Shown: in pieces, positions 1-64,000 of the stretch
How positions within the stretch are numbered: position 1 is the stretch's first letter
Layout of the letters: each line of letters starts with the position of its first letter
From: Candidatus Moraniibacteriota bacterium
Lineage (GTDB): Bacteria > Patescibacteriota > Minisyncoccia > Moranbacterales > GWC2-37-73
DNA: 64,000 bases
Assembly: GCA_003507445.1 (NCBI GenBank)
Contig: DNVR01000019.1
Coordinates: 76,395 to 140,394 of the forward strand
Direction: 5' to 3'
Notes under the pieces: generated by a model
Told to the model about the DNA's origin: nothing
The model's database searches: none
Seen by the model: the letters and a program-made list of their open reading frames with translations, nothing else
Made by a program: the position numbers and the translations under genes

Positions 1-179
1 AACGCAGACTTCGCATTGGATATTCCAGAGCAGCTCGACTCATTGATATTTTAGAGGAACGTGGTATTGTCGGCGAAGCAGATGGTGCAAAGCCCAGAGA
101 AATACTTGTCGCTGCTGGTCAGCCAGAATATGAAGACGCAATGACGGATCAAGTAGTAAGAGATAAATGGCAAATGTAG
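1..179 (+). CDS. ftsK: DNA translocase FtsK, C-terminal gamma domain (partial, 5' end outside window)
   Basis: Frame from base 3 reads [36 protein letters not shown], the FtsK gamma signature; TAG at 177-179. Confidence 0.93.
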
Positions 180-192
180 CACGCAAAGCGTG

Positions 193-316
193 AAAGTTAA
201 AAGTCTAAGGTCTAAGTACTGAATCAAATCTAAAGTTTAAAATATAAAGTTGGCGGATACTTTTTACTTTGTAATTTAGAATTGAATTAGTCTTTAAAAT
301 TTAGTCTTTAGAATTT
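193..316. repeat. Degenerate ~7-bp periodic array with inverted second arm
   Basis: aagtctaaggtctaag..aatcaaatctaaagtttaaa, then ..tttagaattgaattagtctttaaaatttagtctttagaattt; same architecture as 5148-5258. Confidence 0.6.
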
Positions 317-324
317 CAGAAAGT

Positions 325-1329
325 ATGGTTCGATTTACTACCAAAAAAATAGATTCTTTGACGCTTGGTGAGCGAATGAAGAAGCTTAGGGATGAGCGCA
401 GATTGAGCTTAAGCGAAATATCCAAAAGCACCAAGATCCAAACGAAATATTTGGAATATCTTGAAGATGGTGTGTATATGAAACTTCCTGCTGATGTGTA
501 TGTCAAAGGTTTCCTCAGAAGCTATGCTATTTTTATGGGTCTTAATGAATTGGCGTTGATTAAGCAATTTGAAAGAGAAAAAGGAATTCATAAAAACATT
601 AAAAAAGTTGTTGAAAATGACGGGACATCACTACCTTTGGGTTTTTCAAGTCTTGTGATCACACCAAAAATGATAATTGTCAGTGCGATTTTGCTAGTTG
701 TTGTTTCAAGTTTTATTTATCTGTATATGGAGGTAAATAATTTTGTTTCAAAGCCGCGTCTGAATGTCATTAAGCCCGCTGATGGCTCCACAGTAATTGG
801 AAGTTCAACACATGTGACAGGTGTGGCTGAAAAGGGAGCTTTGATTTTTATCAATGAACAACCTGTCTTGGTTAATGAAAAAGGAGAATTTAGCGAGGAC
901 GTGGGCTTGAAACCAGGTTTAAATGTGATCAATGTTAAGGCTAGGAGCAAATTTAACAAAGAAGATGTTAAATCTGTTTCAGTAAATGCTGATTTCCAAA
1001 GTGTCGTTAATGAACAAGTAAATTCTGAAGATGTGAATCAAGTTGATCAAGCAGCACCTATTAATCCAATTGCATTGGAAATATATGTAAGTCCAAATCC
1101 AACTTGGATGTCAATTGAGGCTGATGGTAATTTGGTTTATAGTGGGGTTTTGCTTCCAGAGTCGGTGCAAACTTTCAACGCTAATGAAAAAATCAGTGTA
1201 ACCTCTGGAAAAGGCAATGAGACTTTTGTAAAAATAAATGGAAAAGACCTTGGAATATTGAGCAGTGATAATGGTGTCGTCAGAGACATTGTGTATGATG
1301 CAAATGGAAAAATTGAGGATAAAAAATAA
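325..1329 (+). CDS. RodZ-like protein (N-terminal HTH, TM helix, Ig-like domain, DUF4115-like C-terminus)
   Basis: [34 protein letters not shown] and [15 protein letters not shown] motifs; TM segment; lies between ftsK and recA. Confidence 0.8.
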
Positions 1330-1336
1330 AATTAAA

Positions 1337-1415
1337 TAACAAACAACTTACAACTTACAACTCGCAACTCACAACTCATCGTTTGTTATTAGTTGATTGT
1401 TGTCAGTTGTTAGTT
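1337..1415. repeat. Heptamer array (CAACTTA-like) with inverted arm
   Basis: caacttacaacttacaactcgcaactcacaact ... agttgattgttgtcagttgttagtt. Confidence 0.8.
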
Positions 1416-1424
1416 AAAAATTAT

Positions 1425-2468
1425 ATGGCGTACGCTGCAAAAGAAAAAAAACCAGCCAAGGAGGCGGTTGAAGAAATAAAAAATGCAGGAAAAAAAGAGA
1501 TTGATAAATTGGTGGATGATATGCAGGAAAAGTTTGGAGAGGGGATGCTGATGAAATTGGGAGATGTGAAAAGGGTTGATATCGAAGCTATTCCTACAGG
1601 TTCAATATCTCTGGATATTGCAACTGGAATTGGTGGAATGCCACGAGGAAGAATTGTGGAAATCTATGGGCCAGAATCTTCCGGAAAAACCACTCTGACA
1701 TTGCACGTTGTGGCTAATGCTCAAAAACAAGGTGGAACAGCTGCTTTTGTGGATGCGGAACACGCTCTTGATCCAGAATATGCCAAGAAGATTGGAGTGG
1801 ATATTAAGAACTTGTTGGTTTCGCAGCCAGACAATGGAGAACAAGCCTTAGACATAGTTGAATCTTTGGTGCGCTCAGGCGTGGTGGATGTTGTGGTTGT
1901 TGATTCAGTGGCTGCACTTGTACCAAAAGCTGAAATTGAAGGAGAGATGGGCGACCAGCACGTGGGAAGACAAGCACGTTTGATGTCTCAAGCTCTTAGA
2001 AAATTGACTGCAATTATTGCACGCTCAAACACAACCGTAATCTTCATCAATCAGATTCGTATGAAAATTGGTGTGATGTTTGGCAACCCAGAAACAACAA
2101 CTGGTGGACAAGCACTTAAATTTTATTCTTCAGTGCGCGTGGAAGTTCGTCGTGCTGCTCAGATTAAAAAAGGCGAGGACGTTGTTGGAAATCGCGTGAA
2201 GGTTAAAATTGTAAAAAATAAAGTTGCTCCACCATTCAAGACTGCAGAATTTGATATTATGTATAACGAAGGAATTTCAATGGCGGGAGATTTGCTTGAT
2301 GCTGGTGTGAAATTTGAGGTAGTTAAAAAATCTGGCAACTCACTTTCTTATGGCGACATTAAGCTTGGCGCAGGTCGCGAAAGTGCCAAGGCATTCTTGC
2401 GAGAAGACAAAAAGACTGCTGACAAAATCTTCAAGGAAATCGCTGAGAAAGCTAAAATAGCTGCTTAG
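1425..2468 (+). CDS. recA: Recombinase RecA
   Basis: GPESSGKTT Walker [23 protein letters not shown]; start moved to ATG 1425 because the upstream ORF extension is repeat DNA. Confidence 0.99.
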
Positions 2469-2529
2469 GCTTTAGCTTGGGGAATCCCGTTTTCCCTAAA
2501 AAGTTAATGCCTGAGAAGCTGCTTGCTTG

Positions 2530-2558
2530 TTGACAAAAGTCCATTTTGGGTGTATAAT
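2530..2558 (+). promoter_or_regulatory. Sigma70-type promoter
   Basis: TTGACA (2530-2535), 17 bp spacer, TATAAT (2553-2558). Confidence 0.8.
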
Positions 2559-2645
2559 GGACATATAAGGATAAAAAACGGGTGTCAAAGCCCGTTTTTT
2601 CTTTAATTTAATTAAATTTTGCTCGGGGGAGCAACAAAAACAAAA

Positions 2646-2786
2646 ATGGAAAAAACCCACAAATGCGTACATTGCGCAAAAAGACACAAAGAAGAGTCGC
2701 AAAATGAGGAATTTAACTTCGCAGTGCTAATCGCACTAGTTCCACTTATGGTCTTTACCCTATTTGGACAAATCGGACTTATCTAA
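2646..2786 (+). CDS. 46-aa small membrane protein with CxxC motif
   Basis: MEKTHKCVHCAKRHKEESQNEEFNFAVLIALVPLMVFTLFGQIGLI*; consensus promoter upstream and terminator downstream; below the ORF-track cut-off. Confidence 0.7.
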   Translation: MEKTHKCVHCAKRHKEESQNEEFNFAVLIALVPLMVFTLFGQIGLI

Positions 2787-2809
2787 AAATTGAATAAAAA
2801 TATATATAA

Positions 2810-2835
2810 AAAACCATCCTCTCGGATGGTTTTTT
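2810..2835 (+). terminator. Intrinsic terminator
   Basis: aaaaaccatcc-tctc-ggatggttttt followed by T-run. Confidence 0.75.
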
Positions 2836-2841
2836 ATTTTT

Positions 2842-2963
2842 TGTCATTCCTGCGGAGGCAGGAATCCAGGATCTTGCAAATCGATAGTAATAATAAAAAT
2901 AAAAGTTATTATTTTGCGAATCGTGTGCTAAATCCTGGATTCCGGACTAAATCCGGAATGACA
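2842..2963. mobile_element. TGTCAT..ATGACA palindromic element (RPE/REPIN-like)
   Basis: tgtcattcctgcggaggcaggaatccagga ... tcctggattccggactaaatccggaatgaca; terminal hairpins in inverted orientation. Confidence 0.8.
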
Positions 2964-2971
2964 CGGTGTGT

Positions 2972-3529
2972 TTAGGCTCTGGAAACATAGGCTCCTTTTT
3001 CTGTATTGACGATGATTTTGTCTCCTTCGTTAACGAAAAGGGGAGTTGTAACTTTGAGTCCTGTTTCGAGGGTTACAACTTTGTCTCCGCCTGAAGATGT
3101 GTCGCCCTTGGTTCCGGGTGGAGCTTCAGTGACAACGAGAGTAACCTTAATTGGTAGTTCGATGTTCACTGGAATTTCATTGAAGTTAAGCACGCTTACC
3201 TCAGTTCCTTCAAGCAAATATAAATATGCATCGCCAATAACATCTTTGGCCAACGAAAATTGGTCATAGGTATTCATATCCATAAAAACATAGCCATCTT
3301 GCTCAGCGTAAAGATATTGAGCTTTGGATTTTGACATATCAGCTTCGTCAGCTTTGTCTGATCCATTGAAGGTTTTTTCAAGCACGCTTCCATTAAGAAG
3401 GTTTTTCAACTTTGTTCGAAGCACTGCTCCTGCGCGTCCCGTCTTGGAATGCTCGGCAGACAGTACAACATATGGAGAACCTTCCCAGAGAATATTTTTT
3501 CCTGCTTTGATATCACTTATTCCTAACAT
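2972..3529 (-). CDS. efp: Elongation factor P
   Basis: MLGISDIKAGKNIL..HSKTGRAGA..PLFVNEGDKIIVNT; 185 aa from ATG 3529. Confidence 0.97.
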   Translation of the reverse strand: MLGISDIKAGKNILWEGSPYVVLSAEHSKTGRAGAVLRTKLKNLLNGSVLEKTFNGSDKADEADMSKSKAQYLYAEQDGYVFMDMNTYDQFSLAKDVIGDAYLYLLEGTEVSVLNFNEIPVNIELPIKVTLVVTEAPPGTKGDTSSGGDKVVTLETGLKVTTPLFVNEGDKIIVNTEKGAYVSRA

Positions 3530-3533
3530 GGAT

Positions 3534-3618
3534 TCATGTAGCATGTAGCATGTAACATGTAGCATGCAAAAACTGCATTGCATTTTTGTTATATGTTATA
3601 TGTTTTATGTTATATGAT
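3534..3618. repeat. Heptamer array (CATGTAG) with inverted arm (TGTTATA)
   Basis: catgtagcatgtagcatgtaacatgtagcatg ... tgttatatgttatatgttttatgttatatg. Confidence 0.85.
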
Positions 3619-3622
3619 TTGT

Positions 3623-3829
3623 TTATTTTACTACGAAAGGTGCTAATGCCATCACGCGAGCGCGCTTAATTGCTTGAGCAAGTGTTCGCTGATGTTTTGT
3701 GCAAATCCCGTGTCTTTTTGGTGGGTAAATTTTTCCTTGTGAGTTCATAAATCTGCGAATTAGATAAGCATCTTTGTAGTCGATCTTATCCATTTTTTCA
3801 TCGCAGAAATAACATTGTTTTCTTTCCAT
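3623..3829 (-). CDS. rpsR: 30S ribosomal protein S18 (zinc-binding CxxC type)
   Basis: MERKQCYFC..IDYKD..AIKRARVMALAPF. Confidence 0.97.
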   Translation of the reverse strand: MERKQCYFCDEKMDKIDYKDAYLIRRFMNSQGKIYPPKRHGICTKHQRTLAQAIKRARVMALAPFVVK

Positions 3830-3836
3830 ATTGGGA

Positions 3837-3951
3837 ACACGAATATTCACAGATAATAAACTAATTTTCACGAATAACAAATTTTAATTTTAAAAATTCG
3901 TGTTGATTAGTGATTAGTGTGAATTCGTTTTAAATTAGTGCAAATTAGTTG
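3837..3951. repeat. CACGAAT/ATTCGTG inverted array
   Basis: acacgaatattcacagat..cacgaat ... attcgtgttgattagtgattagtgtgaattcgt. Confidence 0.7.
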
Positions 3952-3956
3952 ATTTA

Positions 3957-4445
3957 TTAAAATGGCACGTCTTCAAGTCTTACTTCGTCCTGTTCTTCAT
4001 CAAGGTTGATGGTTGGAATTTCTTCAGCCATAGGTGTTTGTTGTTGAGCGGTTGGACGAGGTGTTGCAGCTGCTGCTCCCATTGCCATTGGCGCTGGTCT
4101 TGGTCCTGATGAACCTTGTGCGCGTTGTCCCATTTGCATATTTTCAGCCACGATGTCAGTTGTTTTTCTTTCAACTCCGTCTTTGCCAGTGTAAGAACGT
4201 GTTTCTAATCTTCCCTCAAAATATACTTCTTGCCCTTTGGTTAGATATTGTCCAGCGATTTCAGCTAGACGCCCCCAAATTACAATGTTGTGAAATTCTG
4301 ATTTCTCTTGTTTTTGTCCAGCTTTGTCATTCCAAGTTCGGTTGGTAGCGATACCAACTGTGGTCACGGTTTGACCAGAAGGAGTGGTGCGCAATTCTGG
4401 GTCTCTAGTTAAGCGTCCGATGAGTTGAACTTTGTTAAGATTCAT
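3957..4445 (-). CDS. ssb: Single-stranded DNA-binding protein
   Basis: MNLNKVQLIGRLTRDPELRTTPSG; acidic C-terminus LEDVPF. Confidence 0.98.
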   Translation of the reverse strand: MNLNKVQLIGRLTRDPELRTTPSGQTVTTVGIATNRTWNDKAGQKQEKSEFHNIVIWGRLAEIAGQYLTKGQEVYFEGRLETRSYTGKDGVERKTTDIVAENMQMGQRAQGSSGPRPAPMAMGAAAATPRPTAQQQTPMAEEIPTINLDEEQDEVRLEDVPF

Positions 4446-4448
4446 GTT

Positions 4449-4539
4449 CATGTAGCATGTAGCATGTATCATGTAGCATCAGAAGAAAAAATCTATCTTT
4501 TGCATTTTTGTTACACGTTATATGTTTTATGTTATATGA
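4449..4539. repeat. Heptamer array (CATGTAG) with inverted arm
   Basis: Near copy of 3534-3618, including the tgcatttttgtta spacer. Confidence 0.85.
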
Positions 4540-4542
4540 TTT

Positions 4543-5103
4543 TTAAATGTTTAGCAGTTCATCAAGTTGCTTGTCGATATTTTTTGATTCTTCTTTGGCA
4601 GTTTCAACTTTTTTAACAGGAGCTGCTGGAGCTGGTGTTGTTGGTCGTTGAGTTGGTCGCTGCATTGTTGGACGTTGATTGTTGCCAGGTCTTTCAGTTC
4701 GTTGTTGTGGTCGTTGCGCAGGGCGTCCAGCATTGTTTGCAGCTTCTTTTGCTTTTCTTCGGTCTTTTGCTCCAAGTTCTGGAAGATCCTCGGTTTTTAC
4801 AATCAAGAAACGAAGAACATCATTGTTCAAATTCAATTTGTTAGTGATGGCTTGGATTCCAAATTCTTTTTCTGCGTTTGCTTCATCTGCCCAAAAATCA
4901 ATCTCGGGAAGTTCGAAGCGGCGAGTGATGTAGGTTCCTTTGTTCTGGTGTTTGATTTCATAAGCGAGTTTTCTTTTTTCGCTTAATTCTTCTCCAACCA
5001 TTGTTGCTTGCTCAAGAGCTAGAATTGCATTAACTCCTTCTTTGATCGCAGGCAGGTTTGCTTCTTGTCGTTCACCAACAAGGTAAAACAGTTCGTATTG
5101 CAT
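4543..5103 (-). CDS. rpsF: 30S ribosomal protein S6 with long low-complexity C-terminal tail
   Basis: MQYELFYLV..KRKLAYEIK..VLRFLIVK; rpsF-ssb-rpsR order. Confidence 0.93.
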   Translation of the reverse strand: MQYELFYLVGERQEANLPAIKEGVNAILALEQATMVGEELSEKRKLAYEIKHQNKGTYITRRFELPEIDFWADEANAEKEFGIQAITNKLNLNNDVLRFLIVKTEDLPELGAKDRRKAKEAANNAGRPAQRPQQRTERPGNNQRPTMQRPTQRPTTPAPAAPVKKVETAKEESKNIDKQLDELLNI

Positions 5104-5147
5104 ACGCGTTTTTTAAATTAGTTATTAAATGTTAATTAGCTTAATAA

Positions 5148-5258
5148 TTCTAAAAGGCTAAGTATTAAAGTTTAAATCAAATCTAAATTTTAAAGTATAA
5201 ACTTTGTACTTTTTTACTTTAGAATTGTTTTAGTATTTAGACCTTAGATTTTAACCTT
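5148..5258. repeat. Degenerate ~7-bp periodic inverted array
   Basis: ctaagtattaaagtttaaatcaaatctaaattttaaag ... tttagaattgttttagtatttagaccttagattttaacc. Confidence 0.6.
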
Positions 5259-5367
5259 ATAAAAAAAGCCACCAAACAAGAAAATCCTTGCTTTTAGTGG
5301 AGCATTCCAGCCTATCCACTTTTGGCTTAGTGGCGGGCTAGATTCGGACTTTCTTAGTTGTAGATTG

Positions 5368-5396
5368 ATTATAGCAAGGTTTTTGGAATTGGTCAA
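5368..5396 (-). promoter_or_regulatory. Promoter of the rpsF operon
   Basis: Minus strand TTGACC, 17 bp spacer, TATAAT. Confidence 0.7.
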
Positions 5397-5412
5397 TGGC
5401 AGTGCAAGAACC

Positions 5413-5443
5413 TGTAGAGATGAGGCATTGCCTCGTCTCTACA
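5413..5443. repeat. GTAG-type REP-like palindrome
   Basis: tgtagagatgaggca-t-tgcctcgtctctaca. Confidence 0.75.
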
Positions 5444-5628
5444 AATTTAAATATATAAAAACAAAATATTATCATCCTCATTGACATATGTCACCGCTTC
5501 CGCCATAATAAAATCCAGGTCTTTGACAAATTGAAAATGAAAGCGAGGTGAAAAAGGGAAATTGTTTTGGCAAGTGGGGAGATGTTTTCTGTTATTTTTG
5601 AAATCCAACAAGGAAAAAGGAACTAGGA

Positions 5629-6834
5629 ATGAGAAAGCTTATTCTGACAATCATGTTTTTGAATTTGTTCAGTTTTGTTTCAAATGTCTTTGCAGATGAA
5701 GATACTATTCCGCCATTTTCGGAAATTAATTGTTCAATTGGCGCATCAATGGTGCAACCGCCAGCAACACACACAGACAACGATACGCAACGGACCTTTA
5801 ATGATCTTGTTGTATGGATTAACACATACAACAATCAAAATGTTCTGAATTTTGCCTATTTCAATGATTCATATTTAACTGACTGGGTCTGTTCTGGTGA
5901 CTGCACCGGAACAGATGAGTATGCAATTATTTACACCAACTCCTGGGCTTTTGCTTATTGTGATACTGAAGGACAAAATTGTTATGGTGGGTACATGGAT
6001 CCATATATACGTGGTTTAATGGTTCGTGAAATTTTGTACTCAACTGCTCCTATACGGACTTTAAGCGGTGCAATTTATCGTCCTTCAGATTTACCTCAAC
6101 TCACTGTTGCACTAAACCCTCAAGCAGGCGGGACGGTAGCGAGTTCGCCGACATCTAACTTCTCTTGTGCAGACGGAACGTGCACGGGAAATTTCTCGGG
6201 GAATGTAACGTTGACTGCGAGTGTAAACAGTGGATATCAGCTCATTAATTGGTATGAAAATGGTACGATTATCACTAACAATTGCCCCACGACCATTTTA
6301 GACTTGACTGTGAATTGCACAAGATCAATATCGGCAGAATTCATACCAGTACTTAAATGGCCATTAACTGGAACAAAAAGTAGTAGGAGTGAGTCTTGGA
6401 ATTTTGGAAGCACATGGACTTATGGCGAATGCCCTACTGGTACATACAAAAAACATTCGGGAATCGATGTGAACGCAACCGCTGAAGAAGCTGTTTATGC
6501 AGCACATGATGGTGTGGTCAAAAAGATATTTACTGGTCAGCATTCCCAATGGGCTGACGCAATTGTTATCGAAAGCACGGATGGTCGATTTACAACAGTA
6601 TATTGGCACGTTATAAAATACGGGAGTCTATCGGAAAATGACACTGTAACAAAAGGTCAGCAGATAGCCACTATTGCAAACTTGGAAAGCAATACGCATT
6701 TTCATTTTGGTGTTCGCTTTTCATTATATAGCGATCCGGAATCATATGCTGGTGCATTGCCAGTCGCTGGTTGTGGTGGATACCTAGCGTACCCAGAAAA
6801 ATTCATTGATCCTGACGTGTTAACATACGAATAA
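5629..6834 (+). CDS. Secreted protein with Cys-rich/InlB B-repeat-like region and C-terminal M23 peptidase domain
   Basis: Signal peptide; VTLTA..GYQLINW; HSGIDV, VYAAHDGVV, TVYWH and THFHFGV motifs of M23/LytM. Confidence 0.8.
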   Translation: MRKLILTIMFLNLFSFVSNVFADEDTIPPFSEINCSIGASMVQPPATHTDNDTQRTFNDLVVWINTYNNQNVLNFAYFNDSYLTDWVCSGDCTGTDEYAIIYTNSWAFAYCDTEGQNCYGGYMDPYIRGLMVREILYSTAPIRTLSGAIYRPSDLPQLTVALNPQAGGTVASSPTSNFSCADGTCTGNFSGNVTLTASVNSGYQLINWYENGTIITNNCPTTILDLTVNCTRSISAEFIPVLKWPLTGTKSSRSESWNFGSTWTYGECPTGTYKKHSGIDVNATAEEAVYAAHDGVVKKIFTGQHSQWADAIVIESTDGRFTTVYWHVIKYGSLSENDTVTKGQQIATIANLESNTHFHFGVRFSLYSDPESYAGALPVAGCGGYLAYPEKFIDPDVLTYE

Positions 6835-6845
6835 TCAGGTGTATT

Positions 6846-6884
6846 AAAAAATGGGAGTTCCTCAAAAGAGGACTCCCATTTTTT
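6846..6884. terminator. Bidirectional terminator between convergent genes
   Basis: aaaaaatgggagttcctc-aaaa-gaggactcccatttttt. Confidence 0.8.
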
Positions 6885-6902
6885 TCTTACTCGGTAATAT
6901 AG

Positions 6903-7949
6903 CTATTTTAATTTTCCTACAAATGTTGGTTCACCATCAAATCCACCAAGAATAAAAATATTGTTTGTTTTTAGATCAATTTTAAATTGTAATAAAATAT
7001 TTAAAAAATAAACACTATCCTTATAATCTGCATCCGTTGGATTTTGTTTATAAAATTTTACAGGAAGATTTTCTCCTGTTGAATTGGTATTAGTAATTAT
7101 GTTTTCACAAATTCTAAACTTATTATTTTGCGATAAAGCTGCTATTTTTTTAATAACATCTACATCGCTTAAAATAATTCTTTCTGTTTTATAAGTCTTT
7201 CCGCAAAAATTAACATCCTCCATTTTATTCGTAAATTTAAATGATTCTCCAATTTTGTTTAATTGTTCCCTATATTTTAATTGAAATTCTGAACGTAGCT
7301 TTTTCTCAATGGCAGATTGCTGCCCTCCCAAAAGATTTGTTTCATTCGACAAAAATAAGCCATTATAAGAAAGCTTATAAATAAATTTATCTTTAATAAA
7401 AACAATAAGATAGTCCGTATAGGGCATATTATATACAACTATTTTTTTTGCCTCAACACCATCAATATTTGTTTTTTCTTTTGATAAAATGGTTGGGGTA
7501 TTTATTTCAACACCTTCATAGGAATTTATTTGCTTTAGTTTATTTTGATAATCATTAAGCCATTCATCCACATTTTTAAATTTCGATTTTTCAACATAAA
7601 CAGAAAAGAATTCTGTTCCATCTTGTTTCAGTCTAATTCTTATCAATGAATCTTCATCTTCTTTTGGTCCTGCTGTTTTAAAATCAAAATCTGCTGGTAT
7701 ATATATACTATATCCATAGCTGGTATTTTCATAAGAGCTAGAACTCTCGATTGTTTCTTCTGTTTTGTTCTCACCCTGTATCTGTTGCTCCTGACTTTTC
7801 TCAACCAGCTTCGGTTGAACTGCAACACTCTGCGGCCCTTCCGCCACCTCCCGATTTTTAATAACCATCCACGCAAACGCTCCAACTGTGATTGCAATAA
7901 TCACAAGTACGATTGTCCCCAAGCTCGTGCCAACTTTTTGATTTTTCAT
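6903..7949 (-). CDS. Membrane-anchored extracellular protein (PsbP-like motifs)
   Basis: N-terminal TM helix; YENTSYGYSIYIP and TNIDGVEAKK segments resembling PsbP-like folds. Confidence 0.65.
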   Translation of the reverse strand: MKNQKVGTSLGTIVLVIIAITVGAFAWMVIKNREVAEGPQSVAVQPKLVEKSQEQQIQGENKTEETIESSSSYENTSYGYSIYIPADFDFKTAGPKEDEDSLIRIRLKQDGTEFFSVYVEKSKFKNVDEWLNDYQNKLKQINSYEGVEINTPTILSKEKTNIDGVEAKKIVVYNMPYTDYLIVFIKDKFIYKLSYNGLFLSNETNLLGGQQSAIEKKLRSEFQLKYREQLNKIGESFKFTNKMEDVNFCGKTYKTERIILSDVDVIKKIAALSQNNKFRICENIITNTNSTGENLPVKFYKQNPTDADYKDSVYFLNILLQFKIDLKTNNIFILGGFDGEPTFVGKLK

Positions 7950-8058
7950 TATTTTTTTTATTCTAATTTTTAGATGTCTAAATTGTACCATAGGAATTGA
8001 TATTTGGGAAAATTTTTGCGGTGGACATTTTTAGTTTTCAGTTGTAGTATTAATTATT

Positions 8059-8153
8059 ATGAAATTTGAAATAAATTCAAAATGTAAACCAGCTGGTGAC
8101 CCCAGTAGCAGATCCGTCTGCTGACGGCTCGCTACGGGGCAAGCCAACCTCAA
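8059..8153 (+). pseudogene. Relic second copy of the uvrB 5' end, interrupted by a 44-bp hairpin element
   Basis: MKFEINSKCKPAGD-[insert 8101-8144]-QPQ versus the real UvrB start MKFVIDSKFKPSGDQPS; both begin attattATGAAATTTG. Confidence 0.7.
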
Positions 8154-8170
8154 TTTTATAAAATATTATT

Positions 8171-10129
8171 ATGAAATTTGTAATCGATAGTAAATTTAAG
8201 CCAAGTGGAGATCAACCAAGTGCAATTGAGGCTCTTATATATGGCTTGGAACATCGGGAGAAATTTCAGACGTTGTTGGGTGTGACGGGATCTGGGAAAA
8301 CATTCACGATGGCGAATGTGATTGAGCACGTGCAAAAACCGACTTTAGTGATTGCGCCGAACAAAACTTTGGCGGCACAGTTGGTGCAAGAGTTTCGAAC
8401 TTTTTTTCCAAAAAATGCAGTGGAATATTTTGTGTCGTATTATGATTATTATCAACCGGAAGCGTATATTTCTTCATCGGATACTTATATAGAAAAGGAA
8501 GTGCAGATAAACGAGGAAATTGATCGTTTGCGTCACGCTGCAACCAGTGGTCTTTTGTCGAGGAGAGATGTGATCATTGTGGCATCGGTTTCTTGTATCT
8601 ATGGTTTGGGCAGTCCGGATTATTATCGCGAAGGAACGGCTGAGGTTATTGTGGGCGAAAAGAAAAATCGTGAGGAATTGATGAAGGGAATGATCGATAT
8701 GCAATATCATCGAACGGATGTGTTGGCACGCGGAAAGTTTCGAGTAACAGGCGACACGATTGAGGTGATGACGCCGAGTCGAGAAATTGTGACTCGCATT
8801 GAATTGAAAAATGGCAAGGTTGCTCGCATTTACGAATATGATTTCTTGACCGGAGAAAAATTGGGCGAGCTTGAAAAAACTCTGATATATCCAGCCAAAC
8901 ATTTTGTGGTGCCGGAACCAGTGATGAAAGAGGCATTGGGCGAAATCGAAAAGGAAGCAAAAGAGCGCGTGAAATATTTCAGAGATAATAATAAATTATT
9001 GGAGGCTGAAAGAATTGAGAGGCGAACCAAACAGGATTTGGAAATGATGCGCGAAGTTGGATATTGTAATGGAATTGAAAATTATTCTCGCTATTTGACT
9101 GAGAGGGAAGCTGGCGAGCCGCCGTATACTTTGGTGGATTATTTCCCAAAAGATTTTTTGATGATTATTGATGAATCACACGTAACGATTCCGCAATTAA
9201 ATGCAATGTATGCTGGCGATCGTTCTCGAAAAAACGCACTTATTGAGAATGGTTTTCGTTTGCCAAGTGCATATGACAATAGACCGCTTAAGTTTGATGA
9301 ATTTGAAGAGCGCATCAATCAACTTATTTTTACCACAGCTACACCAGCTGCTTATGAAAAAGAGCATTCCAGTTCAACAGCGCAGCAGATAATCAGACCA
9401 ACTGGACTCCTTGATCCGGAAATTATTATTAAATCTGCCAAGGGACAAGTGAAAGATGTGCTGGCTGAAATTGAAAAAGTTGTTGCAAAAAAAGAAAGAG
9501 TCTTAATTACCGCACTTACAAAAAAGATGGCAGAAGATCTTTCAGAATTTTTGAAAGAAAATGGAGTGCGCTGCGAATATTTGCATTCGGATGTGGACAC
9601 GCTGGATCGCGTGCTTATTTTGCAGGGACTTCGCAAGGGAGATTTTGATGTTTTGGTTGGCGTTAATCTTTTGCGCGAAGGCTTGGATCTTCCTGAAGTT
9701 TCTTTGGTAGCAATTTTGGATGCTGACAAAGAGGGCTTTTTGCGCAGTGAAACATCGCTTATTCAAACAATCGGACGAGCTGCCAGAAATATTAATGGCC
9801 GCGTTATTTTGTATGCTGACAATATCACTGGCTCAATGAAGCGCGCTATTGATGAGACAAATCGTAGACGCACTTTGCAGACAGCATACAATAAAAAACA
9901 TCATATTACTCCAAAAACTATCGAAAAAAATATTAAATCAATTGTGGATCATGAAATTAATCCTGAAGTACCACTTGATTTTTCTAAGCTGGAATCACTC
10001 GAAGACATTGCAGGTTATATCAAGCAAAAAGAAAAAGAAATGAAAAACGCTGCTCGCTCAATGGAATTTGAAAAAGCCGCCCTTATCCGCGATGAGATTT
10101 CCACCCTGCGAAAACTGCAGTTGAAATAG
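8171..10129 (+). CDS. uvrB: Excinuclease ABC subunit B
   Basis: GVTGSGKT, YYDYYQPEAY, DESH motifs and C-terminal UVR domain. Confidence 0.99.
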   Translation: MKFVIDSKFKPSGDQPSAIEALIYGLEHREKFQTLLGVTGSGKTFTMANVIEHVQKPTLVIAPNKTLAAQLVQEFRTFFPKNAVEYFVSYYDYYQPEAYISSSDTYIEKEVQINEEIDRLRHAATSGLLSRRDVIIVASVSCIYGLGSPDYYREGTAEVIVGEKKNREELMKGMIDMQYHRTDVLARGKFRVTGDTIEVMTPSREIVTRIELKNGKVARIYEYDFLTGEKLGELEKTLIYPAKHFVVPEPVMKEALGEIEKEAKERVKYFRDNNKLLEAERIERRTKQDLEMMREVGYCNGIENYSRYLTEREAGEPPYTLVDYFPKDFLMIIDESHVTIPQLNAMYAGDRSRKNALIENGFRLPSAYDNRPLKFDEFEERINQLIFTTATPAAYEKEHSSSTAQQIIRPTGLLDPEIIIKSAKGQVKDVLAEIEKVVAKKERVLITALTKKMAEDLSEFLKENGVRCEYLHSDVDTLDRVLILQGLRKGDFDVLVGVNLLREGLDLPEVSLVAILDADKEGFLRSETSLIQTIGRAARNINGRVILYADNITGSMKRAIDETNRRRTLQTAYNKKHHITPKTIEKNIKSIVDHEINPEVPLDFSKLESLEDIAGYIKQKEKEMKNAARSMEFEKAALIRDEISTLRKLQLK

Positions 10130-10251
10130 TTTCAATTTTACATCTTTGACAAATGGTCTGTAATTGATATATTACAGTTGTTATGGTTATTTTAAAAAGC
10201 AGCTTCATATGAACGTGCGAATAGGGAGTATCTAACCGAGAGGAGGAGGAC

Positions 10252-10686
10252 ATGACTGAGAATAAGAATGCGATAAATTGTGCTGGTGTTCCGCTTGTTC
10301 CTGGAGGTATGACGCTTAAAGAGCATGTTGAAGGTGGTATTTTGGTTTGGAATCCAGCCATAATAAAGCCATTTCTTTTCGAGGAACAAAAAAGGCCTGG
10401 AGGAATTCTTGGCAGAAACTTGCTTGAATTGCATCCACTGTACTCAATCCCAGTTGCCTATGGCAACATTCTCGATTTTCTACTGGAAAACCCCGCACAT
10501 ATTCGCGTGGAATGGGATGGATTGGTTTTTTTAGATCCCGTTTTTAAAGCATATGACAAGAGTCTTCATGTGCGGCAGTTAATTCGGGAGATAAATGGAC
10601 AATATCATGCCAGCTCGCTATGGTTGGATGTTAGTATGTGCGAGATTCATCCAATAGCACTTTTGAATGGGAATGTTCCAATGTAG
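10252..10686 (+). CDS. Hypothetical protein
   Basis: 144-aa ORF with strong RBS (gaggagga) upstream and hairpin/T-run downstream. Confidence 0.65.
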   Translation: MTENKNAINCAGVPLVPGGMTLKEHVEGGILVWNPAIIKPFLFEEQKRPGGILGRNLLELHPLYSIPVAYGNILDFLLENPAHIRVEWDGLVFLDPVFKAYDKSLHVRQLIREINGQYHASSLWLDVSMCEIHPIALLNGNVPM

Positions 10687-10854
10687 AGGCCTGTTGAACC
10701 ACCTTCAGCGTTCAACAAAAAGCGACCCTGAGCTATAGAAATAGTAAGGGGTCTTTTTTTTGTTGTCTTGTGTTATTTTGAATAGCCTTGTAAAATGGAT
10801 TAAGTGTAAAAATGTATTGTTTTTAATAAAAATTAAGTATTAATATAAATATCT

Positions 10855-11961
10855 ATGGAGGGAGAAAACAAAGTAGAAGACAAAATATTGGAAGCGTCAG
10901 AAACAAAAGTTGATTCATCTGTCGGGGAGGCAGGAAAAAAGGTTTCTTTTGTTGAAAAAATGAAAAAGGTGTGTTGTAATGATGGATCTTGCAAAATTAA
11001 TTGCAAAAACAAAGGCCTTATAGTTGCTGCTGTTATTTTGTTGCTGTTGGTTGCGGGTAGTTATGGATATAAACAATATCGACAGAAGATAGATCTTGGT
11101 TCAGATGCTGTGAAAACTAAGGTAGAGAAATTCTTGAGTGAAAATGTTCCAGCAACAGCAAAGACTGGAATTAAAGATATAACCAAGGATGGAGATTTGT
11201 ATAAAATTACAGTTACTGTTGATAAGCAAGAAATTCCAATATTTGTGACTCGTGATGGGAAAAAGCTTATCCAAGCACAAGGTGTTATCGATTTGGACCA
11301 AAAACCAGCCGATCCAAATGCTCAAGCGCAAGCTCCTGAAAAAACAGAAGCTGAAAACAAAACCGATGTGCCAGTTGTTGATTTGTTTGTGATGAGTTAC
11401 TGCCCATATGGACTTCAAATGGAAAGAGGTGTTTTGCCAGCAGTTGAAGCGCTTGGAGCAAAAATAAAATTCAATGTAAAATTTGTTGATTATACTTTGC
11501 ACGGACAAAAAGAAGTTACTGAAAATGTTAATCAATATTGCATTGGAAAAACACAGCCAACTAAGTTGAATAATTATCTAAAATGTTTTTGGAAAGACAG
11601 CAAAGGTACAGCGGCTGCTTGTATGAAAACTGCAGGGGTTAATGCTGCTAGTGTCGCAACTTGTGTTGCTGATACCAACAAGGAATTTAATCCAACAGAA
11701 AAAGCGATGGGATTGAACAAGGAAGAAACTGTGAAATTTGGAGTGCAAGGATCTCCAACACTTGTGATTAATGGAACAACTGTTTCATCTAGCCGCGATA
11801 GCGCAAGTGTTTTGAAAGCTATTTGCTCAGGATTCACAACTCAGCCTAAGGAATGTGAGGCGAAATTGTCTACCACAGCTCCTGCAGCTGGATTTGATGA
11901 TGAAGCTGCTGCAGCAGGAGGAGCAGCATCTGCTGCATCTTGCGCAACACCAACAAACTAA
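10855..11961 (+). CDS. Membrane-anchored DsbA/thioredoxin-fold protein (CPYG)
   Basis: TM helix, VMSYCPYG, GVQGSPTLVINGT cis-Pro loop. Confidence 0.75.
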   Translation: MEGENKVEDKILEASETKVDSSVGEAGKKVSFVEKMKKVCCNDGSCKINCKNKGLIVAAVILLLLVAGSYGYKQYRQKIDLGSDAVKTKVEKFLSENVPATAKTGIKDITKDGDLYKITVTVDKQEIPIFVTRDGKKLIQAQGVIDLDQKPADPNAQAQAPEKTEAENKTDVPVVDLFVMSYCPYGLQMERGVLPAVEALGAKIKFNVKFVDYTLHGQKEVTENVNQYCIGKTQPTKLNNYLKCFWKDSKGTAAACMKTAGVNAASVATCVADTNKEFNPTEKAMGLNKEETVKFGVQGSPTLVINGTTVSSSRDSASVLKAICSGFTTQPKECEAKLSTTAPAAGFDDEAAAAGGAASAASCATPTN

Positions 11962-12041
11962 TAACATCCTACAAAATTGATTTCTTCTTAAAAGCGTAGT
12001 ACTATGTATTACGCTTTTAAATTTATGATTTAATTTTAAAT

Positions 12042-14936
12042 ATGCAGGAAGACAAGATAATTATAAAGGGTGCGCGCGAGCACAATTTAAAAAATATTGA
12101 TCTGGAATTGCCTCGGAACAAGTTCATTGTTTTTACGGGTCTTTCGGGCAGTGGAAAATCAACTTTGGCATTTGATACTATTTTTGCTGAAGGGCAAAGA
12201 CGATATCTGGAAAGTTTGTCGAGTTATGCGCGTCAATTTTTGGGACAGATGGATAAGCCAGATGTTGATTATATCCAAGGTCTTTCGCCTGCAATTTCTA
12301 TTGATCAAAAATCAACCTCACACAATCCTCGTTCAACAGTGGGAACGGTAACTGAAATCAATGATTACCTGAGGCTTCTTTTTGCTAAAATTGGCGTTCC
12401 TCATTGCAGTGTTTGTGGGCGTGAAATTTCAAAACTTTCCACCGATGAAATTGTGGATAGAATTTTGGATATGGGCGGAAAAAAGAAATCACAAACAATT
12501 GAAATTTCTTCGCCAATTGTGCGCGAGCGAAAAGGCGAATATTTGGCAATGTTGGATGATATGTGGAAGCGTGGTTATTCAGAGGCGATTGTGGATGGAA
12601 AACTGGAAAGATTGGAAAATTTTAAAGATATAAAATTAGGAAGATATAACAAGCATAGTATCGATATTATTGTTGATACGGTTGTTATTAATGAAGAAAA
12701 TCTTAGTAGGATTTTTGAAGGAGTTGAAAAAGCGCTCAGGCTTTCGCACGGAATTGTAAAAGTGAAATGCGTAAAAGAGTTGAAAGTTGAAAGTAGCAAG
12801 TCGAAAGAAATTGGATGTGTTGAACAGATTTTTAATCAGAATTTGTCTTGTCCGATTCACGATATTGAATTTCCAGAAATGGAGCCGCGCCTTTTTTCTT
12901 TTAATTCTCCTTATGGTGCCTGCGAGGGTTGCGAAGGTCTGGGTATGAAAAAAGAAATTGATCCTGCGCGAGTGATGCCAGATATGAATAAAACTATTGG
13001 CGAAGGAGGGATTATGCCTTGGAGTTTTAAACCTAATAATTATCAAGGAACGGTGCTAAAAGCAGTAGCTCAATATTATAGTATTCCTGACAATAAACGC
13101 TTGCGGGATTTGCCAAAAGATAAGATTGATATTTTGATGTATGGAACTGAGGACGAAGATTTGATAAAAGTTAAATATCATTTTAAAAGTGGCAGCGGTC
13201 ATTATAATGTGCGTTGGAAAGGTGTGGTGGCGTGGCTGCAGGAAAGATATCGCACGACAACCTCAGATGCAGTGCGCACAGACATTGAAAAATATATGTC
13301 GCAAAAACCTTGTTCGACTTGCGGAGGAAGCAGATATAAAAGTGACGTGCTTCTCGTTAGTGTTGGGGGTAAAAATATTTATGAAATTTCGGCGCTTAGT
13401 ATTTGGCAGTGTATCGAATTTTTTAAAAATTTAAAATTAACTGCCCGAGAGGAATTGATTGCTGGCAGAATTTTAAAAGAAATTGTTGCGCGCTTGGTTT
13501 TTCTTAATAACGTTGGTCTGGATTATTTGACTCTTGGGCGAGCAGCGTATTCTCTTTCTGGTGGAGAATCACAGCGCATACGTTTGGCTTCTCAGATTGG
13601 TTCACAACTGGTTGGAGTTTTGTATATTTTAGATGAGCCATCTATTGGTCTTCATGCTCGCGATAATGCAAAACTCATTGAAACATTAAGGCAGTTGCAA
13701 CAAATCGGCAACACATTAATTGTGATTGAACACGATGAAGAAATGATGCGCTCTGCTGACTGGCTGGTTGATATTGGTCCGGGAGCAGGAAAGCACGGCG
13801 GCGAAATTGTGGCGCAAGGATTGCCCGAAGATGTTATTAATAATCCAAAGTCACTTACTGGAAAATACCTTCGAAATGAGCTTGAAATTGAAATTCCAAA
13901 ATTCAGAAGACAAATGAAAAGAAAGAAGAGTATCACAGTGCGAGGAGCTTCTGAGCATAATTTGAAAAATGTGACAGTGGAATTTCCACTTAAAGTTTTC
14001 ACTTGCGTGACTGGAGTTTCTGGATCTGGAAAATCAACATTGGTAGAAGAAACTTTATACAAGGCGTTGGCTAATAAATTGCATCGCGCGCTTGATGTGC
14101 CTGCAAAGCATAATGAAATTATTGGCATTGAAAATATCAACAAGGTTATTATGATTGATCAATCTCCAATTGGGAGAACGCCGCGCTCAAACCCTGCCAC
14201 TTATACTGGTCTTTTTACGCATATTCGCGAGCTGTTTGCGCAAACAAAAGACGCCAAGCTTAGGGGATATGGTCCTGGCAGATTCTCATTTAACGTGGCT
14301 GGCGGGCGCTGCGACAATTGCTCTGGCGAGGGATATCTTAAAATCGAAATGCAGTTTATGCCCGATGTGTATTTGCCGTGCGATGTTTGTAATAGTAAAA
14401 GATATAACAGTGAAACTTTGCAAGTTAAATATAAGGGTAAAAATATTTCAGAGGTGCTGGCGATGACAGTTTCTGAAGGCGTTGAATTTTTTGGCGCACT
14501 TTCAAAAATATACGAACCACTTAAAGTTTTGGAGGAAGTTGGTTTGGGGTATATTGAACTTGGTCAAAGCGCCACCACACTTTCTGGTGGAGAAGCGCAG
14601 CGTATAAAACTTGCCAGCGAACTTTCGCGTCGCGCGACTGGAAATACTTTATATATTTTGGATGAGCCAACCACAGGTCTTCATTTTGATGACATCAAAA
14701 AACTTTTAACAGTGCTCAATCGTCTTGTGGATGCGGGAAACACCGTTGTTGTTATTGAACACAATATGGACGTGATTAAAACTGCAGATTGGATCATCGA
14801 TATGGGACCGGAGGGTGGCGACGGCGGCGGAAAAGTTGTTGTCACTGGTCCACCAGAAGAAGTTATCAAATATCACAAAGAAAGTTATACCGCTAAATAT
14901 TTGCGACAAGTCCTGAAGCCGAAAAGCATACAATAA
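12042..14936 (+). CDS. uvrA: Excinuclease ABC subunit A (copy 1)
   Basis: Two ABC cassettes ([21 protein letters not shown]) and zinc fingers. Confidence 0.99.
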   Translation: MQEDKIIIKGAREHNLKNIDLELPRNKFIVFTGLSGSGKSTLAFDTIFAEGQRRYLESLSSYARQFLGQMDKPDVDYIQGLSPAISIDQKSTSHNPRSTVGTVTEINDYLRLLFAKIGVPHCSVCGREISKLSTDEIVDRILDMGGKKKSQTIEISSPIVRERKGEYLAMLDDMWKRGYSEAIVDGKLERLENFKDIKLGRYNKHSIDIIVDTVVINEENLSRIFEGVEKALRLSHGIVKVKCVKELKVESSKSKEIGCVEQIFNQNLSCPIHDIEFPEMEPRLFSFNSPYGACEGCEGLGMKKEIDPARVMPDMNKTIGEGGIMPWSFKPNNYQGTVLKAVAQYYSIPDNKRLRDLPKDKIDILMYGTEDEDLIKVKYHFKSGSGHYNVRWKGVVAWLQERYRTTTSDAVRTDIEKYMSQKPCSTCGGSRYKSDVLLVSVGGKNIYEISALSIWQCIEFFKNLKLTAREELIAGRILKEIVARLVFLNNVGLDYLTLGRAAYSLSGGESQRIRLASQIGSQLVGVLYILDEPSIGLHARDNAKLIETLRQLQQIGNTLIVIEHDEEMMRSADWLVDIGPGAGKHGGEIVAQGLPEDVINNPKSLTGKYLRNELEIEIPKFRRQMKRKKSITVRGASEHNLKNVTVEFPLKVFTCVTGVSGSGKSTLVEETLYKALANKLHRALDVPAKHNEIIGIENINKVIMIDQSPIGRTPRSNPATYTGLFTHIRELFAQTKDAKLRGYGPGRFSFNVAGGRCDNCSGEGYLKIEMQFMPDVYLPCDVCNSKRYNSETLQVKYKGKNISEVLAMTVSEGVEFFGALSKIYEPLKVLEEVGLGYIELGQSATTLSGGEAQRIKLASELSRRATGNTLYILDEPTTGLHFDDIKKLLTVLNRLVDAGNTVVVIEHNMDVIKTADWIIDMGPEGGDGGGKVVVTGPPEEVIKYHKESYTAKYLRQVLKPKSIQ

Positions 14937-14952
14937 CTTTCTTCCTTATCTT

Positions 14953-14998
14953 TCTCTCCTCAGATGAGGAGAGATGTCATGTACTCGTGACAGAGAGG
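14953..14998. repeat. Tandem hairpins downstream of uvrA
   Basis: tctctcctc-agat-gaggagaga followed by tgtca..tgaca. Confidence 0.5.
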
Positions 14999-15061
14999 TT
15001 TGAGCATTGCATGACCCACAAATCTACAAATCTGCTACGAATCTACAAATACATCAATCTT

Positions 15062-15177
15062 GTTATTCCGGGCTTGACCCGGAATCTAGGTTTAGCACAT
15101 CATGCTCTATGTTGTAGTTGATTATAATTGGCTAATTAAGTGCTAGATCCTAGATTCCCACCTACGCGGGAATGACA
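15062..15177. mobile_element. TGT(T/C)AT..ATGACA palindromic element
   Basis: tgttattccgggcttgacccggaatctagg ... cctagattcccacctacgcgggaatgaca. Confidence 0.8.
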
Positions 15178-15217
15178 TAATAAAAAATATAGTTTTTTGG
15201 TGTTGATATTTTGAGAT

Positions 15218-15268
15218 AAAAAAAGAGGACGGAAGTTTTTCTAGCGATGCTAGTAAACTTCCGTCCTT
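15218..15268 (-). terminator. Intrinsic terminator of the 15287-15616 gene
   Basis: A-run then aggacggaagttt..aaacttccgtcct. Confidence 0.65.
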
Positions 15269-15286
15269 GGTACAGTCTGGCAGTGG

Positions 15287-15616
15287 TTATTTTTTTCTGG
15301 GTTCGTGATCAATCCAGAGAAACATGAAACTGCCACGATCGTATGTTTCATGCCATCCAGTTATTTTTAATTCCGGATGTTTTTCCATGAAGGCATTTTT
15401 TATTTCCAGAATTGTTTTTGCAATTTTGAGGTCATCTTGATTGGATAATCCAACTCTTACGCTGTGATCATTATAAAGTGGAATGCTCGTTGTGTTTCCA
15501 ACTGTTATGGCATTCGCCAAGTTTCTTGTTACTGTTGTCCCATACCTTTCAGCGCGGACATCTAATGAAGCAAAAAATATGCTTGCCATTATCAATGTCA
15601 CCAATATTTTTTTCAT
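15287..15616 (-). CDS. Hypothetical exported protein
   Basis: Signal peptide MKKILVTLIMASIFFAS; RBS ggga upstream; terminator downstream. Confidence 0.65.
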   Translation of the reverse strand: MKKILVTLIMASIFFASLDVRAERYGTTVTRNLANAITVGNTTSIPLYNDHSVRVGLSNQDDLKIAKTILEIKNAFMEKHPELKITGWHETYDRGSFMFLWIDHEPRKK

Positions 15617-15724
15617 TGTTGTCTCCCAGCCTCTTTTTTGAGGTCTTTGTTTTATTGCCTAAAATAGGCGTTTGATTGTAATATATAATTGTTCAGGTAC
15701 AATAGTATATTATATTCCTAAATT

Positions 15725-17212
15725 ATGAAAAAGTCAAGATTACAGCGGAAAGTAGCTGAGCTGCCTCAAAATCCGGGGGTGTATTTTTTTCGTGATCAAG
15801 AGGGTAAGATTTTATATATTGGCAAGGCGACAAACCTTCGTTCCAGAGTTCAGTCGTATTTTCGCAATGTCATCCCGAACTCGTTTCAGGATCTAGATGA
15901 GCCTAGCGAGATGCTGAAACAAGTTCAGCATGACACAAAGGGATTCTTGAGCGTTCCTGGGCGGAGTGAATGGATTGGGTTGATGGTGGCTCAAGTTGTG
16001 GATATTGATTTTGAGCAGACGGATTCAGTTTTGGAAGCGCTGATTTTGGAAAGCAATTTAATTAAAAAATATCAGCCAAAATATAATACTCTGGAGAAAG
16101 ATGATAAATCATTTTCGTATTTTGTTGTCACTAAAGAAGAATTTCCAAAAGTTTTGATTGTGAGAAAAACAGATTTAGTTTGTCATCCCGCACTTGATGC
16201 GGGTTCCAGTCACACGCACAAATCTGGCTCAGCTCTGGATTCCCGCCTACGCGGGAATGACAAGGCCTCAAAGCCTTGTAAAAAAATACAAAATACCAAA
16301 TACCAGATACCATATACCAAGACCTTCGGTCCTTATACGAGCAAGCAACAAATGCAGACCGCGCTGAAAATTATCCGTCGCATTTTCCCGTTTCATGCTG
16401 GGAAACAAAAAACTGAAAAAGGCTGTTTGGATTTTCAAATCGGTCTTTGTCCTGGGCCGTACGCTGATGCAATTTCAAAAACTGATTATAAAAAAAATAT
16501 TCGAGGGATTGAAATGATTTTGCAGGGGAAGAAAAAAAGCTTGATTTCAAAAATGGAAAAAGAAATGCAAGTTTTTTCCAAAAAAAATGAATTTGAAAAA
16601 GCGGCAGTTCTCCGAAATAAAATTTTTGCATTGCAGCACATTCGCGATGTGGCACTGATGACAAGGGAGATGGAACATGGAGCATGGAACATGGAGCATG
16701 AAATACAAGATACAAAATACCAAATACCAAATACCAGAATCGAGGCTTATGATATCTCCAACATCTCTGGACAATATGCTGTTGGTTCAATGGTGGTTTT
16801 TGAAAATGGTATGCCGAATAAATCGCAGTATCGCAAGTTTAAAATAAAAACTGTTGATGGCAGTAATGATGTGGCGATGATGAAAGAAGTTTTGTCGCGA
16901 AGATTTAATAATGATTGGTCAATGCCAGATTTGATTTTGCTGGATGGCGGACAGGGACACGTTAATATGGCAGGGGATTTGGTGCGCGAATTAGGACTAG
17001 ATTTGTTGATTGTCGGTGTGGCTAAAGGTAAGACGCGTAAAAATCTCAATTTCCAATTTCCAATTTCCAATAAAATCCCAATGTCTCAATTTCCAAAAGA
17101 AATGCAAGAGTTTTTAAATGATAAGAATCTGGTTAAATCTATTATGGATGAGGCTCACCGCTTTGCAATTGCTTATCATCGAAAATTACGCAGTAAAAAC
17201 GCCTTAAAATAA
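15725..17212 (+). CDS. uvrC: Excinuclease ABC subunit C-like protein (GIY-YIG, UVR, RNaseH-like; no HhH tail) with five repeat-derived insertions
   Basis: PGVYFF..LYIGKATNLRSRVQSYF, IEAYDISN, LLDGGQG, DEAHRFAI. Confidence 0.95.
   Translation: MKKSRLQRKVAELPQNPGVYFFRDQEGKILYIGKATNLRSRVQSYFRNVIPNSFQDLDEPSEMLKQVQHDTKGFLSVPGRSEWIGLMVAQVVDIDFEQTDSVLEALILESNLIKKYQPKYNTLEKDDKSFSYFVVTKEEFPKVLIVRKTDLVCHPALDAGSSHTHKSGSALDSRLRGNDKASKPCKKIQNTKYQIPYTKTFGPYTSKQQMQTALKIIRRIFPFHAGKQKTEKGCLDFQIGLCPGPYADAISKTDYKKNIRGIEMILQGKKKSLISKMEKEMQVFSKKNEFEKAAVLRNKIFALQHIRDVALMTREMEHGAWNMEHEIQDTKYQIPNTRIEAYDISNISGQYAVGSMVVFENGMPNKSQYRKFKIKTVDGSNDVAMMKEVLSRRFNNDWSMPDLILLDGGQGHVNMAGDLVRELGLDLLIVGVAKGKTRKNLNFQFPISNKIPMSQFPKEMQEFLNDKNLVKSIMDEAHRFAIAYHRKLRSKNALK
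15868..15935. mobile_element. TGTCAT..ATGACA element in frame within uvrC
   Basis: Encodes VIPNSFQDLDEPSEMLKQVQHD; gctgaaacaagttcagcatgaca arm shared with the elp3 copies. Confidence 0.85.
16181..16262. mobile_element. TGTCAT..ATGACA element in frame within uvrC
   Basis: tgtcatcccgcacttgatgcggg..ggattcccgcctacgcgggaatgaca; encodes CHPALDAGSS..LDSRLRGND. Confidence 0.85.
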
Positions 17213-17311
17213 TTGAAAGACAGTTTGAGTTGTTGCGTATGAATATATACAAATCAAGACTGAGTTTCGAAATGATAGGCGAACTCAGTTTTGTGCAATG
17301 GGAATGGAAAT

Positions 17312-17683
17312 ATGATGAAAAAAATAACACGAAAAACTTTATCAAGCTTTCTTTTGATAGTTGCAATTCTTTTGATTGCAGGTGGTTTTTCTGATGGTAT
17401 GATTGCTTCAGCTGATATGAATTCAATGGAGGATTCATCAATAGTTTTACACCAGAGTGTGCCAGTCAATGATAATGCATTAAAGCCTTGCTGTGAGGAT
17501 AAACAAGGTGGTGCGTCGGCAATTCAGTTTTCAGTTTTTACTCAAAACATAAAATTTTTACCACTTGGCTTTGCTGAAAATATTTCTGGCAGCAATTCAA
17601 TTTTTGAACATAAAATTATAGAATTATCTTCTGCTTCGCCACCGAAGCCGGATATCATTTCTTCCGTTTTCCTGAAGGAATAA
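17312..17683 (+). CDS. Small exported protein with CC motif and C-terminal Pro-Pro (DUF2946/CutF-like candidate)
   Basis: Signal/TM segment, LKPCCED, SASPPKPD near the C-terminus; directly upstream of copper genes. Confidence 0.6.
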   Translation: MMKKITRKTLSSFLLIVAILLIAGGFSDGMIASADMNSMEDSSIVLHQSVPVNDNALKPCCEDKQGGASAIQFSVFTQNIKFLPLGFAENISGSNSIFEHKIIELSSASPPKPDIISSVFLKE

Positions 17684-17748
17684 ATCTTTTCTCTTGTTTG
17701 CCCTTTTTAAATAAGGGTGGTTTTTGGTATACTTAAAAAATAAAAATT

Positions 17749-17880
17749 AGGACTTACGCATTTTCTCAACTATTTCTTATTTGGCACGCTTTTGGATGAA
17801 TACTCAATATCCAAAAGCTCAAAGAGTTGCTGTCGCCAACTATTGGCCAAAAAAGAAATGTTTCGAAATGTGTAACTTCT
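17749..17880. repeat. 132-bp structured repeat, copy 1
   Basis: aggacttacgca..tgtgtaacttct; near-identical to 19419-19550. Confidence 0.9.
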
Positions 17881-17892
17881 TACTTATATAAT

Positions 17893-19413
17893 ATGCAAAA
17901 AATAACAGTTCCAATCATTGGAATGCATTGCAAATCTTGTGAAATTCTTGTTGAAAATAAGCTTTCTGAAATCAGCAAGATCAAAAAAATAGACGTCAAT
18001 TGTAAGAAAGGAACAGCTGATATTTATTACGAATCTCAAAAACCCAATATGGTGGAAATAGAAAAAGCCATCAGGGAAGCGGGTTATGCGGTTGGAGTGG
18101 CAGAAAAAAAACCGTTGTTCAGTCGGAATATAAATGAATATAAAGATTTGGGGATCGCCTTTTTGTTTCTGTTTGGTATTTATTTGATTGCAAAAAATTT
18201 AGGGCTAGCTGACATTGGAGTAAGTTCCGCATCAAATCCATCGAGCTTGGGCGTGGTTTTCTTGGTGGGGATTACGGCTGGGATTTCAACTTGTATGGCG
18301 TTGGTGGGAGGTTTAATTTTGGGAATTTCTGCTCGTCATTCTGAGAAACATCCTGAGGCTACTGCCGCGCAAAAGTTTCGTCCGCATTTATTTTTCAATG
18401 CCGGCAGGATTGTGATTTACGCCTTGTTGGGTGGACTGCTTGGTTTGATCGGTTCTTCATTTCAATTGTCGGGAGTGACTTTGGGAATTCTGACAATTGC
18501 AGTAGGAGTTGTGATGTTGTCACTTGGACTAAAATTGATTGGAATTTTTCCTCGTTTGGAAAATGGTGGAATAGCTTTGCCGAAAAGCATCAGCAGTGCG
18601 TTGGGCATTCACCCTGTTAAATCCTGCGAAGCAGGTGCTCGCAGTAGCGAGCAATTTAACAGGGTAAAAAATAATACCAAAGAATATAGTCATAAAAATT
18701 CATTCGTTATGGGTGGACTGACATTTTTCTTGCCCTGTGGCTTCACGCAAGCGATGCAACTTTATGCTGTGAGCAGTGGAAGTTTCACTCAGGGTGCAAT
18801 GATTATGGGTATTTTTGCACTTGGAACAGCTCCTGGACTCTTGGGTATTGGCGGTCTGGCTAGTGTGGTGCGCGGAATTTTTGCTCAAAGATTTTTTAAG
18901 TTCGCTGGAATCCTCGTGATATTTTTGGCGATGTTTAATATTGCCAATGGATATAATCTGACTGGCTGGCAAGTGTCGAAAGTTGAAAGTCGAAAGTTGA
19001 AAGTTGAAAGTGTGATTGATCCTAATGTGACAATGGAAAACGGCGTGCAGGTTGTTAGAATGAAGGAAATTGCCAGTGGATATTCTCCGAACAAATTCAC
19101 AATCAAAAAAGACGTGCCAGTGAAATGGATTATTGATGCTCAGGCTCCGTATTCTTGTGCCAGCAGTCTTGTGGTTTCAAGTTTGAAAATTCAAAAAACT
19201 TTAAAGGCAGGCGAAAACATTATTGAATTTACACCAACAAAAACAGGTAAAATCCCATTTTCTTGTTCTATGGGTATGTATACTGGCGCATTCACAGTTA
19301 TTGATGAAAATAGTGATGAGGTGGTGGTTGAAGACGACCTGGTTGAAAAGCAGGCTTCTGGTGGAATATGCAATAAGCAAGGATGTAATATAAATAAAGA
19401 TCGAATTAAATAA
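17893..19413 (+). CDS. HMA domain + DsbD_2/TauE-like membrane domain + cupredoxin fusion
   Basis: GMHCKSC, STCMALVGG, FFLPCGFTQ, FSCSMGMY. Confidence 0.9.
   Translation: MQKITVPIIGMHCKSCEILVENKLSEISKIKKIDVNCKKGTADIYYESQKPNMVEIEKAIREAGYAVGVAEKKPLFSRNINEYKDLGIAFLFLFGIYLIAKNLGLADIGVSSASNPSSLGVVFLVGITAGISTCMALVGGLILGISARHSEKHPEATAAQKFRPHLFFNAGRIVIYALLGGLLGLIGSSFQLSGVTLGILTIAVGVVMLSLGLKLIGIFPRLENGGIALPKSISSALGIHPVKSCEAGARSSEQFNRVKNNTKEYSHKNSFVMGGLTFFLPCGFTQAMQLYAVSSGSFTQGAMIMGIFALGTAPGLLGIGGLASVVRGIFAQRFFKFAGILVIFLAMFNIANGYNLTGWQVSKVESRKLKVESVIDPNVTMENGVQVVRMKEIASGYSPNKFTIKKDVPVKWIIDAQAPYSCASSLVVSSLKIQKTLKAGENIIEFTPTKTGKIPFSCSMGMYTGAFTVIDENSDEVVVEDDLVEKQASGGICNKQGCNINKDRIK
18611..18665. mobile_element. 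CCCTGTTAAAT..ATTTAACAGGG hairpin element in frame in the copper gene
   Basis: 12-bp terminal inverted repeat with two internal hairpins; encodes HPVKSCEAGARSSEQFNRV. Confidence 0.8.
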
Positions 19414-19418
19414 TTTAT

Positions 19419-19550
19419 AGGACTTACGCATTTTCTCAACAATTTCTTATTTGGCACGCTTTTGGATAAATATTCAATATCCAAAAGCTCAAAGAGTCGC
19501 TGTCGCCGACTATTGGCCAAAAAAGAAATGTTTCGAAACGCGTAATTTGT
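19419..19550. repeat. 132-bp structured repeat, copy 2
   Basis: aggacttacgca..cgcgtaatttgt. Confidence 0.9.
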
Positions 19551-19564
19551 GAATTAAAAAATAT

Positions 19565-22351
19565 ATGAAAAGAATAAACCTGTCTCTTTCTGGAATGCAC
19601 TGTGCTTCCTGTGCAATGTTGATTGAAAAAGTGCTTGCAAAAACTCCTGGTGTACAAAAAGCCAGTGTGAATTTTTCTGCAGAAAAAGTTTTGATTGATT
19701 TTGATGAAAATATAACCGATCCGCAAAAACTTATTGCTGCAATAGTTAAAGGTGGATATGGTGCTGAAGAAATTGATGCTAAAGATAGTGAATTTGAAAA
19801 GAAAAAAAGGGATCATGAGATCTCAGAATATTTTTCAAAATTTATGTTTAGCGCTTTGCTTAGTGTGCCGATGTTGTATTTTATGCTTTTGGATTTTTTT
19901 AAATGGCTTCCAGGGGAAAAAACTTTTGCGCCATACATTGGTGTGTTTTCATTGCTTTTGACAATTCCTGTGCAGTTTGTGATTGGTTCAGGCTTTTACA
20001 AGGGAATGTGGTCATCGCTAAGGATGAAGACGTTTAATATGGACAGCTTGATTGCAATTGGAACTTCGACTGCTTTTTTCTTCAGTTTGTATAACTATGT
20101 GACATATGTCATTGCTAATAATTCCTTGATCGGAGTTGGTGGTATGAAAATTCCTGATCTGTATTTTGAAACAGCAGCTTATTTGATCACATTTGTGATT
20201 CTTGGAAAATGGTTGGAAATTAGAACAAAGGGAAAGACATCTGATGCGATCAAAAAATTGATGGGGCTGCAAGCGAAAACAGCCCGCGTGATTCGTGGTG
20301 GCGAGACGCTTGATATTGCAATTGATGACGTGATTCATGGTGATATCATTATTGTTCGCCCTGGAGAAAAAGTTCCTGTTGATGGAAAAATTACCAAGGG
20401 AACATCTGCCGTGGATGAATCTATGATTACAGGAGAAAGCTTGCCAGTAGAAAAAAATATCGGAAGTATGGTTGTTGGTGGAACTATTAATAAGACAGGA
20501 AGCTTTGAGTTTGAAGCTACAAAAATTGGTTCAGAAACAACATTAGCTCAAATCATTCGCTTGATTGAAGAAGCGCAAGGATCAAAAGCACCGATTCAAA
20601 ATTTTGCCGACAGTATTTCTGCTTGGTTTGTTCCAGCTGTGATTGGAGTTGCAATTTTGACTTTCATTGTCTGGTATTTTTTCTTGGGAGCAACTTTAGC
20701 TTTTGCTTTGTTGGCATTTACTTCGGTAATTGTGATTGCATGCCCATGTGCACTTGGTTTGGCAACCCCGACATCATTAATGGTTGGAACAGGTAAGGGC
20801 GCTGAATATGGCGTGCTTGTAAAAGGTGGAGAAGCGCTTGAAGCTGCAAGCAATATTTCAGCTGTAGTCTTTGACAAGACTGGAACGCTTACCAAAGGAA
20901 AGCCTGAGGTGGTAAAAATAATTTCAAATCCTGCTTTTGATTTTGATGAGGATAAGATTTTAAAAATATCATCAAGCATTGCAAAACATTCCAATCATCC
21001 CTTGTCTCAAGCTGTTGTAAGATATGGCGAAAAACAAAATATTCAACTAGCTGATTTTGGAGATTTTCAAGAAGTCCCTGGAAAAGGAATAATTGCAAAA
21101 TGCTTAACACATAATAAGGAAATAGTTTTGGGTAATATTAGAATTCTAGAGCAAGTAGGAGTCCAAACTTCTTGGGCAAAAAATCTTCTGGAAAATGAAT
21201 CTGTAAGCGCTGGGACATTACTTTTTGTGGTGCATAATGGCGATGTTGTGGGGGCAATTTCAATTGCTGATGAAGTAAAAGAAGAATCAAAAAAAGTGGT
21301 GGCAAAACTTCAAAAAATGGGTATTGAGGTTTGGATGATTACTGGAGACAATGCGCGCACAGCAAAAGCTATTGGCTTGCAGGTTGGAATCACAAATATT
21401 TTGGCAGAAGTTTTACCAGAAGATAAAGCTAACGAAGTTAAGAAACTTCAAGCTCAAAAAATAAAAAAACATTTCCATTTGTTTGGAAATTGGAAATTAG
21501 AAATTGGAAATTCCACCCGCAGGGTGGCTATGGTTGGAGATGGAATTAATGACGCTCCTGCACTAGCTCAAGCTAATGTAGGAATCGCAATGGGATCAGG
21601 AACTGATGTGGCAATGGAGGCAGGCGACATTGTTATAATGAAAAGTGATCTGAATGATGTGGTAACTTCATTTGAACTTTCAAAAGAAACGATGGGTAAA
21701 ATAAGACAAAATATGTTTTTTGCTTTATTTTACAATGTGATTGGAATTCCAATTGCTGCTCGTGTTTTCTTTGGAATCGGCTTGGTGTTAAAACCAGAAC
21801 TAGCAGGACTTGCTATGGCGATGAGTTCTATTTCAGTAGTTGGAAATTCATTGCTTCTTAAATTATTCAAGCCTGGCAAGAGAAACTATATTTCTTTGGT
21901 TGCGCCAATTATTATGATGGTAGTTTTCACGTTCGGATTTTATGAATTTGCAAAATTCAGCAGTGGAATGGAGAATACAGTTATTAATGAGGAGCAAATA
22001 AGGGTTGAATTTAATAAATTGAATTTGAATGCCCAAATAGAAATCATAAGTGAAGAGGCTGGAGTAAAGGCATTTTATTTTACTGATGAAAATAATGTTC
22101 CAAAAGAATTGCGGGAAGAAATAAACAGCAAAAGTTTCACGCCTGAAATAATCAATGGAAAAAAATATCAGAAAGTTTATATTGGTTGGGTAGAGGCGCA
22201 GATGATGATTGAAAAAGAACTTATCCAAAAATCAGGGGACAGAGCGGATGATTTTTTTGGAAACAGTGTCATCATTGAAATCTTGCCCAAAACCAAAACC
22301 ATTCTCGACAATTTCCATTTTGTCGGAGCTGATTTTCAGATCAAGAAATAG
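19565..22351 (+). CDS. copA: Copper-translocating P1B-type ATPase with C-terminal extension
   Basis: [34 protein letters not shown] and MAMSS motifs. Confidence 0.95.
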
Positions 22352-22536
22352 TTTTAAAAAATACACTAAGGCGGGTTCATATTTGATGGGTCTGCTTTTT
22401 TGTATCTGTTAATATTGAGTGACGATCAGAAGGGTTTTGACAATTATCCTGTTTGTGATAATGTGTAATATCCAATAAATTATTTTTTTGGAGCAGTTAT
22501 TTGTCAATAAAATCAACGAACAAAAGGAGAGATACA

Positions 22537-23829
22537 ATGAAAAAGGCGAATGTGAAGTTAGATGCTATCGAAGGTCATATTGGTGATCAGCTTGAAATTG
22601 AAGAATTACTCAGTAAGGGTGGAACAATCTATGAACATATGCTGGAAGCTTTGCCTGATTGTCCGCAAAGAGTCCAATATGCCCGTCTTTCTTATGAGAA
22701 TGCTATGAAATCAGGCATGTATTTTACTGGTGTTTATACGGTAAAATTTTTGCCAGAGGATGAGATGATTGCATGTCTCGAGGAAGTTATCCAGAAAAGT
22801 ATAAAAGCTGGTCGTGAAAACTGGGCAGATAATGCTATTAAAGCTTTTCCTCGAACAGGAAAATGGAATAACAGAAGGATTGAGTTACTGGAAGCGGTTA
22901 TAAAAAGGCACCTTGATGAAGGAATTGCAAATTGGGCAAAAGATGCCGCAATGGAAATTCCGAGAGATCTTACTTCGGCCGAGTTGGAAAGAATAATTTC
23001 TCAGCAACTGGAAAATGATTTTCCTCGAGCAGAAACGGCGGCTGGTATTCTGCGTAGATCGTTTACACTTGATGAGCTTAGAATTGCCGCCAACGGTGCA
23101 AAGAAGAAACAGTGGTGGGAATTGCTCATCAAAATCGCGCAGATGTTTCCAAAAGAAAATCAGAAAGAATGCGAATTGCTCATCAGTGAGGCGCATAAGG
23201 CTGTTGTCAAAAAAGGTGATGCAAGCGGCATAGATAAAATTTGCAAAGCTCAAGGGAATCGGAAAAAAACAACTGATGAGCTGAAAATTGTTTTTGAAAA
23301 GGCGTGCAAAGATTCAGGCGTGTTTCATAATAATGTTTCGTATTATGCTGAGGAGCTTGCAAAAGATCCTGCAAACATCGCTTATCTTGAAGATAAAGCA
23401 AAAATGCTTGTGGATGAATTTGCAGAAAATGCGCTTGATATTGCTCTGAAATTGCCAGGTACAAGTGTTGAAAGATGCAACATTATCGAAGTCATTGCCC
23501 TTAAAGCTCTTAAGCAAAAGCGGCAGAATCTTATCAAAAAATGCGCGCCTGCTTTGCCTGAAGGAAATGAGGCGCGTACAAAGTTGGCACAATATCTCGT
23601 AACTGAAGTGCGAAAAAAAGTGGGAAAATTCGATTCCATTAAAAGAGGAGAGGATGTTGAATTTGCAGTTGAGGCGGTAAAGCTTCTTCCTAAAGTTGCC
23701 GAGAAAACAAATCACTTATTGGATCTTTACAAATCTGCAAAGAGGATAGAGGATAGTCTCGATCGTCGAGATGATCGGAGCCCATCAGGATTTTACGAGG
23801 TCAAGATGGAGCTTAATCGCTGCGGGTAA
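22537..23829 (+). CDS. Hypothetical alpha-helical protein
   Basis: 430-aa ORF, RBS aggaga before ATG 22537, terminator after. Confidence 0.7.
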   Translation: MKKANVKLDAIEGHIGDQLEIEELLSKGGTIYEHMLEALPDCPQRVQYARLSYENAMKSGMYFTGVYTVKFLPEDEMIACLEEVIQKSIKAGRENWADNAIKAFPRTGKWNNRRIELLEAVIKRHLDEGIANWAKDAAMEIPRDLTSAELERIISQQLENDFPRAETAAGILRRSFTLDELRIAANGAKKKQWWELLIKIAQMFPKENQKECELLISEAHKAVVKKGDASGIDKICKAQGNRKKTTDELKIVFEKACKDSGVFHNNVSYYAEELAKDPANIAYLEDKAKMLVDEFAENALDIALKLPGTSVERCNIIEVIALKALKQKRQNLIKKCAPALPEGNEARTKLAQYLVTEVRKKVGKFDSIKRGEDVEFAVEAVKLLPKVAEKTNHLLDLYKSAKRIEDSLDRRDDRSPSGFYEVKMELNRCG

Positions 23830-23852
23830 ACTATGGAAAAATATTAAATAAT

Positions 23853-23884
23853 AGGGCGACACTGAAACAGTGTCGCCCTTTTTT
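23853..23884 (+). terminator. Intrinsic terminator
   Basis: agggcgacactg-aaa-cagtgtcgccct followed by T-run. Confidence 0.85.
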
Positions 23885-24027
23885 GTTACGTAACAGGTTA
23901 CGTAACACTCAAATATTGATAGGCTTTACATTTCGGGTTTTTGCTGATACAATTATCTCCAGTATAAATTTGAAATCTGGACTTGAAACAAAGAAAAATA
24001 TGATTTAGAGAAAGACCTGTTTTAATG

Positions 24028-24056
24028 CCTAAAACCTAATACCTAATACCTAATAT
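24028..24056. repeat. Heptamer array (CCTAATA), single arm
   Basis: cctaaaacctaatacctaatacctaata. Confidence 0.75.
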
Positions 24057-24067
24057 CTTCTTAAACT

Positions 24068-26860
24068 ATGGCTTCCAAAAAAGAAACTTCGAAACAAACA
24101 AATGAGATTGTAATCAAGGGTGCGCGAGTTAATAATCTCAAAAACATCGACGTTAACATCCCGAGGGATAAGTTCGTGGTGATTACGGGACTTTCTGGCT
24201 CGGGTAAATCATCGCTGGCTTTTGACACGATTTATGCCGAAGGTAATCGTCGATATATGGAAGGCCTTTCTTCGTATGCGCGAAATTTTTTGGATCCATC
24301 AGATAAGCCTGACGTGGATAAAATTGAAAATCTTTCCCCTCCAATTTCTATTGATCAAAAAAGCATTTCTCGTTCTCCGCGATCAACTGTTGGAACACTG
24401 ACTGAGGTTTATGATTATTTGCGTATTATGTATGCAAAAATCGGAGTGCTGCATTGCCCGGAGTGTGGGACATCAATGCAAAAAAGAAGCAATCAGGAAA
24501 TTTTGGATGAAATTTTAACATTTTCTCATCACACTCAGATTGCTATTTTGGCAAAGCCGAAGGATATTGCTGTTGGAAAAGAATTATTAAAACACATTGC
24601 GCAAATGGGCTATGCTCGTGTGCGTTTTAATGGAAAAATGTTTACGGTAGCGGAAGCTATGATGCTCAGCGAAAGTGAAATTGAAACTGATATTGAAATG
24701 GTTATTGATAGAATTGTGCTCGACAAGAAAAAACCTGATGTGGAAAGAATGTTAGACTCTATTGAAACAGCGATGAAAAACGGTGGCAATTCAATGAAGA
24801 TCTTGTTTGATAATGTTGAAGAACGTAATTATAACCAAGATTTCTTTTGCAGCGAATGCGGTGTGAAAATCAAAGAAGTGACGCCGCGTCATTTTTCTTT
24901 TAATAGTCCAGAGGGTGCTTGCGACCTGTGCTCCGGTTTAGGTTACACCTTAAAAGTAAATGAAGAACTTATTATTCCCAATAAAAATCTTTCTTTAATG
25001 GAAGGTGCAATTCAGCCCTGGAGCAAATCTGGTGGAAAAATAAGTGGACAGAGTGTGCAACTTTTGACGCTTAAAGATGTTGCAAAAAAATATAAGTTTT
25101 CAATGAACGTTCCGGTTAAAAAATTAACAGCTGATCAACTCAAAATTGTTTTACATGGTAATGATGGATTTGAAGGTGTAATTCCGGCATTAGAAAAAAA
25201 ATATCAAGAAACAAAATCTGATTATGTGCGCAGTGAAATTGAAAAATATATGACCGCACACACTTGTCCATCTTGCGATGGCAAGCGTCTTAAAAAAGAA
25301 TTTTTGGCGGTGGAAGTTCAAGGAAAAACAATAGATGTGATGGTCTCAATGAGTATAACTCATCTGAGAGAATTTTTTGAGAATGTTGAAAATTGGACAC
25401 AAACAACACAAGAGAAAAGCATAGGCAAACCTATTGTGCGAGAAATTTTGCAGCGTCTTAGTGCACTTGAAAACGTGGGATTGGAATATTTAAATTTGGG
25501 ACGATCAGCTCAAACAATTTCTGGTGGGGAAGCTCAACGTATCAGACTGGCTGCGCAACTCAATTCTCAATTGATGGGAATTGTATATGTTTTGGATGAA
25601 CCTTCCATCGGACTTCATTCTCGCGACACAGAAAAACTTATTAATACTATTAAAGCCTTGCAAAACGTTGGAAATTCATTGATTGTGGTTGAACACGATG
25701 AAAGCATCATTAAAGCTGCTGACTGGATTGTTGATATGGGTCCAGGGGCAGGAGAAGAAGGCGGAATCGTCGTTTTTGAAGGTGATTATAATCAACTTAT
25801 TAAATCTAAAAATCTTACTGCACAATATATATCTAAAAAGAAAAAGGTTTCAGAAAAGAAAAAAAATAGAGCTGGAAACGGTAAATTTATTGAAATTATC
25901 GGAGCTGAAGAAAATAATTTAAAAAATGTTGATATAAAAATACCATTGGAAAAATTTGTGGTTATTTGTGGAGTTTCAGGCAGTGGAAAATCAACTTTGG
26001 TAAAAAATATTTTAGCCAAAGCATTGTCGCGACATTTTTATAACACACGAGATCTTCCTGGTAAACACAAAAAAATCAAAGGATTTGAGCATATTAAAAA
26101 GGTTATTAGTATAAATCAAAATCCAATCGGACGCACTCCACGCTCAAATGCAGCAACGTATACTGGAGTGTTCTCACACATTCGCGACCTGTTTGCTGGA
26201 GTGGAGGAAGCAAAGAACAGAAATTATACTGCTAGTCGCTTTAGTTTTAATATGAAAGGTGGGCGCTGTGAAGTGTGCCAAGGGGAAGGCTCAAAGAAAA
26301 TAGAAATGCATCTGCTTCCTGATATGTATGTGAAATGCGAAGCTTGCGGAGGAACGAGGTTTAGCAAAAAAACCTTAGAGATTGAATATAAAGGCTTTAA
26401 TGTTGCACAGATTTTGGATATGGATGTGCGCTTGGCTCTGCGTTTTTTTGCAAGGCATCCGCTTATTGCTGAAAAACTTAAAACCATGGAAGATGTTGGT
26501 CTTGGATATTTGAAGCTCGGACAAAGTGCAACAAATCTTTCTGGTGGAGAAGCTCAGCGTATTAAACTTGCCACGGAGCTTGCACGAAAATCAACAGGCA
26601 GCACTTTGTATATTTTGGATGAGCCAACTGCAGGACTTCATTTTGATGATATCAGAAAATTGTTAAGCGTTCTTAATGCCTTGGTTGATAAAGGTAATAC
26701 AGTGATTGTGGTTGAACATAATCTTGATGTTGTTCGTGATGCTGATTGGGTGATTGAACTTGGACCGGATGGTGGCGACCTTGGTGGTTATCTCACTTTT
26801 GCTGGCACACCAGATCAACTTAAAAAAGACAAGAAAAGTTGGACCGCGAAATATTTGTAG
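24068..26860 (+). CDS. uvrA: Excinuclease ABC subunit A (copy 2, divergent paralog)
   Basis: Both Walker A motifs, SGGEAQR signatures and CxxC zinc fingers intact. Confidence 0.97.
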
Positions 26861-26869
26861 AGATGTCTG

Positions 26870-26986
26870 TGTCATTCCGGACTTGATCCGGAATCCAGGA
26901 TTTAACGCACTATTTTTTCTATTATAATATTCGTAATTTAATACTTGAGATATTAATCCTGGATTCCTGCCTACGCAGGAATGACA
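26870..26986. mobile_element. TGTCAT..ATGACA palindromic element
   Basis: tgtcattccggacttgatccggaatccagga ... tcctggattcctgcctacgcaggaatgaca. Confidence 0.85.
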
Positions 26987-27001
26987 AAGAAAAAAGTAAA
27001 G

Positions 27002-27460
27002 TTATAATGATAGCAAAATAATTGCTATCACTGAAAAAATAATATCGTTCGCTGCATTTCGGAGTGTCCAGAGTCTTTCTTTTGAGTCATCTGGAAATTT
27101 GTGAACTCGTTGGTGGAATTTATATATTTTTTCTAAAAATTTGAAATTAAGTTTCCAATAGAGTACTGTTAACAAATCAGGAAACATTGAGATGAGCGCA
27201 CCTGTTATTATTGAGATGGAAATTACTGACGGTATGTTTTTGGCATAAATTGCAAAAAGAATAATCACACCGCCGACAAGAAGATCAAGAATCACTTTCC
27301 AAGTTGTATTTTTGAAAGTTGATTTTTTTCCTAAATATTCTCCGTGGCGAAAAGTATCTAAAATGTAATGAAGGGGGATCAGGACTGCTGTTAATGCTAT
27401 TGGATTGTGAATGTACTTTCCAATGGCAGCGCCGACAAGGGCGTGAGTGGTAAGGATCAT
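27002..27460 (-). CDS. Membrane protein, YdjM/metal-dependent hydrolase-like
   Basis: MILTTHALVGAAI, HYILD..H, PD and H..H motifs; hydrophobic helices. Confidence 0.65.
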   Translation of the reverse strand: MILTTHALVGAAIGKYIHNPIALTAVLIPLHYILDTFRHGEYLGKKSTFKNTTWKVILDLLVGGVIILFAIYAKNIPSVISISIITGALISMFPDLLTVLYWKLNFKFLEKIYKFHQRVHKFPDDSKERLWTLRNAANDIIFSVIAIILLSL

Positions 27461-27469
27461 AGGGGTAAG

Positions 27470-27586
27470 AATTTCTAATGTCTAATTTCTAATATCTAAT
27501 AAAAAATTTAATGACAAAATGTCCAAAAGTTTCGTGCATTAGGAATTGGAAATTGATTAGAAATTGGTAATTAGGAATTAGAAATT
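27470..27586. repeat. Heptamer array (AATTTCT) with inverted arm (AGAAATT)
   Basis: aatttctaatgtctaatttctaatatctaat ... attagaaattggtaattaggaattagaaatt. Confidence 0.85.
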
Positions 27587-27637
27587 AAAGATAAATTTAG
27601 ATTCAAAAATTTTTATATTAAAAACAGGTTTAACTTT

Positions 27638-28342
27638 ATGGAGAAAATCGGAAAATTATATATCGTTGCTACCCCAATTGGTAATCTCGAGGACATTACT
27701 CTTCGCGCACTGCGTGTTTTGAAAGAGGTTGATATGGTGGCGTGCGAAGACACTAGGGTTACTCGAAAACTTCTAAATCATTATAACATAGAGACACAAG
27801 CAATTGTGTATCATCAACATACAAAAGACGATAAAATTAAGAAAATTATTGATGAAATTTTGGTTGGCAAAAATGTCGCTGTGGTAACTGATGCTGGCAC
27901 CCCAGGAGTTTCTGATCCTGGAAATATCTTGGTAGCTGAAGCTATTGCTAACAATATTGTTGTCTTGCCAATTCCAGGGGCTTCAGCTTTGGCTTCAATT
28001 ATCAGTGTGGCTGGGATTGATATGCAGCAATTTACATTTTTGGGTTTTCCTCCGCACAAGAAAGGACGGGAGACATATTTTAAAAAAGTATCAGTTAGTG
28101 AGATTCCTTTTATTTACTATGAATCACCACATCGCGTGATCAAAAATCTGGAATTATTGAAAACAATCGTAGAGACGCAAAATTTTGCGTCTCTACCGCA
28201 AGGGGAGAAAAAAATCATTCTCGGTCGCGAACTGACCAAAATGTTTGAAGAAGTGGTGCGCGGCAATATTAATGAGGTCTTGGAATATTTTGCAGAAAAT
28301 CCTTCAAAAATAAAAGGAGAATTTGTGATTGTTGTGTATTGA
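27638..28342 (+). CDS. rsmI: 16S rRNA C1402 2'-O-methyltransferase
   Basis: LYIVATPIGNLEDIT, ACEDTR, DAGTPGVSDPG, YESPHR, RELTKMFEE. Confidence 0.97.
   Translation: MEKIGKLYIVATPIGNLEDITLRALRVLKEVDMVACEDTRVTRKLLNHYNIETQAIVYHQHTKDDKIKKIIDEILVGKNVAVVTDAGTPGVSDPGNILVAEAIANNIVVLPIPGASALASIISVAGIDMQQFTFLGFPPHKKGRETYFKKVSVSEIPFIYYESPHRVIKNLELLKTIVETQNFASLPQGEKKIILGRELTKMFEEVVRGNINEVLEYFAENPSKIKGEFVIVVY
28169..28196. repeat. GTAG-type REP-like perfect palindrome in frame in rsmI
   Basis: gtagagacgcaaaa-ttttgcgtctctac; encodes VETQNFASL. Confidence 0.85.
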
Positions 28343-28429
28343 TAAATAGATTGTCATAATATTTGAAAAATCCCGCAAAAGCGGGTTTTTCTATTGCTCA
28401 AATCTATTTTATGGGGGTATAATAAAGGT

Positions 28430-30154
28430 ATGAAAAATGAAATTCAAAAATTAATAGAAAGTGCCTTAAATGAGGCAAAAAGGGCTAATGATTGGGTTGA
28501 TTTTGAGATGCCTGAAATTCTCGTTGAATATCCAAAAAGTGAACAATTTGGGGATTATACAACAAATGTTGCTATGATTTTAGCAAAAAAAGTTGGGAAA
28601 AATCCGATGGAAATAGCTGAGATTATTAACTTACAACTTACAACTTACAACTTACAACAATTTGAAAAAATAGAGGTGGCTCAGCCGGGATATATTAACT
28701 TTTATCTTTCCAAAAAGTATTTGCAAGAAATCGTTGAAAAAATAAATACTGAAAAAGAAAAATTTGGAAATTCTGATAAAAAAAATGAGAAAGTATTGGT
28801 AGAATTTTCACAACCAAATACTCATAAAGAATTTCATATCGGCCATTTAAGGAATGTGTTTATTGGAGATGCGCTTGTTAAAACGATAAAGAAATCCGGC
28901 AGCGAGGTAGTTGCTGCAAATTATATCGGGGACACCGGGACACATATTGCAAAGTGTTTATGGGGAATTGTTAAATTTCATAATGGGGAAGATTTGGATA
29001 AGATATCAAACAAGGCTGAATTTCTAGGAAAGGTTTACAGTGAAGCTGCACAGGCTATTGAGAATAATCCTGAATTCGAAGAAGAATTTAAAAATGTCCA
29101 AAAAGAATTTGAAAATGGTGATCAGGAATTGGTTCAATTGTGGAGCAAGACAAAAAAATGGTCGTTGGATGAATTTCAAAAGATTTATGAAAAACTCGGA
29201 GTATCTTTTGACGTTTACTTTTGGGAAAGCGAGGAAGAACTGAAAGGCAAGGAAATGCTAAAAGAATTGATGGGGGTATCCTGTATTAAGGAAAGTCAGG
29301 GAGCTATCGTGGCAGATCTTGAAAAATATGACTTAGGAGTTCTAGTGCTGGTCAGAAAGGACGGTAGCGCCTTGTATGGATTGAAAGATATACCTCTGGC
29401 TGTGAAAAAATTCAAAGAATTTTCCATAGATCGTAGCATAGTGGTTGTTGATTTGCGTCAGAGTCTATATTTCAAACAGATATTCAAAATTCTTGAATGC
29501 ATGGGATTTCACAAAGATATGAAACACGTGGGCTACGAGTTTGTATCCCTGAAGGGAAGTGAGACGATGTCGTCCAGGAAAGGAAACATCATACCAGCAA
29601 CATATTTGATTGATGAAACCGTAAAGCGTGTAAAGGAAAAATTTCCCAATACCGATGTTGCTGAAGAAATTGGCATAGGTGCGTTGAAATTTTATATGCT
29701 GAAATATTCCTCACAGTCAAAAATAGAATACGATATTGAAGAGTCTGTAAGATTAGATGGCGCAACCGGACCGTATGTACAATATGCGCATGCGCGTATT
29801 TGCAATATCTTGGAAAAGGCAAAGGGAATAAAAGGATTAATGGGAGAAAAGGGAAAAATGGGCAATGTGGATTTGCAATTATTAATCCATGAGAAGGAAG
29901 TAAGTTTGATAAAAGAGCTTAATAAATTTCCGGAATTGGTTGCTGTGGTTGCTGAGGATTATGAAGTTCACAAGTTTGCCCATTATGCCATCAAATTGGC
30001 TGACAAATTTCACAGTTTTTATGATGCTTGTAAGGTGATTGATGAGGGCAATGAAGAACTGACAATCGCTAGACTTTCTCTGATAAATGCTGTTAGAATA
30101 GTATTAGCAGAAACCCTGGATTTGATAGGGGTGGATGCACCTGAAAAAATGTAG
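28430..30154 (+). CDS. argS: Arginine--tRNA ligase
   Basis: EFSQPNTHKEFHIGHLRN, MSSRKGN, GPYVQYAHAR, C-terminal PEKM. Confidence 0.98.
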   Translation: MKNEIQKLIESALNEAKRANDWVDFEMPEILVEYPKSEQFGDYTTNVAMILAKKVGKNPMEIAEIINLQLTTYNLQQFEKIEVAQPGYINFYLSKKYLQEIVEKINTEKEKFGNSDKKNEKVLVEFSQPNTHKEFHIGHLRNVFIGDALVKTIKKSGSEVVAANYIGDTGTHIAKCLWGIVKFHNGEDLDKISNKAEFLGKVYSEAAQAIENNPEFEEEFKNVQKEFENGDQELVQLWSKTKKWSLDEFQKIYEKLGVSFDVYFWESEEELKGKEMLKELMGVSCIKESQGAIVADLEKYDLGVLVLVRKDGSALYGLKDIPLAVKKFKEFSIDRSIVVVDLRQSLYFKQIFKILECMGFHKDMKHVGYEFVSLKGSETMSSRKGNIIPATYLIDETVKRVKEKFPNTDVAEEIGIGALKFYMLKYSSQSKIEYDIEESVRLDGATGPYVQYAHARICNILEKAKGIKGLMGEKGKMGNVDLQLLIHEKEVSLIKELNKFPELVAVVAEDYEVHKFAHYAIKLADKFHSFYDACKVIDEGNEELTIARLSLINAVRIVLAETLDLIGVDAPEKM

Positions 30155-30156
30155 AA

Positions 30157-30242
30157 ATAACTAATAACAAACAACTAACTACTAACAACAAGGGCTTAAC
30201 AAAGCATTTCTGTTATAAGTTGTAAGTAGTAAGTTGTCAGTT
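30157..30242. repeat. Heptamer array (AACTAAC-like) with inverted arm
   Basis: ataactaataacaaacaactaactactaacaac ... gttataagttgtaagtagtaagttgtcagtt. Confidence 0.75.
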
Positions 30243-30248
30243 AATTAT

Positions 30249-31412
30249 ATGAAAATTGGAATTGACGCTCGCTCGATTTTGAACCCCGAAAAAGGAGATG
30301 CAATTGGTGTTGGTCATTATACTTATCAATTGATTCGTCATCTGCTTAAAATAGACAAAGAAAATGAGTATGTTATTTTCTTTGATTTTCGTGTGCGCGA
30401 AAAAGATGTCAAAAAATTTGCTGGGCCGAATGTGAAAATAAAATTTTATCCCTATTCTGATTATAAAAAATATCTTCCGGGGGCTTATAGTGAAATTTTA
30501 GGAACAGCAACACTGCAAAAAGAAAAACTTGATGTGCTTCATTCCACTTCCGCTCTTAATCGTATTCCTATGGGATATAATGGAAAGACAGTGGTAACTT
30601 TTCATGATATGTCGATGTATAGTATTCCTCAATATTTGTCAGCTGTTAAAAGAACTCGCAACAAAACCATAGCTCGTTTGATGGGTCGCAAAGTAGACAA
30701 GATAATAGCTGTTTCATCTTCAATAAAAAATGATGTTGAAAAATTCATTGGTGTGCCAACAGAAAAAACACAGGTTGTTTATAGCGGTTTGGATCAACGT
30801 TTTTTTGAAGAATCAGAAATATCAGTAGCAAAAGTTTTGGGCAAATATGATATTACAAAAAAATACATTTTATTTTTGGGAACACTTGAACCATCCAAGA
30901 ATATAACACGCTTGCTGGAAGCTTTTGCAAAATTTAAAACACAGCAGAAACAGAAAAATTCTGGCAAGTTTGAATATCAATTAGTGCTAGCTGGAAAACG
31001 TGGTTGGCTTTCTCAAGAATATTTGCAAATCATTAAAGATTTAAGTTTAACAAAAGACGTTGTTTTCACTGGATATGTAATTGGGGATGAATTGGTACCA
31101 CTTTTTCGCAGTGCAGAATTCTTTGTGATGCCGTCATTGTATGAAGGATTTGGAATGACGGTGCTTGAGGCGTTTGCAACCAAAACACCTGCGATTTTGG
31201 CTAATGTTTCTTCTCTTCCTGAAATTGCCGGCGAAGCTGCATATTTTATAAATCCTCTTGATACTGCTGAGTTAGCTGAGGCTATTGGAAAATTTGCAAC
31301 AGATGAAAATTTGCGAGCAAGCTATATTGCAAAAGGACTGGAACAGGCCAAGAAATTTGATTGGGACAAAACTGCTCGCGAAACATTGGAGATTTACAAA
31401 AGTTTAAAATAG
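30249..31412 (+). CDS. Glycosyltransferase family 4
   Basis: MKIGIDAR, LGTLEPSKN, PSLYEGFGMTVLEA. Confidence 0.93.
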   Translation: MKIGIDARSILNPEKGDAIGVGHYTYQLIRHLLKIDKENEYVIFFDFRVREKDVKKFAGPNVKIKFYPYSDYKKYLPGAYSEILGTATLQKEKLDVLHSTSALNRIPMGYNGKTVVTFHDMSMYSIPQYLSAVKRTRNKTIARLMGRKVDKIIAVSSSIKNDVEKFIGVPTEKTQVVYSGLDQRFFEESEISVAKVLGKYDITKKYILFLGTLEPSKNITRLLEAFAKFKTQQKQKNSGKFEYQLVLAGKRGWLSQEYLQIIKDLSLTKDVVFTGYVIGDELVPLFRSAEFFVMPSLYEGFGMTVLEAFATKTPAILANVSSLPEIAGEAAYFINPLDTAELAEAIGKFATDENLRASYIAKGLEQAKKFDWDKTARETLEIYKSLK

Positions 31413-31429
31413 GCATATCATAGAAATAT

Positions 31430-31702
31430 AAAAGCAATGGGGAGGTTATCACCTCGTCGCCCTGGTGAAATATTTACTTTGTAAATTTCACAGGGCAAGC
31501 TGCGAAAAGAAATCCTTTGGGAAAGTAGAATTCGTCGGGTAAGCCCGTTATAGCTGTAAAGAGAGCTTATTAGGCAGTAGCTTCTTAGCTTTTTAGGAAA
31601 TGCATTTTTCTAAGAAGCTAAGAAGCTAAAAAGCTAAGAAGCTAAATTAAGGTGGTACCACGTTGGAAGACGTCCTTATGCATTTATTTGCATGGGGATT
31701 TT
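31430..31702 (+). promoter_or_regulatory. T-box riboswitch (Ile specifier) controlling ileS
   Basis: AAGGTGGTACCACG T-box 31649-31662 pairing with CGTCCTT 31671-31677; terminator hairpin plus T-run; GCCCGTTA F-box; gaaATC specifier 31512-31514. Confidence 0.85.
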
Positions 31703-31724
31703 TATTATTTATTTTAAAAAATAT

Positions 31725-34676
31725 ATGGCATTCAAAAAAGTTGATCCGAAACAATCATTTCCAGAGATGGAAAAAGAAATTTTGAAATTTTGGGCTCAGG
31801 AGAAAATATTTGAAAAATCTTTGGAAATCCGAAAAGATTCACAGGAATATACTTTTTATGATGGGCCGCCTTTTGCAACAGGCACGCCACACTATGGTCA
31901 TTTGGTTGGATCCACAATGAAAGATGTGGTGCCGCGTTATTGGACGATGCGTGGATTTCACGTGGAAAGAAAATGGGGATGGGATTGTCATGGGCTGCCG
32001 ATTGAAAATATCGTGGAAAAAGAATTAGGTTCAAAAGCTAAAAGTGAAATTGAAAAATTGGGCGTGGAAAAATTTAACGAACTTTGTCGTAGTAAAGTTC
32101 TGGAATATGTTGACGTCTGGAAAGTTGTCATCAATCGTTTGGGACGCTGGGCTGATATGGAAAATGCTTACAAGACGATGGATTTGCCGTATATGGAATC
32201 TGTCTGGTGGGTCTTTAAGGAGCTTTGGAATAAGGGTCTTATTTATGAAGGTTATCGTTCGATGCACGTTTGTCCTCGCTGCGAGACTACACTTTCTCAG
32301 CAAGAGGTTAGTGAAGGATATATTGATGTGAAAGATTTATCAGTTATTGCGAAATTCGAACTTATTGACCCCGTAAAATCCTCGCAAGACTCGGATCACG
32401 GGGCAGGTGAACCGAAGACTTTCATTTTGGCCTGGACAACAACTCCTTGGACTTTGATTGGTAATGTGGCGCTAGCTGTTAATCCAGAAATGGAATATGT
32501 CTATGTGGAAACAATAAACTCGGAAAAAGATGGAACATTTTCGGAAGAAGTTTTTATTGTGGCTAAAGATAGAGTGGGTGATTTATTTAAAGATAAAAAA
32601 ATTGAAATCGTGCGTGAAGTTTTAGGTTCACAATTGGTTGGCAAAAAATATAAACCAGTTTTTGATTATTACGCTACGTTTGATATTGAAAATTTTGAGA
32701 ATGGTTGGAAAGTTGTGGGCGCAGATTTTGTGGGAGCTGAAGACGGAACAGGCGTTGTGCATATTGCTCCGGCCTTCGGAGAGGACGATTTAAATTTGGG
32801 CAAAGAAAAGAATTTGCCGTTTGTGCAGCACGTTGGAATGGATGGAATCATAAAAAGCCAAGCTGGCGAATTTGCTGGACTGCATATAAAACCAACTGAT
32901 GATCGCACTGCAACTGACGTGGAAATTATAAAATATCTGGCTAAAAGCGGAACTCTTTTTGCCAAAGAAAAATATGAGCATAGTTATCCTCATTGTTGGA
33001 GATGTGACACTCCACTAATGAATTATGCAACCAGCTCTTGGTTTGTGAAAGTTGCTGATATAAAATCAGATGCAATTGATTTGGCCAAAGAAATTCGTTG
33101 GTCTCCTGAACATATTAAGGAGGGACGTTTTGGAAAGTGGCTGGAAGGTGCACGCGATTGGTCAATTTCACGTCAGCGTTTTTGGGCTTCTGTTATACCA
33201 ATTTGGAAATGTGAGTGCGGAGAAATGAAGGTGTTTGGATCCGTGATGGAGCTCGAGGCTGCTAGTGGAGAAAAAATAACAGACCTGCATAAACACATTG
33301 TCGATAAAATTGTGCTTAAATGTGATTCTTGCGGCAAGGATATGCATCGAGTGCCAGATGTCTTGGACACTTGGTTCGATTCTGGTTCAATGCCATATGC
33401 GCAACAACATTATCCTTTTGAAAATGCTGAGCAATTTGAAAAGAATTTTCCAGCTGAATTCATTGCGGAAGGTGTGGATCAAACACGCGCTTGGTTTTAT
33501 TATTTGCATATTATTGCAAGTGCAATTAAAAAAGCTCCTGCTTATAAAAATGTAATTGTGAACGGAACAGTTTTGGCAGAGGATGGAAAGAAAATGAGTA
33601 AGCGTCTTTCGAATTATCCTGATCCAATGGAAATGTTTGAAAAATATGGTGCAGATTCAGTTAGATTTTATTTGATGAGCTCACCAGTGGTGGCTGCACA
33701 AAATTTGAATTTTTCAGAAAAAGATGTGGCAGAAATTGTGCGTGGAATGATGCGAATGTTTTGGAATTCGTATTCCTTTTTTGTGCTGTATGCAAATATT
33801 GATAAATGGGAACATAAAGACCAATTCACACATTCAACTGCAACGAATTTATTGGATCGTTGGATTCTTTCTGAGCTTAACACTTTGGTAATTTCAGTGC
33901 ATAGCGGAATGGAAAACTATGAATTGCATCGAGCTGCTCGAGCATTTCCAAAATTTATTGATGATATGTCCAACTGGTATGTTCGAAGATCGCGCAAGCG
34001 TTTTTGGAAAAGTGAAAATGATGGCGACAAAAGCCAGGCATATGCAACACTTCATCACGTGCTTGTGACACTGACTAAAATGATGGCACCGTTTTCACCT
34101 TTTATCGCTGAAGAAATTTATAAAAATCTTACTGGCAAGGAGTCTGTGCATTTGGCTGATTTGCCGACAGGGGATTATCATCACGTCGATGAGCTTTTGA
34201 ATGATCAAATGCACAAAGTTCGTGAGATTGTGACTCAAGGTTTGCAACTTCGCTCTCAAGCTAAAATCAAAGTTCGTCAACCGCTGGCTAAATTTTCAAT
34301 TTTCGATTTTCAATTTCCGAATGAATTGGTTGAGATAATCAAGGATGAATTGAATGTGAGAGAAATTATTATGGATCGGGAAGATAAAAATGAAATGATT
34401 TTGGATACAGAAATCACAGAAGATCTTGCGCAAGAAGGTGTGGCACGTGAGATTGTGCGGCACATTCAAGAGATGCGTAAAGAAGCAGGCTATGATGTTG
34501 ACAATCGCATTAAAGTGTGCTATAATGGAAAATCAGAGGAATTTGAGAAGTTTAATGCTCTGATTGCCAAAGAAACCCTTGCTGACGCCATTACTGAAGG
34601 TGTTTGCCAAGACGCTGATTTGACCAAGGAACTTAAATTAGACGAAAAAGTGCTAGTAATTTCTATTAAAAGATGA
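31725..34676 (+). CDS. ileS: Isoleucine--tRNA ligase, type 2 (eukaryote/archaea-like)
   Basis: DGPPFATGTPHYGH, GWDCHGLP, AWTTTPWTL, KMSKR. Confidence 0.98.
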   Translation: MAFKKVDPKQSFPEMEKEILKFWAQEKIFEKSLEIRKDSQEYTFYDGPPFATGTPHYGHLVGSTMKDVVPRYWTMRGFHVERKWGWDCHGLPIENIVEKELGSKAKSEIEKLGVEKFNELCRSKVLEYVDVWKVVINRLGRWADMENAYKTMDLPYMESVWWVFKELWNKGLIYEGYRSMHVCPRCETTLSQQEVSEGYIDVKDLSVIAKFELIDPVKSSQDSDHGAGEPKTFILAWTTTPWTLIGNVALAVNPEMEYVYVETINSEKDGTFSEEVFIVAKDRVGDLFKDKKIEIVREVLGSQLVGKKYKPVFDYYATFDIENFENGWKVVGADFVGAEDGTGVVHIAPAFGEDDLNLGKEKNLPFVQHVGMDGIIKSQAGEFAGLHIKPTDDRTATDVEIIKYLAKSGTLFAKEKYEHSYPHCWRCDTPLMNYATSSWFVKVADIKSDAIDLAKEIRWSPEHIKEGRFGKWLEGARDWSISRQRFWASVIPIWKCECGEMKVFGSVMELEAASGEKITDLHKHIVDKIVLKCDSCGKDMHRVPDVLDTWFDSGSMPYAQQHYPFENAEQFEKNFPAEFIAEGVDQTRAWFYYLHIIASAIKKAPAYKNVIVNGTVLAEDGKKMSKRLSNYPDPMEMFEKYGADSVRFYLMSSPVVAAQNLNFSEKDVAEIVRGMMRMFWNSYSFFVLYANIDKWEHKDQFTHSTATNLLDRWILSELNTLVISVHSGMENYELHRAARAFPKFIDDMSNWYVRRSRKRFWKSENDGDKSQAYATLHHVLVTLTKMMAPFSPFIAEEIYKNLTGKESVHLADLPTGDYHHVDELLNDQMHKVREIVTQGLQLRSQAKIKVRQPLAKFSIFDFQFPNELVEIIKDELNVREIIMDREDKNEMILDTEITEDLAQEGVAREIVRHIQEMRKEAGYDVDNRIKVCYNGKSEEFEKFNALIAKETLADAITEGVCQDADLTKELKLDEKVLVISIKR
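32370..32408. mobile_element. 39-bp CCCGT..ACGGGGCAGG element in frame in ileS
   Basis: KFELID-[PVKSSQDSDHGAG]-EPKT; ends match the 8101-8144 and 39983-40030 elements. Confidence 0.75.
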
Positions 34677-34709
34677 TATAATTTTTCTATAGAGTTAGTT
34701 CTTTTTATA

Positions 34710-35015
34710 GTGGTTTTGTTAATGGTGACTGTTTTTTTTCAAACCAATCCTGAGGAAATCAGGAGAAAGGAGATTGTCGTGGAGAGCGCACCGTACACAC
34801 CATATTATGATGCAGGGGATGAGCCGATAAATATTTTCCTCAACGCTGAGGGTAAAGAAGAAATTCAGCCCGAAAACGTTGAGAGATCATATGCTCTAAG
34901 TCAAGAATTCGAAAATCCAACCCCTTGGTTTGAAGGAAAAGAAAGACGAGGTATAGCTATTGTGCTTTTTTTAGTAGTTGTATTTTTAATTGTCTTTTTT
35001 TCTTTTCGAGTTTAA
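34710..35015 (+). CDS. Hypothetical protein with C-terminal TM helix
   Basis: ORF between ileS and recO ending in a hydrophobic helix; start uncertain. Confidence 0.5.
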   Translation: MVLLMVTVFFQTNPEEIRRKEIVVESAPYTPYYDAGDEPINIFLNAEGKEEIQPENVERSYALSQEFENPTPWFEGKERRGIAIVLFLVVVFLIVFFSFRV

Positions 35016-35019
35016 ATTT

Positions 35020-35052
35020 AGGTCACACAGGCAATTGCTTGTGTGACCTTTT
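35020..35052 (+). terminator. Intrinsic terminator
   Basis: aggtcacacaggc-aatt-gcttgtgtgacct followed by Ts. Confidence 0.75.
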
Positions 35053-35082
35053 ATTTTCTTTAAAACTCCGTATAATTCATAT

Positions 35083-35802
35083 ATGGAATACAAATATACC
35101 GGGATTATCTTGAATAAGAGGAATGTGGGAGAAACGGATAGGATTTATACAATCTATACTCTTGAAGGTGGAAAAGTTCGTTCGCTTGCCAAGGGTGTGC
35201 GCAAATCGCATGCTAAATTGGCGGCTTCACTTGAAAACATTACTTTGGCTGACATTACGATTGTTAGAACTCGTGGACTTGGAAAAATTACCGGTTCGAT
35301 TGTTGAAAATAATTTCAGTTCACTTAAGCGAGATTGCGATGCACTTTTGGAAACTTTTGCCGGACTGAGTATTTTTGAGAAGCTGGTTGATTTTGAAAGT
35401 CCTGACAAAAAAGTTTTCTTATTGCTTAAGGAATATTTGGAAGCAGTTAATGAATGTTCATTAAATGAAAACATAGAAAAACATATCATAATAAGATTGG
35501 GGTTTATTGTAAAACTTTTGGATGCGCTGGGGTATACTATTGAAGTGGACAACTGTGTTTCTTGCGGAAAAAAATTAGCGCAAGATTTTCTTTGTTTCAG
35601 TTCTCAGCAAGGTGGCGCAATATGTCAGCATTGCGCCAGTGGCAATGACAGTTGTGTTTTGTCTGTGCGTACAAACACCATAAAAATGCTCAGATTATTT
35701 TTGAAAAACAAAATTCAATCTTTAACCAAAATTAAAGCTACGCAAGATGATTGTGACGGTGTGCGTTTGGTTGTCGATGATTTTTTAAGATGGACACTTT
35801 AG
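35083..35802 (+). CDS. recO: DNA repair protein RecO
   Basis: GIILNKRNVGETDRIYTIYT..AKGVRK; CVSC..CQHC zinc finger. Confidence 0.95.
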   Translation: MEYKYTGIILNKRNVGETDRIYTIYTLEGGKVRSLAKGVRKSHAKLAASLENITLADITIVRTRGLGKITGSIVENNFSSLKRDCDALLETFAGLSIFEKLVDFESPDKKVFLLLKEYLEAVNECSLNENIEKHIIIRLGFIVKLLDALGYTIEVDNCVSCGKKLAQDFLCFSSQQGGAICQHCASGNDSCVLSVRTNTIKMLRLFLKNKIQSLTKIKATQDDCDGVRLVVDDFLRWTL

Positions 35803-35876
35803 GATTGCAAAGTATTTTTTTGAATAAATAATAGCTATATGTAAATATTGAATTTTGTAATGTTTATTAAGTTATC

Positions 35877-35995
35877 AAATTTCCAATTTCAAATTTCCAA
35901 TTTCCAATAAAATCATAATGACTAAATTTTAAATGACCAAACTTGAGTTCATAATTGAAAATTTAATGAGAATTGAGAACTGAAAATTGAAAATT
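35877..35995. repeat. Heptamer array (AATTTCC) with inverted arm (TGAAAAT)
   Basis: aatttccaatttcaaatttccaatttccaataaaatc ... gagaattgagaactgaaaattgaaaatt. Confidence 0.85.
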
Positions 35996-36073
35996 ATGGA
36001 CACTATCATTTCAGCAATGTTCCATTTTGTGGTACAATAGTATTAAATATAAAACTAATATAGAAACAAAAGT

Positions 36074-37984
36074 ATGCCGCTTAATGATCTTAATAGGGAG
36101 TTGTATAATCCAAATTCCGAGGATTTGGTTAATAGAAATCATGAACAAAGTGGTTATGACCCAAGTGCGAGCGTTGGTCAGCGCTTGAGTCCTTTTGAGC
36201 AGGAGCAGCAATGGAGCCAGCCGCAAAAGGGTCTTTCTCCTTCGCAAAAAAAGAAACTCTGGATAGGGGCGTCTATTTTTGCATTGATTTTACTTATAAT
36301 CGGAGGCATCTTTTTTTATCGATGGTGGACCAAAAATGCTTTTCATCAAGATCGCGTGAGTATTTCTTTTGAAGGTCCGACGGAAACTGACAGCACTCAA
36401 ATAACAAAATATATCATTCACTACACCAACAATAATCGCGCTACACTTAAGAACGCTGAAATTCAGCTTAGTTATCCTGAAAATTTTCAACCCACTGATA
36501 ATCTCAATTTGAAATATGTGAGTCCTTCTGCTAGCAAGATATTTATTGGCGACATCAAACCAAATGTTAGTGGGCAAGTTGAATTGAAGGGAATTTTTTA
36601 TGCACCCAAGGATTTTCCGGTGTATTTGCGCGGCGAGATTCATTTTGTTCCTTCAAATGGAACTGCTGAACTTTCAATGAGCAATCAAATAGGTGTGAAT
36701 ATTACTGCGGCACCAGTGTTTCTGGGTGTTGCTGCACCTCAGCAGGCAGTCGATGGAGATGGTTTGGAATATGTTATCGATTATAAAAATCTTGATGTTA
36801 GAAGAATCGGCGATGTGCAAATTCGTGTTACATTCCCACAAGGTTTTGAAATGGGCAGTTCTCAGCCAGCATCATCTGAAAAAAATTCTTATTGGTATAT
36901 TGGAAATTTGGAACCAAATCAAGGAGGAAAGATAACTATTCAAGGAAAAATCAAAGGAAACACCAACGAGGCAAAAGGTATCATTGTTTCACTTGGGCAT
37001 ATGGGTAATGAGAATGAGTTCATTGTTTATAATAAACAGGAATTAACAACTCGTATTGTTTCCCCGGTTTTGTCTTTGGTGCAAACATTGGATGGAAAAA
37101 GTGGCAATGTTGTTGTGGCAGGGGAACTTCTTAAATATGTAGTAACATATCAAAACACTGGCGACATTGGCTTGAGAGATGCAATTGTGACTGCAGAAAT
37201 AAAGGGAAGTGCGCTGGATTTTTCCAAAATAAATATAGAGAAAGGATCGTATGATAGTGCAAAAAATCTTATAATCTGGAAAGCTTCGGACGTGCCTGAA
37301 TTGGCAAACATTAATCCAAAAGCCAAGGGATCTGTGTATTTCACAATACCAGTAAAAGCGGTTATCCCAGTTGAAAATAAATTGGATAAAAACTTTGTCA
37401 TTTCTTCGCTTGCGAAAATTGATAGTCCTGACATTCCAACACCTATAGACTCAAATAAAATCATCGGAAGCAATAAGCTTGAATTGAAAGTTGCTTCAAA
37501 AGTAATTTTTGAAACTAATGGCTATTATTCTGATGCTAAAATAAAAAACTCCGGACCAATTCCGCTTGAAACCGGAAAAGAAACAACTTTCACAATTCAT
37601 TGGCAAATCATCAATGTTTCTAATGATATTTCTGATGCTAAAGTTGTTTCTGCTTTGCCATCTGGTGTGCGCTGGGTGGAGCAAGTTTTTCCTCCGAATG
37701 AAAAAATTTCGTATAATGCTAGAACCAATCAGCTTGTTTGGGAGGCTGGAAAAATCTTGGCAGGAACTGGAGTTCTTGGTTTGCCGCGAGAAGTTGCATT
37801 TCAGGTTGGCGTGACACCTCAGACCAGTCAAATTGGCAATGCGCTAGACTTGCTTAAGGAATCTGTTTTCACTGCGAAAGATGACTTTGTCGAACAGGAA
37901 GTAACACTTAAAGGCAATATGAAAAATACAATATTGCCAGAAGACAAAACTGTAGGTTTTATGAATGGGAAAGTGATTAAGTAA
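36074..37984 (+). CDS. Membrane-anchored protein with repeated Ig-like (DUF11-like) domains
   Basis: TM helix; repeated Y.I.Y.N..L.....I...LP patterns. Confidence 0.75.
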   Translation: MPLNDLNRELYNPNSEDLVNRNHEQSGYDPSASVGQRLSPFEQEQQWSQPQKGLSPSQKKKLWIGASIFALILLIIGGIFFYRWWTKNAFHQDRVSISFEGPTETDSTQITKYIIHYTNNNRATLKNAEIQLSYPENFQPTDNLNLKYVSPSASKIFIGDIKPNVSGQVELKGIFYAPKDFPVYLRGEIHFVPSNGTAELSMSNQIGVNITAAPVFLGVAAPQQAVDGDGLEYVIDYKNLDVRRIGDVQIRVTFPQGFEMGSSQPASSEKNSYWYIGNLEPNQGGKITIQGKIKGNTNEAKGIIVSLGHMGNENEFIVYNKQELTTRIVSPVLSLVQTLDGKSGNVVVAGELLKYVVTYQNTGDIGLRDAIVTAEIKGSALDFSKINIEKGSYDSAKNLIIWKASDVPELANINPKAKGSVYFTIPVKAVIPVENKLDKNFVISSLAKIDSPDIPTPIDSNKIIGSNKLELKVASKVIFETNGYYSDAKIKNSGPIPLETGKETTFTIHWQIINVSNDISDAKVVSALPSGVRWVEQVFPPNEKISYNARTNQLVWEAGKILAGTGVLGLPREVAFQVGVTPQTSQIGNALDLLKESVFTAKDDFVEQEVTLKGNMKNTILPEDKTVGFMNGKVIK

Positions 37985-38064
37985 TATACAACATATAAAA
38001 TACAAAATGCAACAAAAAAGAGAAGGTATGTCTTTACATTACTTCTCTTTTTTGATAGAGTGAT

Positions 38065-39261
38065 GTGATGTTTGAATTATTATCACAAAAAAATAATAGA
38101 CGTATTGGAAAACTGCACACTAAAAGCGGAGTTATTGAAACACCGTTTTTTATGCCGATTGCAACCAAAGGTGCAGTAAAAAATGTTTCGCCCGAGGATT
38201 TGATTGCTATTGGGGCGCAGATTGTGCTTGGAAACACTTATCATCTTTGGCTTAGGCCGGGAGATGAGCTTATTGCTAAGGCTGGTGGACTTCATAGATT
38301 TATGAATTGGGATGGCCCTATTTTGACAGACTCGGGAGGATATCAAGTTTTTTCTTTGGGTGCGCGCGCCAAGGAAAAATATGGATCAAGTGGAGTTTCA
38401 CTTGATGAAAAAGGCGTTAGTTTTGTTGATCCAACCAATGGTAGTAAACACTTTATGTCGCCAGAAAAATCCATTGATATTCAACTTAATCTTGGTAGTG
38501 ATATTGTTATGGTGCTGGATGAATGCCCACCCTTTCCTTGTTCTCACGAGGATGCAAAAAAATCTTTGGAGCTTACAACAAGGTGGGCAGCTCGTTGTTT
38601 CAAGCATTTTCATAAAAAGGTCGCTGAAAATTCGGAAAAATATGCAAAGGGCAGACCGCTTTTGTTCTGTATAGTGCAGGGAAGTATATATGAAGACTTG
38701 AGGAAAGAGAGCGTGCATCAATTGATGAATATTGAATTTTCCGCTTTGGGCGGACCAGTCTCAGGTTGGGATGGATATGCCATCGGGGGTGTGGCAGTAG
38801 GAGAGCCTAGAAAACATCTTTATGATATTTTGCAGTGGGTGGTTCCATTTTTGCCAACTGACAAACCTCGCTATTTGATGGGCCTGGGTAAACCAGAAGA
38901 ATTGGTGGCTGCAGTAGAAGCGGGAATGGATATGTTTGATTGCGTTATTCCTACACGCGAAGGAAGACATGGGCGCCTCTTCCAGTGGAAGAGAATTTCC
39001 AATTTCCAATTTCCAATTTCCAATGACAAGGAATGCGTTGATTTGCAAGGTGATTTTTATGAAACTATAAACATCAATAATGAACAATTCAAGGAAGATT
39101 TTACCCCTATAGATTCGCAGTGTGATTGTTATGCTTGTAAAAACTTCACTAAGGCTTATCTTAATCACTTGCTTAGGACTGATGAGCCATTCTTTTTGAA
39201 ACTTGCTTCGGTGCATAACCTGAGATTTTATCATAGACTAATGGAACTTCTTCGTAAATAA
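38065..39261 (+). CDS. tgt: tRNA-guanine transglycosylase
   Basis: NTYHLWLRPG, TDSGGYQVFS, DCVIPTR and CDCYAC zinc site. Confidence 0.97.
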   Translation: MMFELLSQKNNRRIGKLHTKSGVIETPFFMPIATKGAVKNVSPEDLIAIGAQIVLGNTYHLWLRPGDELIAKAGGLHRFMNWDGPILTDSGGYQVFSLGARAKEKYGSSGVSLDEKGVSFVDPTNGSKHFMSPEKSIDIQLNLGSDIVMVLDECPPFPCSHEDAKKSLELTTRWAARCFKHFHKKVAENSEKYAKGRPLLFCIVQGSIYEDLRKESVHQLMNIEFSALGGPVSGWDGYAIGGVAVGEPRKHLYDILQWVVPFLPTDKPRYLMGLGKPEELVAAVEAGMDMFDCVIPTREGRHGRLFQWKRISNFQFPISNDKECVDLQGDFYETININNEQFKEDFTPIDSQCDCYACKNFTKAYLNHLLRTDEPFFLKLASVHNLRFYHRLMELLRK

Positions 39262-39384
39262 TAACAATGAGTATTGTATATGTTAAATTGTGAAATATTT
39301 TCAATTGATGTTGCGTATAAGTGATAGAAGTGCCTCTAATTAACAAAAATAACAAAAAATAATTATTAAAAGCAGGCATTTTAA

Positions 39385-39474
39385 CAATTTTACTACCTTT
39401 TAATTGGTAGGAGCGAATTAATTTAAAAAGCCATTTTGGCAATTTTACTACCTTTTAATTGGTAGGAGCGAATT
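39385..39474. repeat. Exact 35-bp direct repeat (x2) upstream of ArsR gene
   Basis: caattttactaccttttaattggtaggagcgaatt at 39385-39419 and 39440-39474. Confidence 0.9.
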
Positions 39475-39498
39475 GACAGGGTCGGTTAATAAAAAAGT

Positions 39499-39810
39499 AT
39501 GAAAAAAGCAGTTAAAAAAAATGGTAAGCAGCCAGACAAGCAGTTTTTGGAGGTTAACAAATTTTTAAAAATAGTTTCTGATGAAAATAGGTTGAGAATT
39601 TTGGTGTTACTTGAAAAAGGTTCTTTGAATGTAACTGATATTCATAGTAAATTAAAACTTCCTCAGAATTTAACATCTCATCATATTTCTAAGTTGAAAA
39701 GTGTTGATCTTTTGGTGGAAAAAAGAGAGGGAACATTCAGACACTATAGCGTTAATGCAAAGAAAATCAAGGAATACAATCAAATGTTTTTGAAACTTAT
39801 GAATGTGTAA
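39499..39810 (+). CDS. ArsR/SmtB family transcriptional regulator
   Basis: SDENRLRILVLL..NVTDI..LPQNLTSHHISKLK..REG. Confidence 0.9.
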   Translation: MKKAVKKNGKQPDKQFLEVNKFLKIVSDENRLRILVLLEKGSLNVTDIHSKLKLPQNLTSHHISKLKSVDLLVEKREGTFRHYSVNAKKIKEYNQMFLKLMNV

Positions 39811-39982
39811 TATTTGATTCTTTCGCATTTCAAATTAAACGAACTACTTATCCACAGTAGTTCGTTTTTTTGTGAATAATTTGTGTACTGTTTTGGTTTT
39901 TTATGTTAATATTATATTAATTAAATGCGCTGAAATTGTGCAAGCTGTTTTGTGGATTTAAAAGAAACATAAAAATAAAATA

Positions 39983-40030
39983 ACCCCAGTGAAATAGTAT
40001 TTTGAGTACAAAATAATTTCACGGGGCAAG
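39983..40030. mobile_element. CCCAGTGAAAT..ATTTCACGGGGCAAG hairpin element
   Basis: Terminal inverted repeat; same family as 31459-31499. Confidence 0.75.
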
Positions 40031-40034
40031 AAAA

Positions 40035-41345
40035 ATGATCGAGCCATGCATAAAGGTTGACCAGCTCAGGGTTATATACAACAAAGGAAAGTCTAATGAA
40101 GTTCGTTCATTGGATGGTGTTAGCGTTGAAATTTATCCCGAAGAATATATTATCATTTATGGACCTTCCGGTTGTGGGAAGTCGACTTTGCTGTATGGGA
40201 TTTCGGGACTTCAAGCTCCGACATATGGCGATGTGATTGTGCAGGGAAAAAATCTTGCACAAATGACAAAACGTGAAACAGTGGAGTTTCATCAAACGCA
40301 AGTAGGAATGGTTTTTCAAGCCTTTTATCTTATTGAAACGCTGACTGTTTTGGACAACGTTTGTTTGCCTAAGGTTTTTCGTGGTGAAGGTTTGAAAGAA
40401 AGGCGTGAAAAAGCAATGGAGCTTTTGAGACGTTTTAGTATTTCTGAGCAGGCTGACAAATTTCCAGCGCAACTTTCCGGTGGTCAAAAACAACGCGTTT
40501 CTATTGCTCGAGCCCTGGTAAACAATCCAGAGATCATTTTGGCTGATGAGCCGGTGGGAAATTTGGACTCTGAATCTGCGCAAAATGTGTTGGATATTTT
40601 CAAAGAAATCAATGAAATTGACAAGAAAACTTTGATTATGGTTACTCATAATCCAGAGCACCTTATTTATGCCGATCGCATCATTCATATGAAGGACGGA
40701 AAGAAAGTTAGTGAGGAAGTGAATCACGACAAGCGTCCTAAGGAAGCATTGATCAAGGATGTGGCTGCGACGCCAGATGAAATTTCTAGTGAGCTTAAGC
40801 TTTTGATGCGCACATTTAAAAATTTGTCATTACAACAAGTTGGAGTTTTGCTTATTCCTTTTAAGGCAAAGCAATTGCTTACTCATATTATTTCGGAACT
40901 TAATGAGGAACAGGTTGGTGCTGCTGAAAATTTGTTGAAAGAATTTTTGTTTAAAAATATCGATAGCACGGGACTTTCAGAAAAATTGGATTTGGATTTT
41001 GACAAAGGTGGCGCTGGCTGGAACAAAATAAGGGCAATGTCATTTACTGATCGCACGAAAAAAATCTTGTCGCAAGCCGAAATTTTAAACAGCGATCAAG
41101 AAACAAACATCGTTACATTTTCAGATTATTTGGCAGACTTGTATCATTTGAAACTTGATGATGAGATAATGCTTCGATTCAGGTCATTTATAAAATTGCG
41201 AGTGGAAAACAGGATTGATCGATTTGGACTTCAGCAACGACTTGATACATCAAAGAAACTGGGTGGTGCAGGATTATACAAGGGCAGTGCTGAAAAAGTT
41301 GTTCGCGAGGTTGAGCTTATAATGCTTTTGAAATATTCAGCGTAA
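40035..41345 (+). CDS. ABC transporter ATP-binding protein (LolD/MacB-like) with C-terminal extension
   Basis: GPSGCGKST, LSGGQKQR, ADEPVGNLD. Confidence 0.93.
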   Translation: MIEPCIKVDQLRVIYNKGKSNEVRSLDGVSVEIYPEEYIIIYGPSGCGKSTLLYGISGLQAPTYGDVIVQGKNLAQMTKRETVEFHQTQVGMVFQAFYLIETLTVLDNVCLPKVFRGEGLKERREKAMELLRRFSISEQADKFPAQLSGGQKQRVSIARALVNNPEIILADEPVGNLDSESAQNVLDIFKEINEIDKKTLIMVTHNPEHLIYADRIIHMKDGKKVSEEVNHDKRPKEALIKDVAATPDEISSELKLLMRTFKNLSLQQVGVLLIPFKAKQLLTHIISELNEEQVGAAENLLKEFLFKNIDSTGLSEKLDLDFDKGGAGWNKIRAMSFTDRTKKILSQAEILNSDQETNIVTFSDYLADLYHLKLDDEIMLRFRSFIKLRVENRIDRFGLQQRLDTSKKLGGAGLYKGSAEKVVREVELIMLLKYSA

Positions 41346-41397
41346 GTCTGCAAATATAAAAAATTTACAAAAGTACGAAATTACAAAAAAATAAAAT

Positions 41398-42627
41398 ATG
41401 AGATTTATAGATTTGTTCAAATTATCAACCAGAATGTTTAAAGCGAGAACCTCTCGAACGCTTTTGACTGTTTTGGGTATGAGTATTGGTATCGGTGCTA
41501 TTTTGTTTTTGGTTTCATTGGGTTATGGACTTCAAAAAACTTTGTTGGAAAGAATCACAACATCAGACTCTCTTTTGACTCTGGATATTTCTGAAGCAAA
41601 ATCAGGAATCGTTTCTTTGGATAATGAGATGATCAAAAAAATTGAAGCTATGCCAGGAGTTGAAGATGTAAGTCCTGCCTTTCAAATTACTACACAAGGA
41701 CATTTGGATGATCTTTCTGCTGATTTGGTTACTATTGGTTCCAAACCTTCATTTTTGAAATTAGGCGGATACAAGCCAAGCAAGGGAGTGCTGCTTAGCG
41801 ACGATAATCAAAACGGAATTGTTATAAGCAGCGCAGTAGGACAAGTTTTTGGTAAAACCGTTGATGAAATGCTTGGAAAGGATATGACATTTTCGTTTTT
41901 TGTGCCAAGAGCTGCTGCTACTGTTGATGACGCGGGCAACACTTCTGATGCTCAATCGCAAAGTGATTTTGAAAAGGTTGACAGTGAAATACGATACAAA
42001 ATTATTGGAGTTATTGAGGGCGAGGACAATGTTGTATACGTCAATAAAGCATCTCTTAATGATTTGAAAATTGATAAATATGGACAAGTTAAGGTTAAGA
42101 CAAAATCAAACGGGGAAATGGGTATTATCCGAGATGCAATTTTGGAATATGGTCTATTGGTTTCATCTCTTTCTGATACTGTTGATCAAGCAAATCAAAT
42201 TTTCAAAGTTGTGCAGATAATCTTGATGCTTTTTGGAATCATTGCTTTGGTTGTTTCCGCTATTGGTATGTTTAACACAATGACAATAACATTGCTTGAA
42301 AGAACGGAAGAAATTGGGATTATGAAGTCAATCGGAGCTTCTGATATGGGTATCTCCGTTATGTTTTTTATGGAATCTGCAATTATGGGATTCTTGGGTG
42401 GTTGCGCCGGAGTTGCGATTGGTTGGCTTGGAGGACAAGGATTCAACATTATTATCAATATGGTTGCTGTCAGGTTTGGTGGACAATCAGTAAGTCTTTT
42501 TTATAGTCCTACTTGGTTTATTCTTGCAATCCTAGCCTTTTCTGGAATTGTCGGATTCTTCACTGGGCTTGTCCCAGCGCGTCGTGCCAGCAAAATCGAT
42601 CCACTGGACGCACTTCGTTATAAATAA
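41398..42627 (+). CDS. ABC transporter permease (MacB/FtsX family)
   Basis: RTLLTVLGMSIG, ERTEEIGIMKSIGA, PARRASKIDPLDALRY. Confidence 0.93.
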   Translation: MRFIDLFKLSTRMFKARTSRTLLTVLGMSIGIGAILFLVSLGYGLQKTLLERITTSDSLLTLDISEAKSGIVSLDNEMIKKIEAMPGVEDVSPAFQITTQGHLDDLSADLVTIGSKPSFLKLGGYKPSKGVLLSDDNQNGIVISSAVGQVFGKTVDEMLGKDMTFSFFVPRAAATVDDAGNTSDAQSQSDFEKVDSEIRYKIIGVIEGEDNVVYVNKASLNDLKIDKYGQVKVKTKSNGEMGIIRDAILEYGLLVSSLSDTVDQANQIFKVVQIILMLFGIIALVVSAIGMFNTMTITLLERTEEIGIMKSIGASDMGISVMFFMESAIMGFLGGCAGVAIGWLGGQGFNIIINMVAVRFGGQSVSLFYSPTWFILAILAFSGIVGFFTGLVPARRASKIDPLDALRYK

Positions 42628-42769
42628 GTATCCATTTTTGCAGTTTGTTTTTTTTGAGATGACTCTTGAATATGACAACGTTTGATTGTGTGGTACAATG
42701 AATATATTAATCTGTACTAATTTATAGTTTCAGATTGATTAAATATTTTCGCATAACTTTCCTGCTAAT

Positions 42770-45700
42770 ATGAAAAAATATATAATACTTTTTTCTCTCA
42801 ATAAATCTTTTAAATTTAAAAATAATTTAAATTCATTAACATTTGTTTTTCTTTTTGCAATTCTGTCTGCAGAATTGTTTTTTGGTTTTAGTGATAATGC
42901 TCGCGCTGCAACAATAACAACAGCACAAACAGGTGACTATTCGGCAACTTCAACATGGGTTGGTGGCGTTTTGCCAGATCCAGCTTTAGACACAGTGGTT
43001 GTTGCTGTTGGGCACACACTTACACTTGATGACACTCGTTCTATTCCGGCGACCACCATTGAAGGATCATTAACTCAGGGGACCGGTGTAGTAACAACAC
43101 TTGCTGGTGTGCTTACTATTGGTAACGGCACAGGTAAAAATGGTACGTTTACCTTCGGTGCTGGCTCCACATTAGCGATGGAAACATTTAATGTGGCATT
43201 AAATAATTGTAATTTACGATCAAATTCTGTTAGCGACAATTGGGCAGTTGTTACAGGGACTGGAGCATGGCTGACGGGTGCAATTACTGGGCCAACCCAA
43301 GATGTTCAATTATCTTACGTGTCATTTCAACATACTGGAGTATTCACGTTATCATTACGTACAACAACTGGATCACTGACAAATCTAGTAGATTTGTCTC
43401 ACGCTGCATTTATTGGCACTGGGGCTATAACAATAGGCACGGCAGGGTGGACATCACCGACTGTGCCTGTAACTATTGAATACTCAGATTTTCGCAACAC
43501 CAGTACGATCATTTTTTATAATACAAGTACTGATCCAGTTACATCCAGAGTTTCGATAGAATATAACACGTTCTCTGTAACATCTAGCATAGCATTTCCA
43601 CGAAAAGCCACTGTTCAATATAATGTATTTGATCAGTCTGCTGTTATTAATGCAAATGCTGGTATTAATATGTTAGTACGAGATAATCTTTTTATTCAGA
43701 GAAATGTAGCATCTGGGTCTTCTGCTTATACAATAACATCAACGACTCTTGCGAGTGATAATTATTTTTATAGTCCATCATCCCAATTGAATTCACATGC
43801 AATTCAAACATCTACTGGTACAGCTACAGCATCCAATAACATTTTTGAATTTTGGGGCACAGAACCTAATATAATAAATTATCAACCTAATTCTAATTTG
43901 ACAGTGAATAACAATATTGCATTTGGTGCTGGTAACATTTCCCTTGTAACTGTTGGCAGTAATAGCACGAGCGGGTTTTTGACGATAACTAATAATACTC
44001 AAAAATGCAATAATGCTGCTGCGTCTGGTTTGTTATTGGTTGAAAACACGAGCCATACTGGAAGTATCACAACTGTAAAAAATAATTTAGTCATTCCTGT
44101 CACTTCTAATCCTTATCTGATAGTCGCAAATGTTCCTACAAATACTATTAATATTGCATCTAGTGATTATAATGCAATGCCAGGAACACAATTAAGCTCG
44201 TATAAAGAAATTGATAGTGTGGGCGACAGAACTCATGAAATTTATGATTTTATTCCAACATTGTTAGATTCAACTAGATCTTTTGCTACTTGGGGTTCTG
44301 CGATTGCAGGTACTGATGGCACAGATATTGCTTTGATTGATAAATTTCTCGCCATTAATGGTTATAATTCCACAACAAAAATCCAAAGCAATCAGCCCTC
44401 TGGCCTAAGCATTATTGGCACACCAACATCACTGATTGATTGGGTGCGTTATGGATTTACCCCTACTAGCACAGAACTCAAAGCCGCAGGTGAGGGTGGT
44501 GTTGATATCGGTGCAGTCTCAGTAGCTGACACTGCTGCGCCAACTGACACGACAATCTCAATTAATTCAAACGCAACTGCAACCAATTCTGCAACAGTAA
44601 CACTTACTCTTTCAGCAACAGACTCTTTCGGTGTTACTCAAATGAAATTTAGCAACGATAATATTACATATGCTGATCCAGTTGCATATGCAACCGAAGC
44701 AAGTCACACTTTATCAGCAGGAAATGGAACAAAAACTGTATACGTGAAATATGGCGATGCAGCAAACAATTGGTCAAACGCAGTTTCTGATGAAATAATA
44801 TTAGACACAATTTCCCCAACCACATCTGCCAATATTTCAACTGGAACATTTAACGTAGCTCAAGATGTCACACTGACTTGCGATGATGGCACTGGCAGCG
44901 GTTGCGACAAAATATATTATACAACTGACAATTCTGACCCAACCACATCCTCAACTCAATATACAGCCCCAATTAATATTCCAACTACCACCACTTTAAA
45001 ATATTTTTCGCAAGATTTGGCAACAAATTCGGAAACAATTAATTCTCAAACATATACCATTGATACTGCAGCTCCAAACACAACAATAACCGACGGTCCT
45101 GAAGCATTAACAAATGCTGTGGCCGCAACATTTCAATTTGATGCAACTGAAACCGCTACTTTCCAATGTAAAATAGATGGCGAGACTTTTGCCTCTTGCG
45201 AAAGTCCCAAAGAATACACAAGTCTTGCTGAGGGAGAACACACCTTTTATGTCAAAGCAATTGACAGTGCAACTAACGAAGATCTGACCCCTGCTAGTTT
45301 TACTTGGAATATTGATATTACAGCTCCAACAACCACTCCAAGTATAGAAGGTGGTACATTTGATTTGGCTCAAAGTCTGACACTTTCTTGCGCTGACAAT
45401 TTAGCAGATTGCGACAAAATATATTATACAACTGATGGCTCGATCCCAACTACCAGCTCGCAAGTTTTTTCTGGCACACTTGTCATAAATGCAACCACCA
45501 CACTTAAATTTTTCTCGCAGGATCTTTTGGGAAATTCTGAGACTCCAAAAACGCAGATATATACCATAAACACCCAGCAAACAGATGATAATCAAACAAT
45601 TTTAATTCCAACTCCCAAGCTTTTCAGTAATGATAATAGAAAATCTTTTTCTACCATACTTAAATCAAACAAGGTAAAACTTTCCAGCACAATTGTTGAT

Positions 45701-46132
45701 TTGAGAGGAGGAAACATCAAAATTACTAACGGTTCAAAAACAATAAAAGAAGTTTCCATCGATGAATTTGGCAAATGGAATGCTAATTTTAAGGCTAAGA
45801 AATTTAGAATTCATTATCTAAACGCCAGTGGAGAGGAAGTTTCAATTTCAAAACAATACAAACTTAAGATAGATGATGAAAAACCAGAAATTAAACCATT
45901 AGCTCCTCTTTACATTAAACATCGAGGCTCAATCATTTCTTGGCAAGCTTCTGATAACAGAGGAGTTCATCATTTCAGCATTGCTTTTGGTAATAAGAAA
46001 ATCAAAACCAAAAAATCTCAAGTTACCGTGCCTTCTTCTGTCAAAAAAGGACTTCAAACTTTTACCATCACAGCCTATGACAAAGCAGGGAACAAGACCA
46101 GTCAGAAAGGAAATTTGGTTGTGACTTGGTAG
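42770..46132 (+). CDS. Large secreted surface protein: beta-helix-like N-terminal half, then Ig-like and two chitobiase/Fn3-associated repeats
   Basis: Signal segment; Thr/Ser/Asn-rich; two CDKIYYTTD..PTTSS..TTTLK.FSQDL repeats. Confidence 0.8.
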   Translation: MKKYIILFSLNKSFKFKNNLNSLTFVFLFAILSAELFFGFSDNARAATITTAQTGDYSATSTWVGGVLPDPALDTVVVAVGHTLTLDDTRSIPATTIEGSLTQGTGVVTTLAGVLTIGNGTGKNGTFTFGAGSTLAMETFNVALNNCNLRSNSVSDNWAVVTGTGAWLTGAITGPTQDVQLSYVSFQHTGVFTLSLRTTTGSLTNLVDLSHAAFIGTGAITIGTAGWTSPTVPVTIEYSDFRNTSTIIFYNTSTDPVTSRVSIEYNTFSVTSSIAFPRKATVQYNVFDQSAVINANAGINMLVRDNLFIQRNVASGSSAYTITSTTLASDNYFYSPSSQLNSHAIQTSTGTATASNNIFEFWGTEPNIINYQPNSNLTVNNNIAFGAGNISLVTVGSNSTSGFLTITNNTQKCNNAAASGLLLVENTSHTGSITTVKNNLVIPVTSNPYLIVANVPTNTINIASSDYNAMPGTQLSSYKEIDSVGDRTHEIYDFIPTLLDSTRSFATWGSAIAGTDGTDIALIDKFLAINGYNSTTKIQSNQPSGLSIIGTPTSLIDWVRYGFTPTSTELKAAGEGGVDIGAVSVADTAAPTDTTISINSNATATNSATVTLTLSATDSFGVTQMKFSNDNITYADPVAYATEASHTLSAGNGTKTVYVKYGDAANNWSNAVSDEIILDTISPTTSANISTGTFNVAQDVTLTCDDGTGSGCDKIYYTTDNSDPTTSSTQYTAPINIPTTTTLKYFSQDLATNSETINSQTYTIDTAAPNTTITDGPEALTNAVAATFQFDATETATFQCKIDGETFASCESPKEYTSLAEGEHTFYVKAIDSATNEDLTPASFTWNIDITAPTTTPSIEGGTFDLAQSLTLSCADNLADCDKIYYTTDGSIPTTSSQVFSGTLVINATTTLKFFSQDLLGNSETPKTQIYTINTQQTDDNQTILIPTPKLFSNDNRKSFSTILKSNKVKLSSTIVDLRGGNIKITNGSKTIKEVSIDEFGKWNANFKAKKFRIHYLNASGEEVSISKQYKLKIDDEKPEIKPLAPLYIKHRGSIISWQASDNRGVHHFSIAFGNKKIKTKKSQVTVPSSVKKGLQTFTITAYDKAGNKTSQKGNLVVTW

Positions 46133-46187
46133 GAAAAAATAATATATACGCTTGCGAATAGCCCAAAATTGGGCTATTGTTATATTT

Positions 46188-47030
46188 ATGAAACTTTTAT
46201 ATGGAAAACTGGTGGCGCAAATATTATTAAGTCGTTTGAAAAACGATATTTTAATGCTGGATAAAAAACCAGGGTTGGCAGTTGTCTTGGTGGGAAATGA
46301 CTCCGCATCGAAGTTGTATGTTGATCTTAAAGAAAAAAAAGCTGAGGAAATTGGAATAAATTTTTCCCGCTATGATTTTCCTGAAAATGTTTCCCAAGAT
46401 GAAATTTTATCTCAAATTGAAAAACTTAATGCTGATGAAAAAATCAATGGGATTATTGTGCAACTTCCTTTGCCGAAAAATTTTGATACGCAAAAAATCA
46501 TATCAAGTATTGATCCAAAAAAAGATGTTGATGGATTTCATCCTGAAAATACCCAGCTTTTTTTAAAAGGAGAAGCTGGAATGTCTCCAGTTTTTCCGCG
46601 TGCTATTGCGCAGTTGATCAAAAGTGTTGGAGAAAATTTGAATGGCAAAACTGGCATTGTGATTGCAAATTCAGACGAATTTGGGCAAATAATGAGCACA
46701 ATGCTGTCGCGTGAAAACGTGATCGCACAATATGTTTTGACTGAGAACATACCCTCGAAACTCGGGGAAATTAAGGTCTCAGACATCGTGGTAAGCGCTG
46801 TGGGCTCGCCAGGGCTTCTTGGGGGTCAAATGTTTAAAGATGGCTCTATTATTATTGATGGTGGTATTGAAAAAGTGGGCGACAGTGTTCTGGGAGATGT
46901 TGATTTTGCCTCAACAGAGGCTCTTTCTGGCTGGATCACGCCTGTTCCGGGTGGAGTTGGACCACTCACAATCGCTTGTCTCTTGGAAAACACATTTTTG
47001 GCCTTTGAGGCTCAACAAAAGGAAAAATAG
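46188..47030 (+). CDS. folD: Methylenetetrahydrofolate dehydrogenase/cyclohydrolase
   Basis: GIIVQLPLP, KDVDGFHP, TPVPGGVGPLT. Confidence 0.92.
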   Translation: MKLLYGKLVAQILLSRLKNDILMLDKKPGLAVVLVGNDSASKLYVDLKEKKAEEIGINFSRYDFPENVSQDEILSQIEKLNADEKINGIIVQLPLPKNFDTQKIISSIDPKKDVDGFHPENTQLFLKGEAGMSPVFPRAIAQLIKSVGENLNGKTGIVIANSDEFGQIMSTMLSRENVIAQYVLTENIPSKLGEIKVSDIVVSAVGSPGLLGGQMFKDGSIIIDGGIEKVGDSVLGDVDFASTEALSGWITPVPGGVGPLTIACLLENTFLAFEAQQKEK

Positions 47031-47119
47031 TATTGATCTTGCATATATTGTGTGATATTATAAAAACAACTTAAGAAGGGTTGTTTTTATTTTTGTATAA
47101 ATTTGTAACTTTTAGATAT

Positions 47120-49615
47120 ATGAAATACGAACCAAAAGAAATTGAACCAAAATGGCAAAATAGATGGGAAAAATCTGGTTCTTTCAAGATTGACAAGGAT
47201 GATGAGTCTAAAGAAAAATTTTATATTCTTGATATGTTTCCATATCCCTCTGGAACAGGACTTCATATGGGGCATACGGAAAGCTATACTGCTAGCGATG
47301 TTTTTTATCGTTTCAAAAAAATCCAAGGTTACAATGTTTTGCATCCACAAGGCTTTGATTCATTTGGTCTTCCAGCAGAAAATTATGCCATTAAAACAGG
47401 GGTAAAGCCAGCTGAAACAACTCAAAAAAATATTGCTACCTATATTGAACAAATGAAGTCTTTGGGTTTTGATTATGATTTTAATGAAAAGGTAATAACT
47501 TCTGATCCTTCGTATTATAAATGGACACAATGGATCTTTGGAAAATTTTTTGAAAATGGTTTGGTTTATAAAAAAACACAAAAAACCAATTGGTGCTCAT
47601 CTTGTCAAACTGTTATTGCTAATGAACAAGTGGTGGATGGTAAGTGTGAGAGATGTGGAACTGAAATAATACAAAAAGAGGTTCCAGGATGGTTTTTCAA
47701 AATCACGGATTTTTCCGACGAGCTGATTGCTGGGTTGGGAAAAGTTGATTGGCCAGAATATACCAAAAAAAATCAAATAAATTGGATTGGAAAATCGCAG
47801 GGTGCTCTTTTGAAATTTGAAATTAAAAATTCGGAAAAATATATTGAAGTGTTCACAACGCGACCCGACACTTTGTTTGGAGCGACTTATATGGTGTTGG
47901 CGCCTGAACATAAATTAGTAAATGAATTGAAAGATGAAATTTCTAACTGGAATGATGTTGAAAAATATATAATTCAAACTCAAAATAAAACAGAGTTGGA
48001 CAGAATGGAAGCCAAGGAAAAGACGGGGGAAAAATTGGAAGGTGTGATGGCTATAAATCCAGCAACAGGCGGTGAAATTCCAATTTTTATTGCTGATTAT
48101 GTTTTGGCTGGATATGGAACTGGAGCTATTATGGCAGTGCCGGCTCACGATGAGCGCGACTTTGAATTTGCAAAAAAATATAACATTCCAATTGTGGAAG
48201 TTATCTCTGGAGGGAATATTGAAGAAAAAGCTTACACTGAAAATGGGGAGCTGGTTAATTCTGGAAAATTTAATGGAATGTCAGTTGAGGATGCTAAAAG
48301 GGGAATCACTGAATTTGTTGGTGGAAAAATGACAGCAACATATCGTTTGCGTGACTGGTCTTTTTCTAGGCAGCGTTATTGGGGTTGTCCGATTCCGATT
48401 GTGTATTCTCCAGAAGGCGAAGCTAAAATGGTTCCCGAAAAATATTTGCCATGGAAACTTCCTGAAGATGTTGATTTTGTTCCAACCGGAGTGGCTCCAC
48501 TTTCCAAATCAGAAGAATTAAAAAAACGTGTTGAAGATATTTTTGGTCAGGGATGGACGGCTGAATATGACACAATGGACACATTCGTGGATTCTTCTTG
48601 GTATTTCTTGCGCTATCCTGATTCGCATAATGAAAAGGAATTTTGTTCAAAAGAAAGGCTTGCGAAATGGATGCCGGTAGATTTGTACATTGGAGGAGCA
48701 GAGCATACCTATATGCATCTTTTGTATGCCAGATTTTTTACAAAAGCGATGCATAAGATTGGTTTGATCAATTTTGATGAACCTTTTCTTAAGCTTCGCC
48801 ATCAAGGAATGGTGCTGGACAAGGAGGGTAAAAAAATGTCCAAGTCTAAAGGCAATGTTATTAATCCTGATAGTATGGTGGAAAAATTCGGCGCTGACAG
48901 CGTTCGAACATATATGCTTTTTGCAGCACCATTGGAAGATGAGGTGATGTGGAATGAAGACAATATTGTTGGTGTTCGAAGATTTTTGGACAGAATTTGG
49001 GAATTTATAGTTAAAGACAAGGAGCGAGATCCGGAATGGTTTAAGTTGTGGCTCAATATAGATGAATGGAACAAATCTAAAGGACCTACGCCCACTTCAT
49101 TAAAGATATTATTAAACAAAACAATAAAAAAAGTTACTGAGGATATGGAAAATTTTAGGTTTAATACTGCTATAAGTCAGTTAATGATTTTTAGAAATGC
49201 TTTTTATAAAATAGATCAGGGAGATGCTAATGATATTTATAAAACAGGCATGGAATCTAAATTATCAACATTGATAACGGTGGATGATTTTGAAAAATTT
49301 TTAATTTTGCTAGCTCCTTTTGCTCCACACATTGCTGAAGAGATCTGGCAGGAAATATTAGAACATAAAGAATCCATATTTTTACAAGATTGGCCAGAAG
49401 TTGATGAAAAATATTTGCAGGATGAAGAAGTTGAAATGGTGGTGCAGGTGAATGGAAAAGTTCGCGATCGTTTGATGGTGGCGCATGATGTCACTGAAGA
49501 CGAGGTAAAAGAAACAGTTCTTGAAAGTGGAAAAGTTAAGGTTTTTACTGATGGAAAAGAAATAAAGAAAATTATTTTTGTTCCAGGGAAACTTATTAAT
49601 ATCGTTGCTGTTTAA
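47120..49615 (+). CDS. leuS: Leucine--tRNA ligase
   Basis: MFPYPSGTGLHMGH, FTTRPDT, KMSKSKGN, VVQVNGKVR. Confidence 0.98.
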   Translation: MKYEPKEIEPKWQNRWEKSGSFKIDKDDESKEKFYILDMFPYPSGTGLHMGHTESYTASDVFYRFKKIQGYNVLHPQGFDSFGLPAENYAIKTGVKPAETTQKNIATYIEQMKSLGFDYDFNEKVITSDPSYYKWTQWIFGKFFENGLVYKKTQKTNWCSSCQTVIANEQVVDGKCERCGTEIIQKEVPGWFFKITDFSDELIAGLGKVDWPEYTKKNQINWIGKSQGALLKFEIKNSEKYIEVFTTRPDTLFGATYMVLAPEHKLVNELKDEISNWNDVEKYIIQTQNKTELDRMEAKEKTGEKLEGVMAINPATGGEIPIFIADYVLAGYGTGAIMAVPAHDERDFEFAKKYNIPIVEVISGGNIEEKAYTENGELVNSGKFNGMSVEDAKRGITEFVGGKMTATYRLRDWSFSRQRYWGCPIPIVYSPEGEAKMVPEKYLPWKLPEDVDFVPTGVAPLSKSEELKKRVEDIFGQGWTAEYDTMDTFVDSSWYFLRYPDSHNEKEFCSKERLAKWMPVDLYIGGAEHTYMHLLYARFFTKAMHKIGLINFDEPFLKLRHQGMVLDKEGKKMSKSKGNVINPDSMVEKFGADSVRTYMLFAAPLEDEVMWNEDNIVGVRRFLDRIWEFIVKDKERDPEWFKLWLNIDEWNKSKGPTPTSLKILLNKTIKKVTEDMENFRFNTAISQLMIFRNAFYKIDQGDANDIYKTGMESKLSTLITVDDFEKFLILLAPFAPHIAEEIWQEILEHKESIFLQDWPEVDEKYLQDEEVEMVVQVNGKVRDRLMVAHDVTEDEVKETVLESGKVKVFTDGKEIKKIIFVPGKLINIVAV

Positions 49616-49623
49616 TAATCTTT

Positions 49624-50304
49624 ATGCAAATAGTAATTTTGGCTGCTGGTCGCGGAACAAGAATGAATGAACTTGCTGATGAAGTTCCTAAACCAATGTT
49701 GGAAATAAACGGTAAACCAATTCTGGCTTATAAACTTGAAGCGCTTCCTGCTGAAACTAAGGAGGTTATTTTTGTTATTGGATATCTGGGAAATCAAATC
49801 CAGCAATATTTTGGAGATTCGTATGCTGGTAAAAAAATTTCTTATGTCGTGCAAGAGCAACTGAATGGCACTGGTGGCGCGGTGCAACTTGTGAAAGATT
49901 TAATAGAGAATGATTTTTTGGTAATGATGGGCGATGATTTGTATGTGAAAGAGGACATTAAGAATTGTATAAAAAACGACTTAGCTGTTCTGGGGGTGGA
50001 GGTTGATAATCCAAACAAATTTGGAATTATAGTATCAGACGAAAATAAAAAACTTTTGGAAATAATAGAAAAACCTGAAATTGCGGGTCCAGCATTGGCC
50101 AATATCGGTCTTTATAAATTAAACAAAAAATTTTTTGATTACCCATTGGTTTTTATTGGAAATGGGGAGTATGGCTTGCCTCAAACATTAGCAATGATGG
50201 CAAAAGATTATCCTGTGAAAGTGATAAAAGCAACAGATTGGTTTCCGATCGGGAATCCTGACGACTTGGAAAAGGCACAAGAGGAGATTTATAAATTTAT
50301 TTAA
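49624..50304 (+). CDS. Sugar-phosphate nucleotidyltransferase
   Basis: ILAAGRGTRM..PKPML, QEQLNGTGGAV. Confidence 0.9.
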   Translation: MQIVILAAGRGTRMNELADEVPKPMLEINGKPILAYKLEALPAETKEVIFVIGYLGNQIQQYFGDSYAGKKISYVVQEQLNGTGGAVQLVKDLIENDFLVMMGDDLYVKEDIKNCIKNDLAVLGVEVDNPNKFGIIVSDENKKLLEIIEKPEIAGPALANIGLYKLNKKFFDYPLVFIGNGEYGLPQTLAMMAKDYPVKVIKATDWFPIGNPDDLEKAQEEIYKFI

Positions 50305-50317
50305 TATCATATTGTAT

Positions 50318-51346
50318 ATGCAAAGAAAAAAAGTTGTTACAATTGGTGGTGGAACTGGAAGTTTTATGCTTCTTAGTGGACTGAAAAAATATCCAGTGGA
50401 TATTTCAGCGATTGTTTCAATGGCAGACGACGGTGGTTCAACCGGAGTTTTGCGAGACGAGTTGGGAGTTCTTCCTCCAGGAGATGTGCGGCAATGCTTG
50501 GTAGCACTTAGTGATTCATCTGAGGCATTGCGGGAATTGATGAATTATCGTTTTGAAGAAGGTGGGCTCAAAGGTCATAGTTTTGGAAACCTATTTTTAT
50601 CTGCTTTGGAAAAAACAAGTGGAAATTTCAGTAAAGGAGTTGAAGAGGCTATAAAAATTTTAAACGTGAAGGGGCAAGTTATTCCTGTAACAAATCAAGA
50701 TACCAATTTATTTGTGGAGCTGAAAAATGGAGAACTGCTTAAGGGGGAAAATGAAATTAATCATAATCATAAAATTGAAACAATTGGTATTGAAAAAAAT
50801 TTTTTAATGCCAACGGCTCAGGCAAATAAAAAAGCAATTAAGAGTATCTTGGAAGCAGATTTAATCGTTATTGGTCCAGGGAATCATTATTGTAGTATCA
50901 TCCCTAATTTGTTGGTGAAAGGAATCTCTCAGGCAATTTGCAAATCAAAAGCAACTGTTGTATATAATTGCAACTTGGTTAATAAACATGGTCATACAGA
51001 GATGTTTTCTTTGGATGAATATGTTGATTCAATAAATCATTATTTAGGCAAAAAAAGAGTTGATTTTGTTACATATAATTCCAAAAAACCAAACGCTAAT
51101 TTGATTAAGCGATATGAGAACCAAAAAGAATTATTGATTCCATTTGATGTTAATTTGCGATCAAAAAGAGCATATCGTATTTTGCGTAGCGATATTTTAA
51201 ATAGCAAAAAAATCAGTTTCAGTCCTAGCGATATTTTAGCAAAACAGCGTGCCTTCATTCGTCATGATAGTGACAAGTTGGCTAAAGTGCTTATGATGAT
51301 TTTGGAGCTTGGAGAATATGAAAATATAATAAAAGAAATAATCTAG
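50318..51346 (+). CDS. YvcK/GlmR (CofD-like) family protein
   Basis: IGGGTG, ADDGGSTGVLR..PPGDVR, HSFGNL, RHD motifs. Confidence 0.92.
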   Translation: MQRKKVVTIGGGTGSFMLLSGLKKYPVDISAIVSMADDGGSTGVLRDELGVLPPGDVRQCLVALSDSSEALRELMNYRFEEGGLKGHSFGNLFLSALEKTSGNFSKGVEEAIKILNVKGQVIPVTNQDTNLFVELKNGELLKGENEINHNHKIETIGIEKNFLMPTAQANKKAIKSILEADLIVIGPGNHYCSIIPNLLVKGISQAICKSKATVVYNCNLVNKHGHTEMFSLDEYVDSINHYLGKKRVDFVTYNSKKPNANLIKRYENQKELLIPFDVNLRSKRAYRILRSDILNSKKISFSPSDILAKQRAFIRHDSDKLAKVLMMILELGEYENIIKEII

Positions 51347-51370
51347 TTTTTAAAATATAAATTAAAAATT

Positions 51371-52837
51371 GTGGATGAGCTAAAGCAAGAAACAAAAATA
51401 ACTTCGCGGCAAAATTTGCCAGAAAAAATGTTGACTCTTTCTGAGTTTCGAAGAGAGCTTGGCATTCCTTTGGTTTTGGCGAAAAAATTGATTATCTGGG
51501 GCGAGATTGAGGCAGTGAAAGCAATTGATGGAACACTTCGCATTGCAGCTCCAGAAGTTGCGGTTGCGAAAATACTTATTGGAACGCCGATTAAAAAAGC
51601 GTATTTGTTTGTGAGGGCATTGGGTCCGGGATTGATTACGGGAGCATCCGATGATGATCCAGGTGGAATTGGAACGTATAGTGCAGTTGGTGCAAAATTT
51701 GGTCTGAGCATTTTGTGGATGGCTGCTTGGCTTTTGCCGATGATGTTGGCCATTCAAGAAACTTGTGCGCGAATTGGTATTGTTACAAACAAGGGTTTGG
51801 CTGCAGTGCTTAAAAAATATTTCAGAAGAAGAACAGTTATGTCTGCAGTTCTTCTTTTGATGATTGCAAATGTTGTGAACATTGGAGCTGATCTTGGTGC
51901 AATGGCAGCATCTCTTGAAATGGTAACGAATATCAATTATGCCGTTGGCGCAATATTTTTTGCTGCTGTGATAATATTGCTGGAAGTTTTTGTGAAATAT
52001 CACACCTATGTGAAAGTTTTGAAATGGCTGACACTTTCTGTTTTCGCATACATCGTTGCAGGTTTTATGACTCATCCGAATTGGTCTATTATTTTTAAAA
52101 ACTCTCTTATACCACAAATATCTTTTTCCAAAGAATATATTTTTGCTATGATTGCAGTTTTCGGAACCACTATTACCCCGTATCTTTTTTTCTGGCAAGC
52201 CTCAGAAGAAGTCGAAGATGGAAAAATGAATCATAATGGGTACAAGAAAAAATTTGTTCATTCAAGGGTTTCTAATATGCGCACCGATGTTAATGCTGGA
52301 ATGATTTTGGCTAATATTGTTTTTTTCTTTATTGTCCTTACAACGGCAAATGTTCTTTTTGCAAATGGCATAACCAATATTGATTCAGCGCAAGATGCAG
52401 CACTAGCACTTCGTCCATTGGCAGGGGATTGGGCGTTTTTGCTTTTTGCAATCGGCATTATTGGCACGGGATTGCTGGCAGTTCCAATTTTGGCAGGAAG
52501 TGGAGCATATGCTCTCAGTGAGCTTATGAGTTGGAATAGTGGTTTGGAAGAAAAATTTTCCAAGGCTAGAGGTTTTTATTTAGTTATTATTATTTCAATT
52601 TTTGTTGGTCTTGCAATGAATTTCTTGGGCATTAATCCTATTTCTGCCTTGTATTGGTCGGCATTTTTAAATGGGGTTATTGCGTTGCCACTTCTTGCAA
52701 TCATAATGAAAATAGGAGGCGACAAGAAAATAATGGGAAGTGAGACAAATCCATTTTGGGTAAAAATATTTGGATGGTTGGCGATAATAGCTATGGCTCT
52801 GGCTCTTGTCGGGATGATAATTGTAAATGTGATTTAA
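51371..52837 (+). CDS. NRAMP-family divalent metal transporter with N-terminal HTH-like domain
   Basis: LGPGLITGASDDDPGGIGTYS, GTTITPYLFFWQ; ~75-aa soluble N-terminal extension. Confidence 0.9.
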   Translation: MDELKQETKITSRQNLPEKMLTLSEFRRELGIPLVLAKKLIIWGEIEAVKAIDGTLRIAAPEVAVAKILIGTPIKKAYLFVRALGPGLITGASDDDPGGIGTYSAVGAKFGLSILWMAAWLLPMMLAIQETCARIGIVTNKGLAAVLKKYFRRRTVMSAVLLLMIANVVNIGADLGAMAASLEMVTNINYAVGAIFFAAVIILLEVFVKYHTYVKVLKWLTLSVFAYIVAGFMTHPNWSIIFKNSLIPQISFSKEYIFAMIAVFGTTITPYLFFWQASEEVEDGKMNHNGYKKKFVHSRVSNMRTDVNAGMILANIVFFFIVLTTANVLFANGITNIDSAQDAALALRPLAGDWAFLLFAIGIIGTGLLAVPILAGSGAYALSELMSWNSGLEEKFSKARGFYLVIIISIFVGLAMNFLGINPISALYWSAFLNGVIALPLLAIIMKIGGDKKIMGSETNPFWVKIFGWLAIIAMALALVGMIIVNVI

Positions 52838-52841
52838 AATT

Positions 52842-53372
52842 ATGTTTGAAATAAAAATCGTACAATATTTCAACAGGATTGGCTCAAGGAAGTTTGATAA
52901 TTTTTTGGCACTGATAAATTCCATAAGATTTCTTGCGATTTTTTGGGTCGCAATTATTATAATTGCGATAATTAAACATCCTGAAATAACAAATTCTTTT
53001 CTTGTAGCTGTTGGAATTGTTACAATTTTGCATTTTGGAATTACAGAGGGAATTATAAAGCACCTGCTTTTATATATTATTCCTAAGAGAAAGCGTCCGT
53101 ATGTTGCATATCCGGATTTGATAAAATCAATTGGAAAAAAATTTAGCGACTCTTCATTTCCATCAAGCCATATGGCAAGCACCGTGGCGATGCTTTTTGT
53201 TGTCATTGCTTTTTATCCATCCTTGCTTTTGTTGTCTGTTATCTTTGTTTTGATTATGGCATTTTCGCGCTTGCACAGTGGAATGCATTATCCAACTGAT
53301 ATCATTGCAGGAATTTTATTGGGGCTAGTATATGGCCGGACAGCATTATATGCGCTGAGATTTTTATTTTAA
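52842..53372 (+). CDS. PAP2 family phosphatase
   Basis: K..RP, SFPSSH, SRLHSGMHYPTD. Confidence 0.92.
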   Translation: MFEIKIVQYFNRIGSRKFDNFLALINSIRFLAIFWVAIIIIAIIKHPEITNSFLVAVGIVTILHFGITEGIIKHLLLYIIPKRKRPYVAYPDLIKSIGKKFSDSSFPSSHMASTVAMLFVVIAFYPSLLLLSVIFVLIMAFSRLHSGMHYPTDIIAGILLGLVYGRTALYALRFLF

Positions 53373-53378
53373 AATTAT

Positions 53379-54029
53379 ATGAAAGTATTTATTGATTTTG
53401 ATGATGTCATTTTTAATACAAAAAAATTCAGAGAAGATTTGGAGGCGCTTTTTGATTCAAATGGCGTATCGAAAGAAATTTTTCAAAAATATTACACTGA
53501 TCCGAAAGACCAGAGAGCTATTAAGACATTCAATCCATGGTTGCAGGCAGAGCGCATAAGCAGGGTTATGGATTTTGATGTAAATAAATTAACGGAGGCA
53601 ATTAATGAATTTATTTTTGATATTTCTAGATATGTGTTCGTGGATGTTTTAGATTTTGTAAATATGCTTGGATCCAAAAATATATACGTTGTTTCCTATG
53701 GAGATTTGGAATTTCAACATAAAAAAATTAATGGTTCTATGGTGGATAAATATTTGGATAATATTATTGTTACTGAAAATCTTAAATCTGAAATTATAAG
53801 CAAGATAATTGCAGAAGATGATATGGAAAAGAATGAAAAGATTTTTTTTCTGGATGATCGCATTGAGCAAATTCGGGATGTAAAAGAAAAATTTCCTAAT
53901 ATTGTCACTATCTTAGTAAAACGTCCGGAAGGTCGTTATCAGGAAATGCAGAAAGAAGATTGCTGTGATTATGAAGTGCATAATTTGAAAGAAGCTGAAA
54001 AGATAATTAAAAATATTGAGAAAAATTAA
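53379..54029 (+). CDS. HAD-superfamily hydrolase
   Basis: FIDFDDVIFNT motif I; FLDD motif IV. Confidence 0.85.
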   Translation: MKVFIDFDDVIFNTKKFREDLEALFDSNGVSKEIFQKYYTDPKDQRAIKTFNPWLQAERISRVMDFDVNKLTEAINEFIFDISRYVFVDVLDFVNMLGSKNIYVVSYGDLEFQHKKINGSMVDKYLDNIIVTENLKSEIISKIIAEDDMEKNEKIFFLDDRIEQIRDVKEKFPNIVTILVKRPEGRYQEMQKEDCCDYEVHNLKEAEKIIKNIEKN

Positions 54030-54035
54030 TTTTGT

Positions 54036-55094
54036 ATGGATATTAAGAAACTGCAGCAATTTTTGCAAGAAAATAATTTGCCTAAGTTTCGTTTGGGGCA
54101 AATTCAAAAAGCCATCTTTACTGATGGCGTTTCTTCGTTTGGGGAAATAACAACACTTTCCAAGGATTTGCGAGAAAAAATGGAAAAGGAAATGCGGTTG
54201 CTTTCTTTTGATGTTGAAAAAGTTTTAGTGGCTAAGGATGGACAATCAATAAAAGCTTTGTTAAAACTTTCTGATGGAGAGTTGATTGAAACTGTTTTGA
54301 TTTCGCCTAAGCCAGAAATTTGGTCAGCTTGCATTTCTTGCCAAGTCGGCTGTGCGATGGGTTGCAGGTTTTGCGCGACTGGCAAGATGGGGTTCAAGCG
54401 TGACCTTACCGCTGAAGAAATTACTGATCAAATTTTATTTTGGAAACAATATCTTAAAAAAAATTCTTCTGCTTTGTTTGGAAATTGGAAATTGGAAATT
54501 GGAAATTGCGATGTTGATAACATCGTCTATATGGGTATGGGAGAGCCATTTAATAATTGGAAAAATGTTGCTGAGAGTATAAAAGTTTTGACTGATGAAA
54601 AGTTATTTGGATTTGGCTCACGTTCTTTGTCTGTTTCCACTTCGGGCATCGCCGACGGCATTGAAAGAATGGCTAATGAATTTCCGCAAGTTAATTTGGC
54701 AATTTCCCTTCATTTTGCGAGCGACGAAAAACGCGACCGATTTATGCCAGTCAATAAAAAAGATAATCTGGAAAATTTGCGACAAGCGCTGAAAAAATAT
54801 TTTCAAATTACAACGCGTAAAGTTTTTTTGGAGTATATTATGTTGGATGGAATAAACGACACTGCCCTTGATGCAAAGTTGCTGGCTGATTTTATATATT
54901 CAATTGGTAACACCCATCTTCTTCATATGAATCTCATTCGATACAATATGACAAGCGAGGACCTAAAGCCATCTTCAAAAACTCGCACGCAACTTTTCAA
55001 ACAAGAACTTGAAAAACACAACATTAACGCTACCATAAGAAAAAGTCTCGGCGAAGAAATCGAAGCCGCCTGCGGACAACTTGCTGGTAAGTAG
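54036..55094 (+). CDS. rlmN: 23S rRNA/tRNA m2A methyltransferase RlmN
   Basis: CAMGCRFC, MGMGEP, AACGQL. Confidence 0.95.
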   Translation: MDIKKLQQFLQENNLPKFRLGQIQKAIFTDGVSSFGEITTLSKDLREKMEKEMRLLSFDVEKVLVAKDGQSIKALLKLSDGELIETVLISPKPEIWSACISCQVGCAMGCRFCATGKMGFKRDLTAEEITDQILFWKQYLKKNSSALFGNWKLEIGNCDVDNIVYMGMGEPFNNWKNVAESIKVLTDEKLFGFGSRSLSVSTSGIADGIERMANEFPQVNLAISLHFASDEKRDRFMPVNKKDNLENLRQALKKYFQITTRKVFLEYIMLDGINDTALDAKLLADFIYSIGNTHLLHMNLIRYNMTSEDLKPSSKTRTQLFKQELEKHNINATIRKSLGEEIEAACGQLAGK

Positions 55095-55133
55095 TAGAAA
55101 GTATTTTGTAAAACGTATAATGTATAAAAATAA

Positions 55134-55201
55134 AAAAGCCTTCTTGTGAAGGCTTTTCATGATTATACCAAAACAATGCGGTCGTCTAGTTTTGGTATAA
55201 T
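55134..55201. terminator. Two hairpins between convergent rlmN and NUDIX genes
   Basis: aaaagccttc..gaaggctttt and attataccaaaac..gttttggtataat. Confidence 0.6.
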
Positions 55202-55235
55202 TGGTTTGTTGTGGTTGCTGTTTGTAAGATAATCT

Positions 55236-55625
55236 TTAGATAACCTTAAAGTGTTTTAGGGTTGGGATGATGTTGGGTGCAAGATTTTCTGGAAGGTTAT
55301 TGAGATCTAGCCATGCGTATTCATGGACTTGTTCGTGTGGAATTATTTTTCCTGTAAAGTTAGCAAGGAAATGCACAAGGACGACATCGAAAATTTCGCC
55401 ATCCTTTTCTTTTGTTGTGTGAAACAAAAAAGGTTCAGTATTTGTGATTTTTATATTAATTCCCATTTCTTCATATGCTTCTCGAGTCGCAGTTTCAATA
55501 AGATTTTCATTTTCTTCAACTATGCCGCCACAGAATTTCCAAAAGGTATCTTTACCTGAAATGTTTAGAAGTACTTTATTATTTTCGACAATAACTGGTC
55601 CTGATGCGATAATTATTTTGTTCAT
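55236..55625 (-). CDS. NUDIX hydrolase
   Basis: GGIVEENENLIETATREAYEEMG Nudix box. Confidence 0.9.
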   Translation of the reverse strand: MNKIIIASGPVIVENNKVLLNISGKDTFWKFCGGIVEENENLIETATREAYEEMGINIKITNTEPFLFHTTKEKDGEIFDVVLVHFLANFTGKIIPHEQVHEYAWLDLNNLPENLAPNIIPTLKHFKVI

Positions 55626-57331
55626 ATTTTTTTAACTAAATAAGTTTGACTTAGTTTGTATCCTTGTTTTCTGTAGTATCCTCTCACTCCCACTCCTGAA
55701 ATTACTACAATTTTTTTGAGGTCGTATTCTTCTTTGGCAATTCTTTCAGCTTCTAATAATAATTTTTTGCCAAGGCCGATGTGTTGTGGGGAAGTTGAAT
55801 CTAGCGTGTCTATTTTTGTTAGTTTTCCGTAAGTGTGAACTTCTCTAATGATGGCTGCATTTTTTAGAACTGGAAGCATATCATGAAGTTTGTCATGCTG
55901 AACTTGTTTCAGCATCTCGTTTGGCATATTGACTTTGCTGGATCCTGAAACAAGTTCAGCATGACACGTTGAACTTGGGATGCGTAGACGCAATAATGCA
56001 AACAATTTTTTCTTGTCCGGTGAAACATATTGCAGAAATATTTCCTTGCCGTCTGAGGCAGCATAATCAATGCGATCTAAAACAATTTTTTCTTTTACAA
56101 TATATCCTGCACCAACTTCACGACAACGAATGCAAGGACAATTGGACTTAGGAATAATAATTTGTCTAAGATTGGAAACTGTCGGACCGGCCACAATGGA
56201 TGGAGTAGGAACATCGCGAATAAGGCGAGCAATGCGCACATATGGCGTGATTGCTTCGTTTTTTATCTTCACTACAAGCCTCTCAAACGCTTGATTTGTC
56301 AGTGGGACATACTTTTTCTTCTTCCAGATGTCATACAGCTCACTGTTTTTTAAAACGACTGTAGGGTATATCTTGAGCATATCAGGTTGAAATCTGGGAC
56401 CTTCAAAAAGGGCCTTAAACATCTCAAAATCGCGTTTTGGGGTGCTTCCCGGAAGTCCCGGCATCATATGATAGTTTATCTTAAAACCACTATCCTTGAG
56501 CATTTTGGTAGCATCTATGGTGCTTTGGATGAGGTGTCCACGCTTGTTTAATTCGAGTACATCATCATAAAGACTTTGCACACCAAGTTCAACTCTCGTG
56601 CAACCAAGTTGACGAAAGTTCAAAATTTCTTTTTCATCAATATAATCCGGCCGCGTCTCCAAAGTGAGCCCAATAATTCTATGTTTCGCTTTTTCGTTTC
56701 TCTTTTGCTCGCGCAGTAGTTTGTCATGCTGAACTTGTTTCAGCATCTCGCCAAGCTGTTTGGCACTTCTGGATCCTGAAATGAATTCAGGATGACAACG
56801 CGGATAATCGTTGGCAGCCTTAAAGCACCCGTAAATAAATTTTTTCTGATACGCCTTTGGCAGAAAAGAAAATGTTCCACCCATCACAATTAATTCAATT
56901 TTATCTGTGCGATGACCGTTGAGCTCCAATGAGCGCAAGCGGTTTTGAACTTGTCTATATGGATCAAACTGAGAATCAATTGCGCGCATCACAGCTGGTT
57001 CATTGGAGAGATAACTCTTAGGCATATCTTTCTCACTAGGACAATAAATGCATTTACCGGGGCAGGGATATGACTTGGTAAGCACTGCCACCACAGCCAC
57101 ACCGGATTGGGTGCGAATCAAGCGACTCATCAAGGCTTCTTCAAATTTTTCACTGCGTTTGATTTTCTTTTGCTCAACTAATTTATTATATCTATCTCGC
57201 AAATCAGCATTGGTAGGCATTGCAACTCCGAATTTTTTACAAAGACTTTTTTTGAGTTTGCCAAAATCTCCCTGATTTTCAGAAAGTTCGTTTATTGCGG
57301 AGATTATATAATTGTCGTAAGATTGGCTCAT
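55622..57331 (-). CDS. elp3: Elp3-type tRNA U34 carboxymethyltransferase (radical SAM + KAT)
   Basis: CPGKCIYCP, GGTF, ETRPD, LKIYPT, IREVHTYG, QHIGLG, ISGVGVRGYYRK. Confidence 0.93.
   Translation of the reverse strand: MSQSYDNYIISAINELSENQGDFGKLKKSLCKKFGVAMPTNADLRDRYNKLVEQKKIKRSEKFEEALMSRLIRTQSGVAVVAVLTKSYPCPGKCIYCPSEKDMPKSYLSNEPAVMRAIDSQFDPYRQVQNRLRSLELNGHRTDKIELIVMGGTFSFLPKAYQKKFIYGCFKAANDYPRCHPEFISGSRSAKQLGEMLKQVQHDKLLREQKRNEKAKHRIIGLTLETRPDYIDEKEILNFRQLGCTRVELGVQSLYDDVLELNKRGHLIQSTIDATKMLKDSGFKINYHMMPGLPGSTPKRDFEMFKALFEGPRFQPDMLKIYPTVVLKNSELYDIWKKKKYVPLTNQAFERLVVKIKNEAITPYVRIARLIRDVPTPSIVAGPTVSNLRQIIIPKSNCPCIRCREVGAGYIVKEKIVLDRIDYAASDGKEIFLQYVSPDKKKLFALLRLRIPSSTCHAELVSGSSKVNMPNEMLKQVQHDKLHDMLPVLKNAAIIREVHTYGKLTKIDTLDSTSPQHIGLGKKLLLEAERIAKEEYDLKKIVVISGVGVRGYYRKQGYKLSQTYLVKKI
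55891..55966. mobile_element. 76-bp TGTCAT..ATGACA element in frame in elp3
   Basis: Encodes CHAELVSGSSKVNMPNEMLKQVQHD. Confidence 0.85.
56722..56797. mobile_element. 76-bp TGTCAT..ATGACA element in frame in elp3
   Basis: Encodes CHPEFISGSRSAKQLGEMLKQVQHD. Confidence 0.85.
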
Positions 57332-57404
57332 GAAACATGAAACATGTAGCATGTAACAAAAAAGCTTTTTAATTCAGATTTGTTATATGTTGTATGTTAT
57401 ATGA
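57329..57404. repeat. Heptamer inverted array filling the divergent elp3/methyltransferase spacer
   Basis: catgaaacatgaaacatgtagcatgtaac ... tgttatatgttgtatgttatatg. Confidence 0.8.
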
Positions 57405-57407
57405 TAT

Positions 57408-58106
57408 ATGAAAATTGAAACTGCTAATAAAATTTTACAGGAGACTGAGCTGGGTTACGATCTGATTTCTAAGAAATTTTCCGAGACCCGGAAGCATTTT
57501 TGGCGTGGGCTGGAGTTCATAAAGGATTATACGCACAGCGGCGATAATGTTTTGGATTATGGCTGTGGCAATGGCCGCCTTTTGGAATTGTTGGCTGATA
57601 AAAATATAAATTATCAGGGAGTTGATGTTTCCCAGAAGCTCGTTGACCTTGCCAAAAGCAAATATACTGGAGAAAATATTGAGTTTTCCAAAATAAGCTC
57701 CAGTCAAATTAGCTTAGCATTTGAGACGGGATTTTTCAATACCGTTTATAGCATTGCGGTTTTTCATCATTTTCCTTCAAAAAAATATCGCGAGGATGTG
57801 GCAAGAGAACTTTATGAAAAAACAAAAGACGGTGGGTATATTGTGGTAACGGTTTGGTTTCTTTGGCAAAAAAAATATTTGAAAAATATTTTACAAAATT
57901 GGATTAATAAAATAAAAGGGAATAGCGCATTGGATTGGAATGATTGTTCAATTTCTTTTACGGATAACTCTGGAGCGCGGGTTGAAAGATTTCACCATGC
58001 CTTCACAAAGAGAGAACTGAAAAAACTTTTTGAACTAGTGGGGTTTAAAACAGAAAAATGTGAAGTTGTTGATGGAAGAAATATTTTGTACATAGGAAAA
58101 AAATAG
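57408..58106 (+). CDS. Class I SAM methyltransferase, Trm9/ALKBH8-like
   Basis: YDLISKKFSETR..W, VLDYGCGNGR, SIAVFHH, RFHHAFTKREL. Confidence 0.8.
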   Translation: MKIETANKILQETELGYDLISKKFSETRKHFWRGLEFIKDYTHSGDNVLDYGCGNGRLLELLADKNINYQGVDVSQKLVDLAKSKYTGENIEFSKISSSQISLAFETGFFNTVYSIAVFHHFPSKKYREDVARELYEKTKDGGYIVVTVWFLWQKKYLKNILQNWINKIKGNSALDWNDCSISFTDNSGARVERFHHAFTKRELKKLFELVGFKTEKCEVVDGRNILYIGKK

Positions 58107-58122
58107 CCTAAAAATTTTGGTC

Positions 58123-58166
58123 TTGACGAGTTTTTTATTCTAGTGTAATATACCCCTAGAGGGTAT
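58123..58166 (+). promoter_or_regulatory. Promoter with overlapping CsoR/CstR-type operator
   Basis: TTGACG 58123-58128; palindrome ATACCC-CTAGA-GGGTAT 58150-58166 with the C/G-tract shape of CsoR-family operators. Confidence 0.75.
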
Positions 58167-58211
58167 TTACCATATAAGGTAGAATTTTTAATTTTTAATT
58201 CTTAATTTTCA

Positions 58212-58490
58212 ATGAAAAAAGAAGAAAAAGTTGCATCCGAAAAAGATGCGGCTGAAAAAATTGTGAATCGTATTTCTCGCATCGAAGGGCAACTTAGAGG
58301 TGTGCGAAAAATGGTTGAGGACAAAAAGCAATGCTTGGATGTGATCACTCAAATCACTGCCATTCGTGAGGCGGTTTCGATGTTGGGAATAGAACTTCTT
58401 AAAAACGATTTTGTTTGCAAATTTGATGGAAAGAAAAAAATAGATGAGAAATATCTTAAATCATTGTTTAAGATGTCAGCCAAAGGCTGA
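58212..58490 (+). CDS. CsoR/RcnR/CstR family transcriptional regulator
   Basis: NRISRIEGQLRGVRKMV..CLDVITQITA..NDFVC. Confidence 0.92.
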   Translation: MKKEEKVASEKDAAEKIVNRISRIEGQLRGVRKMVEDKKQCLDVITQITAIREAVSMLGIELLKNDFVCKFDGKKKIDEKYLKSLFKMSAKG

Positions 58491-58505
58491 TCAGCCTTTG
58501 GCTGA
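58476..58505. repeat. Perfect 30-bp palindrome overlapping the regulator stop codon
   Basis: tcagccaaaggctga-tcagcctttggctga. Confidence 0.9.
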
Positions 58506-58537
58506 AAATAATAATTAATAAATAATATTAAAAATTT

Positions 58538-58867
58538 ATGTCAAAAGTAATAGAACTTACAGACAAAACATTCAAAGAGGAAGTGCTTGAATCAAAAGAA
58601 ATTGTGTTGGTTGATTTTTGGGCACCTTGGTGTGGACCGTGTCGTATGATGGCTCCAATTTTGGATGAACTCGCAGTTGAGCTTGATGGAAAAGTAAAAA
58701 TTACAAAGCTTGATGTTGAGAATCCTGCTCATCAAGCATTGGCAATGGAATTTCAAATTCAAAGCATTCCTAATATGAAAGTTTTTAAGGATGGAAAAGT
58801 TATCAGGGAAATAATTGGTTTTAACGCCAAGGAAAAATTGAGAGAAGAAATAGAAATACTACTTTAA
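58538..58867 (+). CDS. trxA: Thioredoxin
   Basis: WAPWCGPC. Confidence 0.97.
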   Translation: MSKVIELTDKTFKEEVLESKEIVLVDFWAPWCGPCRMMAPILDELAVELDGKVKITKLDVENPAHQALAMEFQIQSIPNMKVFKDGKVIREIIGFNAKEKLREEIEILL

Positions 58868-58872
58868 CAGAC

Positions 58873-58961
58873 GTATAACATAAAATATAAAACATGGAGC
58901 ATGGAACATGGAGCAAGAATTTTTGATCCAATGATCTATGCTGTATGATCCATGATTCATG
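58873..58961. repeat. Heptamer array (CATGGAR) with inverted arm
   Basis: catggagcatggaacatggagc ... tgatctatgctgtatgatccatgattcatg. Confidence 0.75.
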
Positions 58962-59876
58962 ATTTACGATTTAGCGATAATTGGCAGTGGACCTGCGGGG
59001 CTTTCGGCTTCGGTGTATGCTTCACGTTATGGAATTTCCAATGTGGTGATTGGTGGAATTTCAGGGGGGCTCACAACGCAAACTCATGAGATTGGAAACT
59101 GGCTTGGAACTGAAAAGATTAGTGGTTTTGATTTTGCACAAAAAGCTGAAGCGCATTGCAAAAGTTATGACAAAGCCGAAGTCGTTAATACTTTGGTTGA
59201 TGAAATTACTGAAAATGAAAACGGATACATTTTGTTTTTGAGTAATGGAAGTAAAGTTGAAGCAAAAACAATTTTGTTAGCGATGGGAACCAAGCATCGA
59301 CACTTGGGCGTGCCTGGGGAAAAAGAATTTGCTGGCAAAGGTGTTTCATATTGCGCAACTTGTGATGGATTTTTTTATCGCGGAAAAACCGTGGCAGTGG
59401 TTGGCGGAAATGATAGTGCTGCAGGCGCCGCTGTGTATTTGGGAGATATTGCTGAAAAAGTTTATTTGATTTATCGCGGGGAAAAACTTAGATGCGAAAC
59501 TTTTTGGGGAGAGTCAATCGGGAAAAATCCAAAAATAGAAAGTATTTTTATGACAAACATCAAAGAAATTAAGGGCGAGCAGAAAGTGGAAGAATTAATT
59601 TTGGACAGTCCATATAAAAATAGTGAAACATTGAAAGTTGATGGTGTATTTGCTGAAATTGGTAGTGATCCAAATACTGAATTGATAAAAAATTTGGAAG
59701 TCGAGTTGGATGAGCAAGGTTATGTGAAGATAGATACTTCTGGTAGAACCAGTAAGAAAGGTGTTTGGGCAGCAGGGGACATCACAACTGGCTCCGATAA
59801 GTTTAAACAAATTATTACTGCCGCCGCCGAAGGCGCAGTCGCTGCACATAGTATTCAAGAATTTTTGAAAAAATAA
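58959..59876 (+). CDS. trxB: Thioredoxin-disulfide reductase
   Basis: GSGPAG, GVSYCATCDG, GGNDSA, AAGD. Confidence 0.93.
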   Translation: MIYDLAIIGSGPAGLSASVYASRYGISNVVIGGISGGLTTQTHEIGNWLGTEKISGFDFAQKAEAHCKSYDKAEVVNTLVDEITENENGYILFLSNGSKVEAKTILLAMGTKHRHLGVPGEKEFAGKGVSYCATCDGFFYRGKTVAVVGGNDSAAGAAVYLGDIAEKVYLIYRGEKLRCETFWGESIGKNPKIESIFMTNIKEIKGEQKVEELILDSPYKNSETLKVDGVFAEIGSDPNTELIKNLEVELDEQGYVKIDTSGRTSKKGVWAAGDITTGSDKFKQIITAAAEGAVAAHSIQEFLKK

Positions 59877-59897
59877 AAAACAAAAAAATATATTATC

Positions 59898-59927
59898 AGA
59901 GCCCGACGAATGTTTCCGTCGGGCTCT
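59898..59927. terminator. Hairpin between convergent genes
   Basis: agagcccgacg..cgtcgggctct. Confidence 0.7.
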
Positions 59928-59931
59928 AGTT

Positions 59932-60255
59932 TTACGTTTCCACTATACCGGGATAGGCAAATTCTGGATGTGGCGTTGCCCTGTGTCCGTTGTGTATCCA
60001 ACTTCGCACCTCTTCCTGACTAAGAGTCTTTTCTCCGTGCTTCTTCCTTATGAGATCGCTGAGTCCAGGTGTGGGACTCATATTACTTTCATCTTCCCTA
60101 AGGATGATTTTTGATCCTATGGCTGCAGGTTTTGCGCGAGCTTTTCTGGTTTCATCCGAGATGTTGTTTTTTAGGTCGCCTTCCTTGTCGTTATCTCTTT
60201 GAAGCGCCCTTTTTGCTCCGCGTAAAGCTTTTAGTCGTTTTCCATTTCTGCTCAT
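59932..60255 (-). CDS. Hypothetical basic protein
   Basis: RBS aggagg before ATG 60255; terminator downstream. Confidence 0.55.
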   Translation of the reverse strand: MSRNGKRLKALRGAKRALQRDNDKEGDLKNNISDETRKARAKPAAIGSKIILREDESNMSPTPGLSDLIRKKHGEKTLSQEEVRSWIHNGHRATPHPEFAYPGIVET

Positions 60256-60467
60256 GTTTCCTCCTGGTTTTGGAAAGAGTATTAGCACTAGAACGAGGAT
60301 TTTTTGATTTCACCTCCTTTATTTTTGGTTCTAGCGCATCAATTTGTAAGCTACTTCTAGCTTAATACTTTAACAATTAATGTCAAATGCAGTATATTTA
60401 ATGTTTGGATTCTCAGCTATGGACAAATATTTTCTTTTTGGTATAATTGTTTTTGTAGCTCAAATAT

Positions 60468-60543
60468 GGGCCGGTAGCTCACCTGGTAGAGCGCCTCACT
60501 TGCACTGAGGAGGTAGCGGGTTCAAGTCCTGTCCGGTCCACCA
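60468..60543 (+). tRNA. tRNA-Ala(UGC)
   Basis: Cloverleaf gggccgg..ccggtcc-a-cca, G3:U70 pair, anticodon loop ct-TGC-ac, GTTCAAG T-loop. Confidence 0.97.
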
Positions 60544-60618
60544 AACTAACTAACAACTCACAACTAGCAACTAACAACGTTCATTTGTTGATAGTTGTAT
60601 GTTATCAGTTATAAGTTA
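60544..60618. repeat. Heptamer inverted array between the two tRNAs
   Basis: aactaacaactcacaactagcaactaacaac ... gttgatagttgtatgttatcagttataagtt. Confidence 0.8.
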
Positions 60619-60622
60619 TTTT

Positions 60623-60696
60623 GGGCTTATAGCTCAGCTGGTTAGAGCGCGTCACTGATAATGACGAGGTCTCAAGTTCGAATCTTGATAAGCCCA
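60623..60696 (+). tRNA. tRNA-Ile(GAU), CCA not encoded
   Basis: gggctta..taagccc-a; anticodon stem cgtca/tgacg with ct-GAT-aa; GTTCGAAT. Confidence 0.96.
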
Positions 60697-60738
60697 CAGT
60701 TTTTTTATAAAATATTTTGCAGTAAAAAGGAGGCAGAA

Positions 60739-61143
60739 ATGATTTTCTTGGGCGTAGGAAGAGAATTATTGGAAGAGATAGGTATTGATGATAACTTCAG
60801 CTTGTTATTTTTAAAGGCCGGCATTGAGCTTGATTATTTCAGACTTAAAAAAAGTACTGACTTTCAAAATCGTGATAAGGTCTTGAGATTTATCTCTGCT
60901 GTTGTTCATAAAGATGCTCCCGAACTCGTAGATCCTTTCGTGGTTGTTTTCTTCAAGAAATCTTTACAGGTAGCCGGATATCTATCGAAGAGGGCTAGAT
61001 ACGTCATTGATTTATGTAATGATGTTGATGTTGTAAAAAAACAACTGGAAAAAATTGGCGAGTTGGATGATGAAAGCCTGAGAAAATTGATCAGGCTCAT
61101 GGCTATATTTTCAATGAATGCTGCAAATATTGAAAGAGGATAA
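60739..61143 (+). CDS. Hypothetical protein
   Basis: RBS aggagg before ATG 60739; the longer ORF-track start overlaps the tRNA. Confidence 0.6.
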   Translation: MIFLGVGRELLEEIGIDDNFSLLFLKAGIELDYFRLKKSTDFQNRDKVLRFISAVVHKDAPELVDPFVVVFFKKSLQVAGYLSKRARYVIDLCNDVDVVKKQLEKIGELDDESLRKLIRLMAIFSMNAANIERG

Positions 61144-61267
61144 TCTTTGTTGTTTCAATGTATTTTGACCCGTCGATGGTGGCGGGTCTTTAATTTGACA
61201 AAAAACCGCAGATAATGTACACTTTAAATAAAGAAAGCCCCAGGGGCTTTTTAAAAAACCTTAAAAT

Positions 61268-61357
61268 CATATAGCATATAGCATATAGCATATAGCAAAA
61301 ATACCAATAAAGTTGCTGTTTGCCTAAAATTGTTACATGTTACATGTTACATGTTAA
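61268..61357. repeat. Heptamer array (CATATAG x4) with inverted arm (TGTTACA x4)
   Basis: catatagcatatagcatatagcatatagca ... tgttacatgttacatgttacatgtta. Confidence 0.9.
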
Positions 61358-61543
61358 ATGAATAGTATTATACAGTTTTTCCTTGAAGCTAAGGCAGAAA
61401 TGCTGAAAGTGAATTGGCCAACAAAGAAGCAAACAGTGAATTATACATTGCTTGTGGTCGCAGTTAGTTTGGTTGTTGCAGGATTTCTTGGAGGATTGGA
61501 CTGGATTTTTAGTTACATCTTGAAGACATTTATCATAAAGTAA
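61358..61543 (+). CDS. secE: Preprotein translocase subunit SecE
   Basis: EMLKVNWPTKKQ plus TM helix; upstream of nusG. Confidence 0.95.
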   Translation: MNSIIQFFLEAKAEMLKVNWPTKKQTVNYTLLVVAVSLVVAGFLGGLDWIFSYILKTFIIK

Positions 61544-61707
61544 AAATATTGAGTGGCATCCCAGTCACGATTCCAAAGATAGTTTTCTGAAATTTGTAGT
61601 TATGCTCACGGAATCGCCTATGGCTTTGTCACATGTAGTTTAAGGATTAATTAAAGAATCGAGACGGGACGCTCATTTTTGTAGCTGCTCGTACCTCGCA
61701 GACAAAA

Positions 61708-62253
61708 ATGGCGAAACAGACACAACATCATGGGCGAGCTTGGTATGTGATTCACACATACTCTGGCTATGAAGACAATGTTACTCGAAATTTGAAGCAG
61801 CGTATTGAATCAATGGATATGCAAGACTTGATCTTCGATGTAATGGTGCCAAAGGAAAACAAGATTAAAATTAAGAATGGAAAAAGAACTGTTATTGAAG
61901 AACGAATTTACCCAGGATACGTATTGGTAAATATGGTGGTGACTGATGCATCTTGGTATGTTGTTCGAAACACGCCGAACGTGACTGGATTTATTGGGCT
62001 TGGAACAACACCAACGCCAGTTGATCCAAAGGAAATAGAAATGCTTAAAAAGAGAATGGGTGTTTCTGAACCAAAATACAAGATTGATCTTAAAAATGGT
62101 GATGCAGTTAAAATCAACGAAGGACCATTTAAAGATTTTGATGGAAAGGTTCAAGAATTTGATGAAGAGAAAGGTAAAGTTAAAGTGTTGGTTACAATTT
62201 TCGGACGTGAAACACCAGTTGAATTGGATTTCTTGCAGATTACTAAAATATAA
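61708..62253 (+). CDS. nusG: Transcription factor NusG
   Basis: WYVIHTYSGYE, YPGYVLV, FGRETPVELDF. Confidence 0.98.
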   Translation: MAKQTQHHGRAWYVIHTYSGYEDNVTRNLKQRIESMDMQDLIFDVMVPKENKIKIKNGKRTVIEERIYPGYVLVNMVVTDASWYVVRNTPNVTGFIGLGTTPTPVDPKEIEMLKKRMGVSEPKYKIDLKNGDAVKINEGPFKDFDGKVQEFDEEKGKVKVLVTIFGRETPVELDFLQITKI

Positions 62254-62256
62254 ATT

Positions 62257-62350
62257 CATATAACATACAACATAGAACATAGAACAAGGGAATTCAGTAC
62301 TGCACGCTTCTGGCATATCTGCTCCATGTTCCATGCTCCATGTTCCATGA
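62257..62350. repeat. Heptamer array (CATAGAA) with inverted arm (TGTTCCA)
   Basis: catataacatacaacatagaacatagaac ... tgctccatgttccatgctccatgttccatga. Confidence 0.85.
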
Positions 62351-62356
62351 AGCATT

Positions 62357-62785
62357 ATGGCGAAGAAAATTAAAACAGTTATTAAATTGCAAATAGTTGG
62401 TGGAAAAGCAAATCCAGCTCCTCCAGTCGGTCCAGTTTTGGGTCAACACGGCGTTGCTATTCAAGAATTTTGCGTGCGTTTCAATGACGCAACTCGCGAC
62501 AAAATGGGAGAAGTTGTGCCAGTTGAAATTACAGTTTTTGAAGATAGAACTTTTGATTTTATTATGAAGACTGCTCCAGCAGCAGAACTTTTGAAGAAAG
62601 CTGCAGGTGCTGAAAAAGGTGCTGGAAATCCTTTGAAAGATAAAGTTGGAAAACCTGTTACCAAGGCTCAATTGGAAGAAATTGCAAAAACTAAAATGGT
62701 TGATCTTAATGCAAATGATGTTGAGGGTGCAATGAAAATTGTGGCAGGAACTGCAAGATCAATGGGAATAAAGATAGAAAACTAG
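62357..62785 (+). CDS. rplK: 50S ribosomal protein L11
   Basis: [22 protein letters not shown]. Confidence 0.99.
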
Positions 62786-62788
62786 AAC

Positions 62789-62883
62789 CCACAAATATAC
62801 AAATAGGCTACAAATCTACAAATAAAATACAAAACAAAAAAAGAGTCCATTTGTAGATTTGTAAGAGATTTGTAGATTCGTGG
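62789..62883. repeat. Inverted array of (C/T)ACAAAT units
   Basis: cacaaatatacaaataggctacaaatctacaaat ... atttgtagatttgtaagagatttgtagattcgtg; the left arm also occurs at about 15015-15050. Confidence 0.8.
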
Positions 62884-62899
62884 GGTATAAATAATAATA

Positions 62900-62943
62900 T
62901 GTGGGAGAAGTAGGCGGTTATCGCAAACTTTGTTTGTACCACA
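62900..62943 (+). promoter_or_regulatory. Probable L1-binding autoregulatory leader
   Basis: tgtgggag...gtaccaca stem with GGGAG internal-loop motif just before rplA. Confidence 0.55.
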
Positions 62944-62951
62944 ATAAAAAG

Positions 62952-63629
62952 ATGAAAAGAGGAAAAAAGTACAAGGCTGTTGCCGAGAAAGTAGAAAAAA
63001 ACAAACTTTACACTGCCGAGGAAGCTTTGGCTCTTGTGAGAGAAACAAAGACTGCAAAGTTTGATGAAGCTGTTGAGGTTCATATCAGATTGGCTGTTGA
63101 TCCAAAAAAAGGTGACCAGCAAGTTCGTGGAGCTGTTGTTCTTCCACACGGAATCGGCAAAGCTGCCAGAATTGCAGTAATCACTTCAACCAAAGCAACT
63201 GAGGCAAAAGAAGCTGGTGCTGATTTTGTTGGAGCTGAAGATTTGATTGAAAAAATCAAACTTGGAAAAATGGAAGAAGTTGATGTGATCGTTGCTTCTC
63301 CTGAAATGATGCCAAAACTTGCAGCAGTAGCTAAGATACTTGGACCCCGTGGGCTTATGCCATCACCTAAGACTGAAACAGTAACAGACAAAATCAAAGA
63401 AGCTGTTGAAATGCTTAAAAAAGGAAAATTGAGTTTCAAAAACGACAATACTGGAAATGTTCACCAAGTTATTGGAAAAGTTTCTTTTGATGCTAAAAAG
63501 TTGGAAGAAAATTATGCAATGTTTGTTGATGCAATCCAAAAGGCTCGTCCATCTGGAATCAAGGGAAAATATGTGATGACAATCTCCATTTGCTCAACCA
63601 TGGGACCGGGAATCAAAATAGCTTTATAG
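62952..63629 (+). CDS. rplA: 50S ribosomal protein L1
   Basis: AKFDEAVE, VLPHG, ILGPRGLMP, STMGPGI. Confidence 0.99.
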   Translation: MKRGKKYKAVAEKVEKNKLYTAEEALALVRETKTAKFDEAVEVHIRLAVDPKKGDQQVRGAVVLPHGIGKAARIAVITSTKATEAKEAGADFVGAEDLIEKIKLGKMEEVDVIVASPEMMPKLAAVAKILGPRGLMPSPKTETVTDKIKEAVEMLKKGKLSFKNDNTGNVHQVIGKVSFDAKKLEENYAMFVDAIQKARPSGIKGKYVMTISICSTMGPGIKIAL

Positions 63630-63651
63630 GCTTTAGCTTCTTAGAAGATAC

Positions 63652-63689
63652 ACACAAAAAAGACATTCACAGGAATGTCTTTTTTGTGT
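63652..63689 (+). terminator. Intrinsic terminator
   Basis: acacaaaaaagacattc-acag-gaatgtcttttttgtgt. Confidence 0.8.
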
Positions 63690-63700
63690 TGTAATATTTA

Positions 63701-63736
63701 TCCTGTTAAATTGCTTTAGGCAGTATTTAACGGGGA
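63701..63736. mobile_element. CCTGTTAAAT..ATTTAACGGG hairpin element
   Basis: Same termini as 18611-18665. Confidence 0.7.
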
Positions 63737-63802
63737 GGTATTTACTGGATTTGATTAAGTGTATATAATGAAAGAACCTAAGTAATTCCTTCATATAAAT
63801 TT

Positions 63803-64000
63803 ATGTCCAAATTAATTCTGGGTATTGTTGGGGAAATGGGAAGTGGTAAGGGTTCTGTGGCAAAACATATTGAACAAAATTATAATGCCGGCACGCACAA
63901 GTTTTCACAGATACTTCGAGATATTTTGGATCGTATTTATATCGAACAAAGTAGGGAAAGTATCACAACGTTGTCTCTTATTTTGAGAAAAAATTTCGGC
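63803..64000 (+). CDS. P-loop kinase (dephospho-CoA/nucleotide kinase-like), partial
   Basis: MSKLILGIVGEMGSGKGSVAK Walker A; runs off the window. Confidence 0.75.
   Translation, partial: MSKLILGIVGEMGSGKGSVAKHIEQNYNAGTHKFSQILRDILDRIYIEQSRESITTLSLILRKNFG

Follow-up and report, generated by a model that had tools for sequence, protein, structure and literature searches.

Five-core heptamer arms in a Moranbacterial genome: putative sites of a four-helix-bundle cassette protein

The question raised by this locus is what the short tandem arrays are that recur in its spacers as inverted pairs, with a unit sequence that changes from site to site. The window (the whole 64,000-nt stretch of DNA analysed here) belongs to the genome designated G000 (assembly 96% complete). 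In the window, 31 period-7 arrays were found, whereas 20 local shuffles gave 0.15 on average, together with 14 arrays at period 14 and at most 1 at each other period from 2 to 15, and genome-wide 238 period-7 arrays were found against 0.7 in shuffles. The period-7 system described by a sequence-only reading is thus real; its 12 example sites are all present where it had placed them, and its estimate of about 16 paired spacers agrees with the 16 paired sites counted (14 folded, plus 3842-3950 and 31578-31645). Its other descriptions were right in part. Of its examples, 62789-62883 belongs to an irregular 8-9-base family and not to period 7; the unit CCTAATA is present at 24023, in a single arm and not in a pair; the "roughly four copies" are four units plus a fifth core, 31 bp in total; and the arrays, described as intergenic, also occur within genes (11 arrays in frame in 9 genes of the window). 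Units differ among sites and are homogeneous inside each array, and a few core words, with family-specific tails, are common to many arrays. Hundreds of five-core runs were found in G000, both between and inside genes, and every array site falls either inside protein or tRNA genes or in the spaces separating them; the G000 assembly contains no 23S gene. An assembly artefact at 62693-63242 was considered and rejected, the region being spanned gap-free, with 7 differences, by a contig of run X6 from another study. The sites are listed in Table 1.

Table 1. Array sites of the window, with the evidence or comparison for each (z, fold score; G, L and X numbers, other genomes, loci and runs).
Position	Strand	Feature	Evidence or comparison
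191..321	+	paired 7-base arms filling the pre-rodZ spacer; upstream gene presumably ftsK	fold z -4.2; 9-base family here in G007
1337..1415	+	paired arms, AAC core, rodZ-recA spacer	different families in relatives
3534..3618	-	paired arms, CAT core, rpsR-efp spacer	z -6.8 on non-mRNA strand, -0.2 on mRNA (minus) strand
3842..3950	-	degenerate paired arms, ~9-base period, ssb-rpsR spacer	sequence inspection
4449..4539	-	paired arms, CAT core, rpsF-ssb spacer	fold; alleles compared in relatives
5140..5253	-	paired degenerate 7-base arms upstream of rpsF	z -2.7
12776..12807	+	single arm in frame in uvrA, variable loop	comparison with relatives
16281..16319	+	single arm in frame in uvrC	comparison with relatives
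16663..16744	+	two tandem arms of different families, in frame in uvrC	comparison with relatives
17041..17071	+	single AAT-core arm with tail, in frame in uvrC	G002 has almost identical DNA
18972..19015	+	single arm in frame in DsbD_2/HMA gene	comparison with relatives
21483..21515	+	single right-type arm in frame in heavy-metal P-type ATPase	~19-codon insertion absent in 3/7 relatives
24023..24053	+	single five-core arm before second uvrA	sequence inspection
27470..27586	.	paired arms, AAT core, divergent spacer before tetrapyrrole-methylase (rsmI-like) gene	G004 allele 96% identical
28622..28658	+	single AAC-core arm in frame in argS	overwrites equal-length stretch
30157..30242	+	paired arms, AAC core, argS-GT4 spacer	fold; alleles compared
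31578..31645	+	paired 8-base arms in ileS leader	sequence inspection
34289..34320	+	single AAT-core arm overwriting 10 ileS codons	of 8 genomes, G000 alone has it
35877..35995	+	paired arms, AAT core, after recO	fold; alleles compared
37983..38014	+	degenerate single arm at stop codon before tgt	sequence inspection
38994..39029	+	single AAT-core arm with tail, in frame in tgt	~13-codon insertion absent in 3/8 relatives
47809..47831	+	partial arm in frame in leuS	comparison with relatives
49616..49623	+	plain 8-base leuS-ntp junction	armed four-helix-bundle gene in four relatives (L061, L314, L315, L316)
54478..54514	+	single right-type arm in frame in rlmN	relatives have different words there
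55087..55124	+	degenerate single arm, GTA core, at rlmN stop	sequence inspection
57329..57410	.	paired arms, CAT core, divergent spacer, radical-SAM/methyltransferase genes	fold
58183..58213	+	single five-core AAT arm ending at start codon, metal-sensing repressor gene	sequence inspection
58873..58961	+	paired arms, CAT core, trxA-trxB spacer	plain 18 bases in G008
60544..60618	+	paired five-core arms, AAC core, exactly between tRNA-Ala and tRNA-Ile	runs X5 and X6 have different spacer alleles
61268..61360	+	paired arms, CAT core; last core of right arm is ATG of a 61-codon ORF, presumably secE-like from its position	sequence inspection
62257..62355	+	paired arms, CAT core, nusG-rplK spacer	24-29 plain bases in 4/7 relatives; L209 carries an armed four-helix-bundle gene
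62789..62883	+	paired irregular 8-9-base arms, rplK-rplA spacer	z -7.9

An arm consists of five 3-base cores at 7-base spacing (31 bp), and 31 bp is also the modal array length in G000 (64 of 287 arrays). Five cores were counted in 147 G000 arrays, six in 17 and more in 3; the corresponding numbers for G007 (n = 261) were 111, 10 and 10, respectively, and 68 cassette arms had five cores and 9 had more. Arms with 8-base spacing likewise reach five cores, and the cap is not universal (longer runs occur in G050, G117 and G173). Runs of the AAT core in coding DNA numbered, at spacings of 7, 10 and 13, respectively, 807, 816 and 841 with two cores, 40, 19 and 31 with three, 14, 1 and 2 with four, and 9, 0 and 0 with five, i.e. 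no two-core excess and little three-core excess at spacing 7 among the AAT runs of coding DNA, in line with arms being written in one step. On the protein side, the nearest solved relatives (2GSC and 2RLD) have five chains each; Xcc0516, of the four-helix-bundle family, is called a homopentamer in the excerpts available of PMC4990558 and PMC10053308, and according to the available text on Avd all five protomers touch flipped-out bases of one RNA (10.1101/2023.10.23.563531). The family is an established homopentamer, and we infer one core per subunit.

In a cassette, a left arm, a four-helix-bundle gene (PF05635/TIGR02436) and an inverted right arm occupy a stop/start junction, and the genes seen between arms were of the four-helix-bundle and GxxExxY types. 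The statement in the sequence-only reading that such genes are flanked by inverted heptamer arms was borne out elsewhere in G000, where 6 PF05635 matches were obtained (three with 7-base arms and one with 8-base arms) and both GxxExxY genes are bracketed by inverted arms; as it had also said, no four-helix-bundle gene lies within the window, and the cargo gene that it proposed to look for in related genomes is found between arms in relatives at the nusG-rplK and leuS-ntp junctions. Among 145 four-helix-bundle ORFs drawn from genus, family and phylum samples, at least 4 cores were present on both sides of 65, on one side of 51 and on neither side of 29. The core word tracks the protein clade (for the 90 of 145 rows covered, the tree requires 22 word changes, where 200 shuffles gave 53 on average and never fewer than 47), a concordance that is no proof of recognition because clade and word are physically linked. 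G000 (96% complete) holds 80 CAT-family arrays, yet no gene of the cognate clade was found in it (best match 37%). The words of cassette arms are also found without a gene, in hairpins or in lone arms, both in spacers and in the reading frames of genes. The idea that these hairpins are empty footprints holds only in part: at two G000 sites the hairpin family is that of a relative's cassette (75 of the 145 cassettes were mappable); the sites of relatives' cassettes more often hold another family, one arm or plain spacer, and the hairpins are therefore not simple site-by-site deletion scars.

Filled and empty alleles were found by comparing relatives. Among 448 syntenic G000/G007 spacers, 41 carried the same family, 27 carried different families and 89 had arms detected in one genome only. 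Whole arm families are exchanged at one site between related species, some relatives are without arms at junctions armed in G000, and the arms appear as whole tracts replacing the former spacer or codons, the in-gene arms following the same pattern as those of the spacers. Ribosomal proteins are 98-100% alike between species whose arms differ. Same-site alleles with sharp edges were 99% and 96% alike between species, and their neighbouring synonymous codons were 52-68% and ~55% alike, respectively, which points to lateral exchange. Spacer identity exceeded that of the flank by 0.05 in 4 of 84 pairs with arms and in 4 of 170 without; laterally shared alleles are no peculiarity of armed spacers. 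Across 151 genomes, four-helix-bundle gene number was correlated with arm number (rho 0.65), and at least 10 five-core sites were present in 7 of the 68 genomes that lack the gene and in 24 of 26 with at least 5 genes, counts that include kin and hence non-independent genomes at the phylum level; 3 genomes had few sites despite at least 3 genes, and within-family contrasts of genes and sites were concordant in 17 cases, discordant in 1 and tied in 2. The five-core cap, the in-frame single arms, the family swaps and the correlation of gene and arm numbers are new beyond the sequence-only reading.

Genome-wide, an array and its neighbour form an inverted pair in 55 of 65 cases, and the pairing energy of true arm pairs (-23.3 kcal/mol, 55 pairs) compared with that of a random other arm (-9.1) or a shuffled one (-6.8) shows that the arms pair better than chance. 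On the better strand, RNA folds gave z of at most -2.4 in 11 of 12 examples (the exception being 61268-61360, z -1.8), and DNA folds gave a weaker signal (z -0.1 to -3.8, 8 folds). Such a stem might act in RNA, where RNase III would cleave it in the manner known from 23S intervening sequences (IVS), or the pentamer might bind the arms in mRNA and tune translation at the stop/start junction. The positions agree with this (among 87 co-oriented pairs, the left arm lies within 15 bases of the stop in 60 and the right arm within 12 bases of the start in 54), as does the arm polarity, which follows transcription (in CAT hairpins the right arm is richer in G than the left in 20 of 23). RNase III is encoded in the genome, and the excerpts available describe heptamers before the ORF in the RNase III-cut Coxiella IVS (PMC4990558), RNA binding by Avd (10.1101/2023.10.23.563531) and a proposed translational role of TAACTGA repeats (PMC4679880). 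On the mRNA strand, however, A.C mismatches are more numerous than G.U pairs in 26 of the 37 G000 hairpins and in 18 of the 37 from G007 (the reverse in 6 of each), and this strand is the better-folding one in just 11/37 and 12/37 hairpins; the in-gene arms occur in both orientations, and relatives have no arms, or swapped families, at the same junction. Because the mismatches weaken the mRNA-strand fold, the RNA-processed long stem of the sequence-only reading is disfavoured, and an RNA-level role is considered rather unlikely. The left/right difference with transcription direction would not be predicted by a purely DNA-level process without added selection. We also think it unlikely that a reverse transcriptase copies the cassette ends from RNA with the pentamer as its partner (cf. 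Avd), the cDNA then overwriting targets: none is encoded in G000 (no RVT_1 match), three of the 8 relatives also have none, the L060 gene that resembles Avd adjoins a reverse transcriptase but has no arms, and the CAT unit has a variable T position and two invariant A positions. The better pairing of the strand opposite the mRNA, the same arm polarity, the diverse and non-identical copies, the reverse transcriptases of the other 5 relatives and the Avd model's weak hit to L055 (E 3.7e-6; score 27 against a cut-off of 80) would be in its favour.

Hairpins at different sites share a best identity of 87% and a median of 76% (51 of 55 compared), against 93-97% for the copies of a control true repeat family of G000; arms also occur singly, the old spacer is replaced with no target duplication (by inspection), and GxxExxY is present in only 22 of 151 genomes and missing from the arm-rich G047, G059 and G125. 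These points make it quite improbable that the gene-less hairpins are MITEs moved whole by a transposase or by the GxxExxY nuclease, for which the inverted ends, the gene-less derivatives, the in-frame insertions, the inverted arms of both G000 GxxExxY genes and the likeness of AAT-family loops across unrelated sites (best identity with a median of 0.75, compared with 0.62 after shuffling) would speak. A protein-free origin, by local replication slippage and then a chance fold-back duplication, would fit units that vary by site and are homogeneous within an array, but not one dominant period or a few shared core words with family-specific tails; it is largely refuted by the sharp cap at five cores and the dependence of arm number on gene number across genomes, and is barely credible.

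The explanation preferred here, to which about an even chance is given, is that the arms are putative sites of the cassette-encoded pentamer, likely written in one step by host recombination. The arms would be the ends of small four-helix-bundle cassettes, scattered through the genome minus the gene, and each five-core arm would be a candidate binding site for the cassette's own five-subunit protein. The bound pentamer may protect or position arm-bearing single-stranded DNA, and host transformation and recombination would therefore insert cassettes, gene-less derivatives or single arms above chance; selection would retain the arms where they are harmless (junctions and surface loops) and would let the mRNA stem decay. 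ComEC and DprA are encoded in G000, and recA lies in the window. That these are a widespread class of selfish enzyme-less elements, in which a five-subunit ring reads five cores by a clade code and drives the gene and its 31-base sites into junctions and loops, is possible, though we lean against it.

Heptamer repeats are over-represented in bacteria and a mechanism is lacking in the available text of PMC4692102 and PMC4679880, the latter leaving that of the TAACTGA repeat open. If the arms are such binding sites, they would explain this excess; on the selfish-element reading, the ring would in addition be a programmable five-site nucleic-acid reader. The five-core rule would join the heptamer excess and TIGR02436 through five subunits, five cores and a word per clade; to our knowledge, TIGR02436 is a large family without function. 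Spacers and loops of essential proteins (ArgRS, IleRS, TGT, RlmN and UvrC) are rewritten between species by the process, which matters for annotation and for the evolution of small CPR genomes.

Among known systems, the ORF-bearing 23S IVS of Coxiella and Leptospira (S23p, PF05635/TIGR02436) has, in the excerpts available of PMC4990558, a four-helix-bundle ORF within terminal inverted repeats, tandem heptamers just before the start codon and a horizontal origin. An S23p/PF05635 ORF between inverted repeats is likewise found in the G000 cassettes, the hairpins of the window being ORF-less; in contrast to the IVS, the cassettes lie in mRNA junctions and not in an rRNA gene, have many word families, are accompanied by hundreds of gene-less hairpins and single arms, and do not maintain the mRNA-strand stem. 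The heptamers of Xanthomonas (GGGAATC) and Nostoc are similar in their period of 7, mostly four units, intergenic location, frequent close inverted pairs (70 cases in Xcc) and sites that differ between related species, whereas one word per genome was studied and interpreted as a G-quadruplex, and the available text names no cassette or protein and does not contain the words "four helix" (PMC4692102). G000, unlike these, has several coexisting AT-rich words unable to form quadruplexes. Its dispersed arrays of about four units, mostly intergenic and often in inverted pairs, resemble the period-7 heptamer repeats named STRR in cyanobacteria. The TAACTGA repeats of Beggiatoaceae share sets of 2-6 heptamers near start codons, some in frame, but consist of one word in nearly all direct repeats and, in the text available, have no four-helix-bundle link (PMC4679880). 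Avd of diversity-generating retroelements is a related pentameric barrel with five protomers on one nucleic acid, as far as the available text describes it (10.1101/2023.10.23.563531), and its complex with RNA is the only solved nucleic-acid complex of a relative. The cassettes differ from it in being without reverse transcriptase, template or variable repeat, the L055 score lying under the cut-off.

MITEs and Rickettsia palindromic elements are short palindromes in spacers and in frame in housekeeping genes. The G000 hairpins resemble them in having terminal inverted repeats around a short non-coding core, and differ in having no near-identical copies and in arms that are periodic, also single and overwriting. 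DNA uptake sequences of Neisseria and Pasteurellaceae are protein-recognised words that occur as inverted pairs in spacers and in tolerant codons, with lineage dialects. The G000 sites, in contrast, appear as complete tracts of 31 bases, two-core intermediates not being in excess, and the gene for the candidate reader itself moves from one of its sites to another.

The window (G000:C11:76395-140394) belongs to a 1.06-Mb genome (G000; 96% complete) whose nearest named relatives are Candidatus Moranbacteria, and its gene content is of the housekeeping type (recA, efp, uvrABC, three tRNA ligases, tgt, nusG, rplK and rplA), the Rfam search of it returning two tRNAs and nothing else. The paired 7-base arrays described in the sequence-only reading are real: the window contains 31 period-7 arrays where shuffles give 0.15, and for the whole of G000 the respective values are 238 and 0.7. 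By using a second detector, 287 arrays were found in G000 and 261 in the nearest congener, G007. The arms also pair as inverted arrays, as had been proposed. Neighbouring G000 arrays less than 130 bases apart (n=65) were inverted in 55 pairs, direct in 3 and otherwise arranged in 7, the respective G007 numbers (n=63) being 50, 4 and 9, and the folding energy of arm pairs was -23.3 kcal/mol, compared with -9.1 kcal/mol for an arm with a random other arm; 11 of the 12 sites offered as examples fold at z <= -2.4 on one strand. The restriction of arrays to spacers was contradicted by 11 in-frame arrays, located in 9 window genes whose reading frame is open; 64 of the 287 G000 arrays lie inside ORFs of at least 150 codons, which make up 77% of the genome.

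A typical site, read along the mRNA strand, runs from a stop codon through left arm, loop and right arm to a start codon. Among 87 co-oriented pairs of G000 and G007, the left arm was at most 15 bases from the stop in 60 and the right arm at most 12 bases from the start in 54. An arm consists of a 3-base core repeated five times at a spacing of 7 bases. Array length in G000 has its mode at 31 bases (64 of 287), with 135 arrays at 30-32 bases, and the longest run of the same 3-mer had five members in 147 arrays; 17 arrays reached six and 3 went beyond that. A detector-free count at spacing 7 gave 172 runs of four, 164 of five, 17 of six and 4 of more, and at spacings of 8, 10 and 11 at most 4 runs of five. 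Since cassette arms with 8-base spacing also reach five cores (10 arms, with more in 4), the cap points to core count rather than fixed length, although these numbers are small; longer core runs are present in some genomes of the phylum. The left arms of three cassettes (L040, L047 and L049) are doubled or tripled in tandem, as if arms had been added repeatedly at one junction.

Features of the window with their coordinates
Position	Feature	Observation
19419-19555; ~17749-17880	Separate ~135-base repeat family	Copies 93-97% alike in G000 (24 blastn hits); occupies the same junctions as heptamer hairpins in relatives
2830-2965; 26869-26985; 16190-16280	GC-rich palindromic family	13-18 hits in G000; last copy within uvrC, in frame, beside a heptamer arm
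28394-30154	argS	36-48% match to syntenic congener genes
47081-49615	leuS	48-61% or 79-83% match to syntenic congener genes
12042-14936; 24068-26860; 15725-17212	One cluster, two full uvrA and a short uvrC	Kept in congeners
~39360-39480	~40-base direct repeat, two copies	Ahead of an ArsR-family gene
23885-23907	10-base self-palindrome, two tandem copies	Upstream of the second uvrA
57352-57408	Spacer orthologous to locus L132 (G006:C4)	L132 holds a 1.8-kb insert with two ORFs and short GC-rich palindromes on either side
61358	Right arm	Final core doubles as start codon

The low match of argS and leuS, beside neighbours 70-99% alike in congeners, likely reflects whole-gene replacement. One ORF of the L132 insert presumably resembles a REP-associated transposase.

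PF05635 matches were six in G000 and none in the window, and four of the six are short genes flanked by clear inverted arms, which bears out the sequence-only reading that four-helix-bundle genes are flanked by such arrays and absent from the window. Two GxxExxY genes with ~9-base arms are also present in G000; GxxExxY as the driver of the arms was rejected. Among 145 four-helix-bundle ORFs, pooled from genus, family and phylum samples with fragments included, at least 4 cores were found on both sides in 65, on one side in 51 and on neither in 29. Core word tracks protein clade, with 22 changes against 53 in shuffles over the 90 rows kept after armless, odd-length and unclassed-word rows were dropped; because an arm is linked to its gene, this agreement demonstrates co-inheritance and not recognition. 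Words of the window recur at cassettes, namely AAT (L003, L005), CAT (L055, L056, L313) and GTA (L001). Gene number rises with five-core site number across 151 genomes of the phylum (rho 0.65), and 17 of 20 within-family contrasts were concordant, with exceptions in both directions; the reversed-pattern count was unfit as a null, as it matches real arm families. The link between period-7 arrays and four-helix-bundle cassettes is strong, and we have little doubt of it. The nearest solved relatives of the proteins, 2GSC and 2RLD, have five chains each; Xcc0516 is described as a homopentamer in PMC4990558 and in a structure-paper title cited in PMC10053308, and 10.1101/2023.10.23.563531 describes an Avd complex in which flipped-out bases are contacted by all five protomers. 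Each core may correspond to one subunit of a pentamer. The full mechanism, in which the arms would be putative pentamer sites written by host recombination, stands in our judgement at even chances.

The arrays had also been read as empty footprints of a mobile unit, and cassettes could be mapped to a G000 junction in 75 of 145 cases. This reading stood insofar as relatives carry the gene at two window junctions: at nusG-rplK in cassette L209, with a word differing from that of G000, and at leuS-ntp in L061, L314, L315 and L316, where G000 has 8 plain bases. It failed insofar as a G000 hairpin shares its family with a relative's cassette at only two sites, both outside the window (C11:183.9 kb with L313; C11:171.4 kb with L350 and L292), and gene-less hairpins as simple site-by-site scars were rejected on that ground. 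Most remaining mapped G000 sites hold a different family, a single arm, plain spacer or unrelated DNA; where G000 has a cassette at C13:112 kb, G007 has 54 bases of plain spacer. No four-helix-bundle gene was found at nine window spacers in the up to eight congeners covering each, and across them these spacers hold arm families of 7, 8 or 9 bases that differ, or else are short and plain. A start-codon remnant of a lost gene showed no strand bias in loops across all families (25 vs 20, of 37); in CAT hairpins the word occurs 9 vs 2 times of 23 between strands, which is only suggestive of such a remnant because the word also lengthens the stem. In the comparison of G000 with G007 (668 orthologues, mean identity 88.7%), 448 syntenic spacers gave the same family in 41, different families in 27 and detection in one genome only in 89, the last class being inflated because 8-9-base hairpins are missed by the detector. 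Within genes, a given loop carries differing words between species; the in-frame arms of tgt and the P-type ATPase gene add 13-19 codons, and those of ileS and argS overwrite existing sequence. In coding DNA, four- and five-core runs are in excess, three-core runs barely and two-core runs not, which indicates that tracts arrive whole. Hairpins at separate sites reach 87% identity at best, compared with 93-97% in a true G000 repeat family. Alleles at the same site can be 96-99% alike in distant congeners, with sharp edges, which points to short patches exchanged laterally between congeners. Such exchange is likely a general vehicle and not an arm property, because unarmed spacers show the same likeness; arm-driven homing was rejected on this sharing, which has no arm specificity.

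An RNA-processed stem, also proposed, was not borne out: of the 37 hairpins taken from each genome, no more than 11 (G000) and 12 (G007) fold better on the mRNA strand, and A.C mismatches outnumber G.U on that strand, which counts against processing because a stem so maintained would show the reverse. Cassette arms show no A.C/G.U bias (63 vs 68). The difference between left and right arms tracks transcription direction (20 of 23 CAT hairpins), and RNA-level and reverse-transcription models thereby retain some probability. RNase III, ComEC and DprA are encoded in G000, whose 23S rRNA gene is not assembled, and a search of G000 for reverse transcriptase returned none. Reverse transcriptases (loci L186-L191) occur in 5 of 8 congeners, with five matches in G002, and an Avd-like gene adjoins the reverse transcriptase at G008:C19 and G007:C4.

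The components are already known one by one: published accounts describe heptamers ahead of the Coxiella intervening-sequence ORF (PMC4990558), inverted heptamer pairs of four units in Xanthomonas (PMC4692102) and sets of heptamers in Beggiatoaceae (PMC4679880). A literature search, mostly of non-subscription main texts, returned no paper joining dispersed heptamer arrays with four-helix-bundle cassettes. By their membership tests, the arrays and cassettes fall outside IVS, MITE, DGR and uptake sequences. We class the design as a variant of the intervening-sequence cassette, and if binding and drive are shown, heptamer-arm cassettes would form a separate class.

Follow-up and report, generated by a model that had tools for sequence, protein, structure and literature searches.

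Tandem heptamer arrays lying in frame within core genes of a Candidatus Moraniibacteriota genome: probable strays copied from the arms of a mobile gene cassette

Eight ordinary genes in the 64,000-nucleotide stretch of Candidatus Moraniibacteriota DNA analysed here (the window), namely uvrA, uvrC, an HMA gene, copA, argS, ileS, tgt and rlmN, contain tandem heptamer arrays in frame; a small mobile gene cassette is their likely source, its arms having been copied to stray positions. In the explanation that we favour on balance, they are approximately 31-bp copies of the arms of hairpin or four-helix-bundle cassettes, written by short-patch replacement that adds or overwrites residues. The gene names were confirmed by NCBIfam, and the arrays and peptides that a preliminary description of this DNA had listed inside coding sequences were all found in place, each in a single open frame. 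They are single arms of a hairpin/cassette family tied to four-helix-bundle genes. The in-gene features of the window, including two uvrC palindromes that are not built of heptamers, are the following.

12778..12807, + strand: uvrA array of the AAAGTTG type in a hypervariable slot, peptide ELKVESSKSK
15868..15935, no strand: uvrC palindromic in-frame insertion, non-heptamer, REP/RPE-like, hairpin z −4.0, lacking in most homologs
16180..16263, no strand: second palindromic in-frame insertion of uvrC, directly before the 16284 array, hairpin z −4.5
16284..16320, + strand: uvrC array of the AAATACC type, peptide KIQNTKYQIPYT
16666..16736, + strand: two adjoining uvrC arrays, CATGGAR type then AAATACC type, peptide MEHGAWNMEHEIQDTKYQIPNT
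17042..17097, + strand: uvrC AATTTCC array with inner arm extension, inside the RNase H domain, peptide NFQFPISNKIPMSQFP
18975..19011, + strand: HMA-gene AAAGTTG array in the DsbD_2–cupredoxin linker, peptide KVESRKLKVES
21480..21512, + strand: copA TTGGAAA array inside a +19-aa insertion
28628..28658, + strand: argS AACTTAC array in place of a helix end with its turn, net length ±0, peptide NLQLTTYNLQQ
34290..34320, + strand: ileS AATTTTC array in place of a beta-strand with its turn, +1 codon, peptide KFSIFDFQFP
38994..39024, + strand: tgt module, perfect 31-bp AATTTCC, within an insertion, peptide ISNFQFPISN
54478..54508, + strand: rlmN module, perfect 31-bp TTGGAAA, located in a loop

The period-7 arrays are not a product of chance. 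At a score threshold of at least 15, 101 of them were counted in the 1.06-Mb genome and none after one triplet shuffle of the genome, which served as control, whereas periods 2–6, 8–13 and 15 gave only 0–7 arrays each and the 57 arrays of period 14 are a harmonic of period 7. In the genome under study (G000, 96% complete; other G numbers denote related genomes) the array length has its mode at 31 bp, and the module has a fixed size of four units plus three bases, that is, five core triplets, with 48 unit types within this single genome. Fifty arrays lie within ORFs and 121 between genes; with simple ORF calls their density is approximately 60 per Mb in ORFs versus approximately 906 per Mb in intergenic DNA, an under-representation of arrays in coding DNA. 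As the preliminary description had proposed, repeat DNA of non-coding type, found also between genes, is read in frame within genes in both orientations. The rlmN and copA arrays encode an identical peptide; such sharing among unrelated enzymes arises because 7 and 3 are coprime, so that every frame yields one 7-residue cycle. An assembly artefact is unlikely and was rejected, because separately assembled relatives have arrays at corresponding sites (identical in tgt of G004, of the same unit in argS of G007). DNA contigs of four runs, compared with positions 27,000–40,000, lend no support on this point, since none of the long pieces listed that had the same genotype spanned an array.

Arrays in inverted orientation also form pairs between the genes of the window.

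3535..3616, no strand: CAT-core inverted pair, a gene-less intergenic hairpin
27470..27587, no strand: AAT-core inverted pair, intergenic, long stem fold, z −4.4
30155..30242, no strand: AAC-core inverted pair, intergenic, after argS
35875..35995, no strand: AAT-core inverted pair with diverged arms, intergenic, after recO, fold z 0.04
57329..57410, no strand: CAT-core inverted pair between divergent genes, z −4.2
60548..60619, no strand: AAC-core inverted pair, intergenic
61268..61360, no strand: CAT-core inverted pair, intergenic, upstream of nusG
62257..62349, no strand: inverted pair filling the nusG–rplK spacer, fold z −1.3

The nusG–rplK spacer of G007 is array-free and 79 bp shorter, and visual inspection of the two filled/empty pairs with the cleanest boundaries showed no evident target-site duplication. 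The link to gene cassettes comes from the PF05635 four-helix-bundle genes, a family for which we know of no catalytic role. In 19 genomes, 23 of the 78 PF05635 genes were bracketed by heptamer arrays according to a script, compared with 27 of 890 control ORFs. Three of the six PF05635 hits of G000 are enclosed by inverted arms, as judged by eye; all six lie between protein ORFs rather than in 23S rRNA, and none within the window. In one clade of PF05635 proteins, AAT-core arms accompany 22 of the 23 members, although such tracking of clade and unit is expected from co-inheritance alone; likewise, array density correlated with PF05635 count (rho 0.58, n = 40) among genomes that are kin and were sampled over only 5–33 kb. 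Several in-gene arrays match cassette arms directly: the uvrC array at 16284..16320 agrees with the downstream arm of a G000 four-helix-bundle cassette (L001) in 32 of 37 bases (24–29 in column-permuted controls), the 17042..17097 segment with the left arm of a cassette in 42 of 56 (controls 31–33), and the copA array with a right arm in 30 of 33. Of the 11 arrays in the window, four (uvrA, uvrC CATGGAR, HMA and ileS) matched at most one base better than the best permuted control, and the tgt match was tied by one of six controls. No cognate cassette for unit families such as AAAGTTG and AACTTAC was found among the six PF05635 hits of G000.

The modules have sharp limits. For one exact 30-mer by itself, the estimate is approximately 1400 stretches stored in the GTDB collection, and in 119 copies from other genomes the periodicity begins sharply at AAT (5′ continuation 0.18) and stops at AAT (continuation 0.68, then 0.42, then background). 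Perfect runs measured 30–35 bp in 109 of these copies and at least 37 bp in 10 of 119; a single 97-bp array is a rare long case. Imperfect arrays are shared between loci: for 23 of 96, an exact 26-mer containing the variant also occurs elsewhere in the genome (one is a self-match inside the 97-bp array), as with the uvrC CATGGAR array, whose 26-mer, variant base included, recurs in the intergenic arm at 62323-62349, and the HMA-gene array, which has one in common with two further in-gene arrays. One imperfect array is common to rlmN of G004 and copA of G003, and its last 24 bases are also present in a G004 cassette arm. Ordinary slippage microsatellites of local origin, subject to concerted evolution in tolerant segments, would account for the tandem structure, for the rare longer arrays (10/119 of at least 37 bp, one of 97 bp) and for the change of copA units inside one register, which concerted evolution predicts. 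Such an origin is nevertheless very unlikely and is largely refuted by the restriction to period 7, the sharp ceiling at five cores, the variant bases common to unrelated loci, the derivation of the units from cassette-arm families and the reversal of orientation at one site.

Within genes, stop codons in the units bear the mark of the reading frame. Stop-bearing units make up only 5 of 50 on the coding strand, being depleted compared with 82/121 and 79/121 on the two intergenic strands. Where such arrays do occur, the in-frame copy of the stop was altered in 13 of 13 (CGA stands at the in-frame TGA copy in the HMA-gene array), while out-of-frame stops were retained in 41 of 43; therefore, translation of the arrays within genes is supported, as far as sequence can indicate. 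Across the copies from other genomes the open frame is kept in 95 of 117, an uncontrolled rate that is no more than a hint that most of these copies are genic. It is hardly credible that the array segments are removed from the RNA in the manner of an intervening sequence or intron, or bypassed, so that the peptides are never made. Excerpts of one paper do describe RNase III excision of rRNA members of the arm family (PMC4990558), but the in-gene arrays are single arms without a hairpin (no fold was found for rlmN, z +1.6), the frames are kept with coding-strand stop units depleted and in-frame copies altered, and excision would cost IleS a predicted strand and ArgS a predicted helix end. Most likely, the array-derived peptides are tolerated, non-adaptive by-products.

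The arrays lengthen some protein segments and replace others. The distance between anchors in copA is 13 aa in 22 of 23 array-free alleles versus 32 in G000 (the slot is filled in 6 of 29 alleles, with 4 unit types, and empty in 23), the tgt segment exceeds the shortest alleles by 12–13 aa, and that of rlmN exceeds the 14-aa alleles by 11 and is an insertion relative to the solved Cfr/RlmN structures. In ileS, the array is longer by one codon than the segment that it replaces, and it overlaps a predicted beta-strand; the argS array equals 8 of 21 array-free alleles in length and overlaps a predicted helix end. AlphaFold models of array-bearing proteins are driven by family alignments. Comparison with orthologs thus bears out the peptide insertion claimed in the preliminary description for copA (+19 aa), tgt (+12–13) and rlmN (+11) but shows same-length replacement in ileS (+1 codon) and argS (±0), and the predicted strand and helix end affected in the latter two do not support insertion into surface loops as a general rule. 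A metagenome scan for close ileS alleles yielded only three loci, all array-free, and no intermediate between the array and array-free alleles among them. The arrays at 16666..16736 of uvrC sit in the linker that joins the UVR domain to the RNase H domain, and the HMA gene encodes a protein with HMA, DsbD_2 and cupredoxin parts.

Overwriting extends to other genomes. Fmt and Pth proteins carrying the exact 30-mer align without gaps to solved structures, and LeuS shows a gap-free replacement by an array. Among 72 alignable cases from other genomes, the length differed from that of the G000 homolog by no more than 3 aa in 33, net 0 was the commonest single difference (16/72; in some net-zero cases the G000 homolog itself bears an array), and 21 gained at least 7 aa. 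Residue similarity at the overwritten sites may reflect DNA microhomology or protein selection. Rickettsia palindromic elements (RPEs), to which the arrays had been likened, typically cause a net in-frame insertion relative to orthologs. The analogy stands for dispersed coding and non-coding copies (50 in ORFs, 121 intergenic here), that is, for repeats of non-coding derivation translated in frame in conserved proteins; it does not hold for the single in-gene arrays, which are mostly non-palindromic arms of approximately 31 bp, often replacing instead of adding residues. Only the two non-heptamer palindromes of uvrC are RPE-like proper. According to the passages of PMC1166351 compared, RPEs are small palindromic repeats of coding and non-coding regions, and ORFs contain 85 of the 728. 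The view of the preliminary description, that mobile hairpins or arms were simply inserted into tolerant loops in the RPE manner, with same-length cases then explained by insertion and compensating deletion, would fit the gains in copA, tgt and rlmN, the clean intergenic insertions and the whole hairpins (inverted array pairs) lying in frame at C11:169625-169731 and C16:79949-80049 of the same genome. However, net 0 is the commonest single value, and the gap-free replacements in Fmt, Pth and LeuS would require exact double events in structured regions, which makes this explanation decidedly unlikely.

The same slots are occupied by different units in different relatives. Arrays fill the uvrA slot in 13 of 30 homologs (10 unit types), the uvrC slot at 16284..16320 in 14 of 30 (12 types) and the rlmN slot in 9 of 30 (8 types, both orientations); other 7-mers, sometimes reversed, stand at corresponding sites, and in the rlmN tree units are swapped between well-supported sister pairs. 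Part of this swapping could be explained by allele transfer between genomes, since uvrC of G019 has 12 non-array upstream bases in common with G000, and in ileS G000 remains more divergent from G007 over many codons downstream of the array. DNA uptake sequences (DUS/USS) lie in coding DNA without indels and form inverted pairs between genes. The arrays, which do the same, might similarly promote uptake or homologous recombination, so that short-patch alleles spread between lineages and slots swap by allele exchange with no re-stamping within the genome. The uvrC patch of approximately 55 bp at 17042..17097 is indeed about 95% identical in G002, G011, G017, G019 and G020, spanning five genera, with flanks mostly 45–80% identical in the last four, and the non-array codons that G019 has in common with G000 point the same way. 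Still, 48 unit types per genome are not a single signal, and the clean presence or absence of whole 79–93-bp hairpins, like the reversed orientations at a single site, would still need independent writing; we therefore consider such a drive unlikely.

In the arm-copy explanation that we prefer, an arm, as ssDNA or RNA, would pair with a partly matching site and be copied in; existing arrays could therefore be re-stamped in register by other family members. Selection would retain only the events with an open frame and a tolerated peptide, and the array would then decay by point mutation. A putative role falls to the pentameric four-helix-bundle protein, which may bind five cores, set the module size and drive the writing. 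The protein of one G000 cassette (L005) has a homolog with five chains in PDB 2RLD, and Xanthomonas S23p is described as a homopentamer in the passages compared (PMC4990558). More tentatively, the orphan S23p/Avd-like pentamer is a candidate for the part that confers sequence specificity and drives a new class of selfish elements. Each ring would read five cores of its own 7-mer and stamp the 31-base module on DNA that partly matches, needing neither a transposase nor a reverse transcriptase (RT); in Patescibacteria and other phyla, essential proteins would thus be continually rewritten in their strands, helices and loops. No resident RT or Y1 (IS200/RAYT-type) transposase was found as a candidate writer, G000 having no match to RVT_1 (PF00078) or Y1_Tnp (PF01797). 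Diversity-generating retroelements (DGRs) overwrite their target by retrohoming without changing its length, and their Avd protein forms a pentamer of four-helix-bundle type. That arm RNA is copied into DNA targets in this way, by an RT with the help of an Avd-like ring and without length change, is suggested by these two likenesses and by the RT genes of G007 and G002, the latter adjoining weak PF05635 matches. It is very improbable, because RVT_1 had no match in G000, G004 and G017, three of the most array-dense genomes, and no adenine-specific variation came to notice; besides, unlike in DGRs, there are dozens of targets, and the donor is a repeat arm instead of the target's template repeat.

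Four-unit heptamer arrays in genes are already published. Heptamers termed STRR and LSSR were reportedly described by Mazel in 1990 and Mrazek in 2007, both cited in PMC4692102. In the portions of the sources compared, four-unit arrays are known from Xanthomonas and Nostoc (PMC4692102) and from Geobacter metallireducens (PMC2700814, whose supplements hold intragenic four-unit arrays that may bear on novelty), and the TAACTGA arrays of Beggiatoaceae lie mostly at protein ends (PMC4679880). The likeness, within these portions, extends to tandem units of 7 nt, of which about four are preferred, to arrays paired in inverted orientation and to some in-gene copies limited by stops. In contrast, dozens of unit types occur per genome here, about 50 arrays lie inside genes, core enzyme domains included, and replacement without length change, the exchange of units at one slot and the tie to cassettes are seen only here, as judged by the passages compared. 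Intervening sequences of 23S rRNA in Coxiella and Leptospira resemble our cassettes in a PF05635 ORF within an inverted-repeat stem, in heptamers (in tandem upstream of the ORF in Coxiella) and in the pentameric protein family, as far as the compared parts of PMC4990558 go; the cassettes here lie between protein genes, and their arm copies are scattered genome-wide and translated. According to excerpts of PMC9879509, tandem repeats of Borgs evolve rapidly and give rise to novel stretches of peptide; they arise independently and produce disordered regions, whereas the arrays here are common modules of fixed size that also replace structured segments. Neither overwriting by heptamer arrays nor heptamer-arm cassettes outside rRNA were found in the literature searched, which covered subscription papers and supplements thinly.

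The findings tie together two puzzles, why heptamer repeats are so abundant in bacteria and what the large S23p/PF05635 family does; the cassette link offers a direct binding test of five cores against a five-subunit ring. They indicate a mutational route by which about ten codons are replaced at once in essential enzymes, and for Patescibacteria, phylogenies, annotated domains and scans for selection will go astray wherever array segments are included. If the arm-copy explanation is true, selfish DNA would alter essential proteins by a route that has received little recognition.

Heptamer arrays (tandem runs of 7-base units) are a real feature of the Candidatus Moraniibacteriota source genome (G000; 1.06 Mb, 96% complete, 37% G+C), in which the window occupies G000:C11:76395-140394. 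At a score of ≥15, 101 period-7 arrays were found, compared with none after triplet shuffling and 0–7 for each of the other non-harmonic periods, and lowering the threshold raised the total to 153, representing 48 unit types, with 31 bp as the modal length. By simple ORF calls at threshold 11, 50 arrays fell well within ORFs and 121 were intergenic, the density being approximately 15-fold higher between genes than inside. The in-gene arrays and peptides claimed in the preliminary description were all recovered in place within intact ORFs, and its gene names agreed with NCBIfam and Pfam. Outside the window, two single genes (C11:169076-170278 and C11:197627-198517) bear four arrays each, and in one of them a complete inverted pair is read in frame.

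Homologous ORFs contained 84 arrays, 16 of which had a stop triplet in the consensus. All 13 in-frame occurrences of the triplet were altered, while 41 of 43 out-of-frame occurrences were still stops (5/5 altered and 14/15 kept, respectively, in the source genome alone); the zero in-frame stops were forced by choosing open frames, while the keeping of out-of-frame stops was not. Stop-bearing units were found in 5/50 cases on coding strands versus 82/121 and 79/121 on the intergenic strands. These counts support translation through the arrays; removal at the RNA level was judged extremely unlikely. A stop-removing variant found in genes also occurs in non-coding arms, so selection may choose among variants and frames already present.

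An exact-match search of the GTDB collection with the rlmN 30-mer gave at least 119 loci (approximately 1400 stretches estimated), and the matches listed belonged mostly to Patescibacteria, but also to Nitrospira, Bacteroidales, Verrucomicrobiota, and others. Perfect runs of 30–35 bp made up 109/119 of the listed matches. On their AATTTCC strand, periodicity started sharply at AAT at the 5′ edge (the next outward base matched at 0.18) and stopped at AAT at the 3′ edge (0.68, then 0.42, then background). The module therefore comprises four units and three further bases, which gives it five core triplets. Among the 31-bp arrays of the source genome (n = 39), 21 had AAT and five had CAT at both ends. 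Slippage as the origin of the arrays was considered very unlikely. Of the outside copies listed, 95/117 lay in a frame that met no stop within 150 bp on each side (a raw, uncontrolled rate).

The effect on the proteins was examined in alignments of each gene with as many as 30 homologs, drawn from 40 relatives. The copA anchors were 13 residues apart in 22/23 array-free alleles and 31–34 in the six filled ones, thus the copA array is a true insertion. The tgt and rlmN array alleles exceeded the shortest alleles of the same gene in length, and the rlmN array lay opposite a gap in alignment with solved Cfr and RlmN; the uvrA, HMA-linker, and uvrC sites were hypervariable among the aligned homologs. 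The ileS slot (the homologous site where arrays occur) had 12 residues in the source genome and 11 in 14/27 array-free alleles, and its DNA matched that of the relative G007 nearly base for base upstream, followed by a block change. The argS array segment had 16 residues, the same as 8/21 array-free alleles. In models resting on family alignments, the array-derived residues K152-F156 in the IleS fragment that was modelled were predicted within strand E150-156, and the first six argS array residues within helix H59-72. Among 72 outside copies alignable to a homolog in the source genome (25–75% identity, some of these homologs carrying an array too), net length change was 0 in 16, within ±3 aa in 33, and a gain of ≥7 aa in 21, and the Fmt and Pth array peptides aligned gap-free with solved structures. 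Because of the near-equal ileS and argS lengths, these counts, and the gap-free alignments, overwriting is a major mode alongside insertion. Plain insertion followed by a compensating deletion was regarded as distinctly unlikely.

Some of these enzymes show further features. The IleRS (31692-34676) also matches MupA/MupB models below cut-offs, which is consistent with a type-2 IleRS; its 62% identity to a Ca. Wolfebacteria IleRS, together with the genome size and the range of taxa in which the repeat occurs, indicates Patescibacteria. RlmN (54036-55094) scores 315 bits with Cfr models (below their cut-offs) and 308 with RlmN (above its cut-off), and its top PDB match is a Cfr. ArgS (28394-30154) looks mosaic: its N-terminus is 88% identical to G007, while the whole protein is 76–80% identical to G022 and G014 of another genus and only 43–53% to congeners. 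A second full-length uvrA (24068-26860; 930 aa, above the NCBIfam cut-off) lies 9 kb from the first, and an intergenic duplicate of approximately 130 bp, recognized by eye, is present upstream of the HMA gene (17682-17890) and of copA (19414-19560). uvrC also includes two in-frame non-heptamer palindromes (15868-15935 and 16180-16263), similar ones occurring in rlmN of G020, G014, and G033 and in argS of G001, G018, and G005; they form a separate RPE/REP-like family, for which no Y1 transposase match was found in the source genome.

The likely source of the arrays is suggested by PF05635 (S23p) four-helix-bundle genes. The source genome has six matches, three between inverted heptamer arms, and the family is present in 36/41 genomes. 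From 98 fetched loci 78 were scored, 20 weak or truncated matches being excluded. Arrays were found upstream in 35/78 and downstream in 34/78 (119/890 control ORFs in each case), and on both sides in 23/78 versus 27/890. In a fast protein tree of the 64 loci with any array, 22/23 proteins of one clade had AAT-core arms, and smaller clades had CAT-core, ATAC-type, or 9-mer arms, a match that co-inheritance alone could explain. Genomes with ≤1 PF05635 gene had two arrays across the 203 kb sampled from them, those with ≥4 had 61 in 412 kb; array density and gene number correlated across genomes (rho 0.58, n = 40), which are kin and not independent. Arm sequences recur in in-gene arrays, variant bases included: an exact 26-mer is common to the uvrC MEHGAW array (CATGGAR-type, starting at 16666) and the intergenic arm 62323-62349. 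Arm matches exceeded permuted controls for copA, rlmN, and two uvrC arrays (16284-16320 and 17042-17097), and were not clearly above them for the uvrA, HMA, ileS, and uvrC CATGGAR arrays. Octamer arrays occupy window spacers 31564-31645 and 62791-62878, and octamer and nonamer arms also flank four-helix-bundle genes in relatives, so the design is not restricted to 7-mers. Genome-wide, many intergenic arms begin at or provide a stop codon, and many end a few bases before the next start codon or provide it (e.g., 57329-57410 and 62257-62349).

Slots are refilled with differing units. Arrays of eight unit types occupied the rlmN slot in 9/30 homologs, and in a tree computed with the slot left out, the unit differed within the well-supported sister pairs G000/G007 and G023/G017 and the orientation within G019/G024. 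Over 318 kb, orthologous spacers of G007 and G000 often had different hairpin families, and some hairpins were wholly missing (spacers 93 and 79 bp shorter). Decayed ileS array alleles were found in G035, G039, G010, and G014. A co-occurring relative of approximately 90% identity (runs X2 and X4) diverges from the window at array sites 30191-30247, 34292-34398, and 35798-36051. One uvrC patch was approximately 95% identical across six genomes of five genera, its flanks being mostly 45–80% identical in the four genomes from other genera, and G019 and G000 had non-array codons in common there. This pattern fits both re-stamping from a common template and patch transfer between lineages; allele exchange driven by uptake-like signals was considered unlikely.

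On balance, we slightly favor a mechanism in which short-patch, register-guided replacement would write arm copies into DNA, a copy would be retained where it leaves an open frame and a tolerated peptide, and retained arrays would decay afterwards. Several points count against this reading: to our knowledge, no catalytic activity has been described for the PF05635 family, neither a reverse transcriptase (RT) nor a Y1 transposase match was found in the source genome, and several unit families have no resident cassette there. The missing RT match also speaks against DGR-like retrohoming, which was deemed very improbable. In G002, RT genes lie beside weak PF05635 matches (C3:20693-21849 and C3:33854-35037; loci L475, L476, L286, and L283), and these are probable DGR loci. 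PDB 2RLD, a homolog of one of these proteins, contains five chains, and a homopentamer of the S23p family is described in PMC4990558. The match of five cores to a five-subunit ring suggests that the PF05635 protein may set the module size.

The preliminary description had likened the arrays to Rickettsia palindromic elements (RPEs), known for invading ORFs (PMC1166351); they work partly like RPEs, but they are not RPEs. Related elements are the four-unit heptamer arrays with inverted pairs of Xanthomonas (PMC4692102), the four-unit elements within genes of Geobacter (PMC2700814), the TAACTGA arrays of Beggiatoaceae, which are in frame and lie mainly at the ends of proteins (PMC4679880), and the heptamers upstream of S23p in the Coxiella IVS (PMC4990558). 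In the literature covered, no account was found of same-length overwriting or of a link to non-rRNA cassettes. The arrays belong to the class of four-unit heptamer arrays, forming a variant with ties to S23p-type cassettes in which structured regions of essential proteins are overwritten.

Follow-up and report, generated by a model that had tools for sequence, protein, structure and literature searches.

A 134-bp non-coding repeat with IS701-type ends and a structured core, present twice in the copper locus of a Candidatus Moraniibacteriota bacterium

Two structured copies at a copper locus

Here, we describe two copies of a short structured repeat that precede two consecutive copper genes in the genome of a Candidatus Moraniibacteriota bacterium (G000; 1.06 Mb in 19 contigs), within a 64,000-nucleotide stretch of contig DNVR01000019.1 (assembly GCA_003507445.1) that is referred to below as the window and that is also contained in groundwater sequencing runs. 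Alignment (10 differences in 134 bp) and folding confirmed the original prediction of near-identical structured copies in these positions; its bounds of 132 bp, ending 12 and 14 bp before the ATGs, were corrected by a target-duplication scan to 134 bp and to distances of 11 nt (copy 1) and 13 nt (copy 2), with both copies in sense orientation to the copper genes (Table 1). In the predicted structure of each copy, a long closing stem encloses two hairpins (-44.3 and -44.9 kcal/mol; z of -6.5 and -5.8, with 0 of 200 shuffles equally stable), and the reverse strands fold about equally stably (z of -5.0 and -6.1). The 5-mers flanking copy 1 (AAAAT/ACTTA) no longer match and a duplication is not recognisable there, while those flanking copy 2 (ATTTA/AATTA) keep a near-perfect duplication with one mismatch. 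A search of Rfam, proposed with the original prediction, yielded no family at the element: no covariance model matched either window copy at E<=10, and none reached its gathering score in nine loci of relatives.

Table 1. Coordinates in the window of the repeat copies, their parts and the adjoining features
Feature	Position	Strand	Remarks
MITE copy 1, 134 bp	17748..17881	+	IS701-type left end, stem, structured core, variant right end
Left terminal repeat of copy 1, TAGGACTTACGCATTTT	17748..17764	+	15/17 identical to the IS701-element end TAGGACTTACGCGTTTG
Shared core of copy 1	17764..17864	.	Closing stem, hairpin 1, hairpin 2 with CT(G/C)TCG loop
MITE copy 2, 134 bp	19418..19551	+	Between the HMA-cupredoxin gene and copA
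Shared core of copy 2	19434..19534	.	Equivalent to G000:C11:95830-95930
Host gene, HMA - DsbD_2 membrane domain - cupredoxin fusion	17893..19413	+	Resident, not cargo
Host gene, copA-type P1B ATPase (HMA, E1-E2 ATPase, hydrolase)	19565..22351	+	CPC motif
Terminator-like hairpin	17698-17720	+	Upstream of copy 1; consensus match only
Promoter-like site, TG before TATACT	17706-17733	+	Upstream of copy 1; consensus match only

The promoter-like site upstream of copy 1, from a scan that returned 12 such sites against 6.6 expected, would put copy 1 inside a 5' leader, and in the predicted leader the bases between the element and the ATG begin unpaired. The terminator-like and promoter-like bases are identical in relatives G007 and G002, where the leader runs from the promoter-like bases to the ATG in about 20 nt without the element. 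The best sigma-70-like match (17863-17892), a hybrid promoter with the right end of the MITE as its -35 box, was rejected because its -10 box abuts the ATG and cannot serve this start.

The HMA-cupredoxin gene is present in 9 of 10 relatives searched, and the MITE is absent from the orthologous copper locus in 9/9 relatives (18 loci examined; in G004 the 5' end of the gene lies beyond the contig). Empty sites were found for copy 1 in G007 and G002 and an empty junction for copy 2 in G002, G003 and G006. Contigs in two sequencing runs of one study (X1 and X4) join 17740-17882 or 17745-17887, skipping copy 1, and look like co-occurring relatives. The original prediction had also raised deletion or amplification of the enclosed gene by recombination between the copies; a deletion joint is absent from four contig sets, with contig data being blind to joints inside the repeat.

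The locus holds further repeats and genes of interest. A 57-bp insert with three hairpins (18608-18664) lies in frame within the HMA-cupredoxin gene, is skipped by contigs of relatives, and aligns, with complementary changes in its stems, to a 56-bp module nested in some MITE copies; judged from sequence, it appears to represent another family of structured repeats, one able to persist within coding DNA. The uvrC-like gene, the HMA gene and copA contain in-frame palindromes and tandem 7-mer repeats (15725-17212, 18971-19017 and 21463-21512), and the 7-mer arrays recur throughout the window. A 122-residue protein with a Cys-Cys motif (17315-17683) has no Pfam match and only unnamed small proteins as Atlas neighbours; it precedes the HMA gene in 7 of 9 relatives, with two copies in G008, and is possibly a copper-related partner. 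Two full-length uvrA-like genes (12042-14936 and 24068-26860) stand 12 kb apart near uvrB- and uvrC-like genes, all named from their translations.

A dispersed element with IS701-type ends

Searches of 41 genomes returned 24 matches to the element in G000 and matches in all eight other genomes of the genus; elsewhere in the family 1 of 16 genomes had a match, and outside the family 0 of 16. Forty regions around matches were taken from G002, G004, G005 and G007, and two-ended copies were found in four genomes (19 in G000, 15 in G007, 6 in G004 and 4 in G002; 44 in all). The copies are short, non-coding and intergenic, carry terminal inverted repeats, and sit in AT-rich gaps. Both orientations occur: relative to the nearest start codon, 10 copies in G000 are sense and 9 antisense. 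Pfam searches of 17 neighbouring genes, including three beside partial copies and leaving out three beside two-ended copies, matched seven (two HlyD/CusB-type adaptors, RNase PH/PNPase, a sugar transferase, NUDIX, an acyl-CoA ligase and an ABC ATPase) and left ten without a match; none is an HMA, P-ATPase or cupredoxin gene. Short copies of 62 and 80 bp in G000 contain assembly Ns and were not counted as real forms, and a 34-bp form with both ends and without the core (two in G000, one in G004) is perhaps a shell without filling, or else the product of repeated deletion at TTT microhomology.

When boundary shifts and repeat lengths were varied, the signal was strongest for a 134-bp element flanked by a 5-bp direct repeat. 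After merging five sites shared between genomes, the 44 copies represent 39 unique sites, at which the 5-bp duplication is perfect in 13 and within one mismatch in 26 (1.2 and 4.5 expected from 2000 shuffles). There is no excess at 3, 4 or 7 bp among these sites (4 bp: 2/39 against 1.3 expected), and at 6 bp there are no perfect duplications and five near-matches (1.5 expected). When 25 copies from relatives were mapped to G000, five corresponded to clean empty sites with a single 5-mer and three to filled sites; five could not be paired, and the others fell at sites with different indels or repeats. The alternative reading offered in the original prediction, a MITE, is thus upheld by the 5-bp target duplication, the empty sites and the IS701-type ends, and nothing was found in favour of its suggested domestication. 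The right end, which had been described as decayed, is instead a fixed variant common to the 44 copies in four genomes, to which both window copies add private changes.

Copies lie close to start codons: 16 of 19 in G000 are within 35 nt of one, with start codons taken from a custom gene caller that miscalled 2 of the 19 neighbours (correction moves one copy out and one in). Under the null, this distance is reached by 18% of all intergenic positions and by 42% of AT-rich positions in gaps up to 300 bp, the latter giving P = 2e-4. In relatives, 11 of 20 copies are as close (P = 0.17 against the strictest null), and jointly 27 of 39 (P = 5e-4). A Shine-Dalgarno (SD)-like motif precedes 59 of 709 long genes of G000. 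MITEs have been described as favouring AT-rich intergenic DNA and forming stable stem-loops (PMC10969869).

At G000:C12:34346 (L282), the terminal base of the MITE serves as the A of the start codon of a NUDIX gene encoded on the other strand; this MITE inserted within that codon and rebuilt it. Another pre-ATG gap (G000:C5:16506-16539 and its orthologues L287 and L289) holds a 34-bp mini-form in G000, a different long hairpin repeat in G007 and a remnant of the G007 kind of repeat in G002, and is a pre-ATG hot spot for several repeat families.

The ends of the MITE match those of full-length IS701-type elements. Matches to the DDE_5 transposase domain occur in 2 of 301 genomes of the class, and two of these loci are complete elements of 1040 and 1060 bp that end in TAG(G/A)ACTTACGCGTTTG. 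Full-length elements of 1040-1081 bp (L085, L087, L113-L115 and L181) end in TAGGACTTACGCGTTT, and the transposases of L085 and L087 exceed the cut-off of NF049921 (transpos_IS701_2), a model of the IS701 family. The genome collection holds 17 related loci with the same ends, one set of them in a Moraniibacteriota MAG, and a further full-length copy was found in G440, in the same order. The left end of the MITE agrees with the ends of full-length elements at 15 of 17 positions and its typical right end at 13 of 17. Among five distinct full-length elements, one (L087) has a 5-bp duplication, a perfect one, on its own contig; for others, a matching 5-mer is found on another contig in two multi-copy genomes.

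The end motif is present in 44 of 151 genomes of the order, where 17 short two-ended elements (48-192 bp) were collected from other genera, seven with a perfect 5-bp duplication. A covariance model of the MITE core (below) matches none of these 17, which indicates that the IS701 shell is general and that its filling varies. IS701 elements are described as typically duplicating exactly 4 bp of target (PMC2266710), and the 5 bp duplicated by the MITE and L087 therefore place both in a 5-bp group of the NCBIfam family rather than with canonical IS701. No DDE_5 or Y1 transposase match was found in G000, and no IS701_2 transposase scored above cut-off in the 33 genomes of the family. With no cognate transposase found in either, we infer mobilisation from the ends and the duplications.

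The core and its second shell

Inside the ends lies a core of 85-100 bp, which was aligned from 62 distinct copies. Of the 24 base pairs in its three helices, 14 vary on both sides, and 87.6% of cells are paired, more than in any shuffle or slid control. A more divergent set of 47 matches, which overlaps the training set in part and is fitted to the covariance model, gives 21 covarying pairs of 24. Because the copies are related, the controls overstate the covariation. The motifs GCAC and GCTC and the CT(G/C)TCG loop are conserved. With the covariance model, the core was found in 10 of the 16 remaining family genomes (with as many as about 30 matches per genome), in 1 of 104 genomes of other families in the order and in 0 of 150 others in a phylum sample; viral contigs gave no exact match of a core pattern.

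Covariation in homologues, as anticipated, supports a conserved structure for the core. The compensatory change that had been singled out, T-A to C-G at 17828/17838, holds between the two window copies and breaks down across the family: among the 33 of 44 copies that could be parsed, the pair is T-A in 18, C-A in 11, C-G in 4 and T-G in none, and is paired in 33/33 on the minus strand against 22/33 on the plus strand, which would be the mRNA. The minus strand has the more stable fold in 57 of 62 cores. Wobble-type pairs counted over all helices are even between strands (51 cells plus and 45 minus, of 12 and 11 types; 56 and 33 cells, of 15 and 14 types, in the plus-fitted 47-match set), and the fold is therefore assigned to neither strand.

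The same core is also found in a second shell, between the ends GGGTCATACGCAA(A/T)TTATGG, which occur in 14 of 33 genomes of the family. Short two-ended elements of this kind (n=21) have an 8-bp duplication that is perfect in 7 and within one mismatch in 11 (0.34 and 0.87 expected), and the core model matches inside most of these 21 loci. Their GG-starting ends match an ISL3-type element, and their parent is a 1419-bp element (L220:1529-2947) with the same ends and an interrupted ISAon1/ISL3 transposase. IS1595 was rejected as the parent, with the end in none of 27 IS1595 loci bar one match with four mismatches, whereas the ISL3/ISAon1 element has it. At L220:1339-2947 (G022), the ISAon1-type element directly adjoins its own MITE, with an 8-bp duplication in common. 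A third kind of outer repeat, of the TTATATGCAACGTACGG type, surrounds the core at L094, L096, L056 and L072.

Cores also differ in place. At one site common to G007 and G004, flanks and shell are the same and the core subtypes differ, with a 66-bp insert in G004; at another common site, G000 and G004 differ by the same 66-bp insert. Inserts of 20, 28, 56 and 66 bp occur at fixed points, with the 20-bp module at four places and the 28-bp module at six in G000. In the literature searched (main texts, mostly non-subscription), no earlier description was found of this MITE family or of a core common to two IS families.

Origin of the copies and comparison with known systems

A copper-sensing, riboswitch-like cis-regulatory RNA controlling translation of the HMA-cupredoxin gene and copA, the first reading in the original prediction, would suit the sense orientation of both copies at 11 and 13 nt from the ATGs, their stable fold, and the position of copy 1 downstream of a promoter-like consensus match. 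We give this reading next to no credence: copies are many and lie in unrelated contexts and both orientations (in G000, the 17 other two-ended copies stand at other genes, and 9 of 19 are antisense), the element is missing at the orthologous locus in all nine relatives, a third of the parsed copies (11/33) have a C-A mismatch at the cited positions of the mRNA strand, and the element has no Rfam family. It is also improbable that the copies form a REP/REPIN-like repeat spread by a HUH (Y1/RAYT) nuclease acting on single-stranded hairpins, with the terminal repeats incidental. The nested imperfect hairpins and small palindromic inserts agree with such an origin, as does the presence of Y1 transposases in 17 of the family's 33 genomes, but the terminal repeats at both ends and the duplications of 5 bp and 8 bp, which match two DDE families, speak against it, as do the lack of a Y1 match in G000 and of the core in 30 Y1 loci at E<=0.01 (one match at E=0.028). 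HUH-type spread, unlikely for the whole element, might still account for the inner core by itself or for the small inserts by themselves.

It is instead very probable that both copies arose by insertion of a non-coding MITE of 134 bp, with IS701-type ends and a 5-bp duplication, and that they are not a copper-specific regulator; the MITE was likely mobilised in trans by a transposase of the IS701 family. A MITE of the IS701-type 5-bp group landed twice in the copper operon of one lineage. The transposase would have arrived and then been lost, with none found in G000 or the 33 genomes of the family, and AT-rich DNA before start codons would be both a preferred target and a tolerated one, since an SD-like motif that an insertion could disrupt is present at few genes and the closed fold would keep the final 11-13 nt upstream of the ATG out of the stem. 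The insertions may thus be neutral. Cores would be exchanged by gene conversion between conserved anchor sequences, and the pairing would largely be preserved by template switches within fold-back DNA and by sequence transfer from copy to copy. The insertions would affect the two copper genes, if at all, by altering mRNA stability or translation as a fixed and recent side effect, without sensing metal.

The core itself might be a functional module under its own selection: a three-way fold with loop bases read by a host or selfish protein, captured and spread by different IS ends, that tunes mRNA stability or initiation at many genes or aids its own spread. We regard this as possible but rather unlikely. 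Stems covary across divergent subtypes (14/24 and 21/24 pairs) while GCAC, GCTC and the CT(G/C)TCG loop persist, the core is kept in two unrelated shells and recurs in 10 of the 16 remaining family genomes, and it clusters before starts in a genome where SD-like motifs are few (59 of 709 long genes). Against it stand the wobble pairs, which show no strand preference (51 against 45 cells, and 56 against 33 in the plus-fitted set), insertion sites that are mostly unshared between genomes (five shared among 44 copies), unrelated fillings of IS701 shells elsewhere in the order, controls inflated by the kinship of copies, and a distribution that in practice covers one family (1/104 genomes of other families in the order and 0/150 in the phylum sample). 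Template switching is reported to make compensatory changes in one step without selection (10.1101/2021.04.15.439925), and covariation in the core therefore does not demonstrate that a functional RNA is made. Strong covariation (21/24 pairs) together with conserved loop and junction bases is more than template switching by itself accounts for. As a bolder proposal, possible but again rather unlikely, the core could be a parasite of parasites: a transposase-free module, its loop and junction bases read by a putative protein, that moves between unrelated IS ends (IS701 and ISL3), is swapped in place, hosts hairpin modules and seeds structured leaders before dozens of genes in a bacterium largely without SD signals.

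These results remove a tempting false riboswitch candidate: with covarying stems and two copies before related genes, the MITE mimics one, and motif searches in such small genomes will often meet the same trap. On the positive side, they reveal a shell-and-core build in which one structured core is found with two unrelated transposase families and is exchanged in place. Were the conserved loop of the core read by a protein, it would point to a new factor for mobilisation or regulation in reduced genomes. The same leaders exist with and without the element, which offers a ready test of how structured leaders affect SD-less initiation.

Among known systems, the closest in its ends is IS701, full-length elements of which with the ends of the MITE occur in the same class and order; the MITE differs from these in its dissimilar inner core and asymmetric right end, and from IS701 as described in making, like L087, a 5-bp instead of a 4-bp duplication (PMC2266710). 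ISPlag1 of Planktothrix, described as IS701-like, has the end CAGGACTTACGCA (PMC2464740), and with its 197-bp remnants it resembles the present elements and the NF049921 type in having the terminal repeat (C/T)AGGACTTACGC and short non-coding derivatives (PMC2464740). The second shell is paralleled by a 187-nt MITE of Microcystis aeruginosa mobilised by ISL3, with GG-starting ends, 8-nt duplications and a stem-loop fold; as described, that MITE has one shell, whereas here the same core is found in ISL3-type and IS701-type shells (PMC11448079).

In general form, the MITE resembles bcr1 of the Bacillus cereus group, which is described as about 130-155 bp long with 5-bp direct repeats, non-conserved positions and a two-armed fold kept by compensatory changes (PMC3184786). 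The part of that source available to us names no cognate transposase for bcr1, whereas two are identified here by their ends, and it reports bcr1 as transcribed, while the MITE is known from DNA and is likened to bcr1 by description (PMC3184786). The Correia, RUP and ERIC MITEs share its AT-rich intergenic targets, stable stem-loop transcripts being reported for theirs, and many Correia copies lie 5' of genes, as here; their end sequences differ (ERIC is flanked by TA) and, as far as these sources describe them, they are without the modular core that is common to two IS families in the present MITE (PMC10969869, PMC3184786).
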